Notes under the pieces: generated by a model
Seen by the model: only the letters and a program-made list of their open reading frames with translations
Told to the model about the DNA's origin: nothing
Databases searched by the model: none
NCBI GenBank assembly: GCA_903886255.1
Contig: CAISLM010000073.1
Coordinates: 1-62,604 of the forward strand
Length of the DNA: 62,604 nucleotides
From: Candidatus Collierbacteria bacterium
Lineage (GTDB): Bacteria; Patescibacteriota; Microgenomatia; UBA1400; MFAQ01
Direction: 5' to 3'
Part shown: one piece after another, positions 1 through 62,604 of the stretch
How the letters are laid out: each line of letters begins with the position of its first letter
Position numbering within the stretch: position 1 is the first letter of the stretch
Program-made: the position numbers and the translations under genes

Positions 1-1254
1 GGTGAAAATTTAAAACTCCACGAAAATTCTCCTTTTAAAAAAGAAAAATGTCATCCCAATTGCGACTGCGGTCGTTTCTTGGAAATCGGTAACTCTGTTT
101 TTATGCAATATGTCAAAAAAGACGTTGGCACTCTTGCCGAGTTGCCTCACAAAAATATTGATTTCGGCGGAGGGCTCACTCGCCTGGAAGCGGCTGCGAA
201 CAACGATCCTGATATGTTCAAAATCAGTAGTCTCTGGCCCCTGATTCAAGAAATCGAGACCATTACCGGAAAGTCATATTCCGACCCCGAAAATCAACCA
301 TCAATGAGAATCATTGCCGATCATATTACTGCCGCCACTTTCTTAATCAAAGACGATGTCTTTCCTACCAACAAAGCGCAGGGTTATGTTCTTCGCCGTC
401 TTCTTCGTCGCGCTGCGGTTAAGCTATATTTCCTCACTTCCAATTTGGAAATGCACGAAAGTCTTTCTCAGCTAAGCTCCACTGTGGCGCAATTTTATGC
501 CCCACTATATTTCGATACTGTAAGGGATATTCCGGTAATTCATGAAACCATCAGGATGGAGATAAAAAAATTCAGCGCTTCACTAGACAAGGGCATTAAA
601 GAACTTCAAAAGAATCCCAACGTCGATGGTAAAGACGCTTTTGATCTTTATCAAAATTATGGTTTCCCCATTGAAATCACCGCCGAAATTCTTTCTCAAA
701 TGAACCGAACAGTTGACATCAAACAATTCCAAGTCGAATTTGATAAACACAAAGAATTGTCACGTTCCACCTCGGCCAATATGTTTAAGGGAGGGCTCGC
801 AGATCATTCTCAAACAGTCACAGCCTATCACACGGCCACTCATCTTCTTCACGCGGCTCTTAGACAAATTCTGGGCAATCACGTCGGTCAAAAAGGATCA
901 AATATAACTGCAGAAAGACTTCGTTTTGATTTTTCTCATCCGGAAAAACTAACTGATGAGCAACTTCAATTAACTGAAGATCTGATAAACAAAAAAATAT
1001 CGGAAGGTTTACCGGTCACTAGATCGGAAATGCCCAAAGAAAAAGCTATTGCTGAAGGTGCCATGGCCTTTTTCGGTCAAAAATATCCCGACGTTGTCAG
1101 TGTTTACACAATCGGTAAAGACAAATACATCTTTTCCAAAGAAATTTGCGGCGGTCCGCACGTGACGAATACGAAAGAACTTGCTAAGATAAAGATAGTC
1201 AAACAGGAGTCTTTGGGCGCCGGAACGCGACGTCTCTACTTGCAGTTTGTTTGA
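1..1254 (+). CDS. alaS: Alanyl-tRNA synthetase, 5'-partial; ends after the editing domain (no C-Ala domain)
   Basis: Frame 1 is open from base 1 (CHPNCDCGRFLEIGNSVFMQY). Contains IDFGGGLTRL, IIADH, GYVLRRLLRRA, FDLYQNYGFP, editing motifs HTATHLLH and EICGGPHV; stop follows RRLYLQFV. Confidence 0.96.
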   Translation, partial: GENLKLHENSPFKKEKCHPNCDCGRFLEIGNSVFMQYVKKDVGTLAELPHKNIDFGGGLTRLEAAANNDPDMFKISSLWPLIQEIETITGKSYSDPENQPSMRIIADHITAATFLIKDDVFPTNKAQGYVLRRLLRRAAVKLYFLTSNLEMHESLSQLSSTVAQFYAPLYFDTVRDIPVIHETIRMEIKKFSASLDKGIKELQKNPNVDGKDAFDLYQNYGFPIEITAEILSQMNRTVDIKQFQVEFDKHKELSRSTSANMFKGGLADHSQTVTAYHTATHLLHAALRQILGNHVGQKGSNITAERLRFDFSHPEKLTDEQLQLTEDLINKKISEGLPVTRSEMPKEKAIAEGAMAFFGQKYPDVVSVYTIGKDKYIFSKEICGGPHVTNTKELAKIKIVKQESLGAGTRRLYLQFV

Positions 1255-1265
1255 CAACTGCCGCC

Positions 1266-3425
1266 ATGAATCTAGTAAATCTATTTGGTAATAAATCAAA
1301 ACCCCAAGAGCCGGATTATTTTTTGGCCATTGAAATTCACGAATCTTTAATTAAAACCGCTCTTTGGGAAGTTGTTGAAGGAATTCCTTCTGTGGTTAAT
1401 ATCGGTTCTTTCGAATCATGGGCCGATGAAGATTCTCTCATAAATGGTGTCGACGCTTCGTTGGAACAAGCTGTCAAAGTTATCAAAGAAGAACCCCGCA
1501 AAGTAATTTTTGGCCTTCCTGATTCTTGGATTGATGGAGGCAAAATTCACGCGTCAAAAACCAAATTAATTAGCCGTCTCATAAAAGAACTGGGATTGTC
1601 GCCCATCGGCATGGTTCCCATAAATTCTGCCATTGCTCATTACATGAAAAAGTTGGAAGGCATTCCTCCCACAGCCATTCTTCTTGAAATTTATACCACT
1701 AAGGTTGTTGTTTCTATCATTGAAAAAGGAGAAATCACCGCCTCCGAAGAAACTGCCAGATCAGACGACCTGGCTCAAGACGTTGAAGAGGGTTTAACAG
1801 TCATCGGCAACGAGAAACTACCCGCCCGTTTTATTCTGACGAACGGGGGAATGTTGGAAGAAGAAGAGCAACGCATTACGTCGCATCCTTGGCAAGAGCG
1901 CCTTCCTTTTCAACACATGCCCAAAGTTGAAGTTCTTTCTGTCGATTTTAGTATAAAGGCGATCGCTCTTACTGGTGGTACCGAAGCGGTATCGTATCTT
2001 ACAGGGGAGATAAAAGAAGATGCTCGCGAGGAAACCATTCCTGCCGAAGAAACAAATATTTATGCTCCGGAAGAATCTCCGGCCTCACTCAACGAACTTG
2101 GTTTTTCATACGAAGAGTCGGAAGCCCCTTCATCAGTAGAAAAAGCCCCGCCCGAAGTCTATGTCGAACCGGAAGCGGAATCTGTCGAACCGGAATACGC
2201 CATTTCTCAAGAAGAAGAATCGCCGGTTATTCAAAAGACCGCTCCAAAATTTTCTGTTCCTCTTCCTTCCCTTCCCAAATTTAGTTTTCCCAAACTAAAA
2301 GGTAATAAAACTCCCTGGTTGCTTCTATTATTGTTGCCAATTATTTTAATTGCCGGTATTGCTTATTATCTTTTTACCGGTCAAGCCATTATTTCTATTG
2401 CCTTTACCCCTCAGAAGATTAGCGATCAGTTCAACGTTTCCATTTCCGACAGTTCCGTTTCCGGGTCTCTTACTTTATTGGCAACCAAAAAAACTGTCAC
2501 CGGATCTGCCCAAGAAAAGATCGATACGACAGGCGAAGCAACAGTGGGTGATAACGCAACCGGCACAATTACAATTGCCAATAAAACCACTTCGCCCCTT
2601 ATTATCAAAGCCGGTGCACCTGTTGTGTCCGAAAATGGCAAATACACGTATAAGATTCAATCAGCCATAACGATTGCCTCTGCCAGCTCCGATTTCAACG
2701 GCACAACTTTTGGCAAAGCCACCGGGGTATCAGTCACTGCCACCAAAATCGGCGCCGACTATAATCTTGCCAAAGACACGACCTTCTCTGTTGATAGCTA
2801 TTCAAAATCAGTTGCCGCCGCTGTCGCTGATTCTGATTTTTCCGGAGGCACATCCCGAGCCGTTCGGGCCGTTGCTAAAGCCGATCAGGATAAATTGCTT
2901 CAGATTGCCACCGATAAAATAAAATCTCAAATTGAAAGTGCCACCCAATCCCAAACTCCCGGTTTCCGATCCTTAGCTCTCACGAACTTCGTCTATACCA
3001 AAAAAGTTTTTGATAAAAATATAGGCGACGAAGCGACAGTTTTGAATATTGATCTTCAAGGCTCTGTTGATACGCTCGTTTATTCCGAGGATGATCTTTA
3101 TAAATTAATTCTTGCCCAACTCGCGCCAAAGATTCCTGCCGGTTCGGAAATTTTCCAAGGTAATACCAATATAAATGTCGAAACGCCAACCCTTGTGGTC
3201 GGTGTTTATCAAGCCAAAGTGGATGTTGATACCAGTCTTTTCCCCAAGATAGACGAAGCCAAGTTAAAAACATTTATTGCCGGAAAACCTGTTGCGGATA
3301 TTAGACCCTTTTTCTCTACCATCCAGGGATTCAACCATCTAGATATCAAAATCGCTCCCAAGATTCCTGTCCTCACCAATTACATTCCTCTAAAAAACAT
3401 CAAATTCGAACTAGTGGGAAATTAA
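1266..3425 (+). CDS. Single-pass membrane protein: N-terminal FtsA/PilM-like actin-fold region, acidic linker, TM helix, extracellular baseplate-J/gp47-like domain
   Basis: N-terminus YFLAIEIHESLIKTALWEV...IFGLPDSW...LLEIYTTKVVVSII resembles FtsA/PilM. Glu/Pro-rich linker, TM WLLLLLLPIILIAGIAYYLF, then ATGTITIANKT...IKAGAPVVSENG...VSVTATKIGADYNL. ATG 1266 preferred over TTG 1251. Confidence 0.6.
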   Translation: MNLVNLFGNKSKPQEPDYFLAIEIHESLIKTALWEVVEGIPSVVNIGSFESWADEDSLINGVDASLEQAVKVIKEEPRKVIFGLPDSWIDGGKIHASKTKLISRLIKELGLSPIGMVPINSAIAHYMKKLEGIPPTAILLEIYTTKVVVSIIEKGEITASEETARSDDLAQDVEEGLTVIGNEKLPARFILTNGGMLEEEEQRITSHPWQERLPFQHMPKVEVLSVDFSIKAIALTGGTEAVSYLTGEIKEDAREETIPAEETNIYAPEESPASLNELGFSYEESEAPSSVEKAPPEVYVEPEAESVEPEYAISQEEESPVIQKTAPKFSVPLPSLPKFSFPKLKGNKTPWLLLLLLPIILIAGIAYYLFTGQAIISIAFTPQKISDQFNVSISDSSVSGSLTLLATKKTVTGSAQEKIDTTGEATVGDNATGTITIANKTTSPLIIKAGAPVVSENGKYTYKIQSAITIASASSDFNGTTFGKATGVSVTATKIGADYNLAKDTTFSVDSYSKSVAAAVADSDFSGGTSRAVRAVAKADQDKLLQIATDKIKSQIESATQSQTPGFRSLALTNFVYTKKVFDKNIGDEATVLNIDLQGSVDTLVYSEDDLYKLILAQLAPKIPAGSEIFQGNTNINVETPTLVVGVYQAKVDVDTSLFPKIDEAKLKTFIAGKPVADIRPFFSTIQGFNHLDIKIAPKIPVLTNYIPLKNIKFELVGN

Positions 3426-3426
3426 T

Positions 3427-4176
3427 ATGCTTTACGGATACAAAAAGGCCACGGCGAAAGACCCACACCCCGGCAAAAGAATTCCTGTCTACTTAAAAAC
3501 TATTCCGACTCTAATCTCTGCGCTCGGCTTGGGAATCCTTGGGGCGGTCGCTTATCCTGTGGTTAGCTATCAATTCAAAGACTTTAAACTTTTCAATACC
3601 GATTCCGGTTTGCTCTCTCCTTCTTACTACGAATCAAAAGCCTCCGACCAGGAACCAATCATTCTTTCCGGACTAGACTATACCAAGGCCAGCAGCTGGT
3701 TCCCGGGAAGTACCCAAAATGATCTTTTTTCTGCGCCAAAACCAAAAAACGATGGCAGTATCCCTGAGTTTTACACAATTTCCATTCCCTCGCTCGGTCT
3801 AACGGATGTAAATGTTGCTCTTTTTGACGAAGACTTGACCAAACACTTAGTCCAGTATCCCCAAACGGCACTTCCCGGACAGCTCGGTTCTCCGGTTATT
3901 TTTGGCCACTCCACCCTGCCTCAATTCTTTGATCCCAAAAAATACACAACGGTTTTTTCCACCCTGCCGAAAATTAAGGCCGGTTCCGATATTTTTGTAA
4001 ATTACAACGGACAGGAATATACCTATCGTGTTACGAACACAATTGAGGTTAAACCTTCTGAACTCTGGGTCCTCAAGCAGGATTACAACGCCAAAACTAT
4101 AAAAGTAATAACCTGTGTTCCTCCCGGAACCACCCTCCGTCGTCTTGTTGTCGAAGCTTCTCTAATCGAATACTAG
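3427..4176 (+). CDS. Sortase (class D/E-like) with N-terminal membrane anchor
   Basis: Catalytic His/Cys/Arg pattern VIFGHS, VITCVPPG, RRLVV; N-terminal TM segment; 1 nt after the upstream stop. Confidence 0.85.
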   Translation: MLYGYKKATAKDPHPGKRIPVYLKTIPTLISALGLGILGAVAYPVVSYQFKDFKLFNTDSGLLSPSYYESKASDQEPIILSGLDYTKASSWFPGSTQNDLFSAPKPKNDGSIPEFYTISIPSLGLTDVNVALFDEDLTKHLVQYPQTALPGQLGSPVIFGHSTLPQFFDPKKYTTVFSTLPKIKAGSDIFVNYNGQEYTYRVTNTIEVKPSELWVLKQDYNAKTIKVITCVPPGTTLRRLVVEASLIEY

Positions 4177-4191
4177 CTTCCTCGTATAAAC

Positions 4192-4197
4192 TATAAT
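4192..4197 (+). promoter_or_regulatory. -10 box for a probably leaderless ruvX transcript
   Basis: TATAAT 6 nt upstream of ATG 4204; no SD. Confidence 0.5.
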
Positions 4198-4203
4198 ATC
4201 GCT

Positions 4204-4596
4204 ATGCCCATAATCTTATGTCTCGATCTCGGCACAGCTCACACCGGCATCGCCATCTCCAATGAGGGTATATTGGCACAGCCTCTCACCACCATTTTCG
4301 AAACAAAGCTCGATAAACTCATCGGTAAACTAGTCCCCTTTATTGCCAAAAATCATCCCGACACTATTGTTATTGGTATTCCCTCATTCGGCCCCCTTGT
4401 GGAATATTCAAAAAATCTCAAAAAAGAACTCGAAAAAATTTTCACCGGCGAAATTGTTTTATTTCCTGAAGATTTTTCTTCCCGCTCTGCCAAGTCTCTT
4501 CTTAAGGATACAGGTAAAATTCTTTCCAAACGCAAAGCCGCCGAACACCAAACGGCTGCTGCCATCATTCTCGAAGACTTCCTCGATACTCTCTAA
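4204..4596 (+). CDS. ruvX: YqgF/RuvX family nuclease (putative pre-16S rRNA processing)
   Basis: LCLDLGTAHTGIAIS, IVIGIP, PEDFSS, AAAIILEDFL; alaS...ruvX...mltG synteny. Confidence 0.85.
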   Translation: MPIILCLDLGTAHTGIAISNEGILAQPLTTIFETKLDKLIGKLVPFIAKNHPDTIVIGIPSFGPLVEYSKNLKKELEKIFTGEIVLFPEDFSSRSAKSLLKDTGKILSKRKAAEHQTAAAIILEDFLDTL

Positions 4597-4601
4597 CAAA
4601 T

Positions 4602-5084
4602 ATGAAAAAGACTATTAGATGTAAAAATAATTTTGGCGGATATATTGATATTCCTATCGAAAAAATTTCTTTTCGACCAAGTGTCTATGGTTTTATTTAT
4701 AATAACGAAAAAATACTTACTTTAACCACAAAAAGTACCGGAAAATTCTGGTTTCCCGGTGGGGGAATAAATATCGGAGAAAGATTGGAAGATGCTTTAA
4801 AAAGAGAAATTATCGAAGAAACAGGTATAGAAGTTTCAATTGAAAAACCTGTTTTAGTTAAAGAAAACTTTTTTTATTATGAACCTTTAGACGAGGCGTA
4901 TCATGCCTTCCTTTTCTTTTATTTATGCGAACCAATAAGTCTAAAATTATTACCTGACGATATGGTTAACGACCTGGAATCAACACAACCGAGATGGACA
5001 AAAATTTCGGAAATAATAAAAGAAAATATCAATGATTTCCCTGACGAAATATTCTCTCAAATAAACAACCTCAAGAGTATCTAA
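4602..5084 (+). CDS. NUDIX hydrolase
   Basis: Nudix box GGGINIGERLEDALKREIIEETG. Confidence 0.92.
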   Translation: MKKTIRCKNNFGGYIDIPIEKISFRPSVYGFIYNNEKILTLTTKSTGKFWFPGGGINIGERLEDALKREIIEETGIEVSIEKPVLVKENFFYYEPLDEAYHAFLFFYLCEPISLKLLPDDMVNDLESTQPRWTKISEIIKENINDFPDEIFSQINNLKSI

Positions 5085-5104
5085 GAAAAGAAAAACCTAT
5101 AACA

Positions 5105-5133
5105 TTGACTTTTTAATAATGGTGTGTTAATCT
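5105..5133 (+). promoter_or_regulatory. sigma70-type promoter of orphan gene 5180
   Basis: TTGACT-17 nt-TAATCT with extended TG; SD GGAGG at 5172-5176. Confidence 0.7.
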
Positions 5134-5179
5134 ATCCATTGCATTTCGAGGACCTTTTCAATTCAAGACATGGAGGCTA

Positions 5180-5602
5180 ATGATCGAGAAAGATTTGCTC
5201 GAAAAAGCAGTCGCTTTCATAAACCGCCGGCTCCAAGATCCCAGTCGGGAAATAGATTTCTGCGAATGCATCCTGCGTCATGAGGATGTCGAACCGGAAG
5301 AAATGACCAACGTCGAATTCGTCGAAGAGATCGTGGAGGAATCGGACAACGACCCGGGTCTACTAATCGACGAAGACTGTGAAGAAGAAAACAGTGCCTA
5401 TGTGATCGATGGAGAAATCTTCATCGTCAACGAAAAAATAAAATACGGCGTTCCCCTCGAAGACATCAATAGCATCAGACTGTTCCGGAACAAGATCGTC
5501 TTCTTGCTAACGATCGGCTTCTTCGCAGTATCCTGGGATAACGAAGCAGATTTACAGAGACTAATCGACTGGTTCCACTCCTGTCCCACCTTCGGTGAAT
5601 AA
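5180..5602 (+). CDS. Acidic hypothetical protein, 140 aa; self-contained cassette
   Basis: Has its own promoter, SD and terminator. C-terminal half (VPLEDINSIRLF...LQRLIDWF) is weakly PH-fold-like. Confidence 0.7.
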   Translation: MIEKDLLEKAVAFINRRLQDPSREIDFCECILRHEDVEPEEMTNVEFVEEIVEESDNDPGLLIDEDCEEENSAYVIDGEIFIVNEKIKYGVPLEDINSIRLFRNKIVFLLTIGFFAVSWDNEADLQRLIDWFHSCPTFGE

Positions 5603-5611
5603 AAATTAATT

Positions 5612-5639
5612 TTCCCCACAGTAATGTGGGGAATTTTTT
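5612..5639 (+). terminator. Intrinsic terminator
   Basis: TTCCCCACA-gtaa-TGTGGGGAA followed by T6. Confidence 0.8.
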
Positions 5640-5671
5640 GTTTGGTGATATTCATCATATATAATCAAAAT

Positions 5672-5878
5672 ATGTTCAAGAATATTATCGCCCCCGTCCA
5701 GGCCTGGCTTCTTTCCAAAGGTTCCTGCGTTGGCTGTGGAACGGCTTTGGTAGAAGGCGAAAATGTTCCTTCTAAAAAAGTCAAAGATTGTCATCAAATT
5801 ACCTGCAAGTGCGGCCGCATTTTTATTTTTAATCCGAAAACAAAAACCTATCGCCGTGCTCTCTTAAGTGAAGTTTAA
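5672..5878 (+). CDS. Small zinc-ribbon protein, 68 aa
   Basis: CVGC...CKCG. ATG 5672 lies 6 nt after TATAAT (5660-5665); the ORF-track start at 5624 falls inside the terminator. Confidence 0.7.
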   Translation: MFKNIIAPVQAWLLSKGSCVGCGTALVEGENVPSKKVKDCHQITCKCGRIFIFNPKTKTYRRALLSEV

Positions 5879-5881
5879 CCG

Positions 5882-6871
5882 ATGCTGAAACGACTATTAA
5901 TCGCCTTCATACTAATTTTTATCGCCTTTTTTGGATGGTTTTTCTTGGCCACTCGTCCGGTTACTTACAAACCTACCTCCACTTCTGATTTTGAAATAAA
6001 ATCCGGCTGGAGTATCGATCGAATCGGCCAGGAGTTAAGCAATGACAAATTAATTAGATCCAGGGCCGCATTTAAAATTACTATTGTTACTTTGGGTATC
6101 GGCAATAAAATTCAAGCCGGTTTTTTCAAGCTTGCGCCAAACATGAGCCTAACTGATATAGCAAGGAGCCTCACCCACGCCACCATTAAACAAGTTCGAG
6201 TCACCATTCCGGAAGGCCTTCGTCGTGAAGAAATCGGCTTAATTATTGATAATTCCTTTAAAAATATTGAAGGAAAATCTTTTTCCGTCACCGAATTCAT
6301 GCAAGAGACTCAAGGTAAAGAGGGGACTCTCTTTCCTGATACATATGATTTCGATCCCAAGGCGACCACCTCGGCCATCGTCAGTCGCCTGGAAAATAGG
6401 TACAAAGAAATAATTACCCAGGCCAACATCAAAGAGACCGATCAAAACAGAGTCACTACGCTTGCTTCACTTTTACAAAGAGAAGCTGCCACAACTGCAG
6501 AAATGCCCGAAGTTGCCGGCGTTATTGAAAATCGTCTCAAGGCCAAATGGCCGCTTCAAATCGATGCCACTGTTCAATACGCCATTGCCTCCGGTCGCTG
6601 CAAAAATATCAACTGCAGCTGGTGGCCGAACAATCTCACCTCAACAGACCTTCAAATAAAATCTCCCTACAATACTTACTTAAATCAAGGTCTTCCTCCC
6701 ATGCCGATCTGTAATCCTGGCGCCGACGCCATTAAAGCCGCCGCATCTCCTAAGGCCACAACGGCTTGGTTTTATCTCCATGATCTAAATGGTCAAATCC
6801 ACTTTGCGGCAACCATCGAAGAACACAACAAAAACGTTTGTGTCTACCTTCACAAAAGCTGTCCGAACTGA
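5882..6871 (+). CDS. mltG: Endolytic transglycosylase MltG (YceG family)
   Basis: N-terminal TM, VTIPEGLRREEI, EGTLFPDTY, ASLLQREA, LQIDATVQY, SPYNTYLNQGLPPMPICNPG. Confidence 0.93.
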   Translation: MLKRLLIAFILIFIAFFGWFFLATRPVTYKPTSTSDFEIKSGWSIDRIGQELSNDKLIRSRAAFKITIVTLGIGNKIQAGFFKLAPNMSLTDIARSLTHATIKQVRVTIPEGLRREEIGLIIDNSFKNIEGKSFSVTEFMQETQGKEGTLFPDTYDFDPKATTSAIVSRLENRYKEIITQANIKETDQNRVTTLASLLQREAATTAEMPEVAGVIENRLKAKWPLQIDATVQYAIASGRCKNINCSWWPNNLTSTDLQIKSPYNTYLNQGLPPMPICNPGADAIKAAASPKATTAWFYLHDLNGQIHFAATIEEHNKNVCVYLHKSCPN

Positions 6872-6884
6872 TAAAATCTCCAGG

Positions 6885-6914
6885 TTGACAACAGCCTTGA
6901 TATTGTGATATCCT
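6885..6914 (+). promoter_or_regulatory. rpoB promoter
   Basis: TTGACA-18 nt-TATCCT with extended TG. Confidence 0.65.
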
Positions 6915-7008
6915 ACAGGCACTGCTATAAACTTGGCTGGATTTTGTCTCGGTCAGGTTCTTGTATGTTGTCCATTGTTATTTACCTTTCCTTAAAATCC
7001 AAAAACGG

Positions 7009-10000
7009 ATGAATAAACAAATAAATCGTGAAAACTGGGGAACAATTAACCCGGTATTACCAGAATTGAATTTAACCCAAATTCAAATCGACTCATACAA
7101 ACAATTCCTCCAAGACGGAATTCGCGAGTCACTTACCGAACTAAACCCCATCAAAGATTTCACCGGAAAAGTATTTGAATTCGAATTTTTAAACAACCGC
7201 ATCGGTCTCCCCAAAATAACCCCCAAACAAGCCATCGAAAAAGGCGTCACTTTTGAAGCTCCTCTCTGGGCCACTGTCAAGCTCACCAATCTCCACTCCA
7301 AAGCTACTCAGCAACAGGAAATTTTCTTGGGTGATATCCCCATGATGACCACTACCGGCACCTTCATCATTAATGGTGTCGAACGTGTCGTCGTTGACCA
7401 GCTCGTCCGTTCCCCGGGAGCTTACTTTACTAGAGAAGTTGATCCTCATTCCGGTCGTGCCATTCACCAAGCGGAAATCCGCCCCATGCGTGGTTCCTGG
7501 CTCGAAGTTTTGGTTAGTCGCAATGATCACGTTTCCGTCCGTATCGACCGCCACCGCAAAGTTTCTGCCACCACTCTCCTTCGCGCCCTTGGTTTTAGTT
7601 CCAATGAAGAAATTCTTGCTCTTTTTGCCGGCGTCGACGTTGATAAAGACCACCAATATATCTCCACCACTCTTCTCAAAGACACCACCACTGACACCGA
7701 AGAAGCTCTTCTTGAGTTCTACCAAAAGGTCCGCCCCGGCGAGCCGGCAGTTCTCGACAACGCCAAAGCCCTTCTCCATCAAATGTTCTTTGACCCCCGC
7801 CGCTACAATTTGGGCTTGGTCGGTCGTTACAAGATGAGCCGAAAACTCGGTCTCTCCACTCCCGTTGATAAGCAACACGTCACCCTAACAGTTGACGATT
7901 TTGTCGGATCAATCAAATATTTAATCGGTCTACAAAATGGCCACGGAAAAATCGACGATATCGATCACCTAGCCAACCGCCGCCTCCGCTGTGTCGGTGA
8001 ACTTGTTAACCAGACCTCTTTCAAAGCCGGTCTTCTCCGTTTGGAGCGCTCCATTAAGGAAAAAATGTCCCTTGCCAAGCCCGATGAGCTTCCTACCCCT
8101 GCCGCCTTCGTTAACCCCAGACCAATAATCTCGGCCATTACCGAATTTTTCAGAAGAAACAGACTTTCTTCTATTCTCGACCAGGTTAATCCTCTTTCCG
8201 AGATTGATAACCTTCGCCGTATTTCAGTTATGGGACCCGGCGGTATCACAAGAGAGCGCGCCAGTTTCTCCATGCGTGATATTCACTCCTCTCAATATTC
8301 CCGTATCTGTCCGGTTAGATCTCCTGAAGGTCCAAACATTGGTTTGGTTACCTATTTAGCCCTATACACCAGGATAAATGACTACGGCTTCCTCGAGTCA
8401 CCTTACCTCAAAGTCGAAAAAAATAGCAAAGGTGGTAAATCCAAGATGGTTATTGGCAAAGAAATCGTTTACCTCGCCGCTGATGATGAAGAAGACGCCT
8501 ATATTACTCACGCAGGAGTTGAGCGCGAAGGCGATGAACTCACACAGAAATGGGTTCCTGCTCGTTTCCAAGGAAAATATATCGAAGTTGACTCTGATTT
8601 GATTCAATATATTGATGTCGTACCTCGCCAAGTTGTTGGTACTTCAGCCGCTCTTATTCCTTTCATCCAGCAAGACGAAGGTACTCGTGCTCTCATGGGT
8701 ACCCACCACCTTACCCAGGCTCTACCTTTGGTTAGGCCTGAAGCTCCTATCGTCGGTACCGGCATGGAAAATGTTGTCGCCCAAAGTATGGGTTGGTCCG
8801 TCAAATCCTTGTTTAATGGTGAAGTTATTTCCGTCGACGCCGATCACATCTCTCTCAAACTCAAGCCTGAGGACGCAAAGGCCGCCGCTTCCGAGATTTC
8901 ACCTTTCGACTATGGTTTTGTGGAAGTTAATCGTGACATCGTCACCTACAACATCCGCAAATACCACAACTCTTCCCAAGACACTTCTTACAACCAGCAT
9001 CCTTTAGTTGATATTGGAGACAAAATCAAAAAAGGTGATGTCATTATCAATGGTCCTTCCGCCGAAAACGGCGAGCTCGCTCTAGGTCAAAACCTTTTGA
9101 TCGCCTACGCAGCCTTTGAAGGTTTGGGTTACGAAGATGCCATTGTTGTTTCTGATCATTGCGTCAGCAAAGATTTATTGTCTTCCGTCCATATTCATGA
9201 ACACACCTGTGACCTCATGGATACAAAGCTTGGACCCGAAGAGTTAACCCGTGACATCCCGAATGTTGCCGAAACTGATCTTAAAAATCTTGATAACGAA
9301 GGTATTATCGCCATCGGTTCGGTCGTTGGACCCAATGATATTTTAATCGGAAAAATCGCCCCTAAGGGTGAAACTGAGCTCACTGCAGAAGAAAGATTGT
9401 TACGCGCCATCTTTGGCGAAAAAGCCAGAGAAGTAAGAGACACATCCCTCCGTATGCCTCACGGCGAACAGGGTGTTGTTATCTCAGTCCGTATTTTGAA
9501 TCGTGATGAAGGTGACGAGCTCGATGCTGGTGTCATAAAACAAATCAAAGTTAAGATCGCTCAGCTTAGAAAAATCACTGTCGGTGATAAAGTTGCCGGC
9601 CGCCACGGAAATAAAGGTGTCATTTCCAAGATCGTTTCCCAGGCCGATATGCCTCACATGGCCGATGGTACTCCCGTCGATATCATTATTTCTCCGCTCT
9701 CCGTGCTTGCCCGTATGAACCTAGGCCAGCTCTTGGAAGCCCAGCTCGGTTTTGCCGGCAGTAAGCTTGGCAAACGCTACTCGGTTCCGGTTTTCGAAAA
9801 CGTTTCCGAAGCTAAGATCTCTGAGGCTCTCAAGGAAGCCGGTCTCCCGGTCTCCGGCAAGATCCAGCTTTTTGATGGTCGCTCCGGTGAACCTTTCGAA
9901 GAAACCACCGCTGTTGGTGTTACCTACATCATCAAGCTCAACCACATGGTCGAAGACAAGACCCATGCTCGTTCAATAGGACCTTACAGTCTAGTTACTC

Positions 10001-10455
10001 AGCAGCCTCTCGGAGGTAAAGCTCAGATGGGTGGACAGCGTTTGGGAGAAATGGAAGTTTGGGCTCTCGAAGCACACAAGGCCGCCTTCACTCTTCAGGA
10101 AATGCTCACCATTAAGTCCGATGATGTCGTTGGCCGTTCCAAAGCTTTCGAATCCATCGTCAAGGGCGAAACCATTCCTATGTCTTCTGTTCCGGAATCC
10201 TTTAAAGTTCTTGTCAAAGAGCTCAACTCTCTCGGCTTGGCCATAGTTCCTACCGGTTCTGTTGAAGTCGTCGAAGAAGAACAAACCGCAATCAAACCGG
10301 AAGTCGCAGCCGTTATTTCCGAAGCTACCGCTATGAGTGATGAACTCAAAGCCGCCACCTTCGAAGATGAAGAAGAATCTGAAGAAACCGAAGAAGAAGT
10401 CTCGGAAGAAACCGCGGAAGCGGGTGTTACCAACGAAGGTGATGAAAACAAGTAA
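7009..10455 (+). CDS. rpoB: RNA polymerase beta subunit
   Basis: GTFIINGVERVVV, GDKVAGRHGNKGV, GGQRLGEMEVWALEA; acidic C-terminal tail. ATG 7009 preferred over TTG 6961. Confidence 0.99.
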   Translation: MNKQINRENWGTINPVLPELNLTQIQIDSYKQFLQDGIRESLTELNPIKDFTGKVFEFEFLNNRIGLPKITPKQAIEKGVTFEAPLWATVKLTNLHSKATQQQEIFLGDIPMMTTTGTFIINGVERVVVDQLVRSPGAYFTREVDPHSGRAIHQAEIRPMRGSWLEVLVSRNDHVSVRIDRHRKVSATTLLRALGFSSNEEILALFAGVDVDKDHQYISTTLLKDTTTDTEEALLEFYQKVRPGEPAVLDNAKALLHQMFFDPRRYNLGLVGRYKMSRKLGLSTPVDKQHVTLTVDDFVGSIKYLIGLQNGHGKIDDIDHLANRRLRCVGELVNQTSFKAGLLRLERSIKEKMSLAKPDELPTPAAFVNPRPIISAITEFFRRNRLSSILDQVNPLSEIDNLRRISVMGPGGITRERASFSMRDIHSSQYSRICPVRSPEGPNIGLVTYLALYTRINDYGFLESPYLKVEKNSKGGKSKMVIGKEIVYLAADDEEDAYITHAGVEREGDELTQKWVPARFQGKYIEVDSDLIQYIDVVPRQVVGTSAALIPFIQQDEGTRALMGTHHLTQALPLVRPEAPIVGTGMENVVAQSMGWSVKSLFNGEVISVDADHISLKLKPEDAKAAASEISPFDYGFVEVNRDIVTYNIRKYHNSSQDTSYNQHPLVDIGDKIKKGDVIINGPSAENGELALGQNLLIAYAAFEGLGYEDAIVVSDHCVSKDLLSSVHIHEHTCDLMDTKLGPEELTRDIPNVAETDLKNLDNEGIIAIGSVVGPNDILIGKIAPKGETELTAEERLLRAIFGEKAREVRDTSLRMPHGEQGVVISVRILNRDEGDELDAGVIKQIKVKIAQLRKITVGDKVAGRHGNKGVISKIVSQADMPHMADGTPVDIIISPLSVLARMNLGQLLEAQLGFAGSKLGKRYSVPVFENVSEAKISEALKEAGLPVSGKIQLFDGRSGEPFEETTAVGVTYIIKLNHMVEDKTHARSIGPYSLVTQQPLGGKAQMGGQRLGEMEVWALEAHKAAFTLQEMLTIKSDDVVGRSKAFESIVKGETIPMSSVPESFKVLVKELNSLGLAIVPTGSVEVVEEEQTAIKPEVAAVISEATAMSDELKAATFEDEEESEETEEEVSEETAEAGVTNEGDENK

Positions 10456-10463
10456 AAAATAAT

Positions 10464-13400
10464 ATGAACAACATTGTCGATTTCTCCGGTTTACAAATAA
10501 GACTAGCCAGTCCGGACGATATTAAAAAATGGTCCCATGGTTTGGTTACCAAGCCGGAAACCATCAACTATCGTACCCAAAAACCGGAAAAGGATGGTCT
10601 TTTCTGTGAAAGAATTTTTGGTCCTGTCAAAGACTGGGAATGTTATTGTGGTAAGTACAAACGTGTCCGCTTCAAAGGTATTGTCTGTGACAAGTGTGGT
10701 GTTGAAGTAACCCTCAGTCGTGTCCGCCGCGAACGTATGGGTCACATTAACCTAGCCGCTCCTGTCGCCCACGTCTGGTTCTTCAAAGGTGCGCCTTCAA
10801 AATTGTCTTTGCTTCTCGATATCTCTCCCAAGGCTCTCACTTCCGTCATCTATTTTTCCAAGTTCCTCATCATGTCTGTCGATGAAGAAAAGAGAGAAGA
10901 AGCCCAAAAGAATATTCAAATTCAAAAAGAAACCAAGCTTGAAGAAGTCCGTTCCAATTTTGACAAACAAATTGAAGACGTCAAGAAAGAAGGTCTCAAA
11001 GAATTGACCGAAGTTAAGAAAAAGGCCAAAGCCAAAGATGAACGCGAGTTAAAGTCCGACGATTTAAAAGTTGAAACCAAACAAAAAATCGCCAGTCTCC
11101 GCGAGCAAATGGTTGTTGAATTAGCTTTTACCGAAGAAATCTACAGCAAGCTTGCCTTGATTATCGAAAAAATTCAGGTAAATTCCCTCCTTTCCGACTC
11201 CGAATATGCCAAACTTGCCGAGTACGATCTCGTTAGTTGGCTCACAGCCGGTATGGGTTCCGAAGCAATCCTCGATGCATTGAAGAAAGTTAACCTCGAA
11301 GAAATGGCCGTCAAACTTAAGGAAGAATCTCTCAGCAACTCCGAAGCCAAACGTATTCGTGCCACCAAACGTCTTCAGGTTGTTAGAGGTCTCATGGACT
11401 CCAAAGTTAAACCGGAATGGATGGTTCTTGAAGTTCTCCCCGTTATCCCTCCAGACCTTCGTCCCATGGTTCAGCTTTCGGGTGGCCGTTTTGCCGCCTC
11501 AGATCTAAACGATCTTTACCGCCGTGTAATAAACCGCAACAATCGTTTGAAACACTTAATCGATCTCGGTGCTCCTGAGATCATTTTGAGAAACGAAAAA
11601 CGTATGCTCCAGGAAGCCGTTGACTCTCTCATCGACTCCTCTCAGGCTCGTTCCACCCGTAGATCCAGAACCGGAAAAACCCTCAAGTCCCTTTCCGACA
11701 TGCTTCGTGGCAAACAAGGTCGTTTCCGCCAGAACCTTCTCGGCAAACGTGTTGACTACTCCGGTCGTTCCGTTATTATCGTTGGTCCGGAATTGAAACT
11801 TAACCAGTGTGGTCTCCCCAAAGACATGGCCCTCGAAATGTTCAAACCTTTCGTTCTCCACGAGATCATCAAACAGGATTTGGCTCCAAACGTTAAAGCC
11901 GCCAAGGCTCTTATCGAAAAACGCCAGCCTGAAGTCTTTGATATTTTGGAAAGAATCACCAAGCACCACCCCATTCTCTTAAACCGTGCACCCACGCTTC
12001 ACAAACTTTCCATCTTAGCTTTCATGCCTGTTCTTGTTGACGGCTCTGCCATAAGACTTCACCCCGTTGTCTGTGAAGGTTTCAATGCAGACTTCGATGG
12101 AGACCAAATGGCCGTTCACGTTCCTTTGACCAAAAAAGCTATCCGCGAAGCTAAGAAGTTCATGTTGCCCCAGTCCAATCTTCTTAAACCTTCTTCAGGA
12201 CAAAGTGTCAATATTCCTTCTCGTAAAGAAATGGCTGTCGGTGTTTATTATCTAACTTCCATTGATGAAACTTTGACTCCTTACAAATATCCTTTCGGAA
12301 GTCAAACCGAGGCCATCACCGCCTACCAAAATAAAGTCATCGAAGCTCGCCAGCCCATTGATGTTCGTTTGAATCCTGAAAAGATGGAAATGACCAACAC
12401 CACTGTCGGCCGCATTATCTTTAGTCAGATTTTGCCAAAAGCGTGGGAATTCCAGAACAAGAGTTTCACCGGAAAAGAGATTTCCGCTTTCTTTACCCGT
12501 GCTATCAAAACCTGCACCACAAAACGTGTTGTCAGATTGATCGATGCTGTTAAAAATATTGGTTTCGAATACGCCACCATTAGTAGTTTTAGTTTCGCTA
12601 TCTCCGATAACGAAGTCTATCCTCAAAAAGCTGAACTAATTGCCATTGGTAACAAAAAAGCCGAAGAGATAGAAGAAAACTACAAACTCGGTCTAATCAC
12701 TAACAGTGAAAGAAGCAAACTAACTATCAGTATGTGGCGTGAAACCGCTGCCGACCTTGCCGAAAAAACTTGGGCCACCTTCTCCAAGACCAATCCAATT
12801 CGCCTTGTTATTGATTCCGCTTCAGGACGTGTCACCAAGAACTCCATCGAACAGCTTTCGGCCATGCGTGGACTTATCGCCGATCCTCTAGGAAATCTCA
12901 TTGAACTTCCTATCAAAGGCAACTTCCGTGAAGGTCTCAGTATTTTTGAATACGTCACCTCCATTAGAGGCAGTCGCAAGGGTCTAACCGATACTGCTCT
13001 TCGTACCGCTGACGCAGGTTATCTAACCCGCCGTTTGGTCGATGTCAGTCACGATGCTATTATCCGCGCCGAAGATTGTGGTACTGATGAATTCATCACC
13101 ATAACTGCTGAAGAAAGACCGAAGATTTTCGCCAAACGTATTGTTCACCGCTTCGTCGTCAAGAAAGTTGTCTCCCCGGATACGAAGAAAGTTATTCTTG
13201 ATGCAGGAGAATTAATTACCGAAGAGAAAGCCGCTGAAATAGAAGCTGCCGGAGTCAAAGAAGTCGAAGTTAGATCTCCCATCACCTGTAAACTCCGTTT
13301 CGGTCTTTGTGCCAAGTGCTACGGACACAACACAGCTACAAACACCCTCGCCATCATCGGTGATCCGGTCGGCGTCATTGCTGCTCAATCCATCGGTGAG

Positions 13401-14171
13401 CCTGGTACTCAGCTAACCATGCGTACCAAACACTCTGGTGGTGCAGCCGGCGTTGATGTTACTCAGGGTCTTCCCCGTGTCACTGAGCTCTTGGAAGTTC
13501 GTACTCCCAAGCTCGTCGCTCCCATTGCCGAAATCTCCGGTAAGGTCAAAGTTGTCGAAACTGACAATGGTAACCTTGTTACTGTTACCCCAACCGGCAA
13601 GACCAAAGAAGATCGTAAAGAGTATTTGATTCCTCTCGCCATGTCCTTAAAAGTTGCCGATGGAGACCTCATCTCTGTTGGTACCCAATTGGCCGCTGGT
13701 GGTGTCGATATCAAACAACTATTAAAGATCAGAGGTCTCAGAGCCACACAGAACTACCTTATTGCCGAAATCCAGTCAATCTACGAGTCCCAGGGCATCA
13801 GTATTCACGACAAACACTTCGAAGTTATCCTCCGCAAGATGTGTGACTACGTCCGCGTCGACTCAACTGGTGACACTGCTTTAGTTGCCGGAGATGTTAT
13901 CAGTCGTGGTGCTTACGAAATGGCCAATGAAGCCATCATTGCTCAAGGTGGAGAACCTGCAACCGCCACAAACTTGATCCTTGGTGCAATAAGAGCTGCT
14001 CTTCACACCGACTCCTGGCTTTCTGCCGCTTCCTTTCAAGACACGACGAGCGTCCTGACCGACGCTGCTGTCGAAGGTAAAATTGATCACTTGATCGGTA
14101 TGAAGGAAAACGTTATTATTGGCCGATTAGTTCCAACTAGTAAGTTGAGAGCACGAATTGAAAATATCTGA
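10464..14171 (+). CDS. rpoC: RNA polymerase beta' subunit
   Basis: N-terminal Zn finger, GKRVDYSGRSVI, catalytic NADFDGDQM, bridge helix GYLTRRLVDV. Confidence 0.99.
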   Translation: MNNIVDFSGLQIRLASPDDIKKWSHGLVTKPETINYRTQKPEKDGLFCERIFGPVKDWECYCGKYKRVRFKGIVCDKCGVEVTLSRVRRERMGHINLAAPVAHVWFFKGAPSKLSLLLDISPKALTSVIYFSKFLIMSVDEEKREEAQKNIQIQKETKLEEVRSNFDKQIEDVKKEGLKELTEVKKKAKAKDERELKSDDLKVETKQKIASLREQMVVELAFTEEIYSKLALIIEKIQVNSLLSDSEYAKLAEYDLVSWLTAGMGSEAILDALKKVNLEEMAVKLKEESLSNSEAKRIRATKRLQVVRGLMDSKVKPEWMVLEVLPVIPPDLRPMVQLSGGRFAASDLNDLYRRVINRNNRLKHLIDLGAPEIILRNEKRMLQEAVDSLIDSSQARSTRRSRTGKTLKSLSDMLRGKQGRFRQNLLGKRVDYSGRSVIIVGPELKLNQCGLPKDMALEMFKPFVLHEIIKQDLAPNVKAAKALIEKRQPEVFDILERITKHHPILLNRAPTLHKLSILAFMPVLVDGSAIRLHPVVCEGFNADFDGDQMAVHVPLTKKAIREAKKFMLPQSNLLKPSSGQSVNIPSRKEMAVGVYYLTSIDETLTPYKYPFGSQTEAITAYQNKVIEARQPIDVRLNPEKMEMTNTTVGRIIFSQILPKAWEFQNKSFTGKEISAFFTRAIKTCTTKRVVRLIDAVKNIGFEYATISSFSFAISDNEVYPQKAELIAIGNKKAEEIEENYKLGLITNSERSKLTISMWRETAADLAEKTWATFSKTNPIRLVIDSASGRVTKNSIEQLSAMRGLIADPLGNLIELPIKGNFREGLSIFEYVTSIRGSRKGLTDTALRTADAGYLTRRLVDVSHDAIIRAEDCGTDEFITITAEERPKIFAKRIVHRFVVKKVVSPDTKKVILDAGELITEEKAAEIEAAGVKEVEVRSPITCKLRFGLCAKCYGHNTATNTLAIIGDPVGVIAAQSIGEPGTQLTMRTKHSGGAAGVDVTQGLPRVTELLEVRTPKLVAPIAEISGKVKVVETDNGNLVTVTPTGKTKEDRKEYLIPLAMSLKVADGDLISVGTQLAAGGVDIKQLLKIRGLRATQNYLIAEIQSIYESQGISIHDKHFEVILRKMCDYVRVDSTGDTALVAGDVISRGAYEMANEAIIAQGGEPATATNLILGAIRAALHTDSWLSAASFQDTTSVLTDAAVEGKIDHLIGMKENVIIGRLVPTSKLRARIENI

Positions 14172-14190
14172 TAAAATACACACCTGAACT

Positions 14191-14610
14191 ATGCCTACAA
14201 CTAATCAACTAATCAAGAAGGGCCGCATCAGTGCTGTCCGAAAAATCAAAACTACGGCTCTTCGTAAGAGTTTCAACTCTATCAAGCGTCGTATGATCGC
14301 CACCATGTCCCCTCAAAAGGCCGGTGTCTGTCTTCAGGTCAAAACGATGACCCCCAAGAAGCCTAACTCCGCTCTTCGCAAGATTGCCCGTGTCAGACTT
14401 TCAAACAAACAAGAAGTCACTGCCTACATCATGGGTGAAGGACACAATCTCGCCGAACACAGCATCGTTTTGATTCGTGGTGGTCGCGTTCGTGATCTTC
14501 CTGGTGTCAAATACCACATTATTAGAGGTAAATTAGACACTGGTGGTATTGAGAAGCGCCGCACCAGTCGTAGTAAATATGGTACCAAGCGTCCATCACC
14601 AGCTAAATAA
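14191..14610 (+). CDS. rpsL: 30S ribosomal protein S12
   Basis: [28 protein letters not shown]. Confidence 0.99.
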
Positions 14611-14615
14611 ATAAT

Positions 14616-15092
14616 ATGAGATCAAAGAAAACCCCCGCCAAAAAAATCCAATTCGATCCAATTTTCGGAAACCAGTTGGTTGCCAAAATAATCAATGGCT
14701 GCATGCTCGAAGGTAAGAAATCCGTCGCTGCCAAACAGATCTATCGTGCTATTGAAATAATCGCTGAACAATCCGGTAAAGATGGAGTCGTATTTTTGAC
14801 CGAAGCCATCGAAAACGTTAAGCCAACCATCGAAGTCCGTTCCCGCCGTGTTGGTGGAGCTTCATACCAGGTTCCTACCCCTATCCGTCCCGAACGCCGT
14901 GACTCTCTCGCTGTTCGTTGGGTATTAAATGCCGCTAAGGCCAGATCCAATAACCCAACCAGAACTTTAGCCGATAAATTCGCTGCTGAAATTATTGAAG
15001 CTCACGAAAACACCGGTGCCGCCATCAAGAAAAAATTGGACGTCCACAAAATGGCCGAGGCCAACAAGGCCTTTGCCCACTTCCGCTGGTAA
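14616..15092 (+). CDS. rpsG: 30S ribosomal protein S7
   Basis: EVRSRRVGGASYQVP, MAEANKAFAHFRW. Confidence 0.99.
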   Translation: MRSKKTPAKKIQFDPIFGNQLVAKIINGCMLEGKKSVAAKQIYRAIEIIAEQSGKDGVVFLTEAIENVKPTIEVRSRRVGGASYQVPTPIRPERRDSLAVRWVLNAAKARSNNPTRTLADKFAAEIIEAHENTGAAIKKKLDVHKMAEANKAFAHFRW

Positions 15093-15111
15093 ATTGAATT
15101 TACTAATTCTC

Positions 15112-15139
15112 AAAAAGCCCCGCCATGGCGGGGCTTTTT
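15112..15139 (+). terminator. Intrinsic (bidirectional-type) terminator after rpsG
   Basis: AAAAAGCCCCGCC-at-GGCGGGGCTTTTT. Confidence 0.88.
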
Positions 15140-15146
15140 GTATCAA

Positions 15147-15175
15147 TTGCTTTCCTAAAAGGCTCATAGTATAAT
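15147..15175 (+). promoter_or_regulatory. Promoter of gene 15222
   Basis: TTGCTT-17 nt-TATAAT; SD GAGGAGG at 15211-15217. Confidence 0.65.
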
Positions 15176-15221
15176 ATCCCATAATTGTTCTAGCCCTTTT
15201 CCAAACAAATGAGGAGGTCAA

Positions 15222-15788
15222 ATGGGAGTCTTTCAAGGTCACCAAATTGTCTCCCTTTTGGGGGAATTAATTTACGCTTTTTGGGTAATTCCTCTTTTTA
15301 TTCTTATCAAACATAAACTCATGCCCAAAATTGGTCACGGAATGAGGATCTGGGATTATTTTGCTAGTTATGCCGGTCTTCTTTTCATTCCCAATTCTGC
15401 CTATGCAATGCTGGAGATTCGTCATCTGTTACTCATTGACGGCGTTGCCGATAATCCCAACATCTGGTCATTTATTGTCTTCGGCGGAATCGCTTTAATC
15501 GGCCTTCTGACTACACTTTATGGTATTAGGCTGATCGTTGATTATTATTCAAAATCAAAGGGAGAAAGACTGATTTACAACGCATTCTTATCACTGTCTT
15601 GTGGCTTTGGTGCCGTCGCCGGATTGTTAAACTTTGTCAGCCTGCCGGTCATCATTTTTCCGCCCGCCCTCATCAGTGTCGCAATCGGCTTCCGGAATCA
15701 CCCATCATTAATCTCCCTGGCCGCATTCATCACCATCTTTTTGTTCATTGCATTTCTGTGCTCAGACATTCTTATAAAGCCTTCCTGA
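15222..15788 (+). CDS. DUF1361-like integral membrane protein
   Basis: About 5 hydrophobic segments; LLFIPNSAYAMLEIRHL resembles the DUF1361 motif LFFPNAPY..TD..HL. Confidence 0.6.
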   Translation: MGVFQGHQIVSLLGELIYAFWVIPLFILIKHKLMPKIGHGMRIWDYFASYAGLLFIPNSAYAMLEIRHLLLIDGVADNPNIWSFIVFGGIALIGLLTTLYGIRLIVDYYSKSKGERLIYNAFLSLSCGFGAVAGLLNFVSLPVIIFPPALISVAIGFRNHPSLISLAAFITIFLFIAFLCSDILIKPS

Positions 15789-15829
15789 TATAATTCACGG
15801 CATCTTGCACCTTAAGGAGGAATAAAAAT

Positions 15830-16036
15830 ATGGCAACCTGTCCATTGATAAAAAGCGCTATTCTAAATGCGATTATTTCGCATCAAGGAGTTCTTACCGC
15901 CAAAGTTTCCATTGAAAATCTCACTGTTCCTATTGATGCTTTGAGCGCCTGTACCAAAACAGCCTGCGCCTTTTGGAATCACGAACAAAATGCTTGTGGT
16001 CAATCAGTTCATCCGATCCCGAACCAAGAAGTCTAA
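15830..16036 (+). CDS. Small Cys-rich hypothetical protein, 68 aa
   Basis: Extended -10 TGATATAAT at 15786-15794; SD AAGGAGG at 15814-15820; CPL...CTKTACAFW...CG. Confidence 0.7.
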   Translation: MATCPLIKSAILNAIISHQGVLTAKVSIENLTVPIDALSACTKTACAFWNHEQNACGQSVHPIPNQEV

Positions 16037-16045
16037 AGGAGAAAA

Positions 16046-16201
16046 ATGCAAACAGATCCAAAACAAAAGCCACCCGAGTCCGATACGGCAGAACAACCCC
16101 AAGAAAGTGATGTTTCGCCATCTGCCGGAATGACCCCGGCCCAAAAAGCCATTTTCTATCCCGGTCCGGACATGCCCAACCCTCCCTCTGAACCTGAATA
16201 A
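16046..16201 (+). CDS. Small Pro-rich acidic protein, 51 aa (below the ORF-track cutoff)
   Basis: SD AAAGGAG 9 nt after the upstream stop; MQTDPKQKPPESDTAEQPQESDVSPSAGMTPAQKAIFYPGPDMPNPPSEPE*; terminator follows directly. Confidence 0.55.
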   Translation: MQTDPKQKPPESDTAEQPQESDVSPSAGMTPAQKAIFYPGPDMPNPPSEPE

Positions 16202-16208
16202 TCATCAC

Positions 16209-16235
16209 GAGCTCCGCCACGGCGGGGCTCTTTTT
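16209..16235 (+). terminator. Intrinsic terminator, near-copy of the rpsG terminator
   Basis: GAGCTCCGCC-ac-GGCGGGGCTC-TTTTT. Confidence 0.85.
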
Positions 16236-16298
16236 ATGTTATCCTTACCCGGCATGGGTGAACCTAAGATTCTAGTCAAAATAATCAAAAAACAAAAA

Positions 16299-18377
16299 AT
16301 GTCAGTTAAACCGGAAAAAATATCGCCATCTGATCGTTCACCCGAAGAAACTCTTGATGCCGTAAATCATATTCCTGTAGCCAGATTAAGAGACCAAATC
16401 CGCCGCGAAATTAGGCAACATCCCAATTTTGTTCTCATTGGAGAAACCGGTTCCGGAAAAACCACTTGCTTGCCCCCACTCCTTCTCGAGCTCAGAGACG
16501 AATTGAAATTAAAAGGTGGTATTGCCGTCACTCAACCCAGACGAGTTGCAACCAGAAGTGTTACTGCCCGGGTCGCCGACATGATGGGTTGCACTGTAGG
16601 GGAAAGAGTCGGTTACAATATTCGTTTTGAAAATGTCACTCAACCTCATACTGATATTACTTTTATGACTGACGGAATTCTTCTCAGGAAAATTCAATTC
16701 GATCCCTTGCTCATGGAATACTCCATTGTCATGATCGATGAGGCTCACGAAAGAACCCTCAATATCGATCTTTGCCTTGGCCTTCTCAAAGACGTCAACG
16801 AACGTCGGCTTGATGCAGGAATAGAGCCGGTCCGCATTGTTGTCACCTCAGCCACCATAGAAAGAAATAAATTTTCTCAATATATTGGTTTCGATAATAC
16901 TAACAACTCCTTGGAAATTCCTGGGAAAATGTTTCCCGTCGAGGTTTTTTACGAGTCGGAAACTGCGGGCGATTATGATTTCACCAAAGGCGCTGCCGAA
17001 AAAGTTGGTCAGATTGTTAGCAATCACGTCGAAGGTGACATCCTTGTTTTTATGCCCGGGAAAAAAGAAATTTGTGACACCATTGAAAAAATTAAGGCCA
17101 CTATCGGTGAAAGTACTGCCGAAATTATTCCTCTTCATGCAGAGCTTGGTCCCGAAGATCAGGACAAAATATTTTTAACTTCTAAAAAAAGAAAAATAAT
17201 TGTTGCCACCAATGTCGCTGAAACTTCAGTCACAATCGACGGAATTATTCACGTTATCGACTCCGGTGTCATCAAACAAACCCAATTTAATTCAACGACA
17301 GGCATAGAGCAGCTTGTTCTTGCCCATCATGCCATCAGTGGACTGGATCAGCGCAAAGGCCGTGCCGGTCGTACTGCCCCCGGATACTGCTATCGCTTAT
17401 TTACTGAAGAAAGTCTTCGCAATCGTCCCCAGTATCAAACTCCAGAAATCCAACGTTCCAATCTTGCCCAGCTAGTTTTGGCCATGAAAAAAGTTGGTAT
17501 CCACAACGCCGCCGATTTTGACTTCATAGATCGCCCCGATAGGAACGCCGTTGCTCAAGCCGAAGAAACTCTTCATCTTCTTGGAGCTCTGGACGACGAT
17601 GGAGAGCTGACCGATATTGGTGAGCTGATGGTGCAGCTGGGTTTGGAACCACGGCTTGGCCGCATGGTCATCGAAGCGATGAATCCAAACTTAAACTGTC
17701 TTAATGAAATCTGTGTCATTGCCTCTTTCTTGGATGGAAAAACTATTTTCATAAGACCAACAGACCTGGACGAACAAAGAGATGCTGATCGTCTTCATGA
17801 TCAATTTAAAACCGACAAAGATTCAGATTTTGTTGTTATTCTCAATGTTTGGAAAGCCTATGTCCAAAGCGGTTACGACAGCGAATGGGCAAAGAAAAAC
17901 TATTTAAACGAAAAATCTCTGGAAGAAGCCAAAAATGTCCGTCTCGAACTTCTCGACGTTCTTGCCGAGCAGGGGATTTCTATTGATGAAAACACCCGAG
18001 TTAGAATCAACAAAGACGCCATTGGCAAAGCTGTTACTGCCGGTCTCATTGGAAACTTAATGAGAGTTTCCCGCGGTTACTCTCTTTCTAAAGTCGACGG
18101 CACCAAAAACGACATCAACATTCATCCCGGTTCTGTCTTTTTCAACCGGTCTTTCCATGATGGGGCGTATTTAGTTTCCGACGAAATTTTTACCAACCCT
18201 CAAGGTAAAACTTATGCCTGTAATTGTTTGGAAGTCAAACGCGAATGGCTCCAAGCTATCGCCCCTGAACTTTTACGAAATTCTTCAAACCACAATCACT
18301 ACCATAAAGGACAATCTCACGACAGTCATGGCCGCCATACTGCCCACAGTGTCTTCGATCGCCGCTCACGGAGGTGA
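16299..18377 (+). CDS. DEAH/RHA-family ATP-dependent RNA helicase (HrpA/Prp43-like)
   Basis: GETGSGKTT, TQPRRVA, IDEAHER, SAT, ATNVAETSVTIDGI, QRKGRAGR, HA2 region LGLEPRLGRM, OB-like C-terminus. ATG 16299 preferred. Confidence 0.93.
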   Translation: MSVKPEKISPSDRSPEETLDAVNHIPVARLRDQIRREIRQHPNFVLIGETGSGKTTCLPPLLLELRDELKLKGGIAVTQPRRVATRSVTARVADMMGCTVGERVGYNIRFENVTQPHTDITFMTDGILLRKIQFDPLLMEYSIVMIDEAHERTLNIDLCLGLLKDVNERRLDAGIEPVRIVVTSATIERNKFSQYIGFDNTNNSLEIPGKMFPVEVFYESETAGDYDFTKGAAEKVGQIVSNHVEGDILVFMPGKKEICDTIEKIKATIGESTAEIIPLHAELGPEDQDKIFLTSKKRKIIVATNVAETSVTIDGIIHVIDSGVIKQTQFNSTTGIEQLVLAHHAISGLDQRKGRAGRTAPGYCYRLFTEESLRNRPQYQTPEIQRSNLAQLVLAMKKVGIHNAADFDFIDRPDRNAVAQAEETLHLLGALDDDGELTDIGELMVQLGLEPRLGRMVIEAMNPNLNCLNEICVIASFLDGKTIFIRPTDLDEQRDADRLHDQFKTDKDSDFVVILNVWKAYVQSGYDSEWAKKNYLNEKSLEEAKNVRLELLDVLAEQGISIDENTRVRINKDAIGKAVTAGLIGNLMRVSRGYSLSKVDGTKNDINIHPGSVFFNRSFHDGAYLVSDEIFTNPQGKTYACNCLEVKREWLQAIAPELLRNSSNHNHYHKGQSHDSHGRHTAHSVFDRRSRR

Positions 18378-18425
18378 TATATTTATGAGTAGAAATATTC
18401 GACAGTAACTACGTATAATTCCTTT

Positions 18426-19433
18426 ATGGAGATAAATAATGAAGAAATATTACTTCCTCGGAAAAAGTCCGAAGAAGTTATTTCCCATTCCTACAATGCA
18501 GGTAACTTTGGCCTTAAAGAATCGCAACAGGACCCGGGTAAAGATATCTTTATGACTTCATTGGATTCTATTGCGGATTATGTCAAATATTTACCATTTT
18601 TACCCAAAGGATTCGGAATTACCGGAGGAGTAGCTAGGGGAGCATTATTAGAACTTCTTGGCGAAAAGTCTCCTCGCGCCATTGATATCGACGTTGAGGG
18701 AATTATTGATCTCAATCCTGATTTTGATAAAAGACACGAACTGGAAGAATCTTTTCTTCAAAACGGTAAAGTCGAGAAAGTTGGTTTCAAAGGTAGTCTT
18801 ATTGAATATTTTCATTCAAGAGACTTTACGATAAACGAAGTTTTCCTATATGGGAATAAATTGTATTTTTCTCGACGTGCTATACAAGATATGGAGGAAA
18901 AGGTCATCCGTCCAACCAAATATGAAACAGATAATTACGAAGATGATACTGAAATCACTACCGTTAATTGGGAATCGGTAAAACCAAAACTACTAATAAA
19001 AGCTCTACTTCTTGAAATTGAATTTATTAAACAATATGGAAAAGGTTCGATTAAAGATGCTGAAATCTGGAAATGGAAACTGAATAATATTCCGGCTTTT
19101 TATCTTGCCCTTGGTCTTGACAAAGCCAGCAAAAAAGAAATAGAGCTGGAGTTTCTTAGACAGCTTCTTGACCTAAGAGCGATTCCGGCAGATCAACTCC
19201 CCGAAGGTGTAACTATGAGTAGCGTCAGAAGGCTAGCAGGATTAACAAAGCATTGGATGATTGAGGAACACAACAATCGGAATTTTGTATTTAGTGACGA
19301 ATTCTTCGATCGAGCCTATTCGGAGGAAATGAAAGTCGAGGACGATACTGAATTTGAAGAAATATATAACAAATTGATTTCGAAAGCAGTCAAGCTAAAG
19401 AATGTTTCTAAAGAAGATCTGGAATATTTTTAA
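18426..19433 (+). CDS. Divergent class II (CCA/poly(A)-polymerase head-domain) nucleotidyltransferase
   Basis: Motif A-like GGVARGALL...DIDV and motif B-like SRDFTINEV; no recognisable EDxxR motif or HD domain. TATAAT 6 nt upstream of ATG. Confidence 0.65.
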   Translation: MEINNEEILLPRKKSEEVISHSYNAGNFGLKESQQDPGKDIFMTSLDSIADYVKYLPFLPKGFGITGGVARGALLELLGEKSPRAIDIDVEGIIDLNPDFDKRHELEESFLQNGKVEKVGFKGSLIEYFHSRDFTINEVFLYGNKLYFSRRAIQDMEEKVIRPTKYETDNYEDDTEITTVNWESVKPKLLIKALLLEIEFIKQYGKGSIKDAEIWKWKLNNIPAFYLALGLDKASKKEIELEFLRQLLDLRAIPADQLPEGVTMSSVRRLAGLTKHWMIEEHNNRNFVFSDEFFDRAYSEEMKVEDDTEFEEIYNKLISKAVKLKNVSKEDLEYF

Positions 19434-19502
19434 AATTCTCTTTTTAAACCTATCTCCTTTTGAGGTTATAATACTGCAGACAAGTCATCAACTATTGTTT
19501 TA

Positions 19503-20765
19503 ATGAATAAAAAATTATTGTTACTTTCAGCCATCATTTCCACCGCCATAATACTTAGTGGTTGTACCATTACAAAATCAGTTTCACCCAATGCTATTCT
19601 CTTGTCTCCAGATACGAATTCAACTTCTCCGGCAGATTCGAATGAGACAGTCACTCCAACAAACACTACTATTGCACCACAGACAAAATTGACCCAAATA
19701 GAGCTAATCTTGGATGATTCAGGCAGCATGGTCGGGTTGGTCGAAGGCAAATCAAAAATTGATATAGCCAAAGAATCTATCGGTAAAATCATTGACGAGC
19801 TAAAAACCAAAGATAATTTGCAGGTAGCTCTCAGAATTTACGGCCATCAAAATAAAGAATGTACTAACTCGGTCTTGGAGTTTCCTATGGGCAAAATTAA
19901 TGCCGACCAGATGAAATCAAAAGTTGTTAATTTAAAACCATTGGGAAGTACCCCCATATCGTATTCGCTAACCGAATCAGTTAAGGATTTCAACAAAACA
20001 ATTCCCGGTGACAAAATGGTAATTTTAGTCACCGATGGTTTGGAAAGCTGTGGTGGAGATCCCTGCGCCGCCGCCAAAGCTCTACTGGCCGGTGGTGTGA
20101 TCAATAAAATGCAAGTTGTTGGTTTTGGTATGAGTAAGACTGAACTCGGAACGTTGCAATGTATCGCTGATCCTTTTAAAGGCCAAGTCGTTGGAGCCAA
20201 CAATTCCACTGAATTTTTATCGGCTATGCAGCAAATTGTCGAAAAAGCGACCACCCAGCCCAATTTTAATGTGTCGGTTATTGGTGCCGATGGAAAACCA
20301 CTTCAGGCCAGTGATATTTGCGTCTACCCCCAGGGTCAAACCGAAACCGAAACCGCCTGTGCCGGTATGTACGCCACTGACTTTGGATTTACTCTTAAAT
20401 CCGGAATTTACGATATAAAGGTTACCAACGGCGGCACCTCGGCCGAAACCTGGCTAAAAAATATCGAAATTGCAGACGGAAAAATCGTCAATAAAATTGT
20501 TTCCTTTGCCGAAGGCAATTTGAAGGTAGATGTTGTTAATGCCTCCGGAGAATCGACCCAGGCCAGTGATATTTGCGTCTACCCCCAGGGTCAAACCGAA
20601 ACCGAAACCGCCTGTGCCGGTATGTTTACTGCCGAATATGAATTTAAGTTAACGCCGGGAATTTACGATTTAAAAGTCAGTACCTATGATGGTACGGGAG
20701 AAAAATGGACCAAAGACGTTGAAATCAAGGCTTCACAGACTGTTTCTCAGAAGATTGCTCTATAG
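19503..20765 (+). CDS. VWA-domain lipoprotein with two C-terminal repeated beta-sandwich domains
   Basis: Lipobox IILSGC; MIDAS LILDDSGSM...GSTP...LVTDG; two QASDICVYPQGQTETETACAGM repeats. Confidence 0.85.
   Translation: MNKKLLLLSAIISTAIILSGCTITKSVSPNAILLSPDTNSTSPADSNETVTPTNTTIAPQTKLTQIELILDDSGSMVGLVEGKSKIDIAKESIGKIIDELKTKDNLQVALRIYGHQNKECTNSVLEFPMGKINADQMKSKVVNLKPLGSTPISYSLTESVKDFNKTIPGDKMVILVTDGLESCGGDPCAAAKALLAGGVINKMQVVGFGMSKTELGTLQCIADPFKGQVVGANNSTEFLSAMQQIVEKATTQPNFNVSVIGADGKPLQASDICVYPQGQTETETACAGMYATDFGFTLKSGIYDIKVTNGGTSAETWLKNIEIADGKIVNKIVSFAEGNLKVDVVNASGESTQASDICVYPQGQTETETACAGMFTAEYEFKLTPGIYDLKVSTYDGTGEKWTKDVEIKASQTVSQKIAL
20304..20370 (+). repeat. Exact 67-bp direct repeat, copy 1
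   Basis: CAGGCCAGTGAT...GCCGGTATGT is identical to 20559-20625. Confidence 0.95.
20559..20625 (+). repeat. Exact 67-bp direct repeat, copy 2
   Basis: Identical to 20304-20370; period 255 bp. Confidence 0.95.
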
Positions 20766-20900
20766 TTTAAATTGCCCAAATTCACCGATTGACCCTAACG
20801 CCACACTTTTAGTTCAACAGGCAAGACGTTTTGTGATTTTTCTACAACAAATTATCCATTTTTCATTGTAATGTAGCTGAATTTAATATATTCTTAAAAT

Positions 20901-21929
20901 ATGAATATCCCAAAAATTAAGACTTTCATATCGTTATCTGTTGTTACAGCTCTTGGTGTCATATCATTCTTGGGTATTAATTACTTAAAAAATTCAAATT
21001 TAATAGATAAAGTTCAAGCAGCCGCAGAAACAATTAACACCTTAAATTATTTTGTTAGTAAAAACCCAAGTATAGAGTTGGTAGATGTAGGAGGTTCCTT
21101 GGGCCAGGTGGTTAGTGGCCAAACAGCCTACTATGTTAAATTTTCTTTGCCAACCAATTACGAAAAATATTCTTGGGATTCAAACTATATCTATTTAAAG
21201 GAAGATAGAAGTGGTGCCCCCAACGCTTACTATACATTTTCTCCGGGAATGTGGATGAAAAGATCCATGAAAGTTGGAGAAAAAATTGTTGTTGCGAACA
21301 ATGCTATTGTCAATTATTCAAACTGTTCCCGCACCACTTCAAGCACCTTTCCCTATACCATGACACTTGAACAACATATCCCTAATTACAACGCCGGCGG
21401 AGACTTGGGAACACAAGATGTTATTGTCCTTAAATACGATTATTACGGAGATTTTGAAAGATTTTATTACAGCAACAAATGGGGGTGGATCAAGTGGCAG
21501 TTAGTGGATAGCAAGGGTGTCGTTAAACAGGAATCAGTTTTTAACAAGATTCTTAAAGTTAAACCTACATTTTCCTCCTCTCTTACTTGTGCAAAATGTG
21601 TTTCCACTACAATTCCTACCAAAATTGCCCCCGGTGCATCAAAGACCGTGACTGTCACTCTTAAGAATGTCGGTGACGTCAGCTGGAATATCAATGCCGC
21701 CAAACCATATAAATTAGGTTCCCAAAGTCCGCAGGACAATCAAGTCTGGGGGCTTGGAAGGGTGGCTTTGCCTACAACTACTAACTCTGGCGGAACACAA
21801 AATTTTACTTTTCAGATAAAGGCTCCTACTACCCCGGGAACTTATTCCAGTCGCTGGCAAATGCTTCAAGATGGAGTGATGTGGTTTGGAGATATTTGCG
21901 GTCCAACCTCGATTAGCGTGAGTAATTAG
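20901..21929 (+). CDS. Secreted or membrane-anchored protein with C-terminal NBR1-Ig-like (FW) domain
   Basis: N-terminal signal/TM; C-terminal PGASKTVTVTLKNVGDVSW...IKAPTTPGTYSSRWQM...WFG. Confidence 0.7.
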   Translation: MNIPKIKTFISLSVVTALGVISFLGINYLKNSNLIDKVQAAAETINTLNYFVSKNPSIELVDVGGSLGQVVSGQTAYYVKFSLPTNYEKYSWDSNYIYLKEDRSGAPNAYYTFSPGMWMKRSMKVGEKIVVANNAIVNYSNCSRTTSSTFPYTMTLEQHIPNYNAGGDLGTQDVIVLKYDYYGDFERFYYSNKWGWIKWQLVDSKGVVKQESVFNKILKVKPTFSSSLTCAKCVSTTIPTKIAPGASKTVTVTLKNVGDVSWNINAAKPYKLGSQSPQDNQVWGLGRVALPTTTNSGGTQNFTFQIKAPTTPGTYSSRWQMLQDGVMWFGDICGPTSISVSN

Positions 21930-21954
21930 CCTTCTGGAGGATTAAATATTTTCT

Positions 21955-22743
21955 CTAAAGATTTTTCAAAAATACCTCAGGGTTATTGAGGAAATCTCGC
22001 ATCAGTTGAAAAGATTCGATATCTTTATATTTAATTGGATGAATTGTGTTGTTGTCGAAAGAATATATTGTTGCTTCCGGTAGGGTGGTAAGAATCGGGG
22101 AGTGGGTGGCGATGATAAATTGCGCGTCCTTTTTAATCATCTCGCGCAACATCAAAACTAATTCCAGTTGGCTGTTAAATGAGAGCGGAGTCTCCGGTTC
22201 ATCCAGAAGATAAAGTCCGCCCGGAACAAACCGCGATTGGAATATTTTTAAGAAAGTTTCTCCATGAGAATTGGCATCAAGATCTGCGCCATATCGGTTT
22301 TCGAATGATTGCTTCTGTCCCAAAACAGCGCCAACGGCTAGTTTTTGTCCATACCCCGAAAATTTCTTGCTAAAACGATCCGCGTTTTTATCCAGTCCGA
22401 TTTTTGTTTTTGCCAAATATTTTGTAAATCCAAAGACATCTTCACTCCGGACAAAGAAACCTTTGTGTGTTCGGATTTTCCATGATAGTTTAAGATTTTC
22501 GGCCAATAACTTTGAAGGAGAAAGAGTATTATCTTGGTCAAGTGATTTTTCGCCAATGGTATGAGAATTGGCTGCCACTGCCAAACTTTCCAAGAAAGTT
22601 GATTTACCTGTGCCATTTTCACCAACCAGAAATGTAATTGGTGACGATAAGTTAATCGATTTCAAACCTCCAATTGTCGGAACGGAAAATGGATATCCGG
22701 AATTTTCCGAAGATATTTTAGTAATTTTTGTCAGGAAAATCAT
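21955..22743 (-). CDS. Stand-alone ABC-type (AAA_21/COG3910-like) ATPase
   Basis: Walker A GENGTGKST, signature-like SHGE, Walker B LLDEPE, IIATHSP; no permease nearby. Confidence 0.85.
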   Translation of the reverse strand: MIFLTKITKISSENSGYPFSVPTIGGLKSINLSSPITFLVGENGTGKSTFLESLAVAANSHTIGEKSLDQDNTLSPSKLLAENLKLSWKIRTHKGFFVRSEDVFGFTKYLAKTKIGLDKNADRFSKKFSGYGQKLAVGAVLGQKQSFENRYGADLDANSHGETFLKIFQSRFVPGGLYLLDEPETPLSFNSQLELVLMLREMIKKDAQFIIATHSPILTTLPEATIYSFDNNTIHPIKYKDIESFQLMRDFLNNPEVFLKNL

Positions 22744-22820
22744 TTACCACTGCATTATAGCTTTTGAAAAACTCATAAAGTATTCATTGACTTTTCAAAC
22801 GATTACAATAATATCAACAT

Positions 22821-23432
22821 ATGGACTCAGATAAACACACAGGACCATCGGGATATACAGAAATTGGTGTATATAACTTATATCAGAGAAAATGGGAATC
22901 TGGACCGATAGGTCCGGCTGCTAAGCCAGCCTCCGAAATAAAAGAAGAAAACAAAGAAACATTTAATCGCATCACTATCGGCGACTCAATTCCCCTCACA
23001 GAAGGTCCCATCACCATCGGTCGTGGCACAGGAGGGCCTGTCGAAGGATATCAAACTTATCAAATTTCCGAACTGAACGAGAATCCGGAGTTTCGTTGCG
23101 TCAACAATTACGGAGCGGTTATTAGTCTGGATACTGATGGTTTTTTAAATATCTCCAAAGCAGTTGGTATCAAAGCTTCCAAGATGCGCGAGCCTTACTC
23201 AACTGATCCTGATACAAACTATAGCTGGATTGATGTCCGAGATTCCGATAGGAGTTACCCGCCTAGTGTTGACGGCGGTTATCGCATAAGCGCCGATAAA
23301 GTTGACCTTGTGATTGTTAGGGCAAAGTCACGCCAGGGTGGCGATCAAGTATATAGTTATACCTTGAAATGGGAGAACGATAAAAAATCTTTCCTTCTCG
23401 CAGCCATCAGCCCTGATCCGCTCAAAAAATAA
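22821..23432 (+). CDS. Hypothetical protein, possible degenerate FHA fold
   Basis: PITIGRG...CVNNYGAVISLDTDGFLNI; promoter TTGACT-16 nt-TAATAT at 22787-22814. Confidence 0.55.
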   Translation: MDSDKHTGPSGYTEIGVYNLYQRKWESGPIGPAAKPASEIKEENKETFNRITIGDSIPLTEGPITIGRGTGGPVEGYQTYQISELNENPEFRCVNNYGAVISLDTDGFLNISKAVGIKASKMREPYSTDPDTNYSWIDVRDSDRSYPPSVDGGYRISADKVDLVIVRAKSRQGGDQVYSYTLKWENDKKSFLLAAISPDPLKK

Positions 23433-23473
23433 AGTTTGATAGTTTTAAAACTTTATTTGTTATACTTTATGAC

Positions 23474-24094
23474 ATGCCTGTACCATTCCTAGTCAAAAAC
23501 GTCAAAAACTTAAGTTACAAAGATAACAGCTCCACAATTAGTTGGGGAAAATTTGTCGAATGGTATTCGACACAAAAAGCAAAGTCTGTCTTTAATAGGG
23601 TAAAGCCATATATTAAAGGAAAAAATCTTTTAGACGTCGGTTTTGGCGCCGGCACTGTTGCCAAATTAATGGTCAACTCAGGATACAAAGTTGAAGGCAT
23701 CGATGTTGCTGACTTAAGTATTTATAAAGATTTAAAGGCCACTCTTTATGATGGTAATAAAATGCCATTTAAAAATAATTCCTTTGATACGGCTGTAATT
23801 GTTCATGTTTTGCACCACTGCAAAGAACCCCTTGAGGTTCTAAAAGAAGCCAAAAGATGTGCCAAGAGAGTCGTTTTTATTGAGGATACATATCGGAACG
23901 AATTCGAAAAAAAGATCGTGTCGTTTAATGACAACATTGGCAACTGGGAATTCTATCAACACCCTTATTTAAAAGACACTGTCTGGAAATCTACTATTAA
24001 AAAGATGGGAATGAAATTAATTTTTCAAACATCCTGGACAGAAAGATCACCCATTTTTTTACCTTCCCGTTACTGTCTCTGCGTAATAGAGTAA
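23474..24094 (+). CDS. Class I SAM-dependent methyltransferase
   Basis: LLDVGFGAG, GIDV, YDGNKMPFKNNSFD, VLHH...VLKEAKR. Confidence 0.9.
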   Translation: MPVPFLVKNVKNLSYKDNSSTISWGKFVEWYSTQKAKSVFNRVKPYIKGKNLLDVGFGAGTVAKLMVNSGYKVEGIDVADLSIYKDLKATLYDGNKMPFKNNSFDTAVIVHVLHHCKEPLEVLKEAKRCAKRVVFIEDTYRNEFEKKIVSFNDNIGNWEFYQHPYLKDTVWKSTIKKMGMKLIFQTSWTERSPIFLPSRYCLCVIE

Positions 24095-24207
24095 CATCAT
24101 TTCCACTTCCACGCCTAAACTATGGTAAAATTAGCCTTGTGTAAATTCTGGCCTTTTGGTCAGGTTTATCTCGTCAAAATAAATAATTAAAGAAAAACTT
24201 AAAAAGT

Positions 24208-26328
24208 ATGGCTACAGCCGTCTCAAAACAAGTCCCACTCGACCGCGTTAGAAACATTGGAGTTATTGCTCATATCGATGCCGGCAAAACCACCACCACT
24301 GAACGTATTCTTTTCTATACCGGTAAAACCTACAAAATTGGAGATATTGATGAAGGCGATACTCAGATGGACTGGATGGACCAAGAGCGCGAACGTGGTA
24401 TTACCATCGTTTCCGCCGCCACCACCACTTTCTGGACCCCAGTTTTACCCGATGCAAATTTCAAAGAAGACTTCCGTTTCAACATTATCGATACTCCCGG
24501 CCACGTTGACTTCACTGCCGAAGTTGAACGTTCTCTCCGTGTTCTTGATGGAGGCATTATTGTTCTTGATGCCGGAAGTGGAGTTCAGTCTCAAACCGAA
24601 ACTGTTTGGCGCCAAGCCGACAAATACAAAGTTCCTCGTATTGCATTAATTAACAAGATGGATGTCTTAGGCGCCGATTTTATGGCGACAATCAAAGACG
24701 TTCACGAAAAACTCGGTGCCAAAACTGCCATTCTTGCTCTCCCCATTGGTGTTGAAAACACTTTTAGGGGTATCGTTTTACTTTTGGAAAGAAAAACTAT
24801 TATCTGGCAAGGCGACGAAACCGGAGCCAAATATGATGTGACTGAAGGTTTTCCGGAAGACATGAAAGCCGATTGTGAAAGTGAAAGAGGGAAGCTCATC
24901 GAGTCAATTGTTGAAACAGACGAAGCTTTAATGGAAAAATACTTAAATGGTGAAGAACCTTCTATGAAAGATCTCAAAACTGCTCTTCGTAGAGCCACCA
25001 TTGCCAACGAAATTGTTCCTGTTTTCCCTGGTTCATCCCTTCGTAACAAAGGTGTTCAGCCTCTTCTCGATGCTGTCGTCGATTTCCTACCTTCCCCTCT
25101 TGATATCAAAGACACTGTCGGTATCAACCCCAAAACCAAAGAAGAAGAAACAAGAAAACCCAGCCCGGATGAATCATTTGTCGGTCTTGCCTTCAAAATT
25201 CAAGCCGATCCTCATGTTGGAAAACTAACCTATGTCCGTATTTACTCCGGAAAAATCACCGCCGGTTCATTTGTTTTTAACGCCAGTAAATCTGTTCGCG
25301 AACGCCTTGGCCGTTTGGTTTTGATGCACGCCAACACTCGTGAAGAAATAAATGAAGCCAAAGCAGGTGAGATAGTCGCCATTGTTGGTCTAAAATCCAC
25401 CAAAACCGGAGACACTTTATGTGATGAATCAAAACCAATAGTTCTTGAATCAATCGATTTCCCGGAGCCGGTTATTTCTCTTGCCATTGAACCAAAAACC
25501 AAAGCCGATCAAGAAAAGCTCGATCTGGCTCTTAGTCGCCTTTCCGAAGAAGATCCTACTTTCAAAATCAAAACCAATCAGGAAACCGGTCAAACAGTTA
25601 TTGCCGGCATGGGTGAACTTCATCTGGAAGTTTTGGTTGAACGTCTTCGCCGCGAATTCAAAGTCGACGCAACGACCGGTGCTCCTCAAGTTGCCTACCG
25701 CGAAACCATTACTAAAGAAGCCAAGGGTGAAGGGAAATATATTCGCCAATCCGGTGGTCGTGGTCAATATGGTCACTGTATCTTAGTGGTTACTCCCAAA
25801 CCCCGTGGCGAGGGATTTACCTTTACCAATAAAATTGTCGGTGGTTCCATTCCGAGAGAATTCATTAACCCAATCGAAAAAGGTGTCCGCGAATGTCTCG
25901 ACAATGGTGTTATCGCCGGTTTCCCCTTAGTCGATCTTGATGTCGCCGTCGTCGATGGAAGTTTCCACGAAGTCGACTCTTCCGAAATGTCCTTCAAGAT
26001 TGCCGGTTCTATGGCTGTTCAAGACGCCGTTAAGCAAGCCGGTCCGGTCATTCTCGAGCCAATTATGAAGGTTGAAGTCACTACTCCTGAAGCCAACATG
26101 GGTGACATTATTGGAGACTTATCAGCCAGACGTGCCCAAATCGGTGGTACAACTCAACGTGGTAATGCTCGTGTCATTACGGCGACAGTTCCTCTTTCCG
26201 AGCTCTCTGCTTACTCCACCGCTATCCGTTCTTTAACCGCCGGACGTGCCAGTTATTACATGGAACCAAGTCATTATCAGGAACTTCCCAATAGCATCGC
26301 CGCAAAGTTATTGAAAAATCCAGCGTAA
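24208..26328 (+). CDS. fusA: Elongation factor G
   Basis: AHIDAGKTT, RGITI, DTPGH, NKMD, GRGQYGH; extended -10 TGGTAAAAT at 24123-24131. Confidence 0.99.
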   Translation: MATAVSKQVPLDRVRNIGVIAHIDAGKTTTTERILFYTGKTYKIGDIDEGDTQMDWMDQERERGITIVSAATTTFWTPVLPDANFKEDFRFNIIDTPGHVDFTAEVERSLRVLDGGIIVLDAGSGVQSQTETVWRQADKYKVPRIALINKMDVLGADFMATIKDVHEKLGAKTAILALPIGVENTFRGIVLLLERKTIIWQGDETGAKYDVTEGFPEDMKADCESERGKLIESIVETDEALMEKYLNGEEPSMKDLKTALRRATIANEIVPVFPGSSLRNKGVQPLLDAVVDFLPSPLDIKDTVGINPKTKEEETRKPSPDESFVGLAFKIQADPHVGKLTYVRIYSGKITAGSFVFNASKSVRERLGRLVLMHANTREEINEAKAGEIVAIVGLKSTKTGDTLCDESKPIVLESIDFPEPVISLAIEPKTKADQEKLDLALSRLSEEDPTFKIKTNQETGQTVIAGMGELHLEVLVERLRREFKVDATTGAPQVAYRETITKEAKGEGKYIRQSGGRGQYGHCILVVTPKPRGEGFTFTNKIVGGSIPREFINPIEKGVRECLDNGVIAGFPLVDLDVAVVDGSFHEVDSSEMSFKIAGSMAVQDAVKQAGPVILEPIMKVEVTTPEANMGDIIGDLSARRAQIGGTTQRGNARVITATVPLSELSAYSTAIRSLTAGRASYYMEPSHYQELPNSIAAKLLKNPA

Positions 26329-26399
26329 TAGAGTAAAATCTGCTAAAATAAATAGGCTTAAAACGCATATTATCAAAAATTAATAAAAATTAATAAAAA

Positions 26400-27575
26400 A
26401 TGGCTACATACCAAAGAACCAAACCCCACGTTAATATCGGTACTATCGGTCACGTTGACCACGGTAAGACCACATTAACTGCCGCTATTACTACCACCTT
26501 GGCTGCTCAAGGACTTGCAGAAGCCCTTCCTTTTGATCAAATTGATAAATCTCCTGAAGAGAGAGAGCGTGGAGTTACAATTCAAATTTCCCACGTCCCT
26601 TACGAAACCAAGCTCCGTCACTACGCCCACATTGACTGTCCTGGTCACCGCGACTACATCAAAAACATGATCACCGGTGCCGCTCAGATGGATGGTGCTA
26701 TCTTGGTCGTCGCTGCCACTGATGGTCCTATGCCTCAGACCAACGAACACCTTTTGCTCGCTAGCCAAGTTAACGTTCCACGTTTGGTCGTCGCTTTAAA
26801 CAAGATTGACGCTGTTTCCGATCCTGAGCTCATTGAGCTCGTCGAGATGGAAATTCGTGAAAAATTGAAGAAATATGGTTTCGAAGAAGACACCCCAATC
26901 ATTAGAGTTTCGGCTCTAAAAGCTCTTGAAGGTGATAAAGAAGCCCAAGAAGGTATCATGAAGCTCATGGATGCTGTCGACACTTGGATTCCTACCCCGG
27001 TTCGCGATCTTGATAAACCTTTCCTCATGCCTGTTGAAGATGTTTTCTCCATCAAAGGCCGTGGCACTGTCGTCACTGGTCGTATTGAAGCTGGAGTCGT
27101 CAAAATCGGTGATGAAATTGAGATTGTCGGTATCAGAGATACTCGTAAATCAGTTGTTACCGGTGTTGAAATGTTCCACCAGCAGCTCGAGCAGGGTCAA
27201 GCAGGTGATAACGTCGGACTTCTATTAAGAGGTATCGAAAAAGAAGATGTCCAAAGAGGTCAAGTTTTGGCCAAACCTGGTTCCATCACTCCTCATACCA
27301 AATTCGAAGCTGAAGCTTATATCCTAGGCAAAGATGAAGGTGGCCGCCACACTCCTATGTTCACTGGCTACAAACCTCAATTCTTTATCCGCACCACAGA
27401 TGTTACTGGTGAGGTCAAACTCCCAGAAGGTGTCGAAATGATTATGCCTGGTGACAACGCCAAAATGAGTGTCGAACTTATTCAACCAATCGCCATGACT
27501 GACGGCCAAAAATTCGCTATCCGCGAAGGTGGTCTGACTGTCGGCGCTGGAGTTATTACCAAAATCATCGCTTAA
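26400..27575 (+). CDS. tuf: Elongation factor Tu
   Basis: [25 protein letters not shown]. Confidence 0.99.
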
Positions 27576-27611
27576 GTCTTAGAAAATTAGCACCTTTACC
27601 TTCTTGAAAAA

Positions 27612-27923
27612 ATGACAGACCAACCACGCATCCGCGTCAAACTTAAATCCTTCGATCATCGTGTTATCGATGAAGCAGCCAAGAAAATCATTCAGGCAGC
27701 TTTAGTTTCCGGCGCCCAGGTGGTTGGTCCCGTCCCACTGCCTACCAAGAAGAAGGTTATCGTTGTCACTGCTTCTCCTCATACCGACAAAGATTCCCGA
27801 GAACAATTCGCTATCCTCACTCACAAAAGATTGATCGATATTGTGAATCCTACCAATAAGACTATTGATTCGCTTCAGCACCTTGATCTTCCCGCCGGTG
27901 TTGGAATCGAGATCAAGATGTAA
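27612..27923 (+). CDS. rpsJ: 30S ribosomal protein S10
   Basis: [15 protein letters not shown]. Confidence 0.99.
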
Positions 27924-28091
27924 TCATAATGTCGCTATCTTTAAATAACTAAAACTCCTCCTTTCCGGTTTTCGGTTTCCCCGATAATCGGGGTGGATTA
28001 TCTAATTACTAGCGAAGCGAGCGAAGTGAAAATAAAATTTTCATTTCCGAAGCAAGCGACGTAAATATGTGAATACAATATTAATAAAAAA
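27924..28091 (+). promoter_or_regulatory. 168-nt structured rpsJ-rplC spacer; candidate cis-regulatory RNA
   Basis: Outer pairing GTCGCT (27931-36)/AGCGAC (28055-60); hairpin CCCCGA-taa-TCGGGG; mutually exclusive GATAATC/GATTATC pairing; GAAAAT/ATTTTC hairpin. Confidence 0.4.
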
Positions 28092-28691
28092 ATGAAACAA
28101 GTATACGCAACCAAACAGAGTATGACTCAGACCTTCGTCGAAGGTAAGCGGATCCCCTTGACCGTTCTCTCGGTAGATCCTCATGTGCTCATTTCTCAAA
28201 AAACTATCGAAAAAGACGGATATCAGGCCTCAGTTATGGGCATTGGCACAAAAAAGAAAGCCAATAAACCAGTCGCTGGGTACTTAAAAAAGGCCGGAAT
28301 TGGTCTTAACCCCAGAATAATTAGAGAAGTATCCGGAGAAGAAACTGCCAATTACAATTTAGCGGAAATTCTAGTTCCCGGGACAATCGTGAATATTACT
28401 GCTACTTCAAAAGGTAAAGGCACTTCGGGCGTCGTCAAACGCTGGCACTTTGCCGGTGGTCCTAAAACTCATGGTCAATCAGACCGAGAACGTGCTCCTG
28501 GTTCAATAGGACGAGGTACTACCCCTGGTAGAATCGTCAAAGGCAAACGCATGGCCGGCCACATGGGTGATGTAAATGTCACCATTGAAAACTTGAAAAT
28601 CCATTCATTCGATGCCACCACAGGCGTTCTTCAAATCACCGGCGCCATTCCTGGTGGCCGCGGTGCCGTTACCAAGATCACTATTAAATAA
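28092..28691 (+). CDS. rplC: 50S ribosomal protein L3
   Basis: SKGKGTSGVVKRWHF, GKRMAGHMG. Confidence 0.98.
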   Translation: MKQVYATKQSMTQTFVEGKRIPLTVLSVDPHVLISQKTIEKDGYQASVMGIGTKKKANKPVAGYLKKAGIGLNPRIIREVSGEETANYNLAEILVPGTIVNITATSKGKGTSGVVKRWHFAGGPKTHGQSDRERAPGSIGRGTTPGRIVKGKRMAGHMGDVNVTIENLKIHSFDATTGVLQITGAIPGGRGAVTKITIK

Positions 28692-28693
28692 CT

Positions 28694-29311
28694 ATGGCTA
28701 CTAAAAAAGTTCAAACAACCAGTCTTCCCGATCTTTCGGTGTTTAACCTGGAAGTTTCTCCCTCTCTTTTGGCTCAAGCCATCTACGTTTATCAGGAAAA
28801 CTCTCACGTCGGTATGTCCAAGGTCAAAACCCGTGGAGAAGTTGAGTTCACCAAAAAGAAAGTCTACAAACAAAAAGGTACCGGAAATGCCCGTCACGGC
28901 GCCAAATCCGCCCCAATCTATGTTGGTGGAGGTGTAGTTTTTGGTCCCCGTGGCCTCAAGCTCGCCAACAAATCCCTCAACAAAAAGATGAAGATCAAAG
29001 CTCTTCTTGGTGCTCTTTCTCTCTACAAAAAAGAAGACCGACTTTCCCTATTGGACACCTCGTTCATCAAAGATAATTCTTCCAAGTCTGCTCTAAAGGC
29101 CCTCGGAACCGACAAACTCGGACTTGTTCACTTCAGAGAAGACCCCAAAACCCTTAAGGCTATTGGAAATCTGGATAACATCACTTTACTTTCGGCCAAT
29201 CGATTAAATGTTTACAAAGTAGTTCAAAGTCCCAAACTGGTTATCACCCCCAGTGCCTACGCCCATCTAGTTGAAAGACTAAAAACTGTTTTAACACCTA
29301 AAGCCAAATAA
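28694..29311 (+). CDS. rplD: 50S ribosomal protein L4
   Basis: KQKGTGNARHG, VGGGVVFGP. Confidence 0.98.
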   Translation: MATKKVQTTSLPDLSVFNLEVSPSLLAQAIYVYQENSHVGMSKVKTRGEVEFTKKKVYKQKGTGNARHGAKSAPIYVGGGVVFGPRGLKLANKSLNKKMKIKALLGALSLYKKEDRLSLLDTSFIKDNSSKSALKALGTDKLGLVHFREDPKTLKAIGNLDNITLLSANRLNVYKVVQSPKLVITPSAYAHLVERLKTVLTPKAK

Positions 29312-29313
29312 CT

Positions 29314-29622
29314 ATGTCTACACCTTTAATTCACCAAAATACCATCATTAGCCCGGTCGTTACCGAGAAAAGTTATTCACTGGCCGCTCTTGATAAATAT
29401 GTCTTCCAAGTCGATCCGGCTTCCAGTAAATATCAGATCAAAAAAGCTGTCGAAGACTTATTCAAAGTTGACGTTCTCAGTATCAACACTGTTAAAAATG
29501 GCGCCAGACCTGCAAAATCTCGCAAAACCGGCCGCCATATCAATTTGCCTACCAGTAAAAAAGCCATTGTAAAAATTAAAGCCGGTCAGAAGATTGATCT
29601 CTTTACCGCCCTTAAATCATAA
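29314..29622 (+). CDS. rplW: 50S ribosomal protein L23
   Basis: PVVTEKS, IKKAVEDLFKVDV; operon position. Confidence 0.97.
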   Translation: MSTPLIHQNTIISPVVTEKSYSLAALDKYVFQVDPASSKYQIKKAVEDLFKVDVLSINTVKNGARPAKSRKTGRHINLPTSKKAIVKIKAGQKIDLFTALKS

Positions 29623-29627
29623 ATACT

Positions 29628-30386
29628 ATGAAGACTACAGCACCCAAAACACTAAGAAAAATTAATCCTAAGTCGTCAGGAAGAAATAATTCTGGTAAAA
29701 TAACAGTTCGCCATCAAGGTGGTAGGCAGACTCGTTTCCTCCGTCATATTGACTGGAAGCGTAATGTTGCGCTTACTGCTAAGGTTGCATCGATCGAATA
29801 CGATCCAAATCGTACCGCCGAAATTGCTCTTTTAGTCTACGGAAATGGTGTCAAAGACTATATCTTGGCTCCTTTGGGCCTCAAGGTCGGAGACGTCATC
29901 GTCAGTTCCGAAACCGCCGAAATCAAAACCGGAAATTGCTTACCTCTAAAAAATATCCCTATTGGTATTCAGATTCATAATCTGGAAATCACTCCCGGAA
30001 AAGGTGCTCAGATGGTCCGTTCTGCCGGAAACACTGCCACTGTTCAGTCCAAAGAAGGTGACTTAGTTTCTGTCAAGCTTCCCTCAGGTGAAATTCGCGT
30101 CTTAAAAGGCGAATGCAAAGCCACCATTGGAGTCTTAACCAACGAACATCACAAAGAAGAAATCCTCGGTAAAGCCGGTCGTAGCAGACACATGGGTATT
30201 CGTCCCACTGTTCGTGGTGTCGCTCAAGACCCAAGATCTCACCCTCATGGTGGTGGTGAAGGTCGTTCCGGAATCGGTATGAAGTCTCCTAAATCTCCAT
30301 GGGGAAAGAGAACCTTGGGTAAAAGAACCAGAGACAGAAAGAAATACAGTAATAAATCAATTATTAAACATCGCTATAACCATTAA
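29628..30386 (+). CDS. rplB: 50S ribosomal protein L2
   Basis: [30 protein letters not shown]. Confidence 0.99.
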
Positions 30387-30388
30387 TT

Positions 30389-30673
30389 ATGTCCAGAAGT
30401 ACCATCAAAGGACCATATGTTGACGAGAAGCTCATCGCCAAAGTCGAGAAGCTGAAAAACTCGGGGACAAAAACACCCATCAAAACCTGGGCCAGATCTT
30501 CACAGATCCCTCCGGAATTTGTTGGCTACACTTTTTCTGTCCACAACGGTAAAGTCTTTAAAGATGTTTTCATCACCGAAGACATGGTTGGTCACCGCCT
30601 CGGAGAATTTTCTCTCACCAGAAACTTCCGTGGACATGGACGTATCGTCAAGAGACTCTTAACCAAAACTTAA
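30389..30673 (+). CDS. rpsS: 30S ribosomal protein S19
   Basis: [15 protein letters not shown]. Confidence 0.99.
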
Positions 30674-30679
30674 AAGAAT

Positions 30680-31138
30680 ATGGCTACTACTAATAAAGAA
30701 AACAAAACCCTCATCGTCGCCAGAGCAAGTCACGTCTTGTCTTCGCCTCGAAAAACCAACCTTATTCTTAAGGCTTTAGTTGGCAGACCTGCTCTTCTTG
30801 CTATCAAGCAATTGGAAGTTATCCAAAAAAGAGCCTCAGATCCCATTGCCAAGCTCATAAAACAAGCCATTGGTAATGCCGTATCCACAAAACAGCTCTC
30901 TCCCGATTCTTTGATTATCGATTCCGCTTTTGCCACCAAAGGCAGAGTCATCAAGCGCGCTCACATTGGTGGACGCGGTCGTACAAAACCTTACGAGAGA
31001 ACTTCTTCTCACCTCACTTTGAACTTAAGAGTTAAAGCCTCAAACGTCGTTGCTCCGAAGGCTATAGCTCCCAAAGTTGAAACCAAAAAAGTTGAAATCA
31101 AAAAAGAAAAAGTAGTCGCCACTAAAAAAACAAAATAA
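30680..31138 (+). CDS. rplV: 50S ribosomal protein L22 with Lys-rich C-terminal tail
   Basis: SPRKTNL, AIGNA, GRGRTKPYERTSSHLT. Confidence 0.96.
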   Translation: MATTNKENKTLIVARASHVLSSPRKTNLILKALVGRPALLAIKQLEVIQKRASDPIAKLIKQAIGNAVSTKQLSPDSLIIDSAFATKGRVIKRAHIGGRGRTKPYERTSSHLTLNLRVKASNVVAPKAIAPKVETKKVEIKKEKVVATKKTK

Positions 31139-31139
31139 C

Positions 31140-31793
31140 ATGGGTAAAAAAGTAAATCCAACCATATTTAGAACCGGATACATCTTTCCAACAAAATCCG
31201 TCTGGTTTAGTAGTTTCAAAAACTACGCTAAGTTTGTTCTCGAAGACAACAGTATTCGCCGTTTCCTCGAAGACAAGCTAAAGCTTGCCGGAATCACTAC
31301 CATTGAAATCAAACGCAGTATCAACACTATTGATATCTTTATGTACGTTTCCCGTCCCGGTGTCGTCATTGGCCGCGGTGGCTCCTCTTTGGAACAGCTC
31401 AAAAAAGACGTTGAAAAACTTCTTAAAATTGATCTCAAAGCCAAAAACGCCATCAAAGTTAATCTTCACCCTATGGAGATCAAAAATCCTGAGCTCTCAG
31501 CCGGTATTATTGTCGATCGTCTTGCCAATCAGCTTGAACATCGCTATCCTTTCCGTCGTGCTGCCAACCAAGCCATCGAAAAAGTTATGGCTGCCGGTGC
31601 CAAAGGTGTAAAAATTGTTTTTGCCGGTCGTATCGATGGAGCCGAAATTGCCCGCACCGAAAAATTCAAACAGGGTCGTATCCCTACCCAAACTCTTCGT
31701 GCCAACATTGATTATGTCGAAAAGCCCGCTTTGACCCGCTCAGGCTATGTTGGAATTAAAGTCTGGATTTATACCGGAGATATCATCATCTAA
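31140..31793 (+). CDS. rpsC: 30S ribosomal protein S3
   Basis: MGKKVNP, RPGVVIGRGG, IPTQTLRANIDY. Confidence 0.99.
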   Translation: MGKKVNPTIFRTGYIFPTKSVWFSSFKNYAKFVLEDNSIRRFLEDKLKLAGITTIEIKRSINTIDIFMYVSRPGVVIGRGGSSLEQLKKDVEKLLKIDLKAKNAIKVNLHPMEIKNPELSAGIIVDRLANQLEHRYPFRRAANQAIEKVMAAGAKGVKIVFAGRIDGAEIARTEKFKQGRIPTQTLRANIDYVEKPALTRSGYVGIKVWIYTGDIII

Positions 31794-31814
31794 AAACAAA
31801 AAGACTAAAAGAAT

Positions 31815-32228
31815 ATGCTACAACCAGCTCGACGCAAATATAGAAAAGAATTTAGAGGCTCTATGGGTGGTGTTGCCACACGTAGTAACTTCTTAGCCTA
31901 TGGAGATTTCGGCATCAAAGCCGAAACCTGCGGCTGGTTATCTGCTGCCGAAATCGAATCCGCCCGTCGCACTATCACTCACCACACCAAACGTGTCGGT
32001 AAATTCTTCCTTAGAGTTTTTCCTCACAAACCAATTGGTTGGAAAACCCCTGGTGCTCGTATGGGTTCCGGTAAATCTGATGTTTCAGCTTACGTTGCCG
32101 TCGTCAAACCCGGTCAAATCCTAATGGAACTCTCCGGAGTTTCTCGAGAAGTCGCCGCTGAAGCTATTCGTCTTGCCAGCCACAAAATTTCCGTTAGAAC
32201 CAAATTTATAGAAAAAGAAAATGCCTAA
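31815..32228 (+). CDS. rplP: 50S ribosomal protein L16
   Basis: RVFPHKP, RMGSGK. Confidence 0.99.
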   Translation: MLQPARRKYRKEFRGSMGGVATRSNFLAYGDFGIKAETCGWLSAAEIESARRTITHHTKRVGKFFLRVFPHKPIGWKTPGARMGSGKSDVSAYVAVVKPGQILMELSGVSREVAAEAIRLASHKISVRTKFIEKENA

Positions 32229-32412
32229 AACCAAGACTGAAACACCCATCGCTACTTTAGAAGAGCTAAAAATTAAGTTAGCCGACATTAGACTAAAAAT
32301 TAAAGCCGGTCAAGAAAAAAACACCAACGCTCACAAAAAGACCAAAGTCCAAATTGCTCAATTTTTAACTTCCGCCAAAGGTATACCAGCCTCTGAAGCA
32401 AAATCAAAATAA
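32221..32412 (+). CDS. rpmC: 50S ribosomal protein L29 (divergent)
   Basis: Between rplP and rpsQ; LRLKIKAGQEKN-like core (IRLKIKAGQEKNTN...IAQFLT). Confidence 0.85.
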   Translation: MPKTKTETPIATLEELKIKLADIRLKIKAGQEKNTNAHKKTKVQIAQFLTSAKGIPASEAKSK

Positions 32413-32420
32413 TAAATAAT

Positions 32421-32648
32421 ATGACCAAACACGTAATCGGAACCGTCAAAAGCGCCAAAATGATGAAAACAGCCGTCGTTGACGTGGTTCACTTCAAAGT
32501 TCACCCCAAATACCTCAAACGTATTAAGGTCAACAAATCTTATATTGCTCACAACGAAATCGGGGCCAAAGAAGGCGACAGTGTTCGCCTCGAAGAAACT
32601 CGACCCATAAGCAAAAATAAACACTGGCAAATAACTAAAGTTCTATGA
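32421..32648 (+). CDS. rpsQ: 30S ribosomal protein S17
   Basis: [25 protein letters not shown]. Confidence 0.98.
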
Positions 32649-33019
32649 TTCAACTAAGATCCGTCCTCAATGTCGCCGATAACTCCGGTGCCAAGCTCGT
32701 CAAAGTCATCCTCGTCCACGGTGGTTCTCACCGCCGATTCGGCTATGTTGGCGATATCGTCACCGCTGCCGTCGAAGGCGCCGACACCAATGGTGCCGTC
32801 AAAGACAAACAAGTTGTAAAGGCCGTTGTCGTTCGTTGTCGTAAAGAAACCCGCCGCGACGATGGTACTTACGTCCGTTTTGATGACAATGCTGTCGTTA
32901 TTATTGATTCGATTGCCGGTAAGCAGCCTCTTGGCACTCGTATCTTTGGACCAATTGCTCGTGAGGTCAAAGATGCCGGTTTTGCCAAGATTGCTTCTCT
33001 GGCTCCCGAAGTTGTCTAA
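32645..33019 (+). CDS. rplN: 50S ribosomal protein L14
   Basis: [27 protein letters not shown]. Confidence 0.99.
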
Positions 33020-33030
33020 AACAAAAACAT

Positions 33031-33357
33031 ATGTTCAAATTTAAAATCAATGACACTGTAAAAGTAACCGCCGGCAAAGACAAAGGTCGCACAGGAAAAG
33101 TTATCAAAATTATTCCTCAAGATCAAAAAGTTCTCGTCGAAGGTCTCAATGTCTACAAAAAACACATCAAAGCCAAAGGTAATGAAGCCGGTCAAATTGT
33201 CACTCTTCCGAGGAGCATTTCCACCGCTTCCGTCGCTCTAATTTGTCCCAGTTGTGGCAAAGCTACTCGTGTCGGTTTCGACGCCAGCCAAACCCCCAAA
33301 GTCAGAGTCTGTCACCTTTGTCGTCAAGTTATCACCAATGAAACCAAGAAAAAATGA
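33031..33357 (+). CDS. rplX: 50S ribosomal protein L24
   Basis: KOW motif VTAGKDKGRTG, VEGLN; CPSC...CHLC. Confidence 0.98.
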   Translation: MFKFKINDTVKVTAGKDKGRTGKVIKIIPQDQKVLVEGLNVYKKHIKAKGNEAGQIVTLPRSISTASVALICPSCGKATRVGFDASQTPKVRVCHLCRQVITNETKKK

Positions 33358-33902
33358 CACAAACTCTCAAAGAAAACTATCTAAAAACTGTCCGTCCGGC
33401 TCTTCAAAAAGAGCTTGGTCTCTCCTCGATCGAGGCTACTCCTAAATTGGAGAAAATCACCCTCAATACCTCCTCGAAAGAGTTCAAAACAGACAAAGAA
33501 CTTCTCGCCAAAACCAAAACCTGGATCTCAGCCATCACCGGCCAGGCTCCGGTCGAAACCAAAGCCAAACACTCCATCGCCGCTTTTAACCTCCGTGAGG
33601 GTGAAGTCGTTGGTCTCAAAGTTACCCTCCGCGGCAACCGCATGTACGACTTTTTCCAGAAATTAACCTCTATTGTTCTTCCTCGTATCAAAGACTTCCA
33701 GGGCGTTAGTCGAACCACCATCGATAAAGGTGGCAACTACACTCTCGGACTTTCAGAACAGATCGTGTTCCCCGAGGTCGAGTATGATAAAATAGGCAGG
33801 ATTCAAGGCTTGGAAATTACTATTTCAACGAGTGCAAAAGACGCGAAATCTTCTCTCTTGCTTCTTACCGCTCTCGGCATGCCTTTTACTAAGGAAATCT
33901 AA
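33354..33902 (+). CDS. rplE: 50S ribosomal protein L5
   Basis: [23 protein letters not shown]. Confidence 0.99.
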
Positions 33903-33913
33903 ATCCGCAAAAC

Positions 33914-34099
33914 ATGGCTAAAACAAGCAAAATCGTTAAATCAAAAAGACTCGCCGCTCATCCGACTCAAAACCATCGTCGTTGTCAGCTCTGTGGCAGA
34001 CCTCGTGGCGTTATCCGCATCTTCGGATTATGCCGCTTGTGCTTCCGCGAATTGGCTCACAAAGGTGAACTTCCGGGTGTCTACAAAATGTCAAAATAA
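33914..34099 (+). CDS. rpsN: 30S ribosomal protein S14, zinc-binding (type Z)
   Basis: [10 protein letters not shown]...LCRLCFRE. Confidence 0.98.
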
Positions 34100-34100
34100 T

Positions 34101-34490
34101 ATGGATACAATTTCAGATCTTCTAACAATCATAAGAAACGGCTACATGGCCAAAAAAGAAACAGTGGTGGCCAAACACACCATCGTTTCCGAATCCCTCG
34201 TCAAGCTATTAAAAGCTGATGGATATATTTCCGACTATTCTGTTGAAAATACCAAACCCGCCAAGAAATTAATCATTACTCTTCAGTACTTCGACAAAAA
34301 TCTTCCTGCCGTAACCGGTATCAAACGTATCAGTAAGAGCAGTGTCCGTATTTACTCCGGCTTCGATAAAATCCCTCTAGCCCTATCCGGCGCCGGAACC
34401 ACTATTGTCTCTACATCTTCAGGCCTTATGTCAGGAAAAACTGCCAGGGAAAAACACCTCGGTGGAGAAGTTATTTGTCAAATTTGGTAA
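34101..34490 (+). CDS. rpsH: 30S ribosomal protein S8
   Basis: DTISDLLTIIRNG, KRISKSSVRIY, STSSGLM, GGEVIC. True start is ATG 34101, not 33993. Confidence 0.98.
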   Translation: MDTISDLLTIIRNGYMAKKETVVAKHTIVSESLVKLLKADGYISDYSVENTKPAKKLIITLQYFDKNLPAVTGIKRISKSSVRIYSGFDKIPLALSGAGTTIVSTSSGLMSGKTAREKHLGGEVICQIW

Positions 34491-34496
34491 AAATAT

Positions 34497-35045
34497 ATGA
34501 GCCGCATTGGACGCAAACCACTATATCTTCCCGATACTGTCAAAGTAGAAATACTTGATGGGTCGCTAAAATTCACTGGCCCAAAAGGGACTCTGGAATC
34601 AGTTATTCCCGAAGGCATTAAAGTTGAACAAAAAGAAAATGTTCTAAGTTTCACTCGCGACAGCGACGTTCCTTCAGTTCGTGCTCTTCATGGTTTGGCC
34701 CGTCGTTTGGCCCAAAACTGTGTCACTGGAGTCACTGAAGGTTTCGAAAAACACCTTCTTCTCCAGGGAACCGGTTACCGCGTTGCCGGAAACCCCGAAG
34801 GTCTAACTCTTTCTCTTGGTTTTTCTCATCCCGTCATCTTCAAAAAAGTTCCCGGTGTTAACATCACTGTCGAAGGTCAAGACAAGATTCACATTTCCGG
34901 AATAGATAAACAGTTAGTTGGTCAAGTTGCCGCTAATATCCGCGAGCTTAAGAAACCCGAGCCTTACAAGGGTAAAGGTATCCGCTACTCCGACGAAGTT
35001 GTTATCAAGAAACAGGGTAAGACCGCTACTAAAACTGCCGCTTAA
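34497..35045 (+). CDS. rplF: 50S ribosomal protein L6
   Basis: MSRIGRKP, PEPYKGKGIRY. Confidence 0.99.
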   Translation: MSRIGRKPLYLPDTVKVEILDGSLKFTGPKGTLESVIPEGIKVEQKENVLSFTRDSDVPSVRALHGLARRLAQNCVTGVTEGFEKHLLLQGTGYRVAGNPEGLTLSLGFSHPVIFKKVPGVNITVEGQDKIHISGIDKQLVGQVAANIRELKKPEPYKGKGIRYSDEVVIKKQGKTATKTAA

Positions 35046-35062
35046 TTAAATTAATAATAAAA

Positions 35063-35410
35063 ATGATTCAAAACACCTTAACCTCTAAGGCCAGAAGACA
35101 GCACCGCGTACGTGCCAAGCTTTTAGCCGGAACCACTCTCCCCAGACTCACTGTATTGCGTTCCAACCAACACATCGGAGCCCAGATTATCAACCCCAAT
35201 GGTAACGTCATCGCTGCCGCTAACTCAAAGTCCCTCAAAAACTTTAAGGGAACCAAAGTGGCTCAAGCTACCGAAGTTGGTATGCTTCTTGGTAAAGTCG
35301 CCAAAGAGAAAAAAGTCGCCAATGTCGTTTTTGATCGCGGTTCCTATCGTTTCCATGGTCGCGTCAAAGCCTTAGCTGAAGCTGTTAGAGAATCAGGTAT
35401 AAAATTCTAA
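35063..35410 (+). CDS. rplR: 50S ribosomal protein L18
   Basis: PRLTVLRSNQHI, FDRGSYRFHGRVKALAE. Confidence 0.99.
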   Translation: MIQNTLTSKARRQHRVRAKLLAGTTLPRLTVLRSNQHIGAQIINPNGNVIAAANSKSLKNFKGTKVAQATEVGMLLGKVAKEKKVANVVFDRGSYRFHGRVKALAEAVRESGIKF

Positions 35411-35420
35411 TCTAAAATAT

Positions 35421-35951
35421 ATGGCATACTCAGGAAATACAAATAACAATAGTAACAGAGGTGGCGGTCGTCCCGCCCCAGAAGGTTTTGAGCAAGTTCT
35501 TCAAATTCGCCGTGTCAGTAAAAAGACCCAAGGCGGTTCAAACGTTTCCTTTTCAGCCCTAGTCGTTACCGGAGACAAAAAAGGTAAGGTTGGTCTAGGT
35601 CTGGCCAAGGCTCCAAACGTCGCAGACGCCATCAAAAAAGCCATCCGCCTTAGTAATCGTGATCTCGTTCAGGTTCCTCTGGTGAATGGTACAATCCCTT
35701 ACGAAACCATATCCAAGTATGGTGCCAGTAAAGTTCTCTTTCGCCCAGCCCCTAAAGGTACAGGCATCATTGCCGGTTCCTCTATCCGTGCTGTCGTCGA
35801 AGCTGCCGGTATTACCGACATTGTCTGTAAAGCCCTAGGCTCAAACAATAAAACTTCAAACGCCAGAGCAACCTTCAAAGCCCTCAAACAGGTCGAATCT
35901 CTAGCCAAGAAATACATCCTCTTAAAAGAAATTAAAGCCAAAGCCAAATAA
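35421..35951 (+). CDS. rpsE: 30S ribosomal protein S5
   Basis: RVSKKTQGG, GKVGLG, PAPKGTGIIAG. Confidence 0.99.
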   Translation: MAYSGNTNNNSNRGGGRPAPEGFEQVLQIRRVSKKTQGGSNVSFSALVVTGDKKGKVGLGLAKAPNVADAIKKAIRLSNRDLVQVPLVNGTIPYETISKYGASKVLFRPAPKGTGIIAGSSIRAVVEAAGITDIVCKALGSNNKTSNARATFKALKQVESLAKKYILLKEIKAKAK

Positions 35952-35956
35952 CAACT

Positions 35957-35995
35957 CGTCATTGCGAGTCTCGTATTCGAGCCGAAGCAATCCAG
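35957..35995 (+). repeat. GTCATTGC...GCAATC palindromic element, copy E1 (rpsE|rplO)
   Basis: CGTCATTGCGAGTCTCG-TATT-CGAGCCGAAGCAATCCAG. Confidence 0.9.
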
Positions 35996-36011
35996 AATAT
36001 AAATAAAACAT

Positions 36012-36461
36012 ATGAACCTAAGTAATCTTCCCAAAACAGTCGAAACCGGTAAAAAACGCCTTGGTCGTGGCTACGGCTCCGGAGTTGGCGGTCACACTGT
36101 TGGTCGTGGCCAAAAAGGTCAAAAAACCCGTGGCACCATGCCTCTCTGGTTCGAAGGTGGACAGCTTCCAATCATCCGTCGTACTCCTTTCATCAAAGGC
36201 AAGCACCGCTTCCAGGTCATTAATCTTCAGCCCATCACTGTTAACTTCGACATTCTTACTAAGTATTTTGAAGACAAGGCTGTTATCGACTCTGCTTCTC
36301 TCATTAAGACTCTCAAAATCAGCGATAAAGAGGCCAAAAGAGGTTTCAAGATCATCCGCACCGGCAAGCTTGAAAAAGCTCTCGAGGTTAACGTTCCTGC
36401 CACAGCTGGAGCCATCAAAGCAATCGAAACCGCCGGCGGCAAATATACCTTCTCCAAATAA
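36012..36461 (+). CDS. rplO: 50S ribosomal protein L15
   Basis: KRLGRGYGSG, GRGQKGQKTR, FEGGQLP; no rpmD between rpsE and rplO. Confidence 0.99.
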   Translation: MNLSNLPKTVETGKKRLGRGYGSGVGGHTVGRGQKGQKTRGTMPLWFEGGQLPIIRRTPFIKGKHRFQVINLQPITVNFDILTKYFEDKAVIDSASLIKTLKISDKEAKRGFKIIRTGKLEKALEVNVPATAGAIKAIETAGGKYTFSK

Positions 36462-36471
36462 CTCCTTATTC

Positions 36472-36522
36472 CTCATTGCGCCCGCCCGCCTATGGAGGGA
36501 GCGTACTCGAGCGGCAATCCAG
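36472..36522 (+). repeat. Palindromic element, divergent copy E2 (rplO|cassette island)
   Basis: CTCATTGCG...GCGTACTCGAGCGGCAATCCAG. Confidence 0.75.
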
Positions 36523-36556
36523 TCCCTGGTTTCGCGTTGTAATATAACCTATATAG

Positions 36557-36576
36557 TGGTAGAATACCCTAACTTA
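36557..36576 (+). promoter_or_regulatory. Extended -10 with shared CCCT-AACTTA module
   Basis: TGGTAGAAT-ACCCT-AACTTA; covered by the inverted repeat GTGGTA/TACCAC (36556-36580). Confidence 0.55.
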
Positions 36577-36681
36577 CCACCTTGACATTTTAAGACTTGT
36601 CGAAGATCTTCAACGGCCACGAACTACCGTCTTGACGTGTACAGTGAAGCCAATTCCACTAATTTTTTTCAGGAGAGAAAA

Positions 36682-37050
36682 ATGTCAGATATCCCCAATA
36701 GATTTTCCTTATTAAAGGGCCTGGTTATGGTCACGCCAGGCATAGTCACAAACTGGTATCCCAACGTCGCCTTCTTTGACACTGTCACTGGAGAACAAAA
36801 GATTATCCTCGACGGTCCCAACACAGCCGTGCTTTATAAAGCACTAAAATACCTGGCCGACAAAGAAGACCGTTCCAGTGATGAGGTTTTAGACTCCGTA
36901 GTTGTTAGTGGATTAAAATATCATCTGTCCCAGGTTAGAGGATACCTCTATCTCTCTCCTGCTGGCAAATTTTGGAATAACTGGGCCGCCTCTATCGCAG
37001 TCCTCGATATTTCCCATATGAATAAACTGATCCAGACCATCGAATCCTAA
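36682..37050 (+). CDS. Hypothetical protein, 122 aa (cassette 1); distant paralog of 38091
   Basis: SD AGGAG before ATG 36682; ALKYLA...GYLYLSPAG...FW. Confidence 0.7.
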   Translation: MSDIPNRFSLLKGLVMVTPGIVTNWYPNVAFFDTVTGEQKIILDGPNTAVLYKALKYLADKEDRSSDEVLDSVVVSGLKYHLSQVRGYLYLSPAGKFWNNWAASIAVLDISHMNKLIQTIES

Positions 37051-37063
37051 AACGATCACTCGC

Positions 37064-37088
37064 CCCACCCTCAAACGGGTGGGTTTTT
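37064..37088 (+). terminator. CCCACCC/GGGTGGG hairpin terminator, copy 1
   Basis: CCCACCC-tcaaac-GGGTGGG-TTTTT. Confidence 0.85.
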
Positions 37089-37090
37089 AC

Positions 37091-37112
37091 TGATATAATA
37101 CCCTGTAACTTA
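37091..37112 (+). promoter_or_regulatory. Extended -10 with shared CCCT-AACTTA module
   Basis: TGATATAAT-ACCCT-GT-AACTTA; SD GAGGAGG at 37120-37126. Confidence 0.65.
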
Positions 37113-37131
37113 AAATTCTGAGGAGGTTTCT

Positions 37132-37335
37132 GTGGATATCTTGAAGCAAAACCAACTAATTGCTGGATTCTTCTCTGTTTTTGGCATCCTGTTCTATTTT
37201 ATTTTTGTCCATATCGACAGCTTTATTGCTTTTAGCCTTCTCGTTTGCGGCGTCCTCTGCGGCATCATGTTTATCATTTTTACTATCTGGCGTTTCATCA
37301 TCAAACCCTGGCGCTTTTCCAAAAACAGGAAATAA
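37132..37335 (+). CDS. Small 2-TM membrane protein, 67 aa (cassette 2)
   Basis: GTG start with strong SD; two hydrophobic helices and a basic tail. Confidence 0.7.
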   Translation: MDILKQNQLIAGFFSVFGILFYFIFVHIDSFIAFSLLVCGVLCGIMFIIFTIWRFIIKPWRFSKNRK

Positions 37336-37381
37336 AATACTCCACACCCACCCCACAATTTTCCCTCAGATTGCAGAAATT

Positions 37382-37404
37382 CCCACCCCACCAGGGTGGG
37401 TTTT
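37382..37404 (+). terminator. CCCACCC/GGGTGGG hairpin terminator, copy 2
   Basis: CCCACCC-cacca-GGGTGGG-TTTT; an extra half-site CCCACCCCAC lies at 37347-37356. Confidence 0.82.
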
Positions 37405-37564
37405 GCTATTTAAACACCTCAAAATACAGTATAATTCAGCCATCCGAAAACCTTAACATTCAGTTTGAGGAGAAACATGATTCTCACCACGATTGAGACC
37501 AGACTGGTCAAAGATCCCGCCAATCACCTGTTTTTTCCAAGCAAAAACCATAAAGGAGATTCTT

Positions 37565-38086
37565 ATGAAACGCCTCTTGTTTCTCACATGGATAATCTAT
37601 CTGATCGTGGGTGTCATCCTGGTTGTCACCAAATTCTTACCATCTTGTAATCCTGGCAGAGGCACAGGTTTGGAATGTGATTTCTCCGTCGGCAAACTCG
37701 CCAAAATCGATTCACCTGCCAAGATCATCATCTCCAGTTTCGACCCCTTCACTTTTGGCTACCGCAGCGCGTCGGTCGATGGTTGGGAAAAAGTCACCCC
37801 TCTAAATATCTATGGATTCTATTACCTAACCATAAACACCAAGGGACCGGTTGAAATGCAAATGTTCCAATCAGGCGGAGATACCAATGTTCCCTACATC
37901 AGGGTTAGTCAAATAACTGAAGGTCAATATCCATCGCTTTCTGTTTCCCGAACTTGGTACCACCCGCTTACCCAATTAGTCCAATGGTATTTATTTCCGG
38001 TGTTACTAATCGATATCGCTCTTTTTATCGCTTTTGCTTGGATCTTTTTTCACCGATTTTCAAAGCTGGGTTCCTCCGAGGAATAA
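37565..38086 (+). CDS. Membrane protein, 173 aa, with N- and C-terminal TM helices (cassette 3)
   Basis: SD AAAGGAG before ATG 37565; Cys pair in the extracellular loop. Confidence 0.72.
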   Translation: MKRLLFLTWIIYLIVGVILVVTKFLPSCNPGRGTGLECDFSVGKLAKIDSPAKIIISSFDPFTFGYRSASVDGWEKVTPLNIYGFYYLTINTKGPVEMQMFQSGGDTNVPYIRVSQITEGQYPSLSVSRTWYHPLTQLVQWYLFPVLLIDIALFIAFAWIFFHRFSKLGSSEE

Positions 38087-38090
38087 CACC

Positions 38091-38432
38091 ATGGATTATA
38101 AGCTTGTCCAAGCTGGTCCCCTTACCGAGCCCAATGAAGGTTTACTCATCGCCCTTAACTATCTCGCCAGTTTAGCTATTCAGTCGGGGACAGAAAAATT
38201 GGGCGACAAAAATCTACTCGTGAAAGACAATATACTCTATGTTAGATACAGCTACGGTCATCTAGCGATCAAACCCTCCGGAGCTACGGACACTCAAAAA
38301 CATTTTTGGGTTGATAACGATCTTCTTCCACTCCCCGGACTCTTTTCTATCGATCTAGAGGATATCCGTTCCATCGTTCGTCACCTCGACAAATTTCTGC
38401 TTCTGGCCGGTATCGACACTACCCGATTCTAA
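38091..38432 (+). CDS. Hypothetical protein, 113 aa; distant paralog of 36682
   Basis: SD GAGGA before ATG 38091; ALNYLA...GHLAIKPSG...FW. Confidence 0.7.
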   Translation: MDYKLVQAGPLTEPNEGLLIALNYLASLAIQSGTEKLGDKNLLVKDNILYVRYSYGHLAIKPSGATDTQKHFWVDNDLLPLPGLFSIDLEDIRSIVRHLDKFLLLAGIDTTRF

Positions 38433-38439
38433 ATTAATT

Positions 38440-38465
38440 ACCCACCCTTACCGGGCGGGTTTTTT
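38440..38465 (+). terminator. CCCACCC/GGGCGGG hairpin terminator, copy 3
   Basis: ACCCACCC-ttacc-GGGCGGGT-TTTTT. Confidence 0.8.
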
Positions 38466-38486
38466 CTGGTGTAAAATCTCTCCACC

Positions 38487-38993
38487 ATGTCTCCCGAGAA
38501 AGAAATTGATCATATCGAAAGAGAAAAAATATTCATTGGCCCTGTCGAAGTCGATTGTGATCCCAGTATGATCGCCCACTGTCTAGATCCATATCCTCGT
38601 CACCCCCATGGCTGCCCCAATTGGGGAAAAAAGGAGGGCTGTCCTCCCCATGTCCGTTTCTTTCCTCATGTCTATTCAACCGACGTTCATATTGCTGCCG
38701 TCCGCTTTAATTTTGCCGATTATCTAGAGCTTCGCCATCGTGATCATCCGAGCTGGACAGATAGAGCTCTGCGCAACCCTCTTTACTGGCAGGGTCATAT
38801 CCGTCACGAATTGAATCAATTTTTATTTGAATATCTCTCGACCCACCCGGAAATTCACGGTGAAATCGTTTTTAATCCCGAAGCCATGGGCGTCAATCTC
38901 TTTGTCACCTGTAAAAAGGCAGGCCTTAATCTCGAACAAACTCCTCGAAATAATGTTTACAAGATTGCCTTAATCGCGAACAAGTTAAACTAA
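38487..38993 (+). CDS. DUF2284-like predicted metal-binding protein
   Basis: CPNWGKKEGCPP and PEAMGVNLFVTCKKAG. Confidence 0.65.
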   Translation: MSPEKEIDHIEREKIFIGPVEVDCDPSMIAHCLDPYPRHPHGCPNWGKKEGCPPHVRFFPHVYSTDVHIAAVRFNFADYLELRHRDHPSWTDRALRNPLYWQGHIRHELNQFLFEYLSTHPEIHGEIVFNPEAMGVNLFVTCKKAGLNLEQTPRNNVYKIALIANKLN

Positions 38994-39022
38994 ATTCACT
39001 CCTAACTGATAAAATAAAACCA

Positions 39023-40306
39023 ATGGATAATTTATTAGCTCCCCTACGTGCTCTTCTCAAGATCAAAGAACTTCGTAAACGATTAATTTTTACTGCCATA
39101 GTTATCGCTGTCTTCCGTTTAGTTGCCCACATCCCCGCTCCTGGTATTAATCTGGTTGCTCTCAAAAGTTTATTCAATGGCTCTGCCTTTCTTTCTTTAC
39201 TTGACGTTTTTTCTGGCGGTACCCTCGGCAACTTTTCCATTATGGCTCTTGGTTTAAACCCCTATATTAATGCCTCCATTATTTTCCAAATGCTCGGCAT
39301 GGTTGTTCCCCAGCTTGAAGCTCTTCAAAAAGAAGGGGATTATGGTCGTCAGAAAATTAACCAATACACCCGTCTTCTTACCATTCCTCTTTGTTTCCTC
39401 CAAGGTATCGCCCTTATTTTCCTTCTTCAGCGCCAAGGTTTAACCACGACAGCCGATCCGCTTCAGCTTGCCTCGATTGTCTTTACTCTTGCCGCCGGAA
39501 CGTCTCTCCTCATCTGGCTCGGTGAACAATTAAACGACTATGGTTTGGGCAATGGCATTAGTTTAATTATCTTTGTCGGTATCGTCAGTCGTATTCCCGT
39601 CGCCGCCATGCAGCTTTTTGCGACCATTGATCAAACCAAAATATTTACTTATATTATTTTCCTTTTCTTTGCTGTTGCTGCTATTTATGCGATTGTCCGT
39701 ACCGGTGAAGCAGTTCGTGAAATTCCTATCCAGTCCGCTCGCCGCGGTGGAAATTCCTACGGAGCCGTCGCCAGCAGCCATCTCCCTCTTCGTTTAAATC
39801 AAGCCGGCGTAATCCCGATTATCTTTGCCGTTTCTTTTATGCTCATGCCCAGTATGATTAGCAAAGTTCTAGCCGGAGTTAATCAACCCGCTCTTGCCGG
39901 TTTTGCCACGACAGTTAGTAACATCCTCGCCCCCAATTCTGTTTTCTACAATGTTCTTTACTTTGTCCTTGTTGTTGCCTTTACTTATTTTTATACCGCC
40001 GTTGTCTTTAATCCGGAAAAAATTGCCAAAGACCTCCGCTCGTCCGGATCATTTATTCCCGGCATCAGACCCGGTCCAAATACTGTTGATTATTTAAACT
40101 TTGTTCTAACCCGTATTACTTTGGTTGGTGCTAGTTTCCTGGGGTTAGTTGCTGTCCTTCCGTCAATTATGTCCAGCTTCACCGGCGTCACTTCACTCGC
40201 TATCGGTGGTACTAGTGTCTTAATTGTCGTATCCGTCGTTCTCGAAATCCTCAAGACCATCAACTCCCAGCTTTACATGTACAGTTACGACAAGTTCCTC
40301 GACTAA
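39023..40306 (+). CDS. secY: Preprotein translocase SecY
   Basis: SIMALGLNPYINASII, GNGISLIIF, AGVIPIIFA, FIPGIRPG; extended -10 TGATAAAAT at 39007-39015. Confidence 0.99.
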   Translation: MDNLLAPLRALLKIKELRKRLIFTAIVIAVFRLVAHIPAPGINLVALKSLFNGSAFLSLLDVFSGGTLGNFSIMALGLNPYINASIIFQMLGMVVPQLEALQKEGDYGRQKINQYTRLLTIPLCFLQGIALIFLLQRQGLTTTADPLQLASIVFTLAAGTSLLIWLGEQLNDYGLGNGISLIIFVGIVSRIPVAAMQLFATIDQTKIFTYIIFLFFAVAAIYAIVRTGEAVREIPIQSARRGGNSYGAVASSHLPLRLNQAGVIPIIFAVSFMLMPSMISKVLAGVNQPALAGFATTVSNILAPNSVFYNVLYFVLVVAFTYFYTAVVFNPEKIAKDLRSSGSFIPGIRPGPNTVDYLNFVLTRITLVGASFLGLVAVLPSIMSSFTGVTSLAIGGTSVLIVVSVVLEILKTINSQLYMYSYDKFLD

Positions 40307-40309
40307 CGT

Positions 40310-40345
40310 CGTCATTGCGAAGCACGGAGTGCTGTGGCAATCCAG
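40310..40345 (+). repeat. Palindromic element copy E3a (secY|adk)
   Basis: CGTCATTGCGA-AGCAC-gga-GTGCT-GTGGCAATCCAG. Confidence 0.9.
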
Positions 40346-40355
40346 TTCCCTCCTT

Positions 40356-40392
40356 GTCATTGCGAGGCTCGTACTCGAGCCGAAGCAATCTC
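40356..40392 (+). repeat. Palindromic element copy E3b (secY|adk)
   Basis: GTCATTGCGA-GGCTCG-tact-CGAGCC-GAAGCAATCTC. Confidence 0.9.
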
Positions 40393-40421
40393 ACGCCACA
40401 AAATACATGTAAAATATTGAT

Positions 40422-40976
40422 ATGAACTTAATTATTCTCGGTCCTCAAGGATCCGGTAAGGGTACTCAAGCAAAACTGATCGCCGAAAAATTTGGCCTGA
40501 CACACATTGCCAGTGGTGACCTTCTTCGAGCCGAAGCCGAAAGTGGTTCTGAAATGGGCAAAGTCTTCGAAAAAATATTGGCCAGTGGCGAACTAGTTCC
40601 TTTTGACACAGTTCTCAAAGTTATTGAACCCGTCCTCCTAAAATCAAAGGGTGGTTTTATTCTCGATGGCACACCCCGAGACGTCAGTCAGGCCGAATAT
40701 CTCGATTCATTTCTTACGGATTTAAAAATGAACATCGATAAAGTTATCCTTCTGGATATCCCTCGCGAAGTCAGTTTGGATCGGCTTGCCAAAAGAGCCA
40801 TTCTAGAGGGAAGATCAGACGATACTCCAGAGGCAATTGACGAAAGGTTGCAGCTTTATCACAACAAAACAGTTCCCGTCATCGATCACTACAAAAACCA
40901 GGGGAAACTTTTAGTTGTAGATGGAACTCTTGACATTCAAACTATTTTTCAAGACATCGTCAGTAAACTCAACTAG
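40422..40976 (+). CDS. adk: Adenylate kinase, short-LID type
   Basis: GPQGSGKGTQA, SGDLLR, LDGTPR, GRSDD. Confidence 0.95.
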   Translation: MNLIILGPQGSGKGTQAKLIAEKFGLTHIASGDLLRAEAESGSEMGKVFEKILASGELVPFDTVLKVIEPVLLKSKGGFILDGTPRDVSQAEYLDSFLTDLKMNIDKVILLDIPREVSLDRLAKRAILEGRSDDTPEAIDERLQLYHNKTVPVIDHYKNQGKLLVVDGTLDIQTIFQDIVSKLN

Positions 40977-41010
40977 TCATTGCGAAGCACGGAGTGCTGT
41001 GGCAATCCAG
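40976..41010 (+). repeat. Palindromic element copy E4a (adk|map), identical to E3a
   Basis: GTCATTGCGAAGCACGGAGTGCTGTGGCAATCCAG; begins on the G of the adk stop codon. Confidence 0.9.
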
Positions 41011-41020
41011 TTCCGCTTCC

Positions 41021-41051
41021 CGTCATTGCAACGTTCACGCGCGGTGATCCG
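41021..41051 (+). repeat. Degenerate palindromic element copy E4b
   Basis: CGTCATTGCAACG-TTCAC-gcgcg-GTGATCCGG. Confidence 0.55.
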
Positions 41052-41075
41052 GAAAATAGCATAAAATATACCCAA

Positions 41076-41810
41076 ATGACTAAACTCGAAGCCATGACCG
41101 AAGGCGGGAAACGACTCGGTTGGATCAAGGGCCGGCTCGCCGAAGCCGTCAAAGTTGGCGTAACCCCTTTAGAAATCGATTCTTTATGCGATCGTTTGAT
41201 TATGGAAAAAGGTAACAAAGCTTCCTTCAAAATGGAACCGGGTTACCACTATGCCACTTGCATCAATGTAAATGAAGGCATGGTCCATGGTATTCCCAAT
41301 TCAATTCCTTTCAAGCCCGGAGATGTGGTCAAAATCGATCTTGGACTTTTTAATCATGGTTACCATCTCGATACTGCCATCTCAGTGCAAGTTCCCCCAA
41401 TCGACCCCAAAATAACGGAATTTTTAGAAACCGGTCGCAGAGCTGAAAAAGCTGCCATTTCCGTTGCCATTCCCGGAAACACTATCTACGACATAGGCGA
41501 GACGATGCAGCAAGTCATTGAAGGGGATGGTTTTAATGTAGTTCGCGATCTAACCGGCCATGGTATAGGAAAACAAATGCACATGGACCCCTATATTCCC
41601 TGCTTTGCTGATAAGCACAACAAAAAGTACGTTCTCTCTATCGACCAAACTATTGCTATCGAAACAATGTATATGATGGGCGATTGGCACTTAGTTGAAG
41701 ATCCCGACGGCTGGACCCTGTCCACTCAAGACAAATCCATGACAGGTTATTTTGAAGAAACAGTCTATATCACAGCAGACGGCCCCATCATTCTGACCGA
41801 GATTAATTAG
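41076..41810 (+). CDS. map: Methionine aminopeptidase type I
   Basis: CINVNEGMVHGIP, KIDLG, DTA, GHGIG, IETM, FEETV. ATG 41076; the ORF-track extension is repeat-derived. Confidence 0.96.
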   Translation: MTKLEAMTEGGKRLGWIKGRLAEAVKVGVTPLEIDSLCDRLIMEKGNKASFKMEPGYHYATCINVNEGMVHGIPNSIPFKPGDVVKIDLGLFNHGYHLDTAISVQVPPIDPKITEFLETGRRAEKAAISVAIPGNTIYDIGETMQQVIEGDGFNVVRDLTGHGIGKQMHMDPYIPCFADKHNKKYVLSIDQTIAIETMYMMGDWHLVEDPDGWTLSTQDKSMTGYFEETVYITADGPIILTEIN

Positions 41811-41901
41811 TGTGGCTGTTTCCATCTTGTATTCAGTTTGATTTTTCACTAAAATGAATCATCGGAGGTTATTAAACCTTCCTTGTTTGCGTACAACCTG
41901 C

Positions 41902-44900
41902 ATGAAATCTAATCATATATTAACTGGTCTAAAGAAGTATTTCTTTTCCCCTCGATTTCATTTCAATCGTTTTCAATTCAATTTAGTCGCAATCTTATTT
42001 ATCTCACTTGGACTAATTATCGGTTCGTACCTAACCCTCTCAAAAATTCTTCCCTCTGTCTTTGCTTCCACCAATGCTTCTGTCACCAAAGACACTGACA
42101 CCGATTTCAACCAAGGAAGTTATTCATCCTCTTTAATAATTTCTGGAATCGGTTCACCGGCCGCAGCCAAATTAATTGCCCTTCCCGCAAGTACTCCTTA
42201 CTGGAGAGCTATTACTATTAACAATGCTTCAAACTCGGCCACCCTCTCGGATTATCAAGTTCCGATTACCTTAGATACAGCCACCTTGATTTCGGGAGGT
42301 AAATTACAATCCGACTGTCGAGATATCCGTATTCAAGACTACAACGGAGTTGAAATTCCCAATTATTGGATCGAGAAATGCAATAGTGCCACTACAAAAA
42401 TCTGGGTAAAGGTTCCTAGTATCCCTGCCTCTTCTTCAAAAATTATTTATTTGTTTTATGGTTCCGGAGCAGGCACTTCGTCACAATCTTCGACCACAAA
42501 CACTTTCATCAGAGAAATAACTAATGTTGTTGGTTCGTGGGGCTTCGACGAAACTGTGGCAGGGACTACTTTAGCCGATAGATCGGGTAGGGGAAACAAT
42601 GGCACTGTCCAGAATGAACCACAATATATTATTGTTGACGGAAAATTTGGAAAAGCTAGGCTATCCGATGGAATGTACAACAGCTATTACTTCTTCGGGA
42701 CAAATCTGGCGATTTCTGGCAACGCCTCAATGAGTGCATCGATTTGGTTCGATTCAACTAAACCTGCCAGTGGTGTGAAATACTTTGGATATTTGGGGAA
42801 CGGCTATTCATATGACTCTTTTAGTTTGACGCTGGGATCGTATGGTCACTCTGGTGATAACAGATTAGGCATTGGGTATAACGGTAGTGGTGAGTATACC
42901 AGTGCCATCAATCAATTTACCCCAAATGTTTGGCACAATTTTGTTGGCACAAAAATGCCTGGCGCTGTAAATACTACCTCCAAACTCTATCTTGATGGTA
43001 CTGAAATTCAGTCTGAATTTGGTACTACCGGTACACCAAATTTTAATTTCACCAATAACTATTTCGATTTACAGGGAATGTTGCCAAACGTCGGGATTGA
43101 TGAATATATAATTTACAACAAGGCTTTATCCGCTGCAGAAGTTACCGATATCGCCAATAATTACGTCTATACCACCACCAACTACCCTGGAAAAGGTTTA
43201 GTGAAAAAATATTCATCGCCGGAACCGACATCATCCGCTGGCAGTGAACAGGGAGGTACTGTTTCGGGAACATGGGAATCTCCAACTGATTCAAATACAA
43301 TTGACCTTAGATGGAATGGTGGTTGGGGAGACGGGACCATCAGTTCACCTGCATTTTCTGCTGCCGTAACAAACGTCAATACCACCGACACGATTACCTT
43401 CGCCATGCGTGTCGCCACCTCATCTTCGTTACTTAGTTCATCCTCATACGTTACTATCGGAACAGTTAATTCAGGTACTACATTTACCAAAACCAAAGGA
43501 GATCTTGACGCACTAGGAATTGCCACAGGTAACAATCGTTATGCCCAAGTAAAAGCCACCATTTCTAAAACAACGGCAAATACAACACCCTCGCTTGATT
43601 CGTTTTCAATAAATTATCTTCGAGACAATAGTAACCCGGACGCAAACCCTGCCGTCACAGGTTACGCAAATAGCACCAAGGCAGTTCCGATCCCCAATAA
43701 TAGTTGGACAAATGTTAATGCGCCATATTTTCAATTCGCCAACGCCACCGATCCCGAATCAGGTATACAAGGTTACTGTGTTTATTTTGGAACAGATAGC
43801 TCTGCTGATCCAGCCACCACTAAAGGTTTACTTTCTACCTCTGAGCAGCCGATCGACAACAGTGCCTGTCCGTACGTCACCTATAACCCGTACATTGATT
43901 TATCGACTCACCTGGTTTCTCTCTTATCGACCAATACCACTTACTATCTCAATATTCGTTCCAAGGATTATCAAGGTAACCTTTATTCGAACAGTTCGTA
44001 TTCTACTTTTACTTATAAATTCGACAATACTTCCCCCGTTAATTTAACCGGAATCTCCGCCCCTCAAACCTATCAAAGCCAAGTAAATAGCTTCGTCGTC
44101 TATTGGGCCACCACGGGAGGCACTGCCGCGACAGATAATTTATCACAGGTCAAAGGCTATCAATATAAAATTAATAATGGCACCTGGTTCGGCAGCGGCC
44201 ACACTGGCACGCAAGACTGCACTGACCTCATTACCACCGGTTCTTATGCTCTAAACAACGCCTATGATTCACTAAATGTTGGCGAGAATACATTTTATTT
44301 ACGGGTCTATGATAATGCTTGCAACGTTTCGGCTACAAATATTTCTACCATTTTGAAATATTCCGGAATTGCCCCCACCGAGCCTCAAAATCTTCAGGTC
44401 AATCCATCTTCAAATACTCAAAACTCATTTGCTTTTTCTTGGTCTGTCCCGGCCACTTTCGCCGGACTACAAACGGGAATTAATTATTGTTATTCCACCA
44501 ACGCCTTACCCTCAAATGTTAATTGTTCCTGGACTAGTTCTACCACCTTGACAGCCGACGCTTACGCCACTCAACCGGGAGAAAATACCCTTTATGTTGT
44601 TGCCAAAGACGAGGCCGGCAATGTCAACTACAACGCTTATGCTTCGGTAAAATTTACTGCCAACACCTCAGCCCCGGGTGCACCTAGCAATCTCGACGTC
44701 TCTGACATTTCTATCAAAGCCACTTCAAACTGGAAGCTCACGGCTTCCTGGGATATTCCAACGGAAACAGGTGCTGGTGTTTCTGTGTATAAAATTTTCC
44801 GCAGTACGACAAATTCTGCCTGCACGACTTCTCTTTCTTCTTTTACTCAAATTGGTTCAACTGCCGGAACATCATATACCGATACCGGTTTAATTCAACA

Positions 44901-46242
44901 AACATATTATTATTGTGTTAAGGCCTGCGATTCAGCCAATAATTGTTCTGCCTCGTCAACCACGGTATCAAAATTACCTACCGGAAAATATTATTCCCCG
45001 GCCAATTTGGTCTCCTTACCGGTCATATCTTCAATTACTACCAAACGAGCCACAATTAGCTGGAGTACTGATCGAACATCCGATTCGAAAATCCAATTTG
45101 GCACAACTTCAGGGAGTTACAACGATGTCCAGCCAAGCAATTCTAGTCAAGTGACTTCACATTCAATCGAGTTAACAGGTTTAAATCCGGGGACGACTTA
45201 TTATTTCAAGGCCCAATGGACCGACGAGGATGGAAATACCGGTACTAGCGATGAACAGTCATTTTCAACCCAGCCTGCCCCAAGTGTTCAAGACGTTACC
45301 GCCGGAACCATCGGATTATCCTCAGCACTAGTTTCCTTCACTACTAACGGAGCTGACAGCGTCAAAATATATTATGGTACCACCACCAGTTTTGGGGGAG
45401 TGATCACAACGCAAACCTCAACGGCCCAGACAACATATACATCCCAGCTTACCGGTCTACTTGATGGCACAAAATATTATTTCAAAATAAATACATTTGA
45501 CTCTGATGGTACCGAATACGACGGAACTGTTTTGGATTTTACTACTCTTCCCAGACCAAAAATATCATCCGTTAGACTCGAACAAGTTGCTAATACAGCC
45601 CAAACAACAGTTCTCGTTACATGGTCAACGAATACAGAAGTTTCTTCAATCATCACCTATTATCCGGAAAATAATTTAACTGGCTCCAAAGACGAAGTTA
45701 AAGTTGCTCTCGAAAAAGGCCCTCACAGTATGTTCGTTAGAGGACTTTTGCCGCAAACAAATTACGCGTTAGTAGTTAGAGGACGAGACAAAATTGGCAA
45801 CGAAGCCATTTCAGATACTCAAACATTTACTACGGCAACCGACACTCGTCCGCCACAGATTATCAATCTTAAAGTTGTCGGTGGCACTGTCCCTCCGGTC
45901 GGTTTTGCAGCAGGCGAAGTCAAAGCCCAGCTGGTTATCACTTGGGATACCGACGAACCGGCCACTTCTCAAGTTGAGTTTGGTGAAGGTACTGGTTCTA
46001 CCTATGTCCAGAAATCTCAGGAGGACGGCAATCTCACCACCAACCATGCCGTCATTCTTTCAAATCTAACCCCGAGCCAGGTCTATCACTTGAGAGCTAT
46101 CTCCAAAGACGCTGCCGGTAACGAAGCTCAAAGTATTGACCAAGTTACCATTGCCCCCAAAGCCACCAAATCGGCTCTTGATTTGGTCGTCAAGAATCTT
46201 TCCGAAGCTTTCAGTTTTGTAGGTGCACTTAAATTACCATAA
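41902..46242 (+). CDS. Giant surface protein: TM anchor, DUF2341, LamG/ConA-like lectin, multiple fibronectin type III domains
   Basis: YQVPITLDTATLI...DCRDIRI...KIWVKVPSIPA (DUF2341); WGFDET..GTT..D.SG.GNNG...IDEYIIYNKALSAAEV (LamG); several L.GL.PGT.YY FN3 signatures. ATG 41902 preferred. Confidence 0.85.
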   Translation: MKSNHILTGLKKYFFSPRFHFNRFQFNLVAILFISLGLIIGSYLTLSKILPSVFASTNASVTKDTDTDFNQGSYSSSLIISGIGSPAAAKLIALPASTPYWRAITINNASNSATLSDYQVPITLDTATLISGGKLQSDCRDIRIQDYNGVEIPNYWIEKCNSATTKIWVKVPSIPASSSKIIYLFYGSGAGTSSQSSTTNTFIREITNVVGSWGFDETVAGTTLADRSGRGNNGTVQNEPQYIIVDGKFGKARLSDGMYNSYYFFGTNLAISGNASMSASIWFDSTKPASGVKYFGYLGNGYSYDSFSLTLGSYGHSGDNRLGIGYNGSGEYTSAINQFTPNVWHNFVGTKMPGAVNTTSKLYLDGTEIQSEFGTTGTPNFNFTNNYFDLQGMLPNVGIDEYIIYNKALSAAEVTDIANNYVYTTTNYPGKGLVKKYSSPEPTSSAGSEQGGTVSGTWESPTDSNTIDLRWNGGWGDGTISSPAFSAAVTNVNTTDTITFAMRVATSSSLLSSSSYVTIGTVNSGTTFTKTKGDLDALGIATGNNRYAQVKATISKTTANTTPSLDSFSINYLRDNSNPDANPAVTGYANSTKAVPIPNNSWTNVNAPYFQFANATDPESGIQGYCVYFGTDSSADPATTKGLLSTSEQPIDNSACPYVTYNPYIDLSTHLVSLLSTNTTYYLNIRSKDYQGNLYSNSSYSTFTYKFDNTSPVNLTGISAPQTYQSQVNSFVVYWATTGGTAATDNLSQVKGYQYKINNGTWFGSGHTGTQDCTDLITTGSYALNNAYDSLNVGENTFYLRVYDNACNVSATNISTILKYSGIAPTEPQNLQVNPSSNTQNSFAFSWSVPATFAGLQTGINYCYSTNALPSNVNCSWTSSTTLTADAYATQPGENTLYVVAKDEAGNVNYNAYASVKFTANTSAPGAPSNLDVSDISIKATSNWKLTASWDIPTETGAGVSVYKIFRSTTNSACTTSLSSFTQIGSTAGTSYTDTGLIQQTYYYCVKACDSANNCSASSTTVSKLPTGKYYSPANLVSLPVISSITTKRATISWSTDRTSDSKIQFGTTSGSYNDVQPSNSSQVTSHSIELTGLNPGTTYYFKAQWTDEDGNTGTSDEQSFSTQPAPSVQDVTAGTIGLSSALVSFTTNGADSVKIYYGTTTSFGGVITTQTSTAQTTYTSQLTGLLDGTKYYFKINTFDSDGTEYDGTVLDFTTLPRPKISSVRLEQVANTAQTTVLVTWSTNTEVSSIITYYPENNLTGSKDEVKVALEKGPHSMFVRGLLPQTNYALVVRGRDKIGNEAISDTQTFTTATDTRPPQIINLKVVGGTVPPVGFAAGEVKAQLVITWDTDEPATSQVEFGEGTGSTYVQKSQEDGNLTTNHAVILSNLTPSQVYHLRAISKDAAGNEAQSIDQVTIAPKATKSALDLVVKNLSEAFSFVGALKLP

Positions 46243-46247
46243 AAAAT

Positions 46248-47000
46248 ATGACGACAAATGAAACACAAGCAGTCATTAAAGTCCAAAATATATCTAAGAC
46301 TTTCCATGTCAAATCTCAAGATGTCCAAGTATTATCAAATATTTCCCTGACTGTTAATAAAGGTGATTTCTTAATTCTTTTTGGACATTCCGGTTGCGGA
46401 AAATCTACCTTACTTCATATTTTGCTCGGTCTTGAACCGCCCAGCACCGGGAAATTAATCTTTTTTGGAAAATCGCTTTACGAAAATATGGACGAAGACG
46501 AGAGGACTGAATTCAGGAAAACACACATTGGCATGGTTTATCAGCAGCCAAACTGGATTAAATCCCTTTCGGTTCTTGATAATATTGTTTTTGCACTTCG
46601 TTTAAACGGAATTAAGGCGAATGAGGCAGTCCAAAAAGCAAATTCAGTTCTCAGAACTGTTGGCATGGAAGAGTGGTCCGATTACGTGCCAACGGAATTA
46701 TCATCCGGTCAGCAGCAAAAAATTGCTCTAGCCAGAGCCATAGTTACCAACCCGGATATATTGATTGCTGACGAACCCACTGGAAATTTGGATTTCGAAT
46801 CCGGTCAGGATCTGATGAACTTATTGTCCAAACTAAACAAAGAAGGCAAAACTATTATCATGGTTACCCACGACCTTGAATATTTACCCTTTGCCAATAG
46901 AGCTATTCAGATGTTCAACGGTAAAGTTATTCAGGAGGTAGAAGACCCCAAGACATTTGTCAAAACGGAAAACAAATTACTCAAAAGAGTTACATCATGA
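46248..47000 (+). CDS. ABC transporter ATP-binding protein (LolD/MacB type)
   Basis: GHSGCGKST, LSSGQQQ, ADEPTGNLD, IIMVTHD. Confidence 0.95.
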   Translation: MTTNETQAVIKVQNISKTFHVKSQDVQVLSNISLTVNKGDFLILFGHSGCGKSTLLHILLGLEPPSTGKLIFFGKSLYENMDEDERTEFRKTHIGMVYQQPNWIKSLSVLDNIVFALRLNGIKANEAVQKANSVLRTVGMEEWSDYVPTELSSGQQQKIALARAIVTNPDILIADEPTGNLDFESGQDLMNLLSKLNKEGKTIIMVTHDLEYLPFANRAIQMFNGKVIQEVEDPKTFVKTENKLLKRVTS

Positions 47001-49066
47001 AAAAAAGACGCTTATATCGATATTCCCAAACACCAATCGATTCTCCTGTTGAGAAAAATAAACTGGAAATCGCCAAAGAACACCTTTTTTCCAAAATAGT
47101 TTTATTTTCTAAAGGAGTTATAAATTTAATTTTTTTCATCATCATCGTGGCAGTATTCGTCATCAATAAGGGCATAAACTGGCTTCTAAAATTGAGATTT
47201 ATGTCGCCGGTAAAAAACAAGCTCGGAAAATGGATTGATATTACCTATACCAAAATAATGTCGATTATTGATCCTGAACCTCAGCATAGTTTTAATCGGT
47301 CATACCTAATTGAGTTATCACTTAGTAATATGAAAGCCAAAAAAACCAGGACTCTAGTAACCATGGGTGGTATGGCGATTGGGATGGCCTTTATTGTTTT
47401 CTTGGTTTCTGTTGGGTATGGTCTTCAAAGCATGGTCGTTTCCCGTGTTGCCCGGCTTGATGAATTAAAGCAGGCAGACGTTGTTCCTGGTATGTCGTCG
47501 GATTTAATTTTAGATGACAGCTCGTTGTCGAATTTTTCCACTATTCCAAATGTAAAATCGGCCATGCCAATTATCGCGGTCGTTGGCAGAATTTCCTACC
47601 AACAGTCGGTTTCAGATATGGCTGTTTATGGCGTCACCACAGATTACTTAAAAAATTCTGCGATCCAACCAACCCAAGGAAAAATATTTGAAGACGCCAA
47701 CGCCGTTTCAATGGTCCAAAGTAATGGTCAAGTTGCCGGAGCATCAACCACACTCAAAACATTTTTTGTCGGAGACAAAATTGGTCCCGTCGATTTTGAA
47801 ATAGAACCCACATCTTGGTTAAGAGTTAGAGAATCGGCTTCCCCAACCGCAAAAATTATCGGCTATACTCGGAAAGTTGAAGGTAGTCAGTCCGGAACTG
47901 AAATCGTTGGCAAATATTATACAAATCCTGCCGATAGCTCGACAGAACTATCGGATTCGGACGGGAACAAGTTAGGAAAGTGGATAAAGACGATGGTTCC
48001 TTTGTGGCAGAAAGGCACTTGCGACAATAGCAGTAATGCCGCCTGCGAAGACGGGATGTATTCGCCGATCATAAATGATCAGGGCGGTCAAGGTCAGTCA
48101 GATGGCTTCATTGCCGAGTTATCCATGAAAATAACTAAAACTTCAGTTAGCACCCCCAAAGTCCTCGGCCTCTCTACTGATAATAATTCAAATGGTTCAC
48201 TGCCAATAGTTGATATCGCAAGTGAGTCTGCCATCGTCCAGGAAACCCAAAACAAAATCGTTGAGGTTTCCCCCCTAGCTAAAAAGGTTGCCGTTGTTAA
48301 TCGGTCTGTCCTGCAAGTTCTAAATCTTTCCGAAGGCAATGCTGTTGGTAAGAAAGTTACCCTTACTTTTGTTGTCGTCGGTGACCTAACTTCCGACTCA
48401 AAAGATAAGATTGAATCGGCCCCCACCGAATACACTATCATTGGGGTTATCCCGGACGAGGGTACTCCCATGGTTTATGTTCCGTTCTTAGATCTTAGAT
48501 CCCTCGGCATCACTAAATATTCCCAAATTAAGCTGATCGTGGCAGACCCCGGTAGTCTCAGTAAAGTTAGGTCCACCATCGAGGCCAGAGGATACGGAAC
48601 TGTTTCTGTTGCTGATACTGTGACCCAAATCGACAATCTTTTCTCCAGCTTCAGATTGATCTTGGCTGTTCTGGGTATGGTCGCCTTATCTGTGGCTGCC
48701 TTGGGCATGTTCAACACTCTGACAGTGTCTTTATTGGAGCGTACCCGGGAAGTCGGCCTGATGAAAGCCATGGGTATGAAATCTAGCGAAGTCAAAGATT
48801 TATTCCTCACTGAATCTATGATCATGGGTTTCTTCGGCGGCGTGATTGGGCTATTTATGGGAACGCTTGCTGGAAAGCTTTTGAGTTTGATTCTGACTGC
48901 GTTTTCTCTAATCAAAGGTGTGGGCACAGTCGATATTTCTTATGTTCCACCTGTATTCGTAGCCACAGTTCTAATCCTATCTGTCCTGGTGGGCATCCTT
49001 ACTGGCTATTTCCCGGCCAGGCGTGCCACCAAGATTTCTGCACTCAACGCCCTCCGCTACGAATAG
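46997..49066 (+). CDS. ABC transporter permease (MacB/FtsX type) with a large extracytoplasmic insertion
   Basis: RTLVTMGGMAIG, SLLERTREVGLMKAMG, FPARRATKISALNALRYE; insert includes SH3-like LRVRESASPTAKIIG. Confidence 0.93.
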   Translation: MKKRRLYRYSQTPIDSPVEKNKLEIAKEHLFSKIVLFSKGVINLIFFIIIVAVFVINKGINWLLKLRFMSPVKNKLGKWIDITYTKIMSIIDPEPQHSFNRSYLIELSLSNMKAKKTRTLVTMGGMAIGMAFIVFLVSVGYGLQSMVVSRVARLDELKQADVVPGMSSDLILDDSSLSNFSTIPNVKSAMPIIAVVGRISYQQSVSDMAVYGVTTDYLKNSAIQPTQGKIFEDANAVSMVQSNGQVAGASTTLKTFFVGDKIGPVDFEIEPTSWLRVRESASPTAKIIGYTRKVEGSQSGTEIVGKYYTNPADSSTELSDSDGNKLGKWIKTMVPLWQKGTCDNSSNAACEDGMYSPIINDQGGQGQSDGFIAELSMKITKTSVSTPKVLGLSTDNNSNGSLPIVDIASESAIVQETQNKIVEVSPLAKKVAVVNRSVLQVLNLSEGNAVGKKVTLTFVVVGDLTSDSKDKIESAPTEYTIIGVIPDEGTPMVYVPFLDLRSLGITKYSQIKLIVADPGSLSKVRSTIEARGYGTVSVADTVTQIDNLFSSFRLILAVLGMVALSVAALGMFNTLTVSLLERTREVGLMKAMGMKSSEVKDLFLTESMIMGFFGGVIGLFMGTLAGKLLSLILTAFSLIKGVGTVDISYVPPVFVATVLILSVLVGILTGYFPARRATKISALNALRYE

Positions 49067-49099
49067 GCACGAAACAATAGACTTTACCACCCCATAATA

Positions 49100-49142
49100 T
49101 TGATCTTTAGGCACTTTTGTGCTACAATCCCTCGTCAACTTA
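49100..49142 (+). promoter_or_regulatory. Promoter of orphan 49176 with CCCT-AACTTA module
   Basis: TTGATC-17 nt-TACAAT (extended TG), then CCCT-CGTC-AACTTA; SD AAAGGAGG at 49163-49170. Confidence 0.65.
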
Positions 49143-49175
49143 ACAATTTAACTTTCTGTCCCAAAGGAGGATCAG

Positions 49176-49577
49176 ATGAAACTCGTAACTATCGGTGACA
49201 TTGTTCTAAGCAAAATCGATCAAGACACACTTCCTCAGCTCCCGGATGATAAAACAACGAACATGGAGCTCAGTCTGGCCAGCAGTAAGTGGAACCATGC
49301 AGAAGAAGAATGGGTAGTTGCCATGCTTTCTTCATTCGCCGTCAAGAATGGTGCCTGGTGCCCAGTTCTTTGGAAAGATCTGGTCAAAATGTCTAAAAAG
49401 GAGAACAAACATCTTCTCGATCACGAACTGATGATTGCCGTCACGATCTCAAATATGGTCGCCACAGGCGATTTGATGATCGTTCACAATATCAAAGATG
49501 ACCTATTCTACATTGTCCCACTGCCTTCCCTCGGAAAAACGATCGCAAGCTGCGGACATGAATGGCGTCGTAAATAA
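49176..49577 (+). CDS. Hypothetical protein, 133 aa; self-contained cassette
   Basis: Has its own promoter, SD and terminator. Confidence 0.72.
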   Translation: MKLVTIGDIVLSKIDQDTLPQLPDDKTTNMELSLASSKWNHAEEEWVVAMLSSFAVKNGAWCPVLWKDLVKMSKKENKHLLDHELMIAVTISNMVATGDLMIVHNIKDDLFYIVPLPSLGKTIASCGHEWRRK

Positions 49578-49587
49578 TAATATTTCT

Positions 49588-49618
49588 TGCCGGAGACTCA
49601 ATGTCTCCGGCATTTTTT
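49588..49618 (+). terminator. Intrinsic terminator
   Basis: TGCCGGAGAC-tcaat-GTCTCCGGCA-T6. Confidence 0.88.
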
Positions 49619-49717
49619 GTGGCTTTATAGTACAATTTACCCTATCAAGCCATTGTCCAAACAGGCACTAGCAATGCGTGCCTATCTTTGGTACAATATC
49701 GCTTGTACAACTTATAT

Positions 49718-49936
49718 ATGGCTAAAAACCAAATGACCGAGGTAAACGGAGTCGTTTCCGAGGCTTTACCCAACACACAATTTCGGGTAACTCTCGAAGA
49801 CGGCAGAGAAATCTTGGCTCATCTTGCAGGTAAAATGCGGCTCTATCGCATTCGCGTGATGCCCGGTGACAAAGTTAAGCTCGAAATGAGCCCCTACGAC
49901 ACCGACAAAGGCAGAATCACTTACCGGTCAAGTTGA
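49718..49936 (+). CDS. infA: Translation initiation factor IF-1
   Basis: [30 protein letters not shown]; ATG 49718. Confidence 0.98.
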
Positions 49937-50001
49937 TCCTTTTTCTTCCTCTGTTTGCTCTATAATACTAAAACATTTATTAACCTAAAAACTAAACACG
50001 C

Positions 50002-50115
50002 ATGCGCGTTCAATCGTCAGTCAGACCCAGATGCAAAAACTGCAAAATTATTAAACGCCACGGGAAGGTGTTCATTATTTGCATCAACCCACGCCACAAA
50101 CAGCGTCAAGGATAA
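50002..50115 (+). CDS. rpmJ: 50S ribosomal protein L36 (not in ORF track)
   Basis: [37 protein letters not shown]. Confidence 0.98.
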
Positions 50116-50131
50116 TTAAAATATACAAAAT

Positions 50132-50539
50132 ATGCCAAGAATTGCCGGTATCGACATCCCAAACGAAAAAAGAATTGACATCGCTCTCACATATATCTTC
50201 GGAATAGGTGACAAAGTTGCCAAAGACATCCTCAAAACAGCCAAAGTTGATCCTAGTATCCGCACCAAAAATCTAACTTCAGACGAATTTAAAAGTATCC
50301 AAAATGCAATCGAAGCCCTACCTACCGAAGGTGAGCTCAGAAAAATCATCCGCGACAATATTGAAACCTTAAAAAGAATCCAAGCTTATCGTGGTGTCCG
50401 CCATATGATGGGTCTACCTGTCAGAGGTCAAAGAACCCGCACCAACGCTCGTACCCGTAAGGGAAAGAGAAAGACCATTGGCGCCATCTCCAAAGAAGCC
50501 GCTACTAAAACAACTGAAACTCCTGCCGCAAAGAAATAA
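50132..50539 (+). CDS. rpsM: 30S ribosomal protein S13
   Basis: MPRIAGIDIP, GLPVRGQRTRTNART. Confidence 0.99.
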   Translation: MPRIAGIDIPNEKRIDIALTYIFGIGDKVAKDILKTAKVDPSIRTKNLTSDEFKSIQNAIEALPTEGELRKIIRDNIETLKRIQAYRGVRHMMGLPVRGQRTRTNARTRKGKRKTIGAISKEAATKTTETPAAKK

Positions 50540-50549
50540 TTAAACAACC

Positions 50550-50969
50550 ATGCCAGAAACAAAAACCAAGGAAACACCAAAAATAGTTAAAAAAGTTAAG
50601 AAAGCGTCAGCTGTCCACTTTAAGAGTGGTCAGGGAAAGATGTACGTCAAATCTACTTTTAATACTACTTATGTCTCTTTCACAAACATGAATGGTGACG
50701 TTATTTGCTGGAGTTCTGCCGGAACCTGTGGATTCAAAGGTGCCAAACGTTCTACCCCTTTTGCTGCTACCACCATTATTGAAGAAGGTACCCGAAAAGC
50801 TAAATCTCAAGGTTTAACTTCCGTCGACGTTTTCCTCAAAGGCCCCGGCCCTGGCAAAGATGCCGCTCTTCGTGTCCTAAAAACTTCCGGTATTGATATT
50901 AATTTACTTGCCGACACCACTCCCATTCCTCACAATGGTTGCCGCCCCAAGAAAACTAGAAGAGTCTAA
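50550..50969 (+). CDS. rpsK: 30S ribosomal protein S11
   Basis: GFKGAKRSTPFAA, DTTPIPHNGCRP. Confidence 0.99.
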   Translation: MPETKTKETPKIVKKVKKASAVHFKSGQGKMYVKSTFNTTYVSFTNMNGDVICWSSAGTCGFKGAKRSTPFAATTIIEEGTRKAKSQGLTSVDVFLKGPGPGKDAALRVLKTSGIDINLLADTTPIPHNGCRPKKTRRV

Positions 50970-50975
50970 AACACT

Positions 50976-51015
50976 GTCATTGCGCGATTCGGTACTCCGA
51001 ACCAAAGCAATCCAG
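50976..51015 (+). repeat. Palindromic element copy E5 (rpsK|rpsD) with compensatory stem changes
   Basis: GTCATTGCGCGA-TTCGG-tact-CCGAA-CCAAAGCAATCCAG. Confidence 0.85.
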
Positions 51016-51041
51016 AATATAAAAATAAAACTAAACAAAAC

Positions 51042-51665
51042 ATGGCAAAATATATCGACCCAAAATGCAGACTCTGCCGCCGCGAAGGCGTCAAGCTCTA
51101 TCTCAAAGGAGAACGTTGTTTCTCCCCCAAATGTCCTATTGAAAAAAGAGGCGCCCAGATCCCTGGCCAGCATGGTAAAAAAAGATCACATGGCCGCATT
51201 TCCGGATACGGAATTCAGCTTCGTGAAAAACAAAAAGCCAAACGCTCATACGGCGTTCTCGAAGGTCAATTCCACAAATATTATGAAGTTGCTATCAAAT
51301 CGGCTCAAAACACCGGTGAAGTTCTCATGCAGCTTCTCGAATCTCGCTTGGACAACGTCGTCTTCCGCTTTGGATTCGTTGCCAGCAGATCTTTAGCTCG
51401 TCAGCTAGTTACCCATGGTAACGTTTCTATCGATGGTAAAAAGGTTGATATTGCCTCTTACACCACAAAACCAGGCCAAACAGTTAAGATTTCCGATAAA
51501 GCCACCAAATTCACTTTCGTTTCTCCAAACTTAACCGAGAAGAGTGTTTCAGCCAAATGGTTATCCAAAAAAGGTGCCGAAGGCAAAATCGATCGTCTCC
51601 CAACTCGTGAAGAAATCGGCAGTGATATTAAGGAAAATCTCATTATCGAGTACTACTCAAGGTAA
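51042..51665 (+). CDS. rpsD: 30S ribosomal protein S4 (zinc-binding type)
   Basis: CRLCRREG...C...C, LESRLDNVVFR, IEYYSR. Confidence 0.99.
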   Translation: MAKYIDPKCRLCRREGVKLYLKGERCFSPKCPIEKRGAQIPGQHGKKRSHGRISGYGIQLREKQKAKRSYGVLEGQFHKYYEVAIKSAQNTGEVLMQLLESRLDNVVFRFGFVASRSLARQLVTHGNVSIDGKKVDIASYTTKPGQTVKISDKATKFTFVSPNLTEKSVSAKWLSKKGAEGKIDRLPTREEIGSDIKENLIIEYYSR

Positions 51666-51694
51666 TTATTTTAGCAATTAAAAAACAAAAGAAA

Positions 51695-52597
51695 ATGTTA
51701 GAACCAAATTTCAAAGTTTCAGTCAAGGACATTGCCGTTAACTCCGCCGAAGTTATTATTGAGCCTCTTCCACAGAATTTTGGTCATACACTGGGAAACG
51801 CTATTCGTCGTGTTTTGTTAACCTCTCTCGAAGGTGGTGCCGCTACCCGTGTCAAAATTGATGGCGTTACCCACCAGTTCTCCACATTAGCCGGTATGAA
51901 AGAGGATGTTTTGGAGCTTATTTTAAATCTCAAAACTCTAAACTTTGCTGTCGATTCCGATGAACCGGTTGAAATCAAACTGAAAGCTTCCGGATCCACC
52001 ATCGTTAAGGCATCAGACTTAGATCTTCCTTCAAACGTTACACTCGCTAACCCCGACGTCATTCTTTGCCACCTCACTTCTCCCAAAGCCAAGCTGGTTG
52101 CTACTGTTACTGTCGCCAAGGGTATGGGTTATGTCGCTGCCGAGGAAAATGCTACCGACGAAATTGGTGTCATTCCACTAGATTCTTCCTTCTCTCCGGT
52201 CATCAAAGCCAACTACACCATCGAAGCCGCCCGTGTTGGACGTTCCTCAAACTACGACAAGGTTCGCTTGGCCTTAACCACAAATGGAACTATCACCCCA
52301 GGTGAGGCAGTCAAGAGTGCCGCTCGTATTCTTACCGGATTTTTCGACTACGTTAACTCTGCAGAAGCTTACATTCAGGATGTCAAATCAAAGTCCGTCA
52401 TTGAAACCGCCGGTTTCGTAGACGACCTAGACCTTCCTACTCGCGTTCTAAACGCCTTGAAAAAAGCCGACATAAACAAGTTATCAGACCTTAAAGCTCT
52501 TACCCTCGCTGACCTTAAAAAAGTCAAAAACCTTGGAGAAAAATCTGCTACGCAGGTTATCGAAAAGGCAGCCGAGAAGGGCATTATTATTGAATAA
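51695..52597 (+). CDS. rpoA: RNA polymerase alpha subunit
   Basis: GHTLGNAIRRVLL, DSSFSPV, CTD LDLPTRVLNAL...NLGEKS. Confidence 0.99.
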   Translation: MLEPNFKVSVKDIAVNSAEVIIEPLPQNFGHTLGNAIRRVLLTSLEGGAATRVKIDGVTHQFSTLAGMKEDVLELILNLKTLNFAVDSDEPVEIKLKASGSTIVKASDLDLPSNVTLANPDVILCHLTSPKAKLVATVTVAKGMGYVAAEENATDEIGVIPLDSSFSPVIKANYTIEAARVGRSSNYDKVRLALTTNGTITPGEAVKSAARILTGFFDYVNSAEAYIQDVKSKSVIETAGFVDDLDLPTRVLNALKKADINKLSDLKALTLADLKKVKNLGEKSATQVIEKAAEKGIIIE

Positions 52598-52599
52598 AT

Positions 52600-53061
52600 A
52601 TGGGACGCCGACATCAATCAAAACTTCCAAAACTCAATCGTGACTCAAACTCCAGAAAATCCTTATTTAGGGTTCAGCTTAAGTCACTTATCGAGTACGG
52701 AAAGTTAACCACCACTGTAACCAAAGCCAAAATCATCAAACGCTTGTTTGATAAGCTTGCCGCCAAGGCCACCGAAGGTACTCTAGCTTCCCGCCGCAAC
52801 GTTTCGGCTACTCTCGGCTCACCCAAAACCGCCAACAGACTAATTGACGCCATTATCCCTGTAATGGGAGAACGCAAAAGTGGATTCACCACCATTCAAA
52901 AAGTTTCTGTCCAAAGAGGCGACGCCACCTCAATTGCCACTCTTAGCCTAGTCGCTATGCCACCGGTTGTCGAAAAGAAAGTTGAAGTCAAAGAAAAAAA
53001 GGCCCCTGTCAAAGAAGTAAAAAAAGAAACTAAAAAAGTAGTTAAAAAAGAAGCCAAATAG
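52600..53061 (+). CDS. rplQ: 50S ribosomal protein L17 with Lys/Glu-rich tail
   Basis: KLNRDSNSRKSL, TTVTKAK, RKSGFT...RGDA. Confidence 0.96.
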   Translation: MGRRHQSKLPKLNRDSNSRKSLFRVQLKSLIEYGKLTTTVTKAKIIKRLFDKLAAKATEGTLASRRNVSATLGSPKTANRLIDAIIPVMGERKSGFTTIQKVSVQRGDATSIATLSLVAMPPVVEKKVEVKEKKAPVKEVKKETKKVVKKEAK

Positions 53062-53068
53062 CCACACA

Positions 53069-53106
53069 GTCATTGCGAGTCTCGTAATCGAGCCGAAGCA
53101 ATCCAG
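53069..53106 (+). repeat. Palindromic element copy E6 (rplQ|rplM)
   Basis: GTCATTGCGAGTCTCG-TAAT-CGAGCCGAAGCAATCCAG; one mismatch to E1. Confidence 0.9.
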
Positions 53107-53124
53107 GAAATACAAATAAAACAT

Positions 53125-53559
53125 ATGAAAACTACAACTTTAAAACCAACCGACATTAAAAGAAGCTGGCATTTAATCGACCTCGAAGGTCAAATCCTTG
53201 GCAGAGTTTCCTCAGAAATCGCCAAATTACTTATGGGCAAGGGAAAGACTCTTACCGGCGCTCATCTAGACAGTGGTGACTACGTCGTAGCTATTAATTC
53301 AGCCAAAATCAAAGTTACCGGCAAAAAGCTCACCGATAAAAAATATTACTCTCACTCCGGTTTCCCGGGTGGTCTAAAAATGATCACTCTTGAGCAGTTA
53401 CTTGCCAAAGACTCTCGTAAAGTTATCGAAAAATCTGTTAAAGGCATGCTCCCCAAAGACAAACACCAGCAAGACAGAGAGCGCAGACTCAAGATTTACG
53501 CCGACGATAAACATCCTTATGCAGAGCAATTAGGACTTAATAAAAAATCCGAAAAATAA
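53125..53559 (+). CDS. rplM: 50S ribosomal protein L13
   Basis: WHLIDLEGQILGR, DSGDYVV, YSHSGFPGGLK. Confidence 0.99.
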   Translation: MKTTTLKPTDIKRSWHLIDLEGQILGRVSSEIAKLLMGKGKTLTGAHLDSGDYVVAINSAKIKVTGKKLTDKKYYSHSGFPGGLKMITLEQLLAKDSRKVIEKSVKGMLPKDKHQQDRERRLKIYADDKHPYAEQLGLNKKSEK

Positions 53560-53561
53560 AT

Positions 53562-54041
53562 ATGGCACAAAAACTAACCAAAAAATCTAAAGTCGCAGTT
53601 AAGCCGATCAAAACAGTTCCTGTCAAAAAGGGTGTTTTGGCTATGCCAAAAGAATATTTTTCCGCCATTGGTCGCCGCAAAACTGCTATTGCTCGTGTCC
53701 GTATCTGGCCTGGTAAACAAGAGCTGGTAGTCAATGGTAAACCTTTGACTTCTTATTTCAAGAGCGACACTATCAAGAAGATGATTAATTCTCCATTCGC
53801 AGCCGCTGAAATCTTAGGTCAATACACTGGCAGTATTAAAGTAGCCGGTAGTGGAATCATGGGTCAAGCAGAAGCCATCATGCATGGTATTGGTAGAGCT
53901 TTAGCCAAAGCCGATCCTGAGAAATTCAAGAAACTTATGCGCGACAAAGGCTTTCTGACGAGAGACCCAAGAATGAAAGAAACCAGAAAAGCCGGCCAAG
54001 GTGGTCGTGCCCGTGCCAAGAAGCAATCTCCAAAGCGTTAA
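53562..54041 (+). CDS. rpsI: 30S ribosomal protein S9
   Basis: GRRKTAIARV, LTRDPRMKE, QSPKR. Confidence 0.99.
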   Translation: MAQKLTKKSKVAVKPIKTVPVKKGVLAMPKEYFSAIGRRKTAIARVRIWPGKQELVVNGKPLTSYFKSDTIKKMINSPFAAAEILGQYTGSIKVAGSGIMGQAEAIMHGIGRALAKADPEKFKKLMRDKGFLTRDPRMKETRKAGQGGRARAKKQSPKR

Positions 54042-54099
54042 TCTAGATGCTTTCCAATAGCTGAATTTTCTGTGCAATAAGTGCTATAAATTAAGTAGT

Positions 54100-55257
54100 A
54101 TGAAAAACATAACAAAGCTTTTTGCTTGGCTCATACCTGCATTTTTATTTATTTTCTTTACGGCTCTCCCGGCCAACGCCTTCTATTTTCAGACAGGGAA
54201 CTCTATTGTTTTACCCAAGGGAAGTCCAATTAACGAAGCTGCACTAGTCACTGGATCATCGATCACAGTTGATTCTGATATCAATGGGGATCTCTACTGT
54301 GCCGGTCGTGATGTCGTCGTCAATGGCAATATCAAAGGCGACATAATTTGCGCATCACAAAGTCTCAAGGTGAATGGAACAGTAGACGGTAATATTCGTG
54401 CTGCCGGTCAAACGATTGAAGTGGCTGGCCAAGTTTCCAGAAACATTACTGTAGCTTCTCAAAGTCTGATTCTTGACCCAAAATCTATTATCAAAGGCGA
54501 TGTTTTTTTTGGTGTTCAAAATGTTGAGTTAAATGGTGCTATGAATCGTGACTTGGCCGGAGCAGGGGAAACAATTACTGTCGCAGGCTCCCTCCTAAGA
54601 AACGCCACAGTTACTGCCAGCAATCTTTCCGTCATAGAAACTGGCAAGATCGGAGGCAATCTCGATTATTATTTGGAAAAAACGGCTACCGCCTCTATCA
54701 ACGTCAAGAATATTAAAGGCACTGTTGTTCGCCATGATATTCAGACTCCTCAAAAAATGGAAGTTGAGAAAAAGGTAACGAAAGTTACCGGAATTGCTCT
54801 TGCTACAAAGATCATTTTTGGAATTATATCTTTCATGTTGTTAGGTCTGGCCCTGGTTTACTTCAATAGAGAAAATACAGAGAGAAGAATCGCCCTAATC
54901 CGGCAAAAACCATTGGTCTTGGCACTAATTGGCTTCGCTGTTCTTATCGTTGCACCAATTTTCTTTATTATTCTTTTCATCACTATTATTGGTATACCCT
55001 TCGCTTTCGTCGCCTTACTTGTATATATCGCGGCTCTTATCACCGCTTCTCTCTATCCATCCGCCCTTTACGGAAAATTATTCGTTGAAAAGATTTTCCA
55101 AAAAACAAATGTATCTATTGCCTGGCATATGGTTATCGGTGTTATTATCCTCGGGTTGTTATCAATCATCCCCATCATCGGTTGGATCATTGCCTTCATC
55201 TCATTCTGCTTAGGGCTGGGAGCTTTTGTGGCCTCACTTTCTCCTGAAAAGAAATAA
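54100..55257 (+). CDS. Bactofilin-like (polymer-forming) beta-helix protein with a multi-TM C-terminus
   Basis: Signal peptide; repeats GDLYCAG, GDIICAS, GNIRAAG, RDLAGAG; about 5 C-terminal TM helices. Confidence 0.7.
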   Translation: MKNITKLFAWLIPAFLFIFFTALPANAFYFQTGNSIVLPKGSPINEAALVTGSSITVDSDINGDLYCAGRDVVVNGNIKGDIICASQSLKVNGTVDGNIRAAGQTIEVAGQVSRNITVASQSLILDPKSIIKGDVFFGVQNVELNGAMNRDLAGAGETITVAGSLLRNATVTASNLSVIETGKIGGNLDYYLEKTATASINVKNIKGTVVRHDIQTPQKMEVEKKVTKVTGIALATKIIFGIISFMLLGLALVYFNRENTERRIALIRQKPLVLALIGFAVLIVAPIFFIILFITIIGIPFAFVALLVYIAALITASLYPSALYGKLFVEKIFQKTNVSIAWHMVIGVIILGLLSIIPIIGWIIAFISFCLGLGAFVASLSPEKK

Positions 55258-55291
55258 TGTAGAATTTAGTTATTACAAAACTTAAATTCTC

Positions 55292-56008
55292 ATGAAAGGA
55301 TTCTTAACGTTTCTGTTGGTTTTGGTCGTAGTAATTATTTTTATTGCTGGGCTCGCCGGTTTTATTCCCGGCCTATCAACAATTATGGGAACTAACAAAC
55401 CCAAAGATCTTGGAATAAGTATAACTAAAGAAGATTCAGCAAAGGCTCAAGAAAAATCTGGAGTCGTTTTAGTTGAGCTCCCTAAAGATACCCCCGTAGA
55501 AAATAGTTACCAACTTTCCGGCCAGCGAGCTGCCAGCTTTAGTTTTGATAGCAAAGAAGCCACTGGTGTTATTAATAATCGTCCTTGGAAGTATTATCCA
55601 TTTTATGATCTCCAGTTAAGAATCAACTCCGATGGAACCATAGAAACATCCGGCATGGTCGACATGTCTATCCTCATGAACTATGCGAAATCCCTGGGTT
55701 ATGCAACCGATGATGTGAATAGTGCTCTTAGTCAATATCACATTCCCAAAATGAATATGCCATTTTATGTCAAAGGCACCGGCAATATTATCGATAATAA
55801 AGTTACGATAAATGTCCAATCTTTAGAAGCCGGTAGAATTCCAATTCCTTCCGGAGTCCTCTCTTCCAATATGGACAGAATCAATTCATTTGCCCAAGAC
55901 ATAGTCGACAGACAAAAAGGCTTCTCTGCCAAGAAACTGGACGTCGAAGATGGAAAAATAGTTTTTGACGGCACCATGCCGGAAAAAGAATCAATTGTTG
56001 TTAAATAA
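55292..56008 (+). CDS. Membrane-anchored hypothetical protein
   Basis: N-terminal TM helix, soluble remainder; no motif recognised. Confidence 0.7.
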   Translation: MKGFLTFLLVLVVVIIFIAGLAGFIPGLSTIMGTNKPKDLGISITKEDSAKAQEKSGVVLVELPKDTPVENSYQLSGQRAASFSFDSKEATGVINNRPWKYYPFYDLQLRINSDGTIETSGMVDMSILMNYAKSLGYATDDVNSALSQYHIPKMNMPFYVKGTGNIIDNKVTINVQSLEAGRIPIPSGVLSSNMDRINSFAQDIVDRQKGFSAKKLDVEDGKIVFDGTMPEKESIVVK

Positions 56009-56016
56009 TAATAAAT

Positions 56017-56523
56017 ATGAAAAGAATTCTTCCCATAATTTTTCTCTCCCTAGCTCTTGCCGGTTGTCAAAAAACATCCTCAGCGCAAATAAATCCTACA
56101 CCAACAAAAACACAAGCCAACATTTTCACTTCCATCCAGGATGCAGTTAACAAACAGCTAATCCTAAAATGTAATTACACAGATGACACCGGCAGCCAAA
56201 TAACGACTTATATTAAAGGCAGTCTCGTCTATCTCAGGGGATCGGGTGACCAGGCTAGTGTCAGTGGTTTAATGCAAGAACATAAGTACTATATCTGGGC
56301 CGAGGGCAATAATAAAGGGATAGTTTTTGATCTGGACAAAATGATGGCGGATGGCACAGCCAAGATGGGGGACACTGTTATCAAATCGGAAAACGATATC
56401 ATTGCCAAGCTGGAAGAACAAAAACAAAAATGTCAGCTTAGTCCTGAATCGGGTTCTCTTTTTGATCTTCCTAAAAATGTTGACTTCCAATCCGGCGATA
56501 ACTTTTTTGGTTCATCAAAATAA
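56017..56523 (+). CDS. Putative lipoprotein
   Basis: Lipobox LALAGC. Confidence 0.75.
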   Translation: MKRILPIIFLSLALAGCQKTSSAQINPTPTKTQANIFTSIQDAVNKQLILKCNYTDDTGSQITTYIKGSLVYLRGSGDQASVSGLMQEHKYYIWAEGNNKGIVFDLDKMMADGTAKMGDTVIKSENDIIAKLEEQKQKCQLSPESGSLFDLPKNVDFQSGDNFFGSSK

Positions 56524-56532
56524 TCAAGACTA

Positions 56533-57090
56533 ATGAAAAAAGAAATAATTGGAATATTAATTGGAAGTCTTCTTCTCGCCGGTTGCCAGTCTTCCAAACC
56601 GGAAGTTAACCCCGCCGATTTAATTCCCTATGTTCATCTTGGTGCCTCACCTATAGTTACTACGCCTACTACAACTCCTACAATATCTATATCGGCAACA
56701 CCAACATCTTCTCCATCCGCAGACATACCGGCAGGAGATGAAAAAGAGTTATATAAAGTAATGAACGTTTATGGCTGCAGTCTCACTGATTCTGCTGATT
56801 TTACTTTGGATAAAGAATATCTGATTACCAAGCTTTATACCTGGTATACCTGGCAAACAAATGAAACAGAAGTTTCCTACGATGTTCTAAATGCTGGCAA
56901 GGTTATTGCCTCGGGAAAGTTAACTCGAGACGCTTGTGATCCATATCAAACTCAATGGTGCGGTGCCATAGATAAGTCGTTCAACAAAAATCTTGTAAAA
57001 GGGGATTACATCTTAAAATTGGCCTCGGTTCGTATTTGCCAAAATTCCCAAAGTAAAGGAAAGGGATTCATCATAATCTCCGGAAAATAA
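56533..57090 (+). CDS. Putative lipoprotein with Thr/Pro linker
   Basis: Lipobox LLLAGC; TTPTTTPT linker; four Cys in the C-terminal domain. Confidence 0.75.
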   Translation: MKKEIIGILIGSLLLAGCQSSKPEVNPADLIPYVHLGASPIVTTPTTTPTISISATPTSSPSADIPAGDEKELYKVMNVYGCSLTDSADFTLDKEYLITKLYTWYTWQTNETEVSYDVLNAGKVIASGKLTRDACDPYQTQWCGAIDKSFNKNLVKGDYILKLASVRICQNSQSKGKGFIIISGK

Positions 57091-57128
57091 AAATAATATT
57101 CTAATAACATTTTTGCTATCATAAATTA

Positions 57129-58142
57129 ATGAAAGAAAAAATTAAGATCGCAGTTTCGGATTTTTCTCCACTTGTTATTGAAAAAGATGGTAGTTTTTCC
57201 GGGTTTGAAATCGATTTGTGGGAGAGAATCGCCCAAAATGTCGATGTTGATTACCAGTATGAAAAGCATGACTTCCAAGAAATAATCCCTCTCCTAGCCG
57301 ACAAAAAAGTTGATATCGGTTTGGCGGGAATTACCATCAACGAACAACGAGAAGAATTAATCGATTTCTCCTATCCCGATTTGGACTCTGGATTACTCGT
57401 TTTAGTAAACAAAAAGAAAAAGAAAATAAAGTTTTTGGATACTATCAAAACATTTTTCAAAGAAGGGCGTAGGTTGATAACGCAAGCATTGATGTCTGTT
57501 TTGATATTTATTTTATTTTTCGGCAATCTCCTATGGCTTGCGGAGCGCAGTGCCAGCACTTTTAGTAAAAATTATTTTCCCGGCATCTTCGAATCCTTTT
57601 GGCTTGTAATTTGTTCTATGTCCACTGACAGTTTTGGTGATTACGTCCCCCATACATGGCTGGGGAGAATCATCATTGTTGGGATTATTGTCGGTGGTGT
57701 TGCCATTTTTGGTCTTCTTATTGCCCAAGTTACAGCTTTCCTCGCCGTCAAGAAAATTCAAAATGATATAAATAATTACCACGATTTGACCGGTAGAAAA
57801 GTTGGGACTAAATCCGGATCAACCAGCATAGGTATTCTTCAGAAAATCGGCTGTCAAATAATTCAGTCAAAAACCATGGCCGAGGCTTACCACAAGTTAA
57901 AAAACCTTGAATTGGATGCAGTTGTCTTTGACGCTCCTGCCCTGGTCTATCTTGTAAACAATGAAGAAACTCAATTAGAAACAGTTGGTGATATTTTTGA
58001 CAAGCAACGTTATGGTATAGCGATGCAGCAAGGGAGTCCGTTAAGAGAAAAAATCAACCAGGCATTATTAAAGATTAGAGAGTCAGGAGAATACGATAAT
58101 CTTTATAAGAAATGGTTTGGAGACAACGACTTCATGGACTAG
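57129..58142 (+). CDS. GluR0-like ligand-gated ion channel (amino-acid binding domain split by a 2-TM pore)
   Basis: GFEIDLW, ITINEQREELIDFSYP (S1); M1, FESFWLVICSMSTDSFGDYVP, M2; VGTKSGS, DAPALVY, YGIAM (S2). Confidence 0.88.
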   Translation: MKEKIKIAVSDFSPLVIEKDGSFSGFEIDLWERIAQNVDVDYQYEKHDFQEIIPLLADKKVDIGLAGITINEQREELIDFSYPDLDSGLLVLVNKKKKKIKFLDTIKTFFKEGRRLITQALMSVLIFILFFGNLLWLAERSASTFSKNYFPGIFESFWLVICSMSTDSFGDYVPHTWLGRIIIVGIIVGGVAIFGLLIAQVTAFLAVKKIQNDINNYHDLTGRKVGTKSGSTSIGILQKIGCQIIQSKTMAEAYHKLKNLELDAVVFDAPALVYLVNNEETQLETVGDIFDKQRYGIAMQQGSPLREKINQALLKIRESGEYDNLYKKWFGDNDFMD

Positions 58143-58152
58143 TCTTTCCTTC

Positions 58153-58181
58153 TTGACAACGATATTTATTTGGACTAAAGT
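58153..58181 (+). promoter_or_regulatory. sigma70-type promoter
   Basis: TTGACA-17 nt-TAAAGT. Confidence 0.6.
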
Positions 58182-58237
58182 AATACTTTAGAAATGAATA
58201 TTGGGTTGATAAAACGTATATTATTAATCGTCAAGTG

Positions 58238-58262
58238 AATGGCCGAAAGGCCTATTTTTTTT
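58238..58262 (+). terminator. Intrinsic terminator or attenuator hairpin
   Basis: AATGGCC-GAAA-GGCCTA followed by T8. Confidence 0.65.
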
Positions 58263-58292
58263 GGCAAATTATCGGAAAGGAGGTGAATAAAT

Positions 58293-58451
58293 ATGGTAGA
58301 AAAAATGACGTTTGAATTTTCCGGATTGATAAAAGATCCCAAAAACAAAAAAGATATCGAATTTTTTGGTCACGATGCGGGTGAATTTTTTCCGGAAGAA
58401 ATTGAATTACTAATGGAAGAAAAAGAAGTCCCCAACGAAACTGACGAATAA
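58293..58451 (+). CDS. Small acidic protein, 52 aa (not in ORF track)
   Basis: Strong SD AAAGGAGGTGA; MVEKMTFEFSGLIKDPKNKKDIEFFGHDAGEFFPEEIELLMEEKEVPNETDE*. Confidence 0.6.
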   Translation: MVEKMTFEFSGLIKDPKNKKDIEFFGHDAGEFFPEEIELLMEEKEVPNETDE

Positions 58452-58455
58452 GTTA

Positions 58456-59058
58456 TCAAGGATTTACGGCATCGGCAAAAACAATCAACCGTTTACTATA
58501 ACTTTTTATATTCTTATTCCACACCCCATCACAAGTAATCAAGTTAAGGTGAGCCCCATCATTTTGACTAAATACTTCATCTGCGAGGCCCGGATTGTAT
58601 GCCTGCTTATCTCGAACTACAAAAACAAAAGTATTTCCTTGATCATCTTTTACCGTTAAAAAATCGCCCTTCACCAGTTTGTCTAAATTTGCAAATACCC
58701 CCGCTTCACCCAACTTTCCGTCCAAATGCCCTGCGATTACCGCACTACCCACTTCACCGGGGCGGGATCCCGGTTTAAACCATCCCACATCGACTATATT
58801 ATCCGGAACTTCCATTTGACCGGTTACTGATACGCCTAAGAGTTGAATATTTGCATTAACACCAATAGCCGGTATCCAAAGCTGCAAAGGTACACCGATT
58901 TTTACTTTTTGTCTAGGCTTAATGCTTAAAATTTGATTTTCAACTATCTGATATTTAGTAAAACTTTGGTAGACAAATCCGTAAGAAACGAACATTAGTA
59001 TCAAAGAAACTACCAAGAGGATATTTATAAATGAAGAACTCCGAACTTTATCTTTCAA
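58456..59058 (-). CDS. Class F sortase
   Basis: VGWFKPGSRPGEVGSAVIAGHLD, LNLITCDG, RLIVFA; TTG start overlaps the upstream TGA (TTGA). Confidence 0.9.
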   Translation of the reverse strand: MKDKVRSSSFINILLVVSLILMFVSYGFVYQSFTKYQIVENQILSIKPRQKVKIGVPLQLWIPAIGVNANIQLLGVSVTGQMEVPDNIVDVGWFKPGSRPGEVGSAVIAGHLDGKLGEAGVFANLDKLVKGDFLTVKDDQGNTFVFVVRDKQAYNPGLADEVFSQNDGAHLNLITCDGVWNKNIKSYSKRLIVFADAVNP

Positions 59059-60320
59059 TGTTTCGATGAATATCTATTTTTTCTCTGGAAGGTTGCGAGT
59101 ATAACCATTCCCGTCAACACACCGACACTAATGTATAAGGGTGTATTGTTTTCATTTGGATTAGCCCCGGTATTTGGTAGTCCTGGTGCTCCAACGAGCT
59201 TGGCCTGTCCTGTTGATGATATCTGGCCATAAGGCCCTATTTGACAGTCATTCCTTGCTGCCACCTGTACCCAGATTGGCTGATTTGCCGGAAGTGAACT
59301 GATAGTTGTCGAAAATCCTGTGACGTCAACGTTATAGATTAAGTTTCCCTCAGTCGTGCCATATCGGACATTAAATTTGTCGGTTCCGGAATAAGGACCC
59401 CAGCTTAGATAAATACTATTGGCATCAACTCTATGCGAATCAATTATTGCCGGTGCAACTACCCCGGGGATGATGGTCGGGCAAACATACACGGGTGGCA
59501 TTGCACCACCCGCAATTGAAGTAGGAATTGAAGTGGAAATTGGTGCTGGAGTCGTACAGGTAGGTTTTGAGATCTTTGTGTTGTTAATCGTTACATCTGC
59601 TGTATTTACCAAAAACCTTCCGTTAATTGTAGAACCACCATTATCAACAATTGATGCATTGGCCATTACTGTTCCTACGAACGTACTGCCGGTACCAAAC
59701 GTGGCGGAGGTTGGGACATACCAAAAGACATTACACGCTTGAGCACCATTTACTAGCGAAACAACACTTGATGAGGCAGTAATCAGGTCGGAGGCAGCTT
59801 GAAAAATAAAAACAGAATTGGAATTTCCCTGACCGTCAAGAGTTAATGTTCCGGTCAGATTAGCGGTTGTGGCATGGCTAAATCGATAAACACCATCGGT
59901 CAGTGTCTGGGTACCCAGTTGGTTGTCGCCTCCAGCCAGTGTTGTAAATGGTGTTCTCCCTCCTGCGTCACCATACGCCGTAGTCACATCACCTACCGCC
60001 GTGGTTAAAAGTCCTGGATCGGTTACTCTGCACGGGAGTGGCCCTGAACCGTCCACAGAATATATCGTTCCTGTAACCTCTGCGCAGGTAATTGTTGGAG
60101 AAGATGACCCCCAACCTGCTGGACTTAAACCAACGTTACCGGTGACAGTTGAAAGAACTGAATCAATCATGTGTGAATGAGCAATAATCGCAAACGGATC
60201 TGCAGTTCCCAGATTTACCGTTGTTGTTGCCGCCAAAACTGGTGTAGTCGCTCCAGAAAATATATAGGCAAAAATCAATAAAAATGCGGAAAATATCGTG
60301 GAAATTTTTTTAATTTTCAT
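59055..60320 (-). CDS. Ice-binding-family (DUF3494) protein with FN3-like domain and LPNTG sorting signal
   Basis: NLGTADPFAII, AYGDAGGR, NSVFIFQ, NGAQACNVFW; C-terminal LPNTG (59166-59180), TM helix and basic tail QRKNR. Confidence 0.9.
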   Translation of the reverse strand: MKIKKISTIFSAFLLIFAYIFSGATTPVLAATTTVNLGTADPFAIIAHSHMIDSVLSTVTGNVGLSPAGWGSSSPTITCAEVTGTIYSVDGSGPLPCRVTDPGLLTTAVGDVTTAYGDAGGRTPFTTLAGGDNQLGTQTLTDGVYRFSHATTANLTGTLTLDGQGNSNSVFIFQAASDLITASSSVVSLVNGAQACNVFWYVPTSATFGTGSTFVGTVMANASIVDNGGSTINGRFLVNTADVTINNTKISKPTCTTPAPISTSIPTSIAGGAMPPVYVCPTIIPGVVAPAIIDSHRVDANSIYLSWGPYSGTDKFNVRYGTTEGNLIYNVDVTGFSTTISSLPANQPIWVQVAARNDCQIGPYGQISSTGQAKLVGAPGLPNTGANPNENNTPLYISVGVLTGMVILATFQRKNRYSSKH

Positions 60321-60346
60321 ACCCTTTTCAAGATAATTATATATTC

Positions 60347-60374
60347 AGTCTATCAATTTTTATAGAAAAGTCAA
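60347..60374 (-). promoter_or_regulatory. Promoter of the 59055 IBP / sortase F pair
   Basis: Minus strand TTGACT-16 nt-TAGACT with extended TG. Confidence 0.5.
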
Positions 60375-60415
60375 GCGTGAAATGTAAAATATATCACAAA
60401 CAAAACAAACAGAAT

Positions 60416-61690
60416 TTAATGCTTGTTTCGAAAGAACACTAGCAGACCGGAAACAATTACAAATATGGCGACCGGAAGATACCAAGGCTTATCTTCACCG
60501 TTTGGGTCAAATCCGGTATTCGGCAAACCGGGATTACCGGTGTTCGGTAACCCTGGAGCCCCTGAATTTGTTGAAGCCACTCCACCCACTAATTTTGCTC
60601 CACCGTAATTTCCAATTTGGCAGTCATTTCTCGCCGCTATCTCCACCCAAATGGGCTGGTTGGAAGGCAGAGAATTAATTGTTGTTGAAAACCCGGTGAC
60701 GTCAGTGTTGTATAACCAATTTCCGTTCGTCGGACCAAATTTGACGTTAAATTTATCTGTTCCGGAAAAAGGACCCCAATTGATAAAAATGCTCGTCGCG
60801 CTAACTCTTCTCGATTCCGTAATGATAGGGGGAACAACACCCGTATCAATTGTCGGACAAACCGGATTCGGCGCCCCGCCGGAAGAGGTCGTTGTGGATG
60901 TGGAATTATCCGAAGATGTTGTTGTGGTTGATGTTTGGGTCGGTGTCGCAGTTGGGGTCGGTGTCGGAGCAACGGAACACGTTGTATCGATCGTATCCGT
61001 TGTTGTCGAAACTGTACCTCCAAACGCCAAAGCTCTTCCTTTCCATGTTACCGTGCTTCCGATTGTTATTCCGGAGGCATCAATGTCGGTACCCATCAAA
61101 GTGGAGTTTGCTCCCAATGTTGTCGCGCTGGTCGGCGCCCAAAATACATCACACGATGACGCCCCGTTAGAAAGTGTGACCACAGAACTGGAAACTGTCG
61201 TAAACGCGCCATTAATTTTAAATATATAAGTTCCGCTTCCCGATAAAGTTATTCCACCTGACCCAATCGAAGCCGCGCTGGCAGCTCCGGTGCAATACAC
61301 GCCCGGACCATAAATTCCGGCAGTACCATGTGTCGTGTCGGTCGAAAGATCAATTGCCCCTGCCGTGAAGGTAAAAGTACAGGCCTGTCCGTTTAGATTA
61401 GTCAAGGCGGAACCTTGGTCTGTCCCTGCCGTACTATATGTCCCATCGGCAACATGTGTTGTGCCGCTCACGGTGGGTGCCACTCCCGGAGGTGTGGTAT
61501 ATCCGAGGTCTCCGGTAATCGTGGTCCCTGAAACTGTATTGGTATAAGTACTGGAAAGAATTCCAAAGCTAGCCGCCTGTCCCAGATTTGGATTTGTTGC
61601 CGCATAAACAGGATTCTCAAGTAAGAAAAATACTAATGCAAATATAGTCAATAATTTCAAAATCGGAGCGTTATACTGTTTATTTTTCAT
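60416..61690 (-). CDS. Ice-binding-family (DUF3494) protein, paralog 2, with Thr-rich linker, FN3-like domain and tandem LPNTG motifs
   Basis: NLGQAASFGILS, GTYIFKING, NGASSCDVFW, GRALAFGG; GLPNTGNPGLPNTG, TM helix and FRNKH tail. Confidence 0.88.
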   Translation of the reverse strand: MKNKQYNAPILKLLTIFALVFFLLENPVYAATNPNLGQAASFGILSSTYTNTVSGTTITGDLGYTTPPGVAPTVSGTTHVADGTYSTAGTDQGSALTNLNGQACTFTFTAGAIDLSTDTTHGTAGIYGPGVYCTGAASAASIGSGGITLSGSGTYIFKINGAFTTVSSSVVTLSNGASSCDVFWAPTSATTLGANSTLMGTDIDASGITIGSTVTWKGRALAFGGTVSTTTDTIDTTCSVAPTPTPTATPTQTSTTTTSSDNSTSTTTSSGGAPNPVCPTIDTGVVPPIITESRRVSATSIFINWGPFSGTDKFNVKFGPTNGNWLYNTDVTGFSTTINSLPSNQPIWVEIAARNDCQIGNYGGAKLVGGVASTNSGAPGLPNTGNPGLPNTGFDPNGEDKPWYLPVAIFVIVSGLLVFFRNKH

Positions 61691-61691
61691 A

Positions 61692-62603
61692 TTAACACCT
61701 CAATATCTTCCAGAACATAATAAAAATTGAAATAATCAAAAGCGAGGATATTATTGAGTTCAAAGGACTATTAAACAAACTTGCGACCATCGAAAATATA
61801 TTTTGTTTGAATGTTGGCGACGCCTGAGAATTAATCGTCGAGGATTTGCCGCCTGCCGTCGGGGTCGGTGTCAACTTAGGTGTAATCGCTGTTTGTGGCA
61901 ATAATGGCTTCGCAATCACTTTAGCTGGCTGTGTTTTTACTACGACCGCTCCTTCAGATGGTATCGCATCCGTAAAAACTACCCGTCGATCCGGATAGCT
62001 GTCATTAACCTTATTCCAAACTCCTTCGCATGTGATGACATTCAAATGAGCCAATCCATCATTAGAGATAAAAACACTAGAGGAATCGGCATTTCTGTCA
62101 AACAATTTAATGGACTTTACAACAAAGGCTAAAGTATTGTTATTATCATCAACGATGTAGACTTTGTCGCCTACTTCCAACTTGCTTAAATTATAAAAAA
62201 CTTTTGGCACACCATTATCGATTCCGTAATGTCCTCCAATGACGGCGCTTCCCGGTTGGCCGGGGCGGGGACCGAGAGCATACCAGGCCACATTTACCGA
62301 TCCGGCCGGAACATCCATTCGCCCGTCCGGGGTAATATAAGCATCTTCAATGGCCGAATCCACGCCAATAACCGGAATTTTTAAACGAACCGGAAGTCCC
62401 CGGGGAACACCCCCCGGGTCCCGAATACTTGAATATGCAGAAGTATTAATTACTTGCCCTCCGGTGGTTAATAATGCAGATGGTATTTTCCAGCCCAGTG
62501 ATGAATCGGTCAGTGTTGGGTTAGTTTGGACAGTTTGCGGCAGGAATAACTGATTTCTAAACATCAACACCGTTCCAACTAGCACAAAGACAACCAATAT
62601 TGA
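61692..62603 (-). CDS. Class F sortase with Pro/Thr linker and C-terminal TM; 5' end lies beyond the window
   Basis: VAWYALGPRPGQPGSAVIGGHYG, LNVITCEG, RRVVF; the frame stays open to the window edge. Confidence 0.88.
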   Translation of the reverse strand, partial: SILVVFVLVGTVLMFRNQLFLPQTVQTNPTLTDSSLGWKIPSALLTTGGQVINTSAYSSIRDPGGVPRGLPVRLKIPVIGVDSAIEDAYITPDGRMDVPAGSVNVAWYALGPRPGQPGSAVIGGHYGIDNGVPKVFYNLSKLEVGDKVYIVDDNNNTLAFVVKSIKLFDRNADSSSVFISNDGLAHLNVITCEGVWNKVNDSYPDRRVVFTDAIPSEGAVVVKTQPAKVIAKPLLPQTAITPKLTPTPTAGGKSSTINSQASPTFKQNIFSMVASLFNSPLNSIISSLLIISIFIMFWKILRC

Positions 62604-62604
62604 A

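Follow-up and report, generated by a model that had tools for sequence, protein, structure and literature searches.

Hairpin repeats in a ribosomal supercluster of a Microgenomates bacterium: probable recent insertions of a widespread palindromic element of REP type

Results

Eight hairpin repeats lie behind stop codons in the ribosomal supercluster

The window, the whole stretch of 62,604 nucleotides of Candidatus Collierbacteria DNA analysed here, contains a ribosomal supercluster with eight short repeats at its gene junctions. The flanking genes were assigned by Pfam as S5, L15, SecY, Adk, Map, S11, S4, L17 and L13. Of the element CGTC-ATTGC...GCAAT-CCA(G), the window has eight copies, six of them clean, one rearranged and one decayed; all lie on the + strand, directly 3' of stop codons (Table 1). 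The pattern GTCATTGC-N(10-40)-GCAATC yielded six exact matches, on the + strand only (35958, 40311, 40356, 40976, 50976 and 53069), compared with 0.01 expected from shuffles. A looser pattern, ATTGC-N-GCAAT, picked up one further copy at 36475, and the decayed copy at 41022 is recognisable by eye. When run on the window with filters off, a covariance model recovered these six again, with E values from 5e-12 to 2.5e-4, and scored the copy at 36473 weakly. No further credible match was detected anywhere in the window; the best other candidate (13373, E 0.1) lies within the rpoC coding sequence, has no inner hairpin and was rejected. The leading copy at each junction starts 3-9 nt past the stop codon, except behind adk, where the G of the TAG stop also belongs to the copy. 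Within the window, 8 copies fall in 17 kb and none in the other 45 kb, which may reflect local enrichment. These results bear out a first-pass annotation of the window in three respects: eight same-orientation copies, their location immediately 3' of stop codons, and the lack of copies elsewhere in the window. That annotation also described an outer stem around an inner hairpin in every non-degenerate copy, which holds for six of them but not for 36471-36522, where only the termini are retained.

Table 1 Repeat copies and associated spacers in the window.
Feature	Junction	Position (strand)	Head	Stems and interior	Tail	Covariance model; fold	Remarks
Copy 1	rpsE/rplO	35957..35995 (+)	CGTC	outer ATTGC/GCAAT; inner (G)TCTCG/CGAG(C)C, loop TATT	CCAG	61.9 bits; -9.6 kcal/mol, z -2.3	begins 5 nt past rpsE stop
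Spacer AATATAAATAAAACAT	rpsE/rplO	35996..36011 (+)					A-rich; copy 1 to rplO ATG
Copy 2	rplO/island	36471..36522 (+)	CCTC	termini ATTGC...GCAAT; interior rearranged, CTCG-subtype likeness in 3' half only, no clean inner hairpin	CCAG	8.6 bits, E 5.7; z +0.47	
Copy 3	secY/adk	40310..40345 (+)	CGTC	inner AGCAC/GTGCT, loop GGA	CCAG		first of head-to-tail pair; 3 nt past secY stop
Copy 4	secY/adk	40355..40392 (+)	TGTC	inner GGCTCG/CGAGCC, perfect 6 bp	CTC	60.3 bits; -16.8 kcal/mol, z -4.3	second of head-to-tail pair
Copy 5	adk/map	40975..41010 (+)	AGTC	core same as copy 3, base for base			AG of head = final two bases of adk TAG stop
Copy 6	adk/map	41021..41052 (+)		decayed, CGTCATTGCAACGTTCACGCGCGGTGATCCGG		missed by model; z -0.34	
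Copy 7	rpsK/rpsD	50975..51015 (+)	TGTC	inner TTCGG/CCGAA, loop TACT	CCAG		inserted ahead of already existing native A-rich rpsD leader
Copy 8	rplQ/rplM	53068..53106 (+)	AGTC	copy 1 subtype, one loop base changed	CCAG	56.2 bits	
Spacer GAAATACAAATAAAACAT	rplQ/rplM	53107..53124 (+)					A-rich; ahead of rplM ATG

The hairpin is maintained by compensatory changes

Among 22 distinct copies of the 38-nt class, the outer stem is invariant, while all six inner-stem pairs have changed on both sides (26 cells), a level of covariation reached in 0 of 500 shuffles. The hairpin is therefore upheld by compensatory changes, and the earlier observation that the inner stem varies but stays paired is confirmed. 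This covariation fits an RNA hairpin and a single-stranded DNA hairpin alike and cannot tell them apart. The sense strand folded better in 57 copies and the antisense strand in 24 (p = 3e-4), with corresponding counts of 136 and 22 in the viral set. Three recurring 3' tails (CCAGAAAAWAAA, CTATATARATAA and CTCACTCCAYC) are common to two different hairpin families.

Stable hairpins at gene 3' ends, together with the inverted pairs that elsewhere sit between convergent genes, could point to intrinsic terminators or attenuators dividing the supercluster into transcription units. We consider this very unlikely: there is no T-run (U-tract) behind any copy, the downstream sequence reading CCAGAAUAUAAA..., and relatives carry copies inside coding sequence. 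A + strand terminator scan flagged none of the copies, although the same scan found canonical hairpin-plus-T-tract sites at 37064, 37382 and 49588.

Orthologous junctions are mostly empty in relatives

The junctions were compared with those of relatives with 62-91% SecY identity, in which the same junctions are usually empty. Occupancy is patchy, with 12 junctions filled in 2-9 of 16-32 lineages each and 20 of the 32 junctions occupied in none. For the junctions of the window, occupied lineages number 4/22 (rpsE/rplO), 7/32 (secY/adk), 8/26 (adk/map), 4/20 (rpsK/rpsD) and 2/20 (rplQ/rplM, empty in the other 18). One and the same junction can carry different hairpin types in different lineages: three types occur among the four lineages occupied at rpsK/rpsD, and rplQ/rplM in relative L159 holds a hairpin of another family. 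The classical CGTC type (TGTCATTCCGGGCTTGACCCGGAATC) is also present in relatives at the same junctions. Nucleotide identity to the relatives is only 70-79%, yet identical hairpin sequences recur at the same or different junctions; the copy 7 hairpin, for example, has an identical counterpart at rplR/rpsE in L166 and L180. In Collierbacteria GWB2_45_17, an in-frame copy lies inside rplR (L18) and adds the peptide ASLRGGRLRRPTKQSI. The ortholog of copy 6 is intact in relative L164, with the same downstream sequence GAAAATAGCATAAAATATACCCAAATG. The copies are thus insertions, polymorphic among relatives, and individual copies decay.

Empty rpsE/rplO and rplQ/rplM junctions in most relatives read TAAATCCTATG or similar. 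The presence of copies at exactly these two junctions had suggested rearrangement scars, marking rpmD loss between rpsE and rplO and an rplQ-rplM fusion. However, all relatives with these junctions (22 and 20 lineages, respectively) join rpsE directly to rplO without rpmD, and rplQ directly to rplM, with 5-nt or overlapping spacers and typically without a repeat; the gene order is therefore older than the insertions. Scars are the least probable of the explanations considered here. The absence of L30 is said to be a trait of the whole CPR, a report attributed to Brown et al. in 2015.

The A-rich spacers AATATAAATAAAACAT (rplO) and GAAATACAAATAAAACAT (rplM) are likewise missing from the empty orthologous sites, and AATATAAATAAAACAT therefore arrived with or after the insertion. 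A leader shared by rplO and rplM had been noted previously, and a common 14-mer, AAATAAAACATATG, is indeed present at 36001-36014 and 53114-53127, spanning the end of the A-rich spacer and the ATG. Such leaders are nevertheless generic: a Shine-Dalgarno motif was found at 7 of 63 gene starts in this genome and was lacking at the other 56, A-rich leaders without it being the rule.

The family is dispersed across genomes and phyla

The first-pass annotation placed the repeats only at ribosomal-operon junctions. This is true inside the window, but in reference genomes just 2 of 28 same-subtype loci fall in the ribosomal cluster and 26 lie outside it. In the same lake metagenomes, the copy 3 subtype also occurs on contigs with other flanks. 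More than 119 viral contigs also carry the motif, and it was detected on plasmids of Methylosinus, Methylocystis, Novosphingobium, Legionella, Halomonas, Calothrix and Aulosira, hosts that belong to the Alphaproteobacteria, Gammaproteobacteria and Cyanobacteria. Conservation of the termini extends across CPR bacteria, Proteobacteria, Cyanobacteria and viral contigs alike. The family is therefore dispersed both across the genome and across phyla.

It had also been proposed that the palindrome was domesticated for mRNA processing or translational control of r-protein operons, for instance in S4 autoregulation. All window copies do lie between rpsE and rplM, one of them ahead of rpsD (S4), and the rplO and rplM copies have the 14-nt leader in common. 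The comparative data contradict this proposal, and we regard it as highly improbable. Relatives' junctions show no positional conservation, being mostly empty, patchily filled and, as at rpsK/rpsD, occupied by differing hairpin types; of the window copies, one is decayed and one rearranged; most same-subtype loci lie outside the cluster; and the motif is shared by many phyla and by viral contigs. Moreover, secY, adk and map, which half of the window copies flank, do not encode r-proteins; the leader looks like the A-rich start regions found throughout the genome; and no Rfam r-protein leader was matched.

Copies are nearly always 3' of, and co-oriented with, the preceding gene, typically 0-12 nt past its stop or overlapping its 3' end. 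For the ATTGC family, at least 85 copies are sense and at most 2 antisense. Across both hairpin families, and counting only copies with a same-strand upstream ORF, 74 of 125 lie within 12 nt of the stop of that ORF or overlap its end. Outside CPR, the family occurs mostly as inverted pairs, so that one member of each pair is antisense whichever strand is transcribed. A search for a cognate GIY-YIG or RAYT gene had been suggested as a check; neither the window nor ~2.2 Mb of fetched loci yielded a mobilising enzyme or transposase, and mobility is accordingly deduced from the presence/absence patterns.

Discussion

Relation to known repeat systems

The CGTC-tagged REP superfamily comprises families CGTC-1 to CGTC-4, including Neisseria dRS3 and the Rickettsia elements RPE-4 and RPE-6, which are classed as CGTC-type (Di Nocera, De Gregorio and Rocco 2013, BMC Genomics 14:522, PMC3733652). 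As described in the available text of that paper, these REPs share with the window family an unpaired CGTC head (with TGTC and CCTC as published variants), A-T and T-A as the first two stem pairs, and an unpaired 3-nt tail, mostly CCA. Also common to both are a length of 30-40 nt, several sequence types within one genome, a position between unidirectional or convergent ORFs near the upstream ORF's 3' end, occasional intragenic in-frame copies and the lack of an associated transposase. The match to CGTC-tagged REP and RPE termini recognised in the first-pass annotation therefore stands for the head, the AT-starting stem, the CCA tail and the ORF-3'-end position.

In contrast to the one continuous 8-9-bp stem and 4-5-nt loop of the described families (PMC3733652), the stem of the window family is compound: ATTGC/GCAAT form 5 outer base pairs, an internal loop of GA opposite GAA, GTG or GCG follows, and the inner hairpin is variable, with 4-6 bp. 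Its copies in CPR genomes are single or head-to-tail, not head-to-head dimers, and nearly always in sense orientation. This compound stem does not match any of the four families as given in the available text; the string ATTGCG is absent from that text and the available supplements, and CPR bacteria are not among the hosts listed there as surveyed in 2013. An ordinary REP had been expected to show dispersed copies in both orientations and no positional conservation. Dispersal and the lack of positional conservation were both observed, but not the two orientations. We conclude that this is an ordinary REP-type element and an added member of the CGTC-type family.

GTAG REPs, BIMEs and REPINs, mobilised by RAYT (TnpA-REP) in Enterobacteria and Pseudomonas, are likewise short extragenic palindromes with many dispersed copies behind genes, transcribed within operons as the present copies probably are. 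The present family makes REPIN-like inverted doublets outside CPR, although none in the window. It also differs in having a CGTC head instead of GTAG and termini that are conserved between phyla, GTAG REPs being mostly specific to a species; none of the fetched loci contained a RayT homologue. GTAG REPs stabilise mRNA. REPs within ~15 nt of a stop codon reportedly lower translation of the upstream gene, a finding ascribed to Liang et al. in 2015. As with Rickettsia palindromic elements, in-frame insertion within essential genes is possible (the rplR copy of GWB2_45_17); the window copies, in contrast, are all intergenic, and the sequences are unlike. Classical RPE-1 is also much longer (~100-150 bp).

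A probable selfish element with presumably tolerated effects on expression

We read the hairpin repeats as recent insertions of a selfish, REP-like palindrome that is widespread, and not as conserved ribosomal-operon control. We assign a probability of roughly 0.75 to this reading, in which each of the eight repeats is a non-autonomous miniature palindrome, REP-like and belonging to the CGTC-tagged superfamily, and the insertions took place at tolerant gene junctions of the ribosomal supercluster, in the lineage of this lake bacterium, a Collierbacteria-like member of the Microgenomates.

The near-absolute sense bias, the repeatedly hit junctions and the cross-phylum termini are more regular than a purely selfish, unselected element predicts. 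They could instead reflect a selected RNA-level module, in which a conserved host factor (an RNase or ribosome-associated protein) reads the invariant CGUC-AUUGC...GCAAU-CCA frame in the sense transcript as a portable signal for processing, stability or re-initiation between cistrons; sense orientation right behind stops would then be kept because the element serves as an RNA signal. The position 0-12 nt past stop codons, the better folding of the sense strand, the termini that stay constant while the inner stem between them covaries freely, and the three tails common to two hairpin families are in line with such a module, as is the RNA-level action that the available text of Di Nocera et al. 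argues for many REPs (PMC3733652). However, the copies are dispensable, most relatives' junctions being empty and copies decaying, and the inverted pairs outside CPR place half of the copies antisense. No Rfam family was matched, and the covariation suits a single-stranded DNA hairpin equally. A module of this kind is thus unlikely, if less so than the other alternatives.

For a REP-like insertion, each copy would be transcribed inside a polycistronic mRNA and fold, just behind the stop codon, into a hairpin of -10 to -17 kcal/mol. By analogy with enterobacterial REPs, this hairpin may act as a barrier to 3' exonucleases. Insertion would also break the original translational coupling, because the genes at these junctions previously overlapped or lay 5 nt apart, and the downstream gene would probably initiate on the A-rich, non-Shine-Dalgarno stretch 3' of the hairpin, the genome's normal start region. 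Any such effects on expression are presumably side effects, tolerated or mildly tuned by selection, with no dedicated regulatory system. Also noteworthy is the genomic setting: most genes of this genome lack Shine-Dalgarno motifs, and the elements lie within its operons.

Structure and covariation of the repeats

Searching the window with the pattern GTCATTGC-N(10-40)-GCAATC gave six matches, all on the + strand, against a chance expectation of 0.01 derived from dinucleotide-preserving shuffles. A seventh copy was picked up by a looser ATTGC...GCAAT pattern, and an eighth, decayed copy is legible in the sequence. Pfam assigned the flanking genes to S5, L15, SecY, Adk, Map, S11, S4, RpoA, L17 and L13. 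The distance from the stop codon to the first copy at each junction is 3-9 nt, and the head of the adk-map copy overlaps the final two bases of the adk TAG stop.

A covariance model built on 22 distinct copies was run on the entire window with filters off. It found the same six copies (E-values of 5e-12 to 2.5e-4), with copy 2 matched weakly at 36473 (E 5.7). No further credible match was found anywhere in the window; the next hit (13373, E 0.1) falls within the coding sequence of rpoC and lacks the inner hairpin. At this position the codons of the conserved rpoC motif VIAAQS, CGTCATTGCTGCTCAATCC, mimic the repeat termini, most likely by coincidence.

When folded as RNA, the clean copies form a two-tier hairpin as expected, with energies of -9.6 to -16.8 kcal/mol; copies 2 and 6 do not form it. 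Aligning 22 distinct 38-nt-class copies showed no variation in the outer helix and, at each of the six inner pairs, changes on both sides (26 cells), the hairpin being kept by compensatory change. The covariation score was 0.346 compared with 0.120 in shuffles, a value reached in 0 of 500 of these, and pairing was lost when the partners were slid as a control on this alignment. The first-pass annotation had reported a structured, covarying repeat with an outer stem around a variable inner one, and on both the observation and the structural description it was correct.

At secY-adk and at adk-map, an AGCAC-type copy with CCAGTTCC behind it, identical at the two junctions, is located directly 5' of an older copy; the secY junction reads TAACGTCGTCATTGC, with CGT doubled. 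This shared arrangement suggests that new copies land directly before an existing CGTC head or directly behind a stop codon.

Repeat copies and other features (window positions, unless a locus in another genome or metagenome is named)
Feature	Position	Head	Pattern match	Site
Copy 1	35957 (+)	CGTC	35958, strict	rpsE-rplO
Copy 2	36471 (+)	CCTC	36475, looser	rplO-island
Copy 3	40310 (+)	CGTC	40311, strict	secY-adk (pair)
Copy 4	40355 (+)	TGTC	40356, strict	secY-adk (pair)
Copy 5	40975 (+)	AGTC	40976, strict	adk-map (pair)
Copy 6, decayed	41021 (+)	CGTC	41022, legible	adk-map (pair)
Copy 7	50975 (+)	TGTC	50976, strict	rpsK-rpsD
Copy 8	53068 (+)	AGTC	53069, strict	rplQ-rplM
AGCAC-type copy before older copy	40310-40392			secY-adk
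AGCAC-type copy before older copy	40975-41052			adk-map
Codons mimicking repeat termini	13373-13392			rpoC
Hypervariable island	36523-39022			rplO to secY gap
Terminator-like sites	37064; 37382			island
Surface-type protein and transporter insert	41854-49066			map to infA
Ice-binding-like proteins beside sortase; second sortase	58456-61690 (-); 3427-4176
In-frame ATTGC-family copy	L137:7501-7546			rplR
Classical CGTC-family copy	L159:16522-16549

Insertion polymorphism at orthologous junctions

A SecY scan of metagenomes yielded 45 loci of relatives with 62-91% SecY identity. In these relatives, rpsE-rplO and rplQ-rplM typically read TAAATCCTATG, secY-adk reads TAGTATG, and adk and map overlap in ATGA. 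The repeats are polymorphic insertions, each occupied junction being filled in some lineages only, and 20 of 32 junctions are devoid of any copy in any lineage.

Occupancy of orthologous junctions by repeats
Junction	Lineages occupied
rpsE-rplO	4/22
rplO-secY	9/26
secY-adk	7/32
adk-map	8/26
rpsK-rpsD	4/20
rplQ-rplM	2/20
rplN-rplX	4/19
rpsC-rplP	3/16
rplR-rpsE	3/22

One junction may hold different hairpin types in different lineages. The window's rpsK-rpsD copy is identical to copies found at rplR-rpsE in two other loci (L166 and L180), the decayed copy 6 has an intact ortholog in L164, and copy 2 is rearranged. Given the patchy junctions, the differing hairpin types, the identical hairpins at different junctions and the decayed and rearranged copies, sequence comparison identifies the repeats as a mobile and individually dispensable element. 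The nearest group of relatives is roughly star-like, with 76-79% nucleotide identity in conserved genes; with its members about equally distant, common ancestry of the insertions in the window and in L159 is unsupported.

The copies at rpsE-rplO, where rpmD is missing, and at rplQ-rplM had been proposed as possible scars of rearrangement. This reading is unsupported, as the rpsE-rplO order without rpmD and the rplQ-rplM order are found in all relatives without repeats.

Coding sequence is also entered in relatives. In L164 the adk frame runs into an ATTGC-family copy and stops at a TAA in the loop (CGTCATTGCGAGCG-TAA-TCGCGTGGCAATCCAG); the repeat therefore provides both the C-terminus and the stop codon. 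An in-frame ATTGC copy lies inside rplR (L18) of Collierbacteria GW2011_GWB2_45_17 (L137, LCKO01000001), adding the peptide ASLRGGRLRRPTKQSI relative to the window's L18, and the same site is filled, with differing inner hairpins, in the metagenome relatives L180, L181, L182 and L190; in L180 and L181 the copy is likewise in frame. These rplR copies resemble Rickettsia palindromic elements in their insertion into an essential gene, whereas all eight copies in the window are intergenic.

Dispersal beyond the ribosomal cluster

A general CGTC-hairpin finder was too permissive, matching shuffled and real sequence equally, and strict family patterns alone were therefore used. The window's subtype (inner stem CTCG/CGAG) was found in 28 stretches in GTDB genomes, mostly of Collierbacteria, Woesebacteria and other Patescibacteria; the 8 kb surrounding each stretch contain many additional copies as well as 47-nt tandem arrays. 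Only 2 of these 28 loci are in a ribosomal cluster. Repeats are scattered across numerous contigs from Collierbacteria and other CPR genomes, and the DNA contigs of the four source lake metagenomes break at repeats, which run on into unrelated flanks. A search of RNA sequencing runs gave none containing the sequence.

The first-pass annotation had suggested domestication as a control element of ribosomal operons. With the junctions empty in most relatives and so few subtype loci in the cluster, this is unsupported. A ribosomal-protein autoregulatory leader was likewise rejected: Rfam gave no matching family for the whole window at the gathering threshold and none relevant for two short stretches at E ≤ 10, and the orthologous junctions are mostly empty.

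Scanning IMG/VR with GTCATTGCG-N-GCAATCCAG identified at least 119 viral contigs; among the matches listed, GTCATTGCGAGCGAAGCGAAGCAATCCAG and GTCATTGCGAGGAGCGAAGCGACGAAGCAATCCAG are seen most frequently, in many cases as inverted pairs separated by a few bases. The motif is also found, unannotated, on plasmids of Methylosinus, Methylocystis, Novosphingobium, Legionella, Halomonas, Calothrix and Aulosira, with an inverted pair between convergent genes on the Methylosinus plasmid pOB3b1. Termini of the ATTGC family are nearly the same in CPR bacteria, Proteobacteria, Cyanobacteria and many viral contigs. Seven comparison loci (L122, L130, L132, L135, L138, L143 and L148, from CAYTOI01, CAZPFY01, CAYGCQ01 and others) carry the CPR-type subtype with CPR-typical tails and belong to MAGs labelled 'uncultured Pseudomonadales' or 'Gammaproteobacteria'; possibly the taxonomic labels are mistaken, or several phyla have the subtype in common.

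A probable new family within the CGTC-tagged REP superfamily

Judged by head, stem and tail, the repeats come closest, among described classes, to the CGTC-tagged REP superfamily. According to its description (Di Nocera, De Gregorio and Rocco 2013, PMC3733652), members have an unpaired CGTC head (often TGTC or CCTC), A-T residues as the first two stem pairs and a short unpaired tail, mostly CCA. They lie between unidirectional or convergent ORFs, usually ≤20 bp from the 3' end of the upstream ORF, are occasionally intragenic and have no dedicated transposase. The families CGTC-1 to CGTC-4 have a continuous 8-9-bp stem with a 4-5-nt loop, and head-to-head dimers predominate (PMC3733652).

The window copies agree in the head, with AGTC also present; in relatives, heads are overwhelmingly CGTC or TGTC. 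Agreement extends to the first two stem pairs (ATTGC start, GCAAT end) and to the location near upstream ORF 3' ends. The tail CCA(G) is present in 6 of the 7 copies retaining the GCAAT 3' arm, copy 4 having CTC, and relatives show CCA, CTA or CTC. The likeness to REP and Rickettsia palindromic elements noted on first inspection thus holds for head, first pairs, tail and site.

In contrast to CGTC-1 to CGTC-4, the ATTGC family is built of an outer stem of 5 bp, an internal loop and an inner stem that varies and is 4-6 bp long. Head-to-head dimers are also missing, the window and CPR loci containing singletons or head-to-tail tandems; inverted dimers are a frequent arrangement on viral contigs and on a Methylosinus plasmid. 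A second, classical CGTC family in the relatives, ATTCCGGG-CTTGA-CCCGGAAT, does show the continuous 8-9-bp stem and 4-5-nt loop, and its form TGTCATTCCGGGCTTGACCCGGAATC is found at the same junctions. Both hairpin families, classical and ATTGC, have the same three recurrent 3' tails in common: CCAGAAAAWAAA, CTATATARATAA and CTCACTCCAYC. The classical family (TGTCATTCCGGGCTTGACCCGGAATC and variants) was seen in L159, L154, L162, L178, L180 and others. A further locus, L193, carries TGTCATTCCCGCGCAGGCGGGAATCCA, which resembles Neisseria dRS3-type repeats.

The string ATTGCG does not occur in the text or supplements of the 2013 paper, and the peptides given there for intragenic copies all derive from classical forms (PMC3733652). 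Judged against those parts of the paper, the ATTGC family is probably an undescribed fifth CGTC family. Literature searches matched sequence strings of the repeat to unrelated primers only, and returned nothing specific on REPs in CPR/Patescibacteria. We conclude that in this lake-water genome, a Collierbacteria-like member of the CPR, the repeats represent an ordinary selfish element of REP type, probably a new family of the CGTC-tagged superfamily.

Orientation, stop codons and A-rich spacers

In the non-redundant set from CPR loci, at least 85 ATTGC-family copies follow an ORF on their own strand and at most 2 follow one on the other strand; one of these two is an artefact of ORF picking at rplO. 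Sites of this family fall between unidirectional (63), convergent (12) or divergent (1) ORFs. Taking both families together, 74 of 125 copies are ≤12 nt from an upstream stop or overlap the ORF end. Predicted folding energy is somewhat better for the sense strand, and counts of G-U versus A-C pairs (29 vs 55) show no sense preference. As only the overall energy favours the sense strand, the strand asymmetry of folding is weak evidence.

Where junctions are 5 nt long when empty, filled ones contain 16-18 additional A-rich bases before the ATG. A Shine-Dalgarno-like motif precedes 7 of 63 gene starts in the window, and most starts have A-rich sequence ahead, e.g. AAATAAATAAT or AAAATAAAACCA, the leader before secY being AAAATAAAACCA-ATG. 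The 'shared translation leader' previously described for copies 1 and 8 is indeed shared; as the genome rarely uses Shine-Dalgarno sequences and normally has A-rich leaders, the likeness is partly generic. The hairpins of copies 1 and 8 are one loop base apart, and the sharing may in part reflect that these copies are recent duplicates.

Enterobacterial REPs stabilise mRNA, and Liang and co-workers reportedly found in 2015 that a REP within ~15 nt of a stop reduces translation. The copies studied here would be co-transcribed with the operon and form their hairpin directly behind the stop codon; by analogy, this hairpin would shield the upstream segment and uncouple translation of neighbouring genes, with the downstream gene initiating on the A-rich spacer.

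Other readings of the hairpins were rejected. For an intrinsic terminator, no T-run lies behind any copy, and a + strand scan flags none yet finds canonical sites elsewhere. A promoter formed with the TATA-rich tail would, by eye, have only ~9-11 nt to the loop TTGAC, and scanning gave no excess of promoter-like sites. CRISPR was dismissed by eye, since the sole regularly spaced array (L064) has near-identical 'spacers' and is thus a tandem repeat. An integron attC reading was also set aside by eye, the repeats giving no match to the attC core sites, RYYYAAC/GTTRRRY.

Search for a mobilising enzyme

Pfam identified no transposase among 40 window proteins. When every ORF in the fetched loci (~2.2 Mb, partial genomes) was compared by phmmer with E. 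coli RayT as query, no homologue was obtained at E ≤ 10. The repeats therefore differ from GTAG REPs and REPINs with their RAYT: the window heads are CGTC-type, and the fetched loci contain no detectable cognate RAYT. Clustering of ORFs ≤400 nt from repeats in viral, GTDB and plasmid loci revealed no recurrent enzyme gene; recurrent neighbours, judged by eye from sequence, resemble phage portal, capsid and terminase (structural-type) proteins.

We consider it unlikely that both families act as portable intercistronic cassettes specific to the sense strand, each made up of head, hairpin and one of a few standard tails and propagated or retained via the transcript, with the A-rich tail serving as a start region without Shine-Dalgarno. 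If so, such cassettes could invade tightly coupled essential operons, even coding sequence, across many phyla, and either an undescribed, conserved protein that recognises them or a way of spreading linked to RNA would be implied. The chance of a genuine role at the RNA level, or of spread linked to RNA, is likewise put as small, because of the strict sense orientation, the stop-codon position and the cross-phylum termini.

With the repeats classed as REP-type elements, among known selfish palindromes, an appealing but wrong interpretation, that of a structured RNA peculiar to ribosomal operons, can be set aside. The analysis adds that CPR/Patescibacteria genomes of ~1 Mb have CGTC-type REPs in abundance, and that these include a structurally distinct family, recurring with near-constant termini across phyla and viral contigs, which in CPR genomes is nearly always in sense and directly behind stop codons. 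The same essential-operon junctions are struck repeatedly, and in some genomes a copy lies in frame within L18. These regularities make the repeats a reasonable system for how transposase-less REPs spread. Such repeats also cause assembly breaks and spurious small ORFs in metagenome annotation.

Other features of the window

The rplO to secY gap is a hypervariable island, ranging from 663 to 4591 nt among relatives. In the window it contains four ORFs without a significant Pfam match (one weak DUF2284) and two canonical terminator-like sites. Between map and infA, an insert encoding a 1462-aa DUF2341/fibronectin-III surface-type protein and a MacB-like ABC transporter pair divides the usual spc/alpha cluster. 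Two ice-binding-like (PF11999) proteins are encoded beside a sortase, with a second sortase near the window start; these are probably cell-surface proteins of a lake CPR bacterium.

What the first reader, a model, noticed from the sequence alone, without database searches (positions are those of the whole stretch)
36462..39022. Array of small orphan cassettes inside the spc operon, punctuated by a repeated CCCACCC/GGGTGGG hairpin
Seen: rplO and secY, normally adjacent, are 2561 bp apart. Five small genes fill the gap in the pattern [promoter-SD-ORF(s)]-hairpin, repeated. The hairpin CCCACCC-N5/6-GGG(T/C)GGG-T4-6 occurs at 37064, 37382 and 38440, with an extra half-site CCCACCCCAC at 37347. Each full hairpin is followed within about 20 nt by a -10 box for the next unit. 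The left edge carries a REP-like element. Inference: an integron-like cassette array that gains or loses genes by recombination at a GC-rich terminator instead of attC, giving a variable locus in highly expressed DNA. No recombinase gene is in the window.
Basis: partly seen in the sequence, partly recalled or inferred. Interest (0 to 1): 0.72.

Follow-up and report, generated by a model that had tools for sequence, protein, structure and literature searches.

The report
Swappable gene island splitting ribosomal operon
In one family of tiny uncultivated bacteria (Collierbacteria), the normally fused junction between ribosomal gene rplO and secY holds a fast-changing set of small self-contained genes, each ended by the same terminator hairpin; the set differs even between co-existing strains and seems to be exchanged by ordinary recombination, not by an integron.

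Summary
rplO and secY lie 2561 bp apart, against a median of 6 bp in 49 other bacteria. The gap holds four promoter-ORF-terminator units (5-6 small ORFs) and three CCCACCC..GGGYGGG+T-run hairpins.

The locus is truly hypervariable. In about 30 Collierbacteria genomes the gap is 556-6328 bp. It holds 14 recurring, mutually unrelated gene families plus about 40 singletons, in different combinations and orders. Sister genomes with 98-99% identical SecY carry almost unrelated sets.

The hairpin is a canonical intrinsic terminator, but a locus-specific one. It makes up 31 of 42 terminators inside the islands and 3 of 47 outside, and it follows at least 11 unrelated families. Homology blocks between genomes start and end at these hairpin/promoter junctions.

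In the source lake a second strain shares both flanks (99.6% upstream). It carries a different island plus a secY only 81% identical, which is whole-block replacement by homologous recombination.

No integrase, attC or promoterless cassettes were found. One relative holds an unrelated IS200 element.

Verdict: this is a flexible genomic island of moron-like units inside the spc operon. The integron reading is only partly supported. Whether the hairpin itself is a recombination site remains open.

The parts
36012..36461 (+). rplO (L15). It is the conserved left anchor of the island.
   Evidence: Pfam Ribosomal_L27A. DNA homology to all relatives ends at its stop codon.
36474..36522 (+). REP-like nested hairpin (CATTGCG...GCAATCCAG). 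It is a variant copy of the window's GTCATTGCG..GCAATCCAG family and fits the head and tail of Ssn-related motifs (NTS/SRM).
   Evidence: Alignment of 7 copies; coordinates; motif CGTCATTCCCGCGMAVGCGGGAATCYRG in PMC11893778.
36537..36565 (+). Promoter-like site of unit 1 (TTGTAA-17-TGGTAGAAT). The joint with the alternative strain allele lies at 36557/36558.
36682..37050 (+). o1, 122 aa, family C. It is a small, fast-evolving, lineage-restricted family with a predicted PUR/Whirly-like fold (two beta-beta-beta-beta-alpha repeats).
   Evidence: AF2 pLDDT 90. Foldseek matches to Pur-alpha, TM 0.52-0.55. Only 39 cluster representatives in 1.84 billion proteins.
37064..37088 (+). Terminator hairpin 1 plus T5.
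   Evidence: z -2.6. It lies 14 nt after the o1 stop codon.
37092..37118 (+). -10 box and leader GATATAATACCCTGTAACTTAAAATTC of unit 2. The same 27 nt follow a hairpin in metagenome locus L150, between different genes.
37132..37335 (+). o2, 67 aa, a hydrophobic orphan with a GAGGAGG SD and a GTG start. It is not called by public gene callers.
37347..37356 (+). Half-site CCCACCCCAC. It is a direct repeat of the 5' arm of hairpin 2 and may be the scar of a decayed hairpin.
37382..37404 (+). Terminator hairpin 2 plus T4.
   Evidence: z -2.9.
37430..37435 (+). TATAAT of unit 3.
37477..37650 (+). o3, 57 aa, a doubtful ORF or leader peptide with an SD. It overlaps o4 and has no relatives.
37565..38086 (+). 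o4, 173 aa, family H. It has N- and C-terminal transmembrane segments.
   Evidence: Relatives at 36-44% identity, always in this gap.
38091..38432 (+). o5, 113 aa, family B. It lies 4 nt after o4, so it is probably co-transcribed with it.
   Evidence: AF2 pLDDT 80 with no fold match.
38441..38465 (+). Terminator hairpin 3 (A.C mismatch) plus T6. Homology to relatives that keep the o6 gene starts here.
38467..38477 (+). Extended -10 box TGGTGTAAAAT of unit 4. It ends 10 nt before the o6 ATG, so the mRNA is probably leaderless or nearly so. The box is conserved in L003 and in the alternative allele.
38487..38993 (+). o6, 168 aa, family A. It is a DUF2284-type Cys/His metal-binding protein (HPxGCPNWxxKxGCPP) and the most conserved resident of the island. 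No terminator separates it from secY.
39007..39015 (+). TGATAAAAT, a -10-like box 7 nt before the secY ATG.
39023..40306 (+). secY, the right anchor across species. In the co-existing strain it is part of the replaced block.
40311..40390 (+). Dimer of the REP/SRM-like element at secY|adk. The right joint of the strain-level replacement lies somewhere between here and about 41005.

Best explanation
What it is: the rplO-secY interval of Collierbacteria is a flexible genomic island, a fixed hotspot between two highly conserved genes. It is built from autonomous 'moron-like' transcription units. Each unit has an (often extended) -10 promoter, an SD, one or two small ORFs and a rho-independent terminator.

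The hairpins: the CCCACCC..GGGTGGG hairpins are the terminators of these units. They insulate each unit, and secY, from read-through.

Turnover runs on the host's general recombination and works at two scales:
1. Whole-block replacement by homologous recombination anchored in the conserved flanks. This is shown. A co-existing strain has the same flanks but a different island, and its secY is only 81% identical.
2. Gain, loss and reordering of single units, with joints in the 30-50-nt terminator/T-run/-10 junctions. These junctions are the only sequence shared between otherwise unrelated units. The position of the joints is shown. That the junction homology drives the recombination, through short-homology or homology-facilitated illegitimate recombination after DNA uptake, is inferred.

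No dedicated recombinase is involved. The cargo is mostly small, soluble, lineage-restricted proteins of unknown role. They include a PUR/Whirly-like putative nucleic-acid binder (o1) and a DUF2284 metal-binding protein (o6).
For: - Variability: the gap is 556-6328 bp in 25 relatives.
- Content: there are 14 families plus about 40 singletons, 91% of them on the operon strand, in mosaic orders. The window reads C. H B A, L106 reads H C, and L150 reads H E C.
- Speed: sister genomes have unrelated islands. Examples are L004/L005, L025/L124 and L020/L021.
- Unit structure: hairpins lie 7-20 nt after stop codons. In 54 of 69 cases a -10-like box follows within 45 nt, against a background of 0.20.
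- Locus-specific hairpin: 31/42 inside versus 3/47 outside, p 2e-11. The identical 18-mer follows 5 unrelated families.
- Block boundaries at junctions:
  - L004/L005: the right joint falls exactly at the start of the hairpin.
  - L005 versus L002: an IS200 element plus unit E163 lies between two hairpin copies.
  - The A block runs from hairpin to hairpin in L025, L124 and L125.
  - L106/L026: homology starts right after the hairpin.
  - L124: a gene is inserted between the T-run and the -10 box.
- Strain level: L082 and L153 are 99.6% identical to the window up to 36557 and divergent after it.
- Unitig depths show that both flanks are shared by the two strains. In X3 the depths are 19.5 upstream, 14.5 across the block and 20.9 downstream. 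In X4 they are 13.8, 9-12.4 and 13.4, with the alternative branch at 3.5.
- No recombinase was found.
- Island GC (44.0%) equals that of the flanks.
Against: - Why unrelated units share one hairpin sequence is not explained by ordinary terminator function. No within-genome homogenisation was detected (permutation p 0.29).
- Joints at the junctions would also be seen if selection simply removed any event that breaks a unit. The hairpin edges make up nearly half of the short spacers, so the coincidence does not prove that recombination happens there.
- The rest of the genome could not be searched for the hairpin or for recombinases.
- No transcript data exist, so the promoters and terminators are predictions.
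- The right joint of the strain-level replacement is located only by unitig depth.
Confidence: 0.6

Rival explanations
1. Integron-like or otherwise site-specific cassette platform. The CCACCC hairpin (as DNA, possibly single-stranded) would be the recombination site of a dedicated enzyme encoded elsewhere in the genome, for example a tyrosine recombinase, an HUH/Y1 enzyme or a hairpin-specific nuclease. Units would be captured, excised and reordered at that site.
For: - The hairpin type is concentrated in the island.
- It is shared by at least 11 unrelated families.
- Block boundaries coincide with it.
- 14 of the 58 exact matches in all JGI metagenomes are this one locus.
- A 10-nt half-site and a hairpin remnant at an insertion joint look like scars.
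- Identical hairpin-plus-promoter junctions join different genes in the window and in L150.
Against: - No recombinase was found in the window ORFs checked or in any island.
- The one Y1 transposase (L005) belongs to an IS200/IS605 element with different end hairpins and occurs in only one locus.
- The hairpins have all the features of intrinsic terminators and none of attC.
- The hairpin loop varies with the upstream gene in the L106/L026 comparison.
- The observed strain-level exchange has its left joint in a promoter, not at a CCACCC hairpin.
- The same 22-mer also serves as a terminator in about 44 unrelated contexts.
Confidence: 0.13
2. Exchange blocks defined by the REP/SRM-like hairpins (GTCATTGCG..GCAATCCAG). 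An Ssn-type ssDNA nuclease would cut incoming single-stranded DNA at these motifs. Imported and recombined tracts would then begin and end next to them, and the rplO|island and secY|adk copies would delimit the replaceable block.
For: - The replaced block in the co-existing strain starts 35 nt after the left copy (36474-36522; joint at 36557/8). It ends between 40340 and about 41005, where three copies lie.
- The motif fits the NTS/SRM head GTCATT and tail AATCYRG. SsnA cuts ssDNA at NTS and modulates transformation in Neisseria (PMC11893778).
Against: - No GIY-YIG motif was found in the window, and the genome could not be searched.
- Unitigs break at any repeat, so the right joint is only coarsely placed.
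- In most relatives the post-rplO element is an ordinary GGCCCC..GGGGCC terminator, not this repeat.
- The idea explains the block boundaries but not the internal cassette shuffling.
Confidence: 0.12
3. Ordinary explanation: a static, lineage-specific insertion whose hairpins are just the organism's generic terminators, or an assembly artefact.
For: - The hairpins are textbook terminators.
- The same sequence is used convergently in many unrelated organisms.
- The window's other terminators also have C-rich 5' arms.
Against: - Content and order differ in every relative and between co-existing strains.
- Only 3 of 47 terminators outside the island are of this type.
- The window sequence is reproduced 100% in independent assemblies.
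Confidence: 0.03

Closest known systems
Phage 'morons' (independent transcription units inserted between genes of a phage operon; PMC3594210)
   Same: Each unit is an extra gene with its own promoter and its own factor-independent terminator. It is wedged between two genes of a long, otherwise conserved gene cluster and is spread horizontally. Units of unrelated content occupy the same position in related genomes.
   Different: The units are chromosomal, lie in the S10-spc-alpha ribosomal cluster and are not in a phage. Several units are stacked in an array. They share one hairpin type across unrelated units.
Replacement/additive flexible genomic islands of aquatic prokaryotes (Lopez-Perez et al. 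2014, PMC4033161); by my own recollection also the SAR11 hypervariable region HVR2 placed inside the rRNA gene region
   Same: The position is fixed between conserved core genes in all members of the group. Gene content differs between near-identical strains of one population. Exchange is by homologous recombination in the flanks, and the imported allele is highly divergent.
   Different: The island is very small (0.6-6 kb) and built from monocistronic units of small orphan proteins rather than glycosylation or surface-polysaccharide clusters. It lies inside the ribosomal-protein superoperon. In the case caught here the swapped block includes the essential secY.
Integrons (IntI, attI, attC cassettes, Pc promoter)
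   Same: It is an array of short, mostly single-gene units. They are co-oriented, punctuated by a repeated hairpin-forming site and vary between strains.
   Different: There is no intI and no attI. The hairpins are 18-20-nt perfect stems plus a T-run instead of 57-141-bp imperfect attC sites. Each unit carries its own promoter.
NTS/Ssn-related motifs with Ssn GIY-YIG ssDNA nucleases (Chenal et al. 2025, PMC11893778)
   Same: This applies only to the REP-like element at the left edge and its copies at secY|adk. They are oriented hairpin repeats with a GTCATT head and an AATCYRG tail, lie between genes and flank a block that is exchanged between strains.
   Different: The stem is ATTGC-type with a nested inner hairpin. 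No ssnA gene was seen in the window. The CCCACCC hairpins are unrelated to this motif.
REP/RAYT and IS200/IS605 (HUH Y1 transposases acting on DNA hairpins)
   Same: Short GC-rich hairpins are repeated after genes. An IS200/IS605 element sits in the island of one relative (L005).
   Different: The CCACCC hairpins lack the conserved 5' tetranucleotide head of REPs and always carry a T-run. The IS has different end hairpins (CCCCGCAC..GTGCGGGG). There is no Y1 gene in the window.

Membership tests
Integron | An adjacent intI tyrosine recombinase gene | tested here: not met
   Pfam scans found no recombinase in the island ORFs, in 10 non-ribosomal window ORFs or in about 30 island ORFs of relatives. 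The one exception is an IS200 Y1 transposase in L005. The whole genome was not searchable.
Integron | attC sites: 57-141-bp imperfect palindromes with R''/L''-L'/R' boxes and extrahelical bases | tested here: not met
   The repeats are 18-20-nt perfect (or one-mismatch) stems with 4-6-nt loops followed by T4-T7. IntegronFinder itself was not available.
Integron | Promoterless cassettes expressed from a common Pc promoter | tested here: not met
   A -10-like box follows 54 of 69 hairpins within 45 nt, against a background of 0.20. An extended -10 follows 25 of 69, against 0.04. In the window, boxes lie at 36557, 37094, 37430 and 38467.
Rho-independent (intrinsic) terminator | A GC-rich stem-loop directly followed by a T-run, just downstream of a stop codon on the coding strand | tested here: met
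   The distance from the stop codon is 9-47 nt in the window and 7-20 nt in most relatives.
Rho-independent (intrinsic) terminator | Transcripts end at the T-run | not testable with these tools
   No RNA run holds the stretch.
Moron-like autonomous transcription unit | Own promoter plus gene plus own terminator, inserted between genes that are adjacent in relatives | tested here: met
   Sequence features. rplO and secY are adjacent in 49 other genomes. Residence in a phage genome does not apply.
Flexible genomic island (replacement type) | The same chromosomal position in all members, with different gene content between closely related strains | tested here: met
   Two co-existing strains carry C. 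H B A and C' X A' F.
Flexible genomic island (replacement type) | Exchange by homologous recombination in conserved flanks | tested here: met
   The left flank is 99.6% identical over 6.5 kb up to 36557. Unitig depths show that both flanks are shared and the 3.8-kb block is not. The right joint is only coarsely placed.
Ssn-related motif (NTS/SRM), left-edge REP-like element only | An oriented hairpin repeat with a (C)GTCATT head, a palindrome and an AATCYRG tail | tested here: met
   The consensus of 7 window copies is GTCATTGCGAGGCTCGTA.TCGAGCCGAAGCAATCCAG, compared with the NTS motif in PMC11893778. The copy at 36474 is a variant that lacks the GT of the head.
Ssn-related motif (NTS/SRM), left-edge REP-like element only | A cognate ssnA (GIY-YIG) gene in the genome | tested here: inconclusive
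   No GIY..YIG motif appears in the six-frame translation of the window. The rest of the genome was not searchable.
REP/RAYT | A conserved 5' head (GTAG-like) before the palindrome, and a RAYT gene flanked by REPs | tested here: not met
   The CCACCC hairpins have variable 5' context. There is no Y1 gene in the window. The L005 Y1 gene is a typical IS200/IS605 tnpA.
PUR/Whirly-like fold (o1, family C) | Two beta-beta-beta-beta-alpha repeats forming a PUR domain | tested here: inconclusive
   The AF2 model has pLDDT 90 and exactly this topology. Foldseek best hits are Pur-alpha repeats I-II, with E 2.5e-3 and TM 0.52-0.55. There is no sequence-level match, and binding was not tested.
DUF2284 (PF10050; o6, family A) | A match to the Pfam model and the conserved Cys/His motif | tested here: met
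   The window protein scores 23.2 bits, just under the cut-off of 25. Most of its 169 homologues carry a precomputed PF10050 hit. Cys32/43/52/142 and His39/87/104 are invariant.

The most novel reading that the evidence does not exclude
The hairpin/T-run/-10 junction (consensus CCACCCCTCACCGGGTGG-T6-TGnTAnAAT) may be a true recombination site. It would belong to an integrase-less cassette-exchange system that Collierbacteria use to capture, drop and reorder small genes in a dedicated, highly expressed platform inside the spc operon. The terminator would double as portable homology, or as the target of a not-yet-identified hairpin-recognising enzyme. Together with the REP/SRM-like repeats that bound the replaceable block, this would be a functional analogue of an integron built from transcription signals.
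Probability: 0.15. Interest if true: 0.85.

Novelty: new variant of a known kind. Interest (0 to 1): 0.6.

Why it matters
- The S10-spc-alpha cluster is the most syntenic gene block in bacteria. It is also the standard marker set for placing uncultivated lineages such as the CPR.
- A hotspot of gene exchange in its middle shows where a roughly 1-Mb genome with few mobile elements keeps its flexible gene pool. The hotspot is present across a whole candidate family, turns over faster than 1-2% SecY divergence, and in one population carries secY along.
- It explains contig breaks and marker discordance at this point in metagenome bins. One example is L026, whose L15 is 87% but whose SecY is 78% identical to the window.
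- It offers a compact natural system for asking whether shared transcription signals can serve as recombination junctions.
- The cargo (PUR-like, DUF2284 and many orphan proteins) gives a short list of candidates for strain-specific functions, such as phage or host interaction, in episymbiotic bacteria.

Tried and rejected
- Family and database searches on the island proteins gave nothing useful: Pfam, PHROGs, NCBIfam and PADLOC, Rfam on 35300-41200, and PDB sequence profiles for families A, B and C.
- Families as diverged paralogues: hhalign all-against-all of 14 families found no relationship. BLASTP of o1 against o5 gave E 0.028. The o5 model has no fold match. An array made by tandem duplication and divergence is therefore not supported, apart from within-family tandem pairs such as L026 C-C and L006 I-I.
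- Concerted evolution of hairpins within a genome: the permutation test was negative (p 0.29).
- Foreign base composition: island GC equals that of the flanks.
- Word-indexed homologue search found nothing for o1 and only two 42-43% relatives for o4.
- The first estimate of the right joint of the alternative allele, at about 37915, was withdrawn. It is only a coverage gap with no loose ends.
- Viral contigs with the exact hairpin gave 3 unrelated hits.
- There are no RNA runs.
- Literature searches for Collierbacteria, rplO/secY hypervariable and spc operon insertion in CPR found no description.
No genome-wide hairpin census or recombinase search was possible.


Full report
**Observation.** rplO (36012-36461) and secY (39023-40306) are identified by Pfam and lie 2561 bp apart. 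The pattern CCCACCC-N3-8-GGGYGGG has three sites in the 62.6-kb window, at 37064, 37382 and 38441, against 0.02 expected from shuffles. All three sit in the gap, each is followed by T4-T6, and each folds as a clean hairpin. The half-site at 37347, the -10-like boxes after each hairpin and the REP-like element at 36474-36522 are all present. The second TATAAT lies 30 nt, not about 20 nt, after its hairpin.

The gap reads as four units:
- promoter 36537-36565, then o1, then hairpin 1;
- TATAAT 37094, then o2, then hairpin 2;
- TATAAT 37430, then (o3) o4-o5, then hairpin 3;
- TGGTGTAAAAT 38467, then o6. No terminator follows o6; secY comes next, behind a TGATAAAAT box.

The stretch is reproduced at 100% identity in independent ENA and Logan assemblies.

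**Organism and baseline.** A scan of species-representative genomes with SecY returned 30 Collierbacteria (Microgenomates, CPR) loci at 75-90% SecY identity and 50 loci from other phyla. In 49 of the latter the rplO-secY distance is -24 to 140 bp, median 6. 'Normally adjacent' therefore holds.

**The locus is hypervariable.** In 25 Collierbacteria relatives that hold both genes the gap is never closed and ranges from 556 to 6328 bp. Cataloguing ORFs of at least 40 aa in 33 islands gave 119 ORFs, 91% of them on the operon strand. They fall into 14 recurring families plus about 40 singletons.
- The window reads C(o1) . (o2) H(o4) B(o5) A(o6).
- Each of C, H, B and A recurs in other genomes, but in other combinations and orders: L106 is H C, L150 is H E C, L003 is C E A, L014 is B H K F, and L009 starts with A.
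- Profile-profile comparison finds no relationship between the families. The array is therefore not one diverged paralogue family.
- On a SecY tree, sister genomes have almost unrelated islands. L004 [I] and L005 [C I IS200 E] have about 98% identical SecY. L025 [B E A D.] and L124 [G A x J] have about 99%. L020 and L021 share nothing.
- DNA homology between the window and every relative stops at the rplO stop codon. It resumes about 30 nt before secY, or exactly at hairpin 3 where the o6 gene is kept.

**The hairpin.** In the relatives nearly every island gene has a hairpin plus T-run 7-20 nt after its stop codon. These are intrinsic terminators.
- Most share the stem CCACCC/GGGTGG, with consensus CCACCCCTCACCGGGTGG.
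- With one uniform finder, 31 of 42 internal island terminators are of this type, against 3 of 47 in the flanking 10 kb and the rest of the window (Fisher p 2e-11).
- All 28 strict matches in 560 kb lie in the island, which is 11% of the sequence.
- rplO's own terminator is another conserved type, GGCCCC..GGGGCC.
- The type follows at least 11 unrelated families, and the identical 18-mer follows families C, E, G, H and M.
- A -10-like box follows 54 of 69 hairpins within 45 nt, against a background of 0.20.

Two cautions apply. First, the counts are not phylogenetically independent, and only the neighbourhood, not whole genomes, could be sampled. Second, an exact 22-mer scan of JGI metagenomes found 58 loci. 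Fourteen are this Collierbacteria locus, but about 44 come from unrelated organisms (GC 0.30-0.64), where the same hairpin is simply a terminator. The sequence as such is therefore not exotic. What is unusual is its concentration in this one locus.

**Where blocks begin and end.**
- L004 and L005 are 92% identical in both flanks. Identity ends just after the rplO terminator and resumes exactly at the first base of the last CCACCC hairpin.
- Relative to L002, L005 carries an IS200 element and unit E163 between two hairpin copies.
- The A-gene block of L025, L124 and L125 is alignable from one hairpin to the next and no further.
- Homology between L106 and L026 starts right after a hairpin whose loop differs between the two. 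There the hairpin travels with the upstream gene.
- L124 has a minus-strand gene inserted precisely between the T-run and the next -10 box, with a hairpin remnant at the right joint.
- The window and L150 share an identical 27-nt promoter/leader plus hairpin between different genes.

Joints thus lie at the junctions. Because the spacers are short and any joint inside a unit would be selected against, this coincidence does not by itself show that recombination takes place in the hairpin.

**An exchange caught in the population.**
- A contig from another sample of the same lake study (L082) is 99.6% identical to the window over 6.5 kb of ribosomal genes and then diverges.
- A 3-kb contig (L153), found through an 87%-identical homologue of o6, overlaps L082 by 403 identical bases and gives the whole alternative island. 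It reads REP-like element, C'(124 aa), X(109), CCCACCC hairpin + TGGTGTAAAAT, A'(171), a split F-family gene, then a secY that is only 81% identical in DNA.
- The two alleles are identical through 36557 and differ from 36558, inside the extended -10 box of unit 1.
- In lake run X4 a unitig branches at that point into the alternative sequence, at depth 3.5 against 9 for the window allele.
- In two runs the block 36528-40340 has lower depth than both flanks. X3 shows 14.5 against 19.5 and 20.9. X4 shows 9-12.4 against 13.8 and 13.4.

So two co-existing strains share both flanks and differ in a block of about 3.8 kb that holds the island and secY. This is replacement by homologous recombination with a donor of another species-level lineage. 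The right joint is placed only between 40340 and about 41005.

**Recombinases and integron membership.** No recombinase domain was found in the island ORFs, in ten non-ribosomal window ORFs, or in about 30 island ORFs of relatives. There is one exception. L005 holds an IS200/IS605 element: Y1_Tnp at E 6.5e-26, an HVH motif, and its own end hairpins CCCCGCAC..GTGCGGGG. It is inserted between a CCACCC hairpin and the next promoter and occurs in that locus alone. It shows that the junction tolerates insertions, not that it is serviced by a Y1 enzyme. The hairpins fail the attC definition, the units are not promoterless, and no intI is present, so integron membership is not met.

**Cargo.**
- o1 (family C) gives a confident model (pLDDT 90) of two beta-beta-beta-beta-alpha repeats. 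Its best structural matches are Pur-alpha repeats I-II (TM 0.52-0.55) and uncharacterised phage proteins. The family has only 39 cluster representatives among 1.84 billion proteins. Members are 21-25% identical between species whose SecY is nearly 90% identical.
- o6 (family A) is a DUF2284-type Cys/His protein with 169 homologues. It is well conserved. In WWE3 bacteria it lies beside DNA-alkylation repair genes rather than in the ribosomal cluster.
- o4 (family H) has two transmembrane segments. Most other families are small and soluble.
- Family D has a Peptidase_M28 hit. L024 holds Rieske, RnfD-like and methyltransferase genes.
- No defence-system model matches.

**The left-edge repeat.** The element at 36474-36522 belongs to a family (GTCATTGCGAGGCTCGTA.TCGAGCCGAAGCAATCCAG) found at six further operon junctions of the window. 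Its head and tail fit the NTS/Ssn-related motifs that GIY-YIG Ssn nucleases cut on single-stranded DNA, and which modulate transformation in Neisseria (PMC11893778). Copies flank the block that is replaced between the two strains. That is suggestive, but no ssnA-like motif is in the window.

**Reading.**
- Best supported: a flexible genomic island of moron-like units (PMC3594210) at a fixed hotspot. It is renewed by homologous recombination in conserved flanks (PMC4033161 describes the kind) and by unit-level changes at the shared terminator/promoter junctions.
- Shown: the variability, the unit structure, the locus-specific hairpin, the position of the joints, and one whole-block replacement.
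- Inferred: that the shared junction is itself the recombination substrate, and that DNA enters by transformation.
- Unexplained: why unrelated units keep the same hairpin.

No paper describing this locus was found. Two earlier notes of this scan on other Collierbacteria genomes reached a similar picture. I count them as leads, not as support.

Noticed in passing
window 35957-36000, 36474-36522, 40311-40342, 40356-40390, 40976-41007, 50976-51020, 53069-53110: A family of oriented nested hairpins, GTCATTGCGAGGCTCGTA.TCGAGCCGAAGCAATCCAG, sits at ribosomal-operon gene junctions. Its head and tail fit the NTS/Ssn-related motifs of PMC11893778. Copies bound the block that is replaced between the two lake strains.
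   Followed up: partly
window 15116-24207: A second, larger island (about 9 kb) separates rpsG from fusA in the str operon. It starts with two near-identical terminators of another type (GCCCCGCC..GGCGGGGC at 15117 and 16209). It holds a helicase, a nucleotidyltransferase, VWA and Ig-like proteins and an AAA/ABC-type ATPase on the minus strand.
   Followed up: no
L005:8740-9330 (JBAQNH010000002.1): A complete IS200/IS605-type element lies inside the rplO-secY island of a relative. It has a Y1 transposase (HUH motif HVHLQI) flanked by subterminal hairpins AACCCCGCAC..GTGCGGGG and CCCCGGAC..GTCCGGGG. It is inserted between a CCACCC terminator and the next promoter.
   Followed up: yes
L158:4320-6289 (WWE3 contig, ERZ27254749): Outside Collierbacteria the DUF2284 homologue of o6 lies between an Ogt-like DNA-binding protein (PF01035) and a DNA_alkylation repair protein (PF08713). 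This hints at a DNA-repair-related role for this uncharacterised metal-binding family.
   Followed up: no
L009, L016, L017, L019, L025, L030, L152 (secY-adk interval): In several relatives the secY-adk junction, closed in the window apart from two REP-like copies, also holds 0.5-2.2 kb of extra DNA. One example is a 158-aa gene in L152. More than one junction of the cluster is therefore a hotspot.
   Followed up: no
window 38467-38489 and 39007-39025: The -10-like boxes of o6 and secY end only 10 and 7 nt before the ATG and no SD is present, which suggests leaderless or near-leaderless mRNAs. Units 1-3 have SD sequences.
   Followed up: no
L026 (DAOORK010000001.1): Marker discordance: L15 is 87% but SecY only 78% identical to the window, and SecY sits on a very long branch. 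This would be expected if secY was swapped together with the island, as in the lake strain.
   Followed up: partly
window 36417-38335 (contig starts in public assemblies): Public metagenome contigs of this organism often begin or end inside the island, at 36417, 36528, 37922, 38039 and 38335. Contigs carrying the alternative allele are all 3.4 kb or shorter. The hotspot fragments assemblies of the ribosomal marker block.
   Followed up: partly
L012, L013, L014, L021 (family B members of 226-240 aa): Long members of the o5 family are internal tandem duplications of the roughly 110-aa domain. Several islands hold tandem pairs of one family: L026 C-C, L006 I-I, L011 B-B, L023 N-N.
   Followed up: no

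What the first reader, a model, noticed from the sequence alone, without database searches (positions are those of the whole stretch)
58456..62603. Sortase F / ice-binding protein / ice-binding protein / sortase F cluster: sortase-anchored DUF3494 adhesins in a CPR organism
Seen: four co-oriented minus-strand genes forming two tightly coupled pairs (1-nt gap; TTGA overlap). Both DUF3494 proteins have a signal peptide, a nearly shared FN3-like domain, then LPNTG, a TM helix and a basic tail. Both sortases keep the His/Cys/Arg triad and class F context. Established: DUF3494 domains bind ice and are often adhesins; sortases ligate LPxTG substrates to peptidoglycan or to other proteins. Inference: a dedicated, duplicated system displaying ice-binding/adhesin domains on an ultrasmall episymbiont, or ligating them to pili or to a host wall. 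I do not know of this pairing being described in CPR.
Basis: partly seen in the sequence, partly recalled or inferred. Interest (0 to 1): 0.78.

Follow-up and report, generated by a model that had tools for sequence, protein, structure and literature searches.

The report
Sortase-anchored DUF3494 surface proteins, two modules
A tiny lake bacterium of the Microgenomates (CPR) group carries two gene pairs, each a sortase enzyme next to the "ice-binding-type" surface protein it most likely fastens to the cell wall. The same pairing is widespread but apparently undescribed in CPR bacteria and Actinomycetota, so it offers likely natural substrates for the poorly understood class F sortases.

Summary
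Four co-oriented minus-strand genes encode sortase / DUF3494 protein / DUF3494 protein / sortase. The 1-nt gap and the TTGA overlap are as described. Both DUF3494 proteins have a signal peptide, an FN3-fold stalk, LPNTG, a TM segment and a basic tail. Both sortases keep His/Cys/Arg.

Corrections:
- srt2 lacks its first 10 codons, cut off by the window edge.
- The FN3 domains are 68% identical, not nearly the same.
- IBP-B has two tandem LPNTG motifs.
- Class F is the best NCBIfam match for both sortases but scores below the curated cut-off.

The host is a Microgenomates bacterium: no L30 gene, and ribosomal proteins cluster with Collierbacteria and Woesebacteria.

The pairing is not special to CPR. 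In 62 of 80 species-representative loci, from Patescibacteria and Actinomycetota, a class-F-type sortase gene directly adjoins the DUF3494 gene. Single-ORF fusions also exist.

The two pairs are not a simple duplication. Module A is a single-motif IBP-A with a short sortase. Module B is a long sortase with two anchors, a double-motif IBP-B, and a DUF7507 protein (FPMTG tail) just outside the window.

Ice binding is plausible for IBP-A (38% identical to ColAFP in the Foldseek alignment, TM-score 0.89) but untested, and orthologous loci occur in groundwater. I found no paper describing the pairing. Verdict: a new variant of a known kind, of moderate interest.

The parts
58456..59058 (-). srt1: short class-F-like sortase (200 aa) with an N-terminal basic stretch and one TM segment (aa 11-29). 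Catalytic residues H111, C176, R190. Its TTG start overlaps the IBP-A stop (TTGA).
   Evidence: Pfam Sortase E 1e-22. NCBIfam class F is the best hit at 115 bits, below the 166 cut-off. Hydropathy. Residue conservation. NCBI names close homologs 'class F sortase' in Curtissbacteria and Daviesbacteria.
59055..60320 (-). IBP-A (421 aa). Signal peptide aa 1-30 (VLA|A). DUF3494 head aa ~34-254, with the Cys79/Cys97 cap loop shared with ColAFP. FN3-fold stalk aa 279-366. LPNTG aa 381-385 (nt 59166-59180). TM aa 393-411. Tail QRKNRYSSKH.
   Evidence: PF11999 E 2e-48. PDB phmmer hit to 3WP9 at E 3e-38. Model and Foldseek. 79 of 120 homologs end in LPNTG. Coordinates.
60347..60374 (-). Promoter-like site TTGACT-16-TAGACT (TG-extended) in the 95-nt gap upstream of IBP-A. 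A consensus match only.
   Evidence: The number of such sites in the region is not above the shuffled expectation.
60401..60430 (-). Weak terminator-like hairpin plus T-run across the IBP-B stop codon. A consensus match only.
60416..61690 (-). IBP-B (424 aa). Signal peptide aa 1-30 (VYA|A). Divergent DUF3494 head aa 48-234 without the cap-loop cysteines. T/S/P-rich linker. FN3-fold stalk aa 277-364. Tandem double sorting motif LPNTG-NPG-LPNTG (nt 60512-60550). TM aa 402-420. Tail RNKH.
   Evidence: PF11999 E 5e-21. Comparison with IBP-A. The double motif is present in 6 of the 7 nearest full-length homologs. Coordinates.
61692..62604 (-). srt2: long class-F-like sortase, cut by the window edge (full length 311 aa). 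N-terminal TM, catalytic core (H123, C190, R204 in window numbering), P/T-rich linker and a second, C-terminal TM (nt 61701-61757). A 1-nt gap separates it from IBP-B.
   Evidence: Pfam Sortase E 2e-17. Class F is the best hit at 107 bits. Full length from L001. Hydropathy. Model with a sortase barrel and terminal helices. Orthologs in L010, L013, L024, L085 and L087.

Best explanation
The region encodes two dedicated sortase-substrate modules of a conserved cassette.

Common pathway. Each DUF3494 protein is exported by Sec and held in the membrane by its C-terminal TM segment and basic tail. The neighbouring class-F-like sortase (Cys thiol, His/Arg triad) cuts it between Thr and Gly of LPNTG. 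The protein is then transferred to an amine acceptor, most likely the peptidoglycan precursor. The result is a beta-solenoid DUF3494 head displayed on an FN3 stalk at the surface of a single-membrane, wall-bearing Microgenomates cell.

Module A (IBP-A and srt1) is the common form of the cassette, shared with many Patescibacteria and Actinomycetota.

Module B is a rarer, three-part form. It consists of a long sortase anchored at both ends (srt2), IBP-B with two tandem sorting motifs, and a DUF7507 Ig-like protein with an FPMTG signal just outside the window. The two motifs suggest two successive sortase reactions.

What is shown and what is inferred. Shown: the domains, the sorting signals, the catalytic residues, the conserved adjacency and the fusions. 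Inferred: cleavage by these particular sortases, the acceptor, and what the head binds. Ice is plausible for IBP-A, but a more general surface-binding or coat role fits the distribution at least as well.
For: - Domains and signals.
- In GTDB species representatives, 62 of 80 DUF3494 loci have a co-directional sortase gene within 200 nt, often overlapping by 4 nt. By group: 25 of 29 CPR-labelled, 9 of 9 with doubtful labels, 28 of 41 Actinomycetota.
- All 56 neighbouring sortases put into alignment A2 have class F as their top NCBIfam family.
- Head and sortase divergences are correlated across loci (Mantel r 0.40; 0 of 999 permutations reached it).
- At least 8 independent single-ORF fusions of the form DUF3494-stalk-L/FPxTG-sortase.
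- These are the only two sorting-signal ORFs in the 62.6 kb window.
- The window also carries MltG, which indicates a peptidoglycan wall, and a third sortase that is not class F. This suggests srt1 and srt2 are specialised.
- Module B: a long srt2-type sortase co-occurs with a double-motif IBP in 6 loci. One locus has the long sortase alone, none has the double motif alone, and 76 have neither.
- The DUF7507 protein recurs next to the long sortase in L001 and L087.
- The orthologous locus in a groundwater Collierbacteria has the same neighbours (PAS kinase, DUF5670).
Against: - There is no biochemical evidence for cleavage, for the acceptor, or for which sortase acts on which protein.
- Both window motifs of IBP-B, and that of IBP-A, are the same LPNTG, so motif sequence alone does not explain two sortases here.
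- Both sortases score below NCBIfam's class F cut-off.
- Co-variation of head and sortase is weak within CPR (r 0.18).
- No RNA data could be found.
- The promoter and terminator calls are at chance level.
- The locus counts are not phylogenetically independent.
- Only part of the genome was seen, so a complete lipid II pathway is assumed from MltG and from general knowledge of CPR.
Confidence: 0.62

Rival explanations
1. Ice adhesin. The wall-anchored DUF3494 heads bind ice. They would hold the cell to lake ice or shape nearby ice to protect it during freezing. This concerns what the head does, so it is compatible with the anchoring mechanism above.
For: - IBP-A matches experimentally studied ice binders closely: phmmer E 3e-38 to ColAFP (3WP9), Foldseek TM-score 0.89-0.90 and 38% identity to ColAFP and FfIBP. 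The Cys-Cys cap loop is conserved.
- All sequencing runs holding the locus are lake-water metagenomes. One contig name (BUCK21-1) points, by inference, to a dataset of lakes and ponds described as 'mainly located in the...' (abstract cut off there in the search listing). That these are boreal or subarctic, seasonally ice-covered lakes is my recollection, not read here.
- Many relatives come from soil, peat and permafrost MAGs.
- Surface-tethered ice binders are known: SfIBP_1 (6BG8 appears among the hits) and MpIBP (from my own knowledge).
Against: - Ice-binding faces are highly divergent in sequence, so activity cannot be read from homology (PMC5673226).
- The orthologous locus occurs in groundwater metagenomes. 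I take these, from the GW2011 protein naming and my own knowledge, to be the Rifle aquifer, which does not freeze. Other relatives come from groundwater MAGs.
- IBP-B's head is 60-77% identical across Patescibacteria, Acidimicrobiales, Dormibacteraeota and archaeal Nitrosotalea. That level of conservation is unusual for ice-binding faces.
- Both proteins fall far below the NCBIfam IBP equivalog cut-off (168 and 32 bits against 400).
Confidence: 0.35
2. Sortase-assembled fibre. Module B is a pilus-like system. The long sortase, anchored at both ends, would polymerise the DUF7507 Ig-like protein and join IBP-B to it as a tip. srt1, or the third sortase, would then fix the polymer to the wall. 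The double motif would give one site for polymer linkage and one for wall linkage.
For: - The gene set resembles Gram-positive pilus islands: an Ig-like protein with a sorting signal, a dedicated sortase with N- and C-terminal TM segments (the topology of class C sortases), and an adhesin-like protein.
- The long sortase and the double motif co-occur strictly.
- Motif 1 is often FPNTG in orthologs. The DUF7507 protein ends in FPMTG or FPNAG. Motif 2 resembles IBP-A's LPNTGFAP.
Against: - No pilin motif, E-box or lid was identified.
- srt2 is closest to class F, not class C: 107 bits against 23 bits.
- The Foldseek hits do not discriminate between sortase classes.
- In the window both IBP-B motifs are LPNTG.
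- The sample is only 6-7 related loci.
Confidence: 0.2
3. Processing or release rather than wall anchoring. The sortases would act mainly as site-specific proteases, or would transfer the protein to water or a small amine. This would release soluble DUF3494 protein or attach it to a non-peptidoglycan acceptor.
For: - Fusion proteins in which LPNTG is followed directly by the sortase domain, with no TM segment (P0058, P0024, L051), could not stay membrane-bound. They look self-processing.
- Many homologs have a short amphipathic tail in place of a TM segment and basic tail.
- Most characterised DUF3494 ice binders are secreted proteins (my own knowledge).
Against: - The window proteins have canonical tripartite sorting signals.
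- A peptidoglycan enzyme, MltG, is present.
- Transpeptidation to the wall is the established outcome for such signals (PMC8225981).
Confidence: 0.1
4. Chance neighbours. The sortase and DUF3494 genes are adjacent without any functional link.
For: None beyond the general density of CPR genomes.
Against: Adjacency in 62 of 80 loci across two phyla, start/stop overlaps, fusions, and complete sorting signals.
Confidence: 0.02

Closest known systems
Class F sortases of Actinomycetota (SrtF of Cutibacterium acnes; SrtF1-4 of Actinoplanes missouriensis)
   Same: Class F is the best NCBIfam match. Shared features are the His/Cys/Arg triad, an N-terminal membrane anchor, and LPXTG-type substrates. In A. 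missouriensis two srtF genes also lie next to genes for unknown secreted proteins with a TM segment and basic tail, which the authors suggest as substrates (PMC13251363).
   Different: The window enzymes score below the curated class F cut-off and come from CPR. Each is paired with a specific substrate, unlike the housekeeping C. acnes enzyme. srt2 has an extra P/T-rich linker and a C-terminal TM segment. The physiological role of class F is stated to be unknown.
DUF3494 ice-binding proteins ColAFP (3WP9) and FfIBP (4NU2)
   Same: IBP-A has the same right-handed beta-solenoid with a flanking helix (TM-score 0.89-0.90). It is 38% identical to both in the Foldseek alignments and conserves the disulfide-type cap loop.
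   Different: As far as I know, those proteins have no FN3 stalk, LPXTG signal or partner sortase. Their ice activity has been measured; here it has not. IBP-B is much more divergent (NCBIfam 32 bits) and lacks the cap cysteines.
Surface-tethered ice adhesins (SfIBP_1 of Shewanella frigidimarina; MpIBP of Marinomonas primoryensis)
   Same: An ice-binding head held away from the cell on Ig-like or FN3-like stalk domains. The SfIBP_1 head is a DUF3494 domain (6BG8).
   Different: The anchoring differs: a lipoprotein or type-1-secreted RTX adhesin in Gram-negative bacteria (my own knowledge), against sortase-mediated covalent wall linkage here.
Sortase-assembled pili of Gram-positive bacteria (SpaA type, class C sortases)
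   Same: A cluster with an Ig-like protein bearing a sorting signal, a dedicated sortase with TM segments at both ends, an adhesin-like protein, and a further sortase elsewhere in the genome.
   Different: The sortase is class-F-like. No pilin motif or lid was found. A tandem double sorting motif is not a known feature of pilins.
Alternative C-terminal sorting systems carrying the same head (PEFG-CTERM in Thaumarchaeota)
   Same: The IBP-B-type head is 49-63% identical in Nitrosotalea proteins. JGI names two of them 'predicted secreted protein with PEFG-CTERM motif', and the others end in similar PEFG + TM tails.
   Different: The anchoring chemistry and enzyme differ. My reading that PEFG-CTERM is an archaeosortase-type signal, as opposed to sortase here, comes from my own knowledge.

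Membership tests
DUF3494 / Ice_binding (PF11999) | Match to the Pfam model above the gathering score | tested here: met
   165.2 and 75.9 bits against a cut-off of 28.7
DUF3494 / Ice_binding (PF11999) | Beta-solenoid with a flanking alpha-helix | tested here: met
   IBP-A model has pLDDT 88-97 over the head and TM-score 0.89-0.90 to 3WP9 and 4NU2. IBP-B was not modelled.
Ice-binding protein (functional class; NCBIfam IBP_CFB NF045625) | Score above the equivalog cut-off | tested here: not met
   168 and 32 bits against a cut-off of 400
Ice-binding protein (functional class) | Thermal hysteresis, ice recrystallisation inhibition or ice shaping | not testable with these tools
   The ice-binding face is not conserved in sequence among proven ice binders (PMC5673226).
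Sortase (PF04203 / peptidase C60) | Pfam match plus the His-Cys-Arg triad | tested here: met
   80.6 and 63.7 bits against 26.6. H111/C176/R190 in srt1 and H123/C190/R204 in srt2 are invariant in 33 CPR relatives. The srt2 model has a sortase-barrel fold.
Class F sortase (NCBIfam NF033748) | Score above the curated subfamily cut-off (166 bits) | tested here: not met
   115.1 and 106.8 bits. Class F is still the best family by more than 70 bits, and NCBI names close homologs 'class F sortase'. Best described as class-F-like.
Sortase substrate (cell-wall sorting signal) | LPXTG-type pentapeptide, then a hydrophobic segment, then a positively charged tail, plus an N-terminal signal peptide | tested here: met
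   The LPNTG signal is conserved in 79 of 120 homologs.
Sortase substrate (cell-wall sorting signal) | Cleavage at Thr-Gly and transfer to peptidoglycan | not testable with these tools
   Needs enzymology or cell-wall mass spectrometry.
Fibronectin type III domain | Pfam PF00041 match | tested here: not met
   No hit at E 0.01. A few homologs do hit PF00041.
Fibronectin type III domain | FN3 beta-sandwich fold | tested here: met
   Residues ~290-360 of the model match FN3 structures at Foldseek E 1.6e-4 to 7e-4 and TM-score 0.6-0.75.
Candidate Phyla Radiation / Microgenomates | No ribosomal protein L30 gene between S5 and L15, and marker proteins that cluster with CPR genomes | tested here: met
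   S5 at 35421-35951 is followed directly by L15 at 36012-36461. S4, S5, L6 and L17 fall in 90% clusters with proteins named Microgenomates group, Collierbacteria or Woesebacteria.
Sortase-assembled pilus (class C system) | Class C sortase with a lid; pilin motif Lys and E-box in the subunit | tested here: inconclusive
   srt2 scores 23 bits on class C against 107 on class F. It has the two-TM topology. No lid or pilin motif was recognised by eye, and no formal search was possible.

The most novel reading that the evidence does not exclude
Module B would be a two-sortase relay acting on a tandem double sorting signal. One motif would be used by the long, doubly anchored class-F-like sortase to join IBP-B to another protein, such as the DUF7507 Ig-like protein, giving a CPR-type covalent fibre or surface lattice. 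The other motif would be used by a short sortase for wall attachment or timed release. The related single-ORF proteins, in which the substrate, the L/FPxTG motif and the sortase are fused, would be self-anchoring, single-turnover 'cis-sortases'. Either case would be a sortase mechanism not described before, and would be the first physiological role assigned to class F sortases.
Probability: 0.2. Interest if true: 0.8.

Novelty: new variant of a known kind. Interest (0 to 1): 0.55.

Why it matters
A 2026 study still describes class F sortases as having no known physiological role (PMC13251363). A conserved DUF3494-sortase F cassette, found across Patescibacteria and Actinomycetota, supplies candidate cognate substrates that can be tested directly.

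For CPR bacteria, whose surface biology is largely unknown, it identifies an abundant, conserved and covalently displayed surface protein. It also identifies a rarer three-part module with a double sorting signal.

For the ice-binding field, it defines a large set of DUF3494 proteins from lakes, soils, peat and aquifers. Measuring their activity would show whether the fold is mainly an ice binder or a general surface-binding module.

Tried and rejected
- Rfam and tRNA scans of the window found nothing.
- Promoter and terminator scans were at chance level, so the two-operon reading stays tentative.
- The search for RNA runs holding IBP-A returned none, so there is no expression evidence.
- I tried to judge ice-binding activity from sequence and gave up.
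- Recent gene conversion as the cause of the similar FN3 domains is rejected. DNA identity is 67%, and only 26 of 62 conserved residues use the same codon.
- A simple tandem duplication is rejected. The two sortases are 45% identical and belong to different conserved ortholog groups; the two heads are 38% identical.
- PDB sequence and fold searches could not assign the sortases to a solved class. The best profile hit is E 2e-9 to a class D enzyme, and Foldseek mixes classes A, C, D and E.
- Several GTDB records carrying the FN3-type architecture are labelled 'uncultured Gammaproteobacteria', 'Pseudomonadales' or 'Sulfotelmatobacter'. I treated these labels as doubtful and counted the loci separately.
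- Five literature searches for any description of the pairing found nothing relevant.

Full report
**1. What is in the sequence**

The last 4.1 kb of the window holds four co-oriented minus-strand ORFs:
- srt1, 58456-59058, 200 aa
- IBP-A, 59055-60320, 421 aa
- IBP-B, 60416-61690, 424 aa
- srt2, 61692-62597, 301 aa

The IBP-A stop and the srt1 start overlap as TTGA. The srt2 stop and the IBP-B start are separated by one base (TAA-T-ATG).

srt2 has no stop codon upstream before the window ends. On longer public contigs carrying the identical locus it is 311 aa, so the window lacks its first 10 codons.

The TTG start of srt1 is preferable to the shorter gene-caller models of 186 or 179 aa. It gives a basic N-terminus followed by a TM segment, as in orthologs, and 4-nt overlaps are common in related loci.

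**2. Domains**

- Pfam places both middle proteins in PF11999 (Ice_binding/DUF3494; E 2e-48 and 5e-21). Both outer proteins fall in PF04203 (Sortase; E 1e-22 and 2e-17).
- In NCBIfam, class F is by far the best sortase family for both outer proteins: 115 and 107 bits, with the next family at 32 or less. Both are below the curated cut-off of 166. The ice-binding equivalog model is also far from met (168 and 32 bits against 400).
- Both DUF3494 proteins begin with a K-rich stretch, a hydrophobic core and a V-x-A|A site.
- Both end with LPNTG, a 19-residue hydrophobic segment and a K/R-containing tail. IBP-B carries the motif twice, as LPNTG-NPG-LPNTG.
- These are the only ORFs in the 62.6 kb window with such a signal.
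- An AlphaFold model of IBP-A, built on 34 homologs (mean pLDDT 80.7), shows a head that superposes on the ice binders ColAFP and FfIBP (TM-score 0.89-0.90, 38% identity). A second domain matches FN3 structures (TM-score 0.6-0.75).
- IBP-A keeps the two cysteines of the ColAFP cap loop; IBP-B does not.
- The two FN3 domains are 68% identical in protein and 67% in DNA, and only 26 of 62 conserved residues use the same codon. They are conserved by selection, not recently copied. The heads are 38% identical.
- The two sortase cores are 45% identical. His and Cys are invariant in 56 neighbouring sortases. His, Cys and Arg are invariant in 33 CPR relatives.
- srt1 has one N-terminal TM segment. srt2 has an N-terminal TM, a P/T-rich linker and a second TM at its C-terminus.

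**3. The organism**

The window carries rpoB/rpoC-sized ORFs and the ribosomal protein operons. S5 is followed directly by L15 with no L30 gene, which I recall as a hallmark of CPR. Its S4, S5, L6 and L17 proteins fall in 90%-identity clusters with proteins named Microgenomates group bacterium, Candidatus Collierbacteria and Candidatus Woesebacteria.

All sequencing runs that hold the locus are lake-water metagenomes. [quoted passage not shown] The listing of that abstract is cut off before the location; that they are mainly boreal and subarctic is my recollection.

The window also encodes MltG (TIGR00247, 198.6 bits against 103.4), which argues for a peptidoglycan wall. It further encodes a third sortase at 3427-4176 that passes the general sortase model but is not class F.

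**4. The pairing is a widespread cassette**

- IBP-A has thousands of homologs. Of the best 120, 79 end in LPNTG plus a hydrophobic tail, within a conserved KLVGGPxLPNTGFAP context. Those that carry names are from Shapirobacteria, Collierbacteria and Daviesbacteria.
- A scan of one genome per GTDB species found at least 587 relatives. The best 80 are Patescibacteria (Levyibacteriota, Collier-, Shapiro-, Woese- and Magasanikbacteria, Saccharibacteria, Paceibacterota) and Actinomycetota (mostly Acidimicrobiales, plus a few cultured actinomycetes).
- I called ORFs in these loci and searched them with HMMs built here. In 62 of 80 loci a co-directional sortase gene lies within 200 nt of the DUF3494 gene. 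It is usually immediately downstream and often overlaps by 4 nt. By group: 25 of 29 CPR-labelled, 9 of 9 with doubtful taxonomic labels, 28 of 41 Actinomycetota. Some of the rest are cut by contig ends.
- I aligned 56 sortases that adjoin DUF3494 genes: the window's two plus 54 from the survey loci. All 56 have class F as their best NCBIfam family.
- The sorting motif differs by lineage: LPNTG, FPNTG or LPDTG in CPR; FPHTG, SPHTG or APxTG in Acidimicrobiales.
- Head and sortase divergences correlate across loci (Mantel r 0.40, 0 of 999 permutations). The correlation is weak within CPR (r 0.18). Heads are more conserved between the phyla than the sortases are (52% against 33% identity).
- At least eight independent proteins are single-ORF fusions of DUF3494, a stalk, L/FPxTG and a sortase domain, several with no TM segment in between.

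Taken together, this is strong comparative evidence that these sortases act on their DUF3494 neighbours.

**5. Two different modules**

Short sortases of srt1 type (about 190-215 aa) accompany single-motif IBP-A-type proteins in most Microgenomates-type loci.

Long sortases of srt2 type (270-311 aa) form a separate ortholog group. They share the conserved FGWKIP...IEDAYITPDGRMDVPAGSVNVAWYALGPRPGQ stretch and a P/T-rich C-terminal extension with a hydrophobic or amphipathic end. They are seen in L001, L010, L013, L024, L085 and L087. Each of these loci also has an IBP-B-type protein with a tandem double sorting motif.

- both features: 6 loci
- long sortase only: 1 locus
- double motif only: 0 loci
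- neither: 76 loci

Six of IBP-B's seven nearest full-length homologs have the double motif. It is typically pGFPNTG followed by P(r/g)LPxTGF.

Just outside the window, one base upstream of srt2, lies a 292-aa secreted protein. It has two DUF7507 (DUF11-like, Ig-type) domains and a tail reading AFPMTGG, a TM segment and KRKLKGK. In a Patescibacteria MAG, a closely similar ortholog (by eye, from the sequences printed) ending in FPNAG sits between the double-motif IBP and the long sortase.

The orthologous locus in a groundwater Collierbacteria has the same flanking genes as here. It contains two IBPs and three sortases in yet another order.

So the region is not a duplicated pair. It is a common module (IBP-A with srt1) next to a rarer three-part module (DUF7507 protein, srt2, IBP-B).

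**6. Mechanism**

The best-supported reading has four steps:
1. Sec export.
2. Retention by the C-terminal anchor.
3. Cleavage at LPNT|G by the adjacent class-F-like sortase.
4. Transfer to the wall precursor, which displays the DUF3494 head on an FN3 stalk.

The chemistry is inferred from the established behaviour of sortases and tripartite sorting signals (PMC8225981). It was not tested here.

The double motif, the doubly anchored sortase and the Ig-like partner suggest either two successive sortase reactions or a covalent heteropolymer. This is a hypothesis only.

**7. Ice or not**

Points for ice binding:
- IBP-A is as similar to ColAFP and FfIBP as proven ice binders are to one another.
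- It comes from lakes that I take to freeze seasonally (see section 3).

Points against:
- Ice-binding faces are not conserved in sequence.
- Orthologous loci occur in groundwater metagenomes. I take these to be an aquifer that does not freeze, from the GW2011 naming and my own knowledge.
- The IBP-B-type head is 60-77% identical across distant bacterial lineages. It is 49-63% identical in Nitrosotalea archaea, where it is joined to a PEFG-CTERM tail instead. This looks more like a general surface module that is attached by whatever anchor the host uses.

I put ice binding by IBP-A at roughly one in three to one in two. For IBP-B I put it lower.

**8. Novelty**

Sortase anchoring and DUF3494 proteins are both well known, and databases already label the individual genes. 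In the searchable literature no paper contains both "DUF3494" and "sortase". None links ice-binding proteins to CPR.

A 2026 study states that the physiological roles of class F sortases are unknown. It only remarks that two srtF genes in Actinoplanes lie next to unknown secreted proteins.

The cassette is therefore a new variant of a known kind. It is of moderate interest overall. The interest would be higher if the double-motif module proves to work by a two-sortase relay, or if the fusions prove to be self-anchoring.

Noticed in passing
window 3427-4176 (+), with 1251-3425 (+): A third sortase (249 aa). It passes the general sortase model TIGR01076 but is not class F (23 bits). It starts 2 nt after a 724-aa membrane protein that has no family hit and no sorting signal.
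   Followed up: partly
window 5882-6871 (+): MltG/YceG endolytic transglycosylase (TIGR00247, 198.6 bits against a cut-off of 103.4). This indicates that the organism makes peptidoglycan.
   Followed up: partly
window 35421-36461 (+): Ribosomal protein S5 is followed directly by L15 with no L30 gene, which I recall as a CPR hallmark.
   Followed up: yes
window ~36600-39000 (+): About 2.5 kb between L15 and SecY holds five ORFs with no Pfam match (one weak DUF2284 hit). AT skew changes sign at 38-40 kb. This is an unusual insertion in the conserved spc operon.
   Followed up: no
window 41854-46242 (+): A 1462-aa protein with DUF2341 and FN3-type domains, probably another large surface protein.
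   Followed up: no
L001 1590-2468 (just beyond the window end) and L087 7163-8086: A secreted protein with two DUF7507/DUF11-like domains and an FPMTG or FPNAG + TM + basic tail. It is closely similar between the two loci and always lies beside the long sortase.
   Followed up: partly
P0024, P0041, P0058, P0064, P0107, P0349, P0372; L051 1314-3170: Single-ORF fusions of a DUF3494 head, a stalk, L/FPxTG and a sortase catalytic domain. Several have no TM segment between the motif and the enzyme. They may be self-processing.
   Followed up: partly
L031, L038, L067, L077, L079, L083; P0393, P0398, P0406, P0422, P0430: DUF3494 proteins, in mostly Actinomycetota-labelled records, that have no neighbouring sortase and end exactly in ...FTG or ...VTG, with no hydrophobic tail. 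This C-terminal ending is unexplained.
   Followed up: no
P0323, P0335, P0340, P0346, P0359, P0369, P0389: Archaeal (Nitrosotalea) proteins whose head is 49-63% identical to IBP-B. They carry a PEFG-type C-terminal sorting tail instead of LPXTG.
   Followed up: no
P0015, P0016, P0018, P0026, P0029, P0032 and others; C-termini of the long sortases in L010, L024 and L085: Many IBP-A homologs have a short amphipathic tail (for example LFIFLNQIKNWFL) after LPNTG, in place of a TM segment and basic tail. A similar tail ends some long sortases.
   Followed up: no
alignment A2, column of srt1 R190: In 19 of the 56 sortases in alignment A2 the catalytic Arg column reads Asn. I did not check which taxa these are, and it may be an alignment shift.
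   Followed up: no
window 54100-58142 (+): The neighbours of the cluster are a bactofilin-DUF8173 membrane protein, three small proteins without Pfam hits on record (two with lipobox-like LAGC motifs), and a GluR0-like ligand-gated ion channel (SBP_bac_3 + Lig_chan).
   Followed up: no
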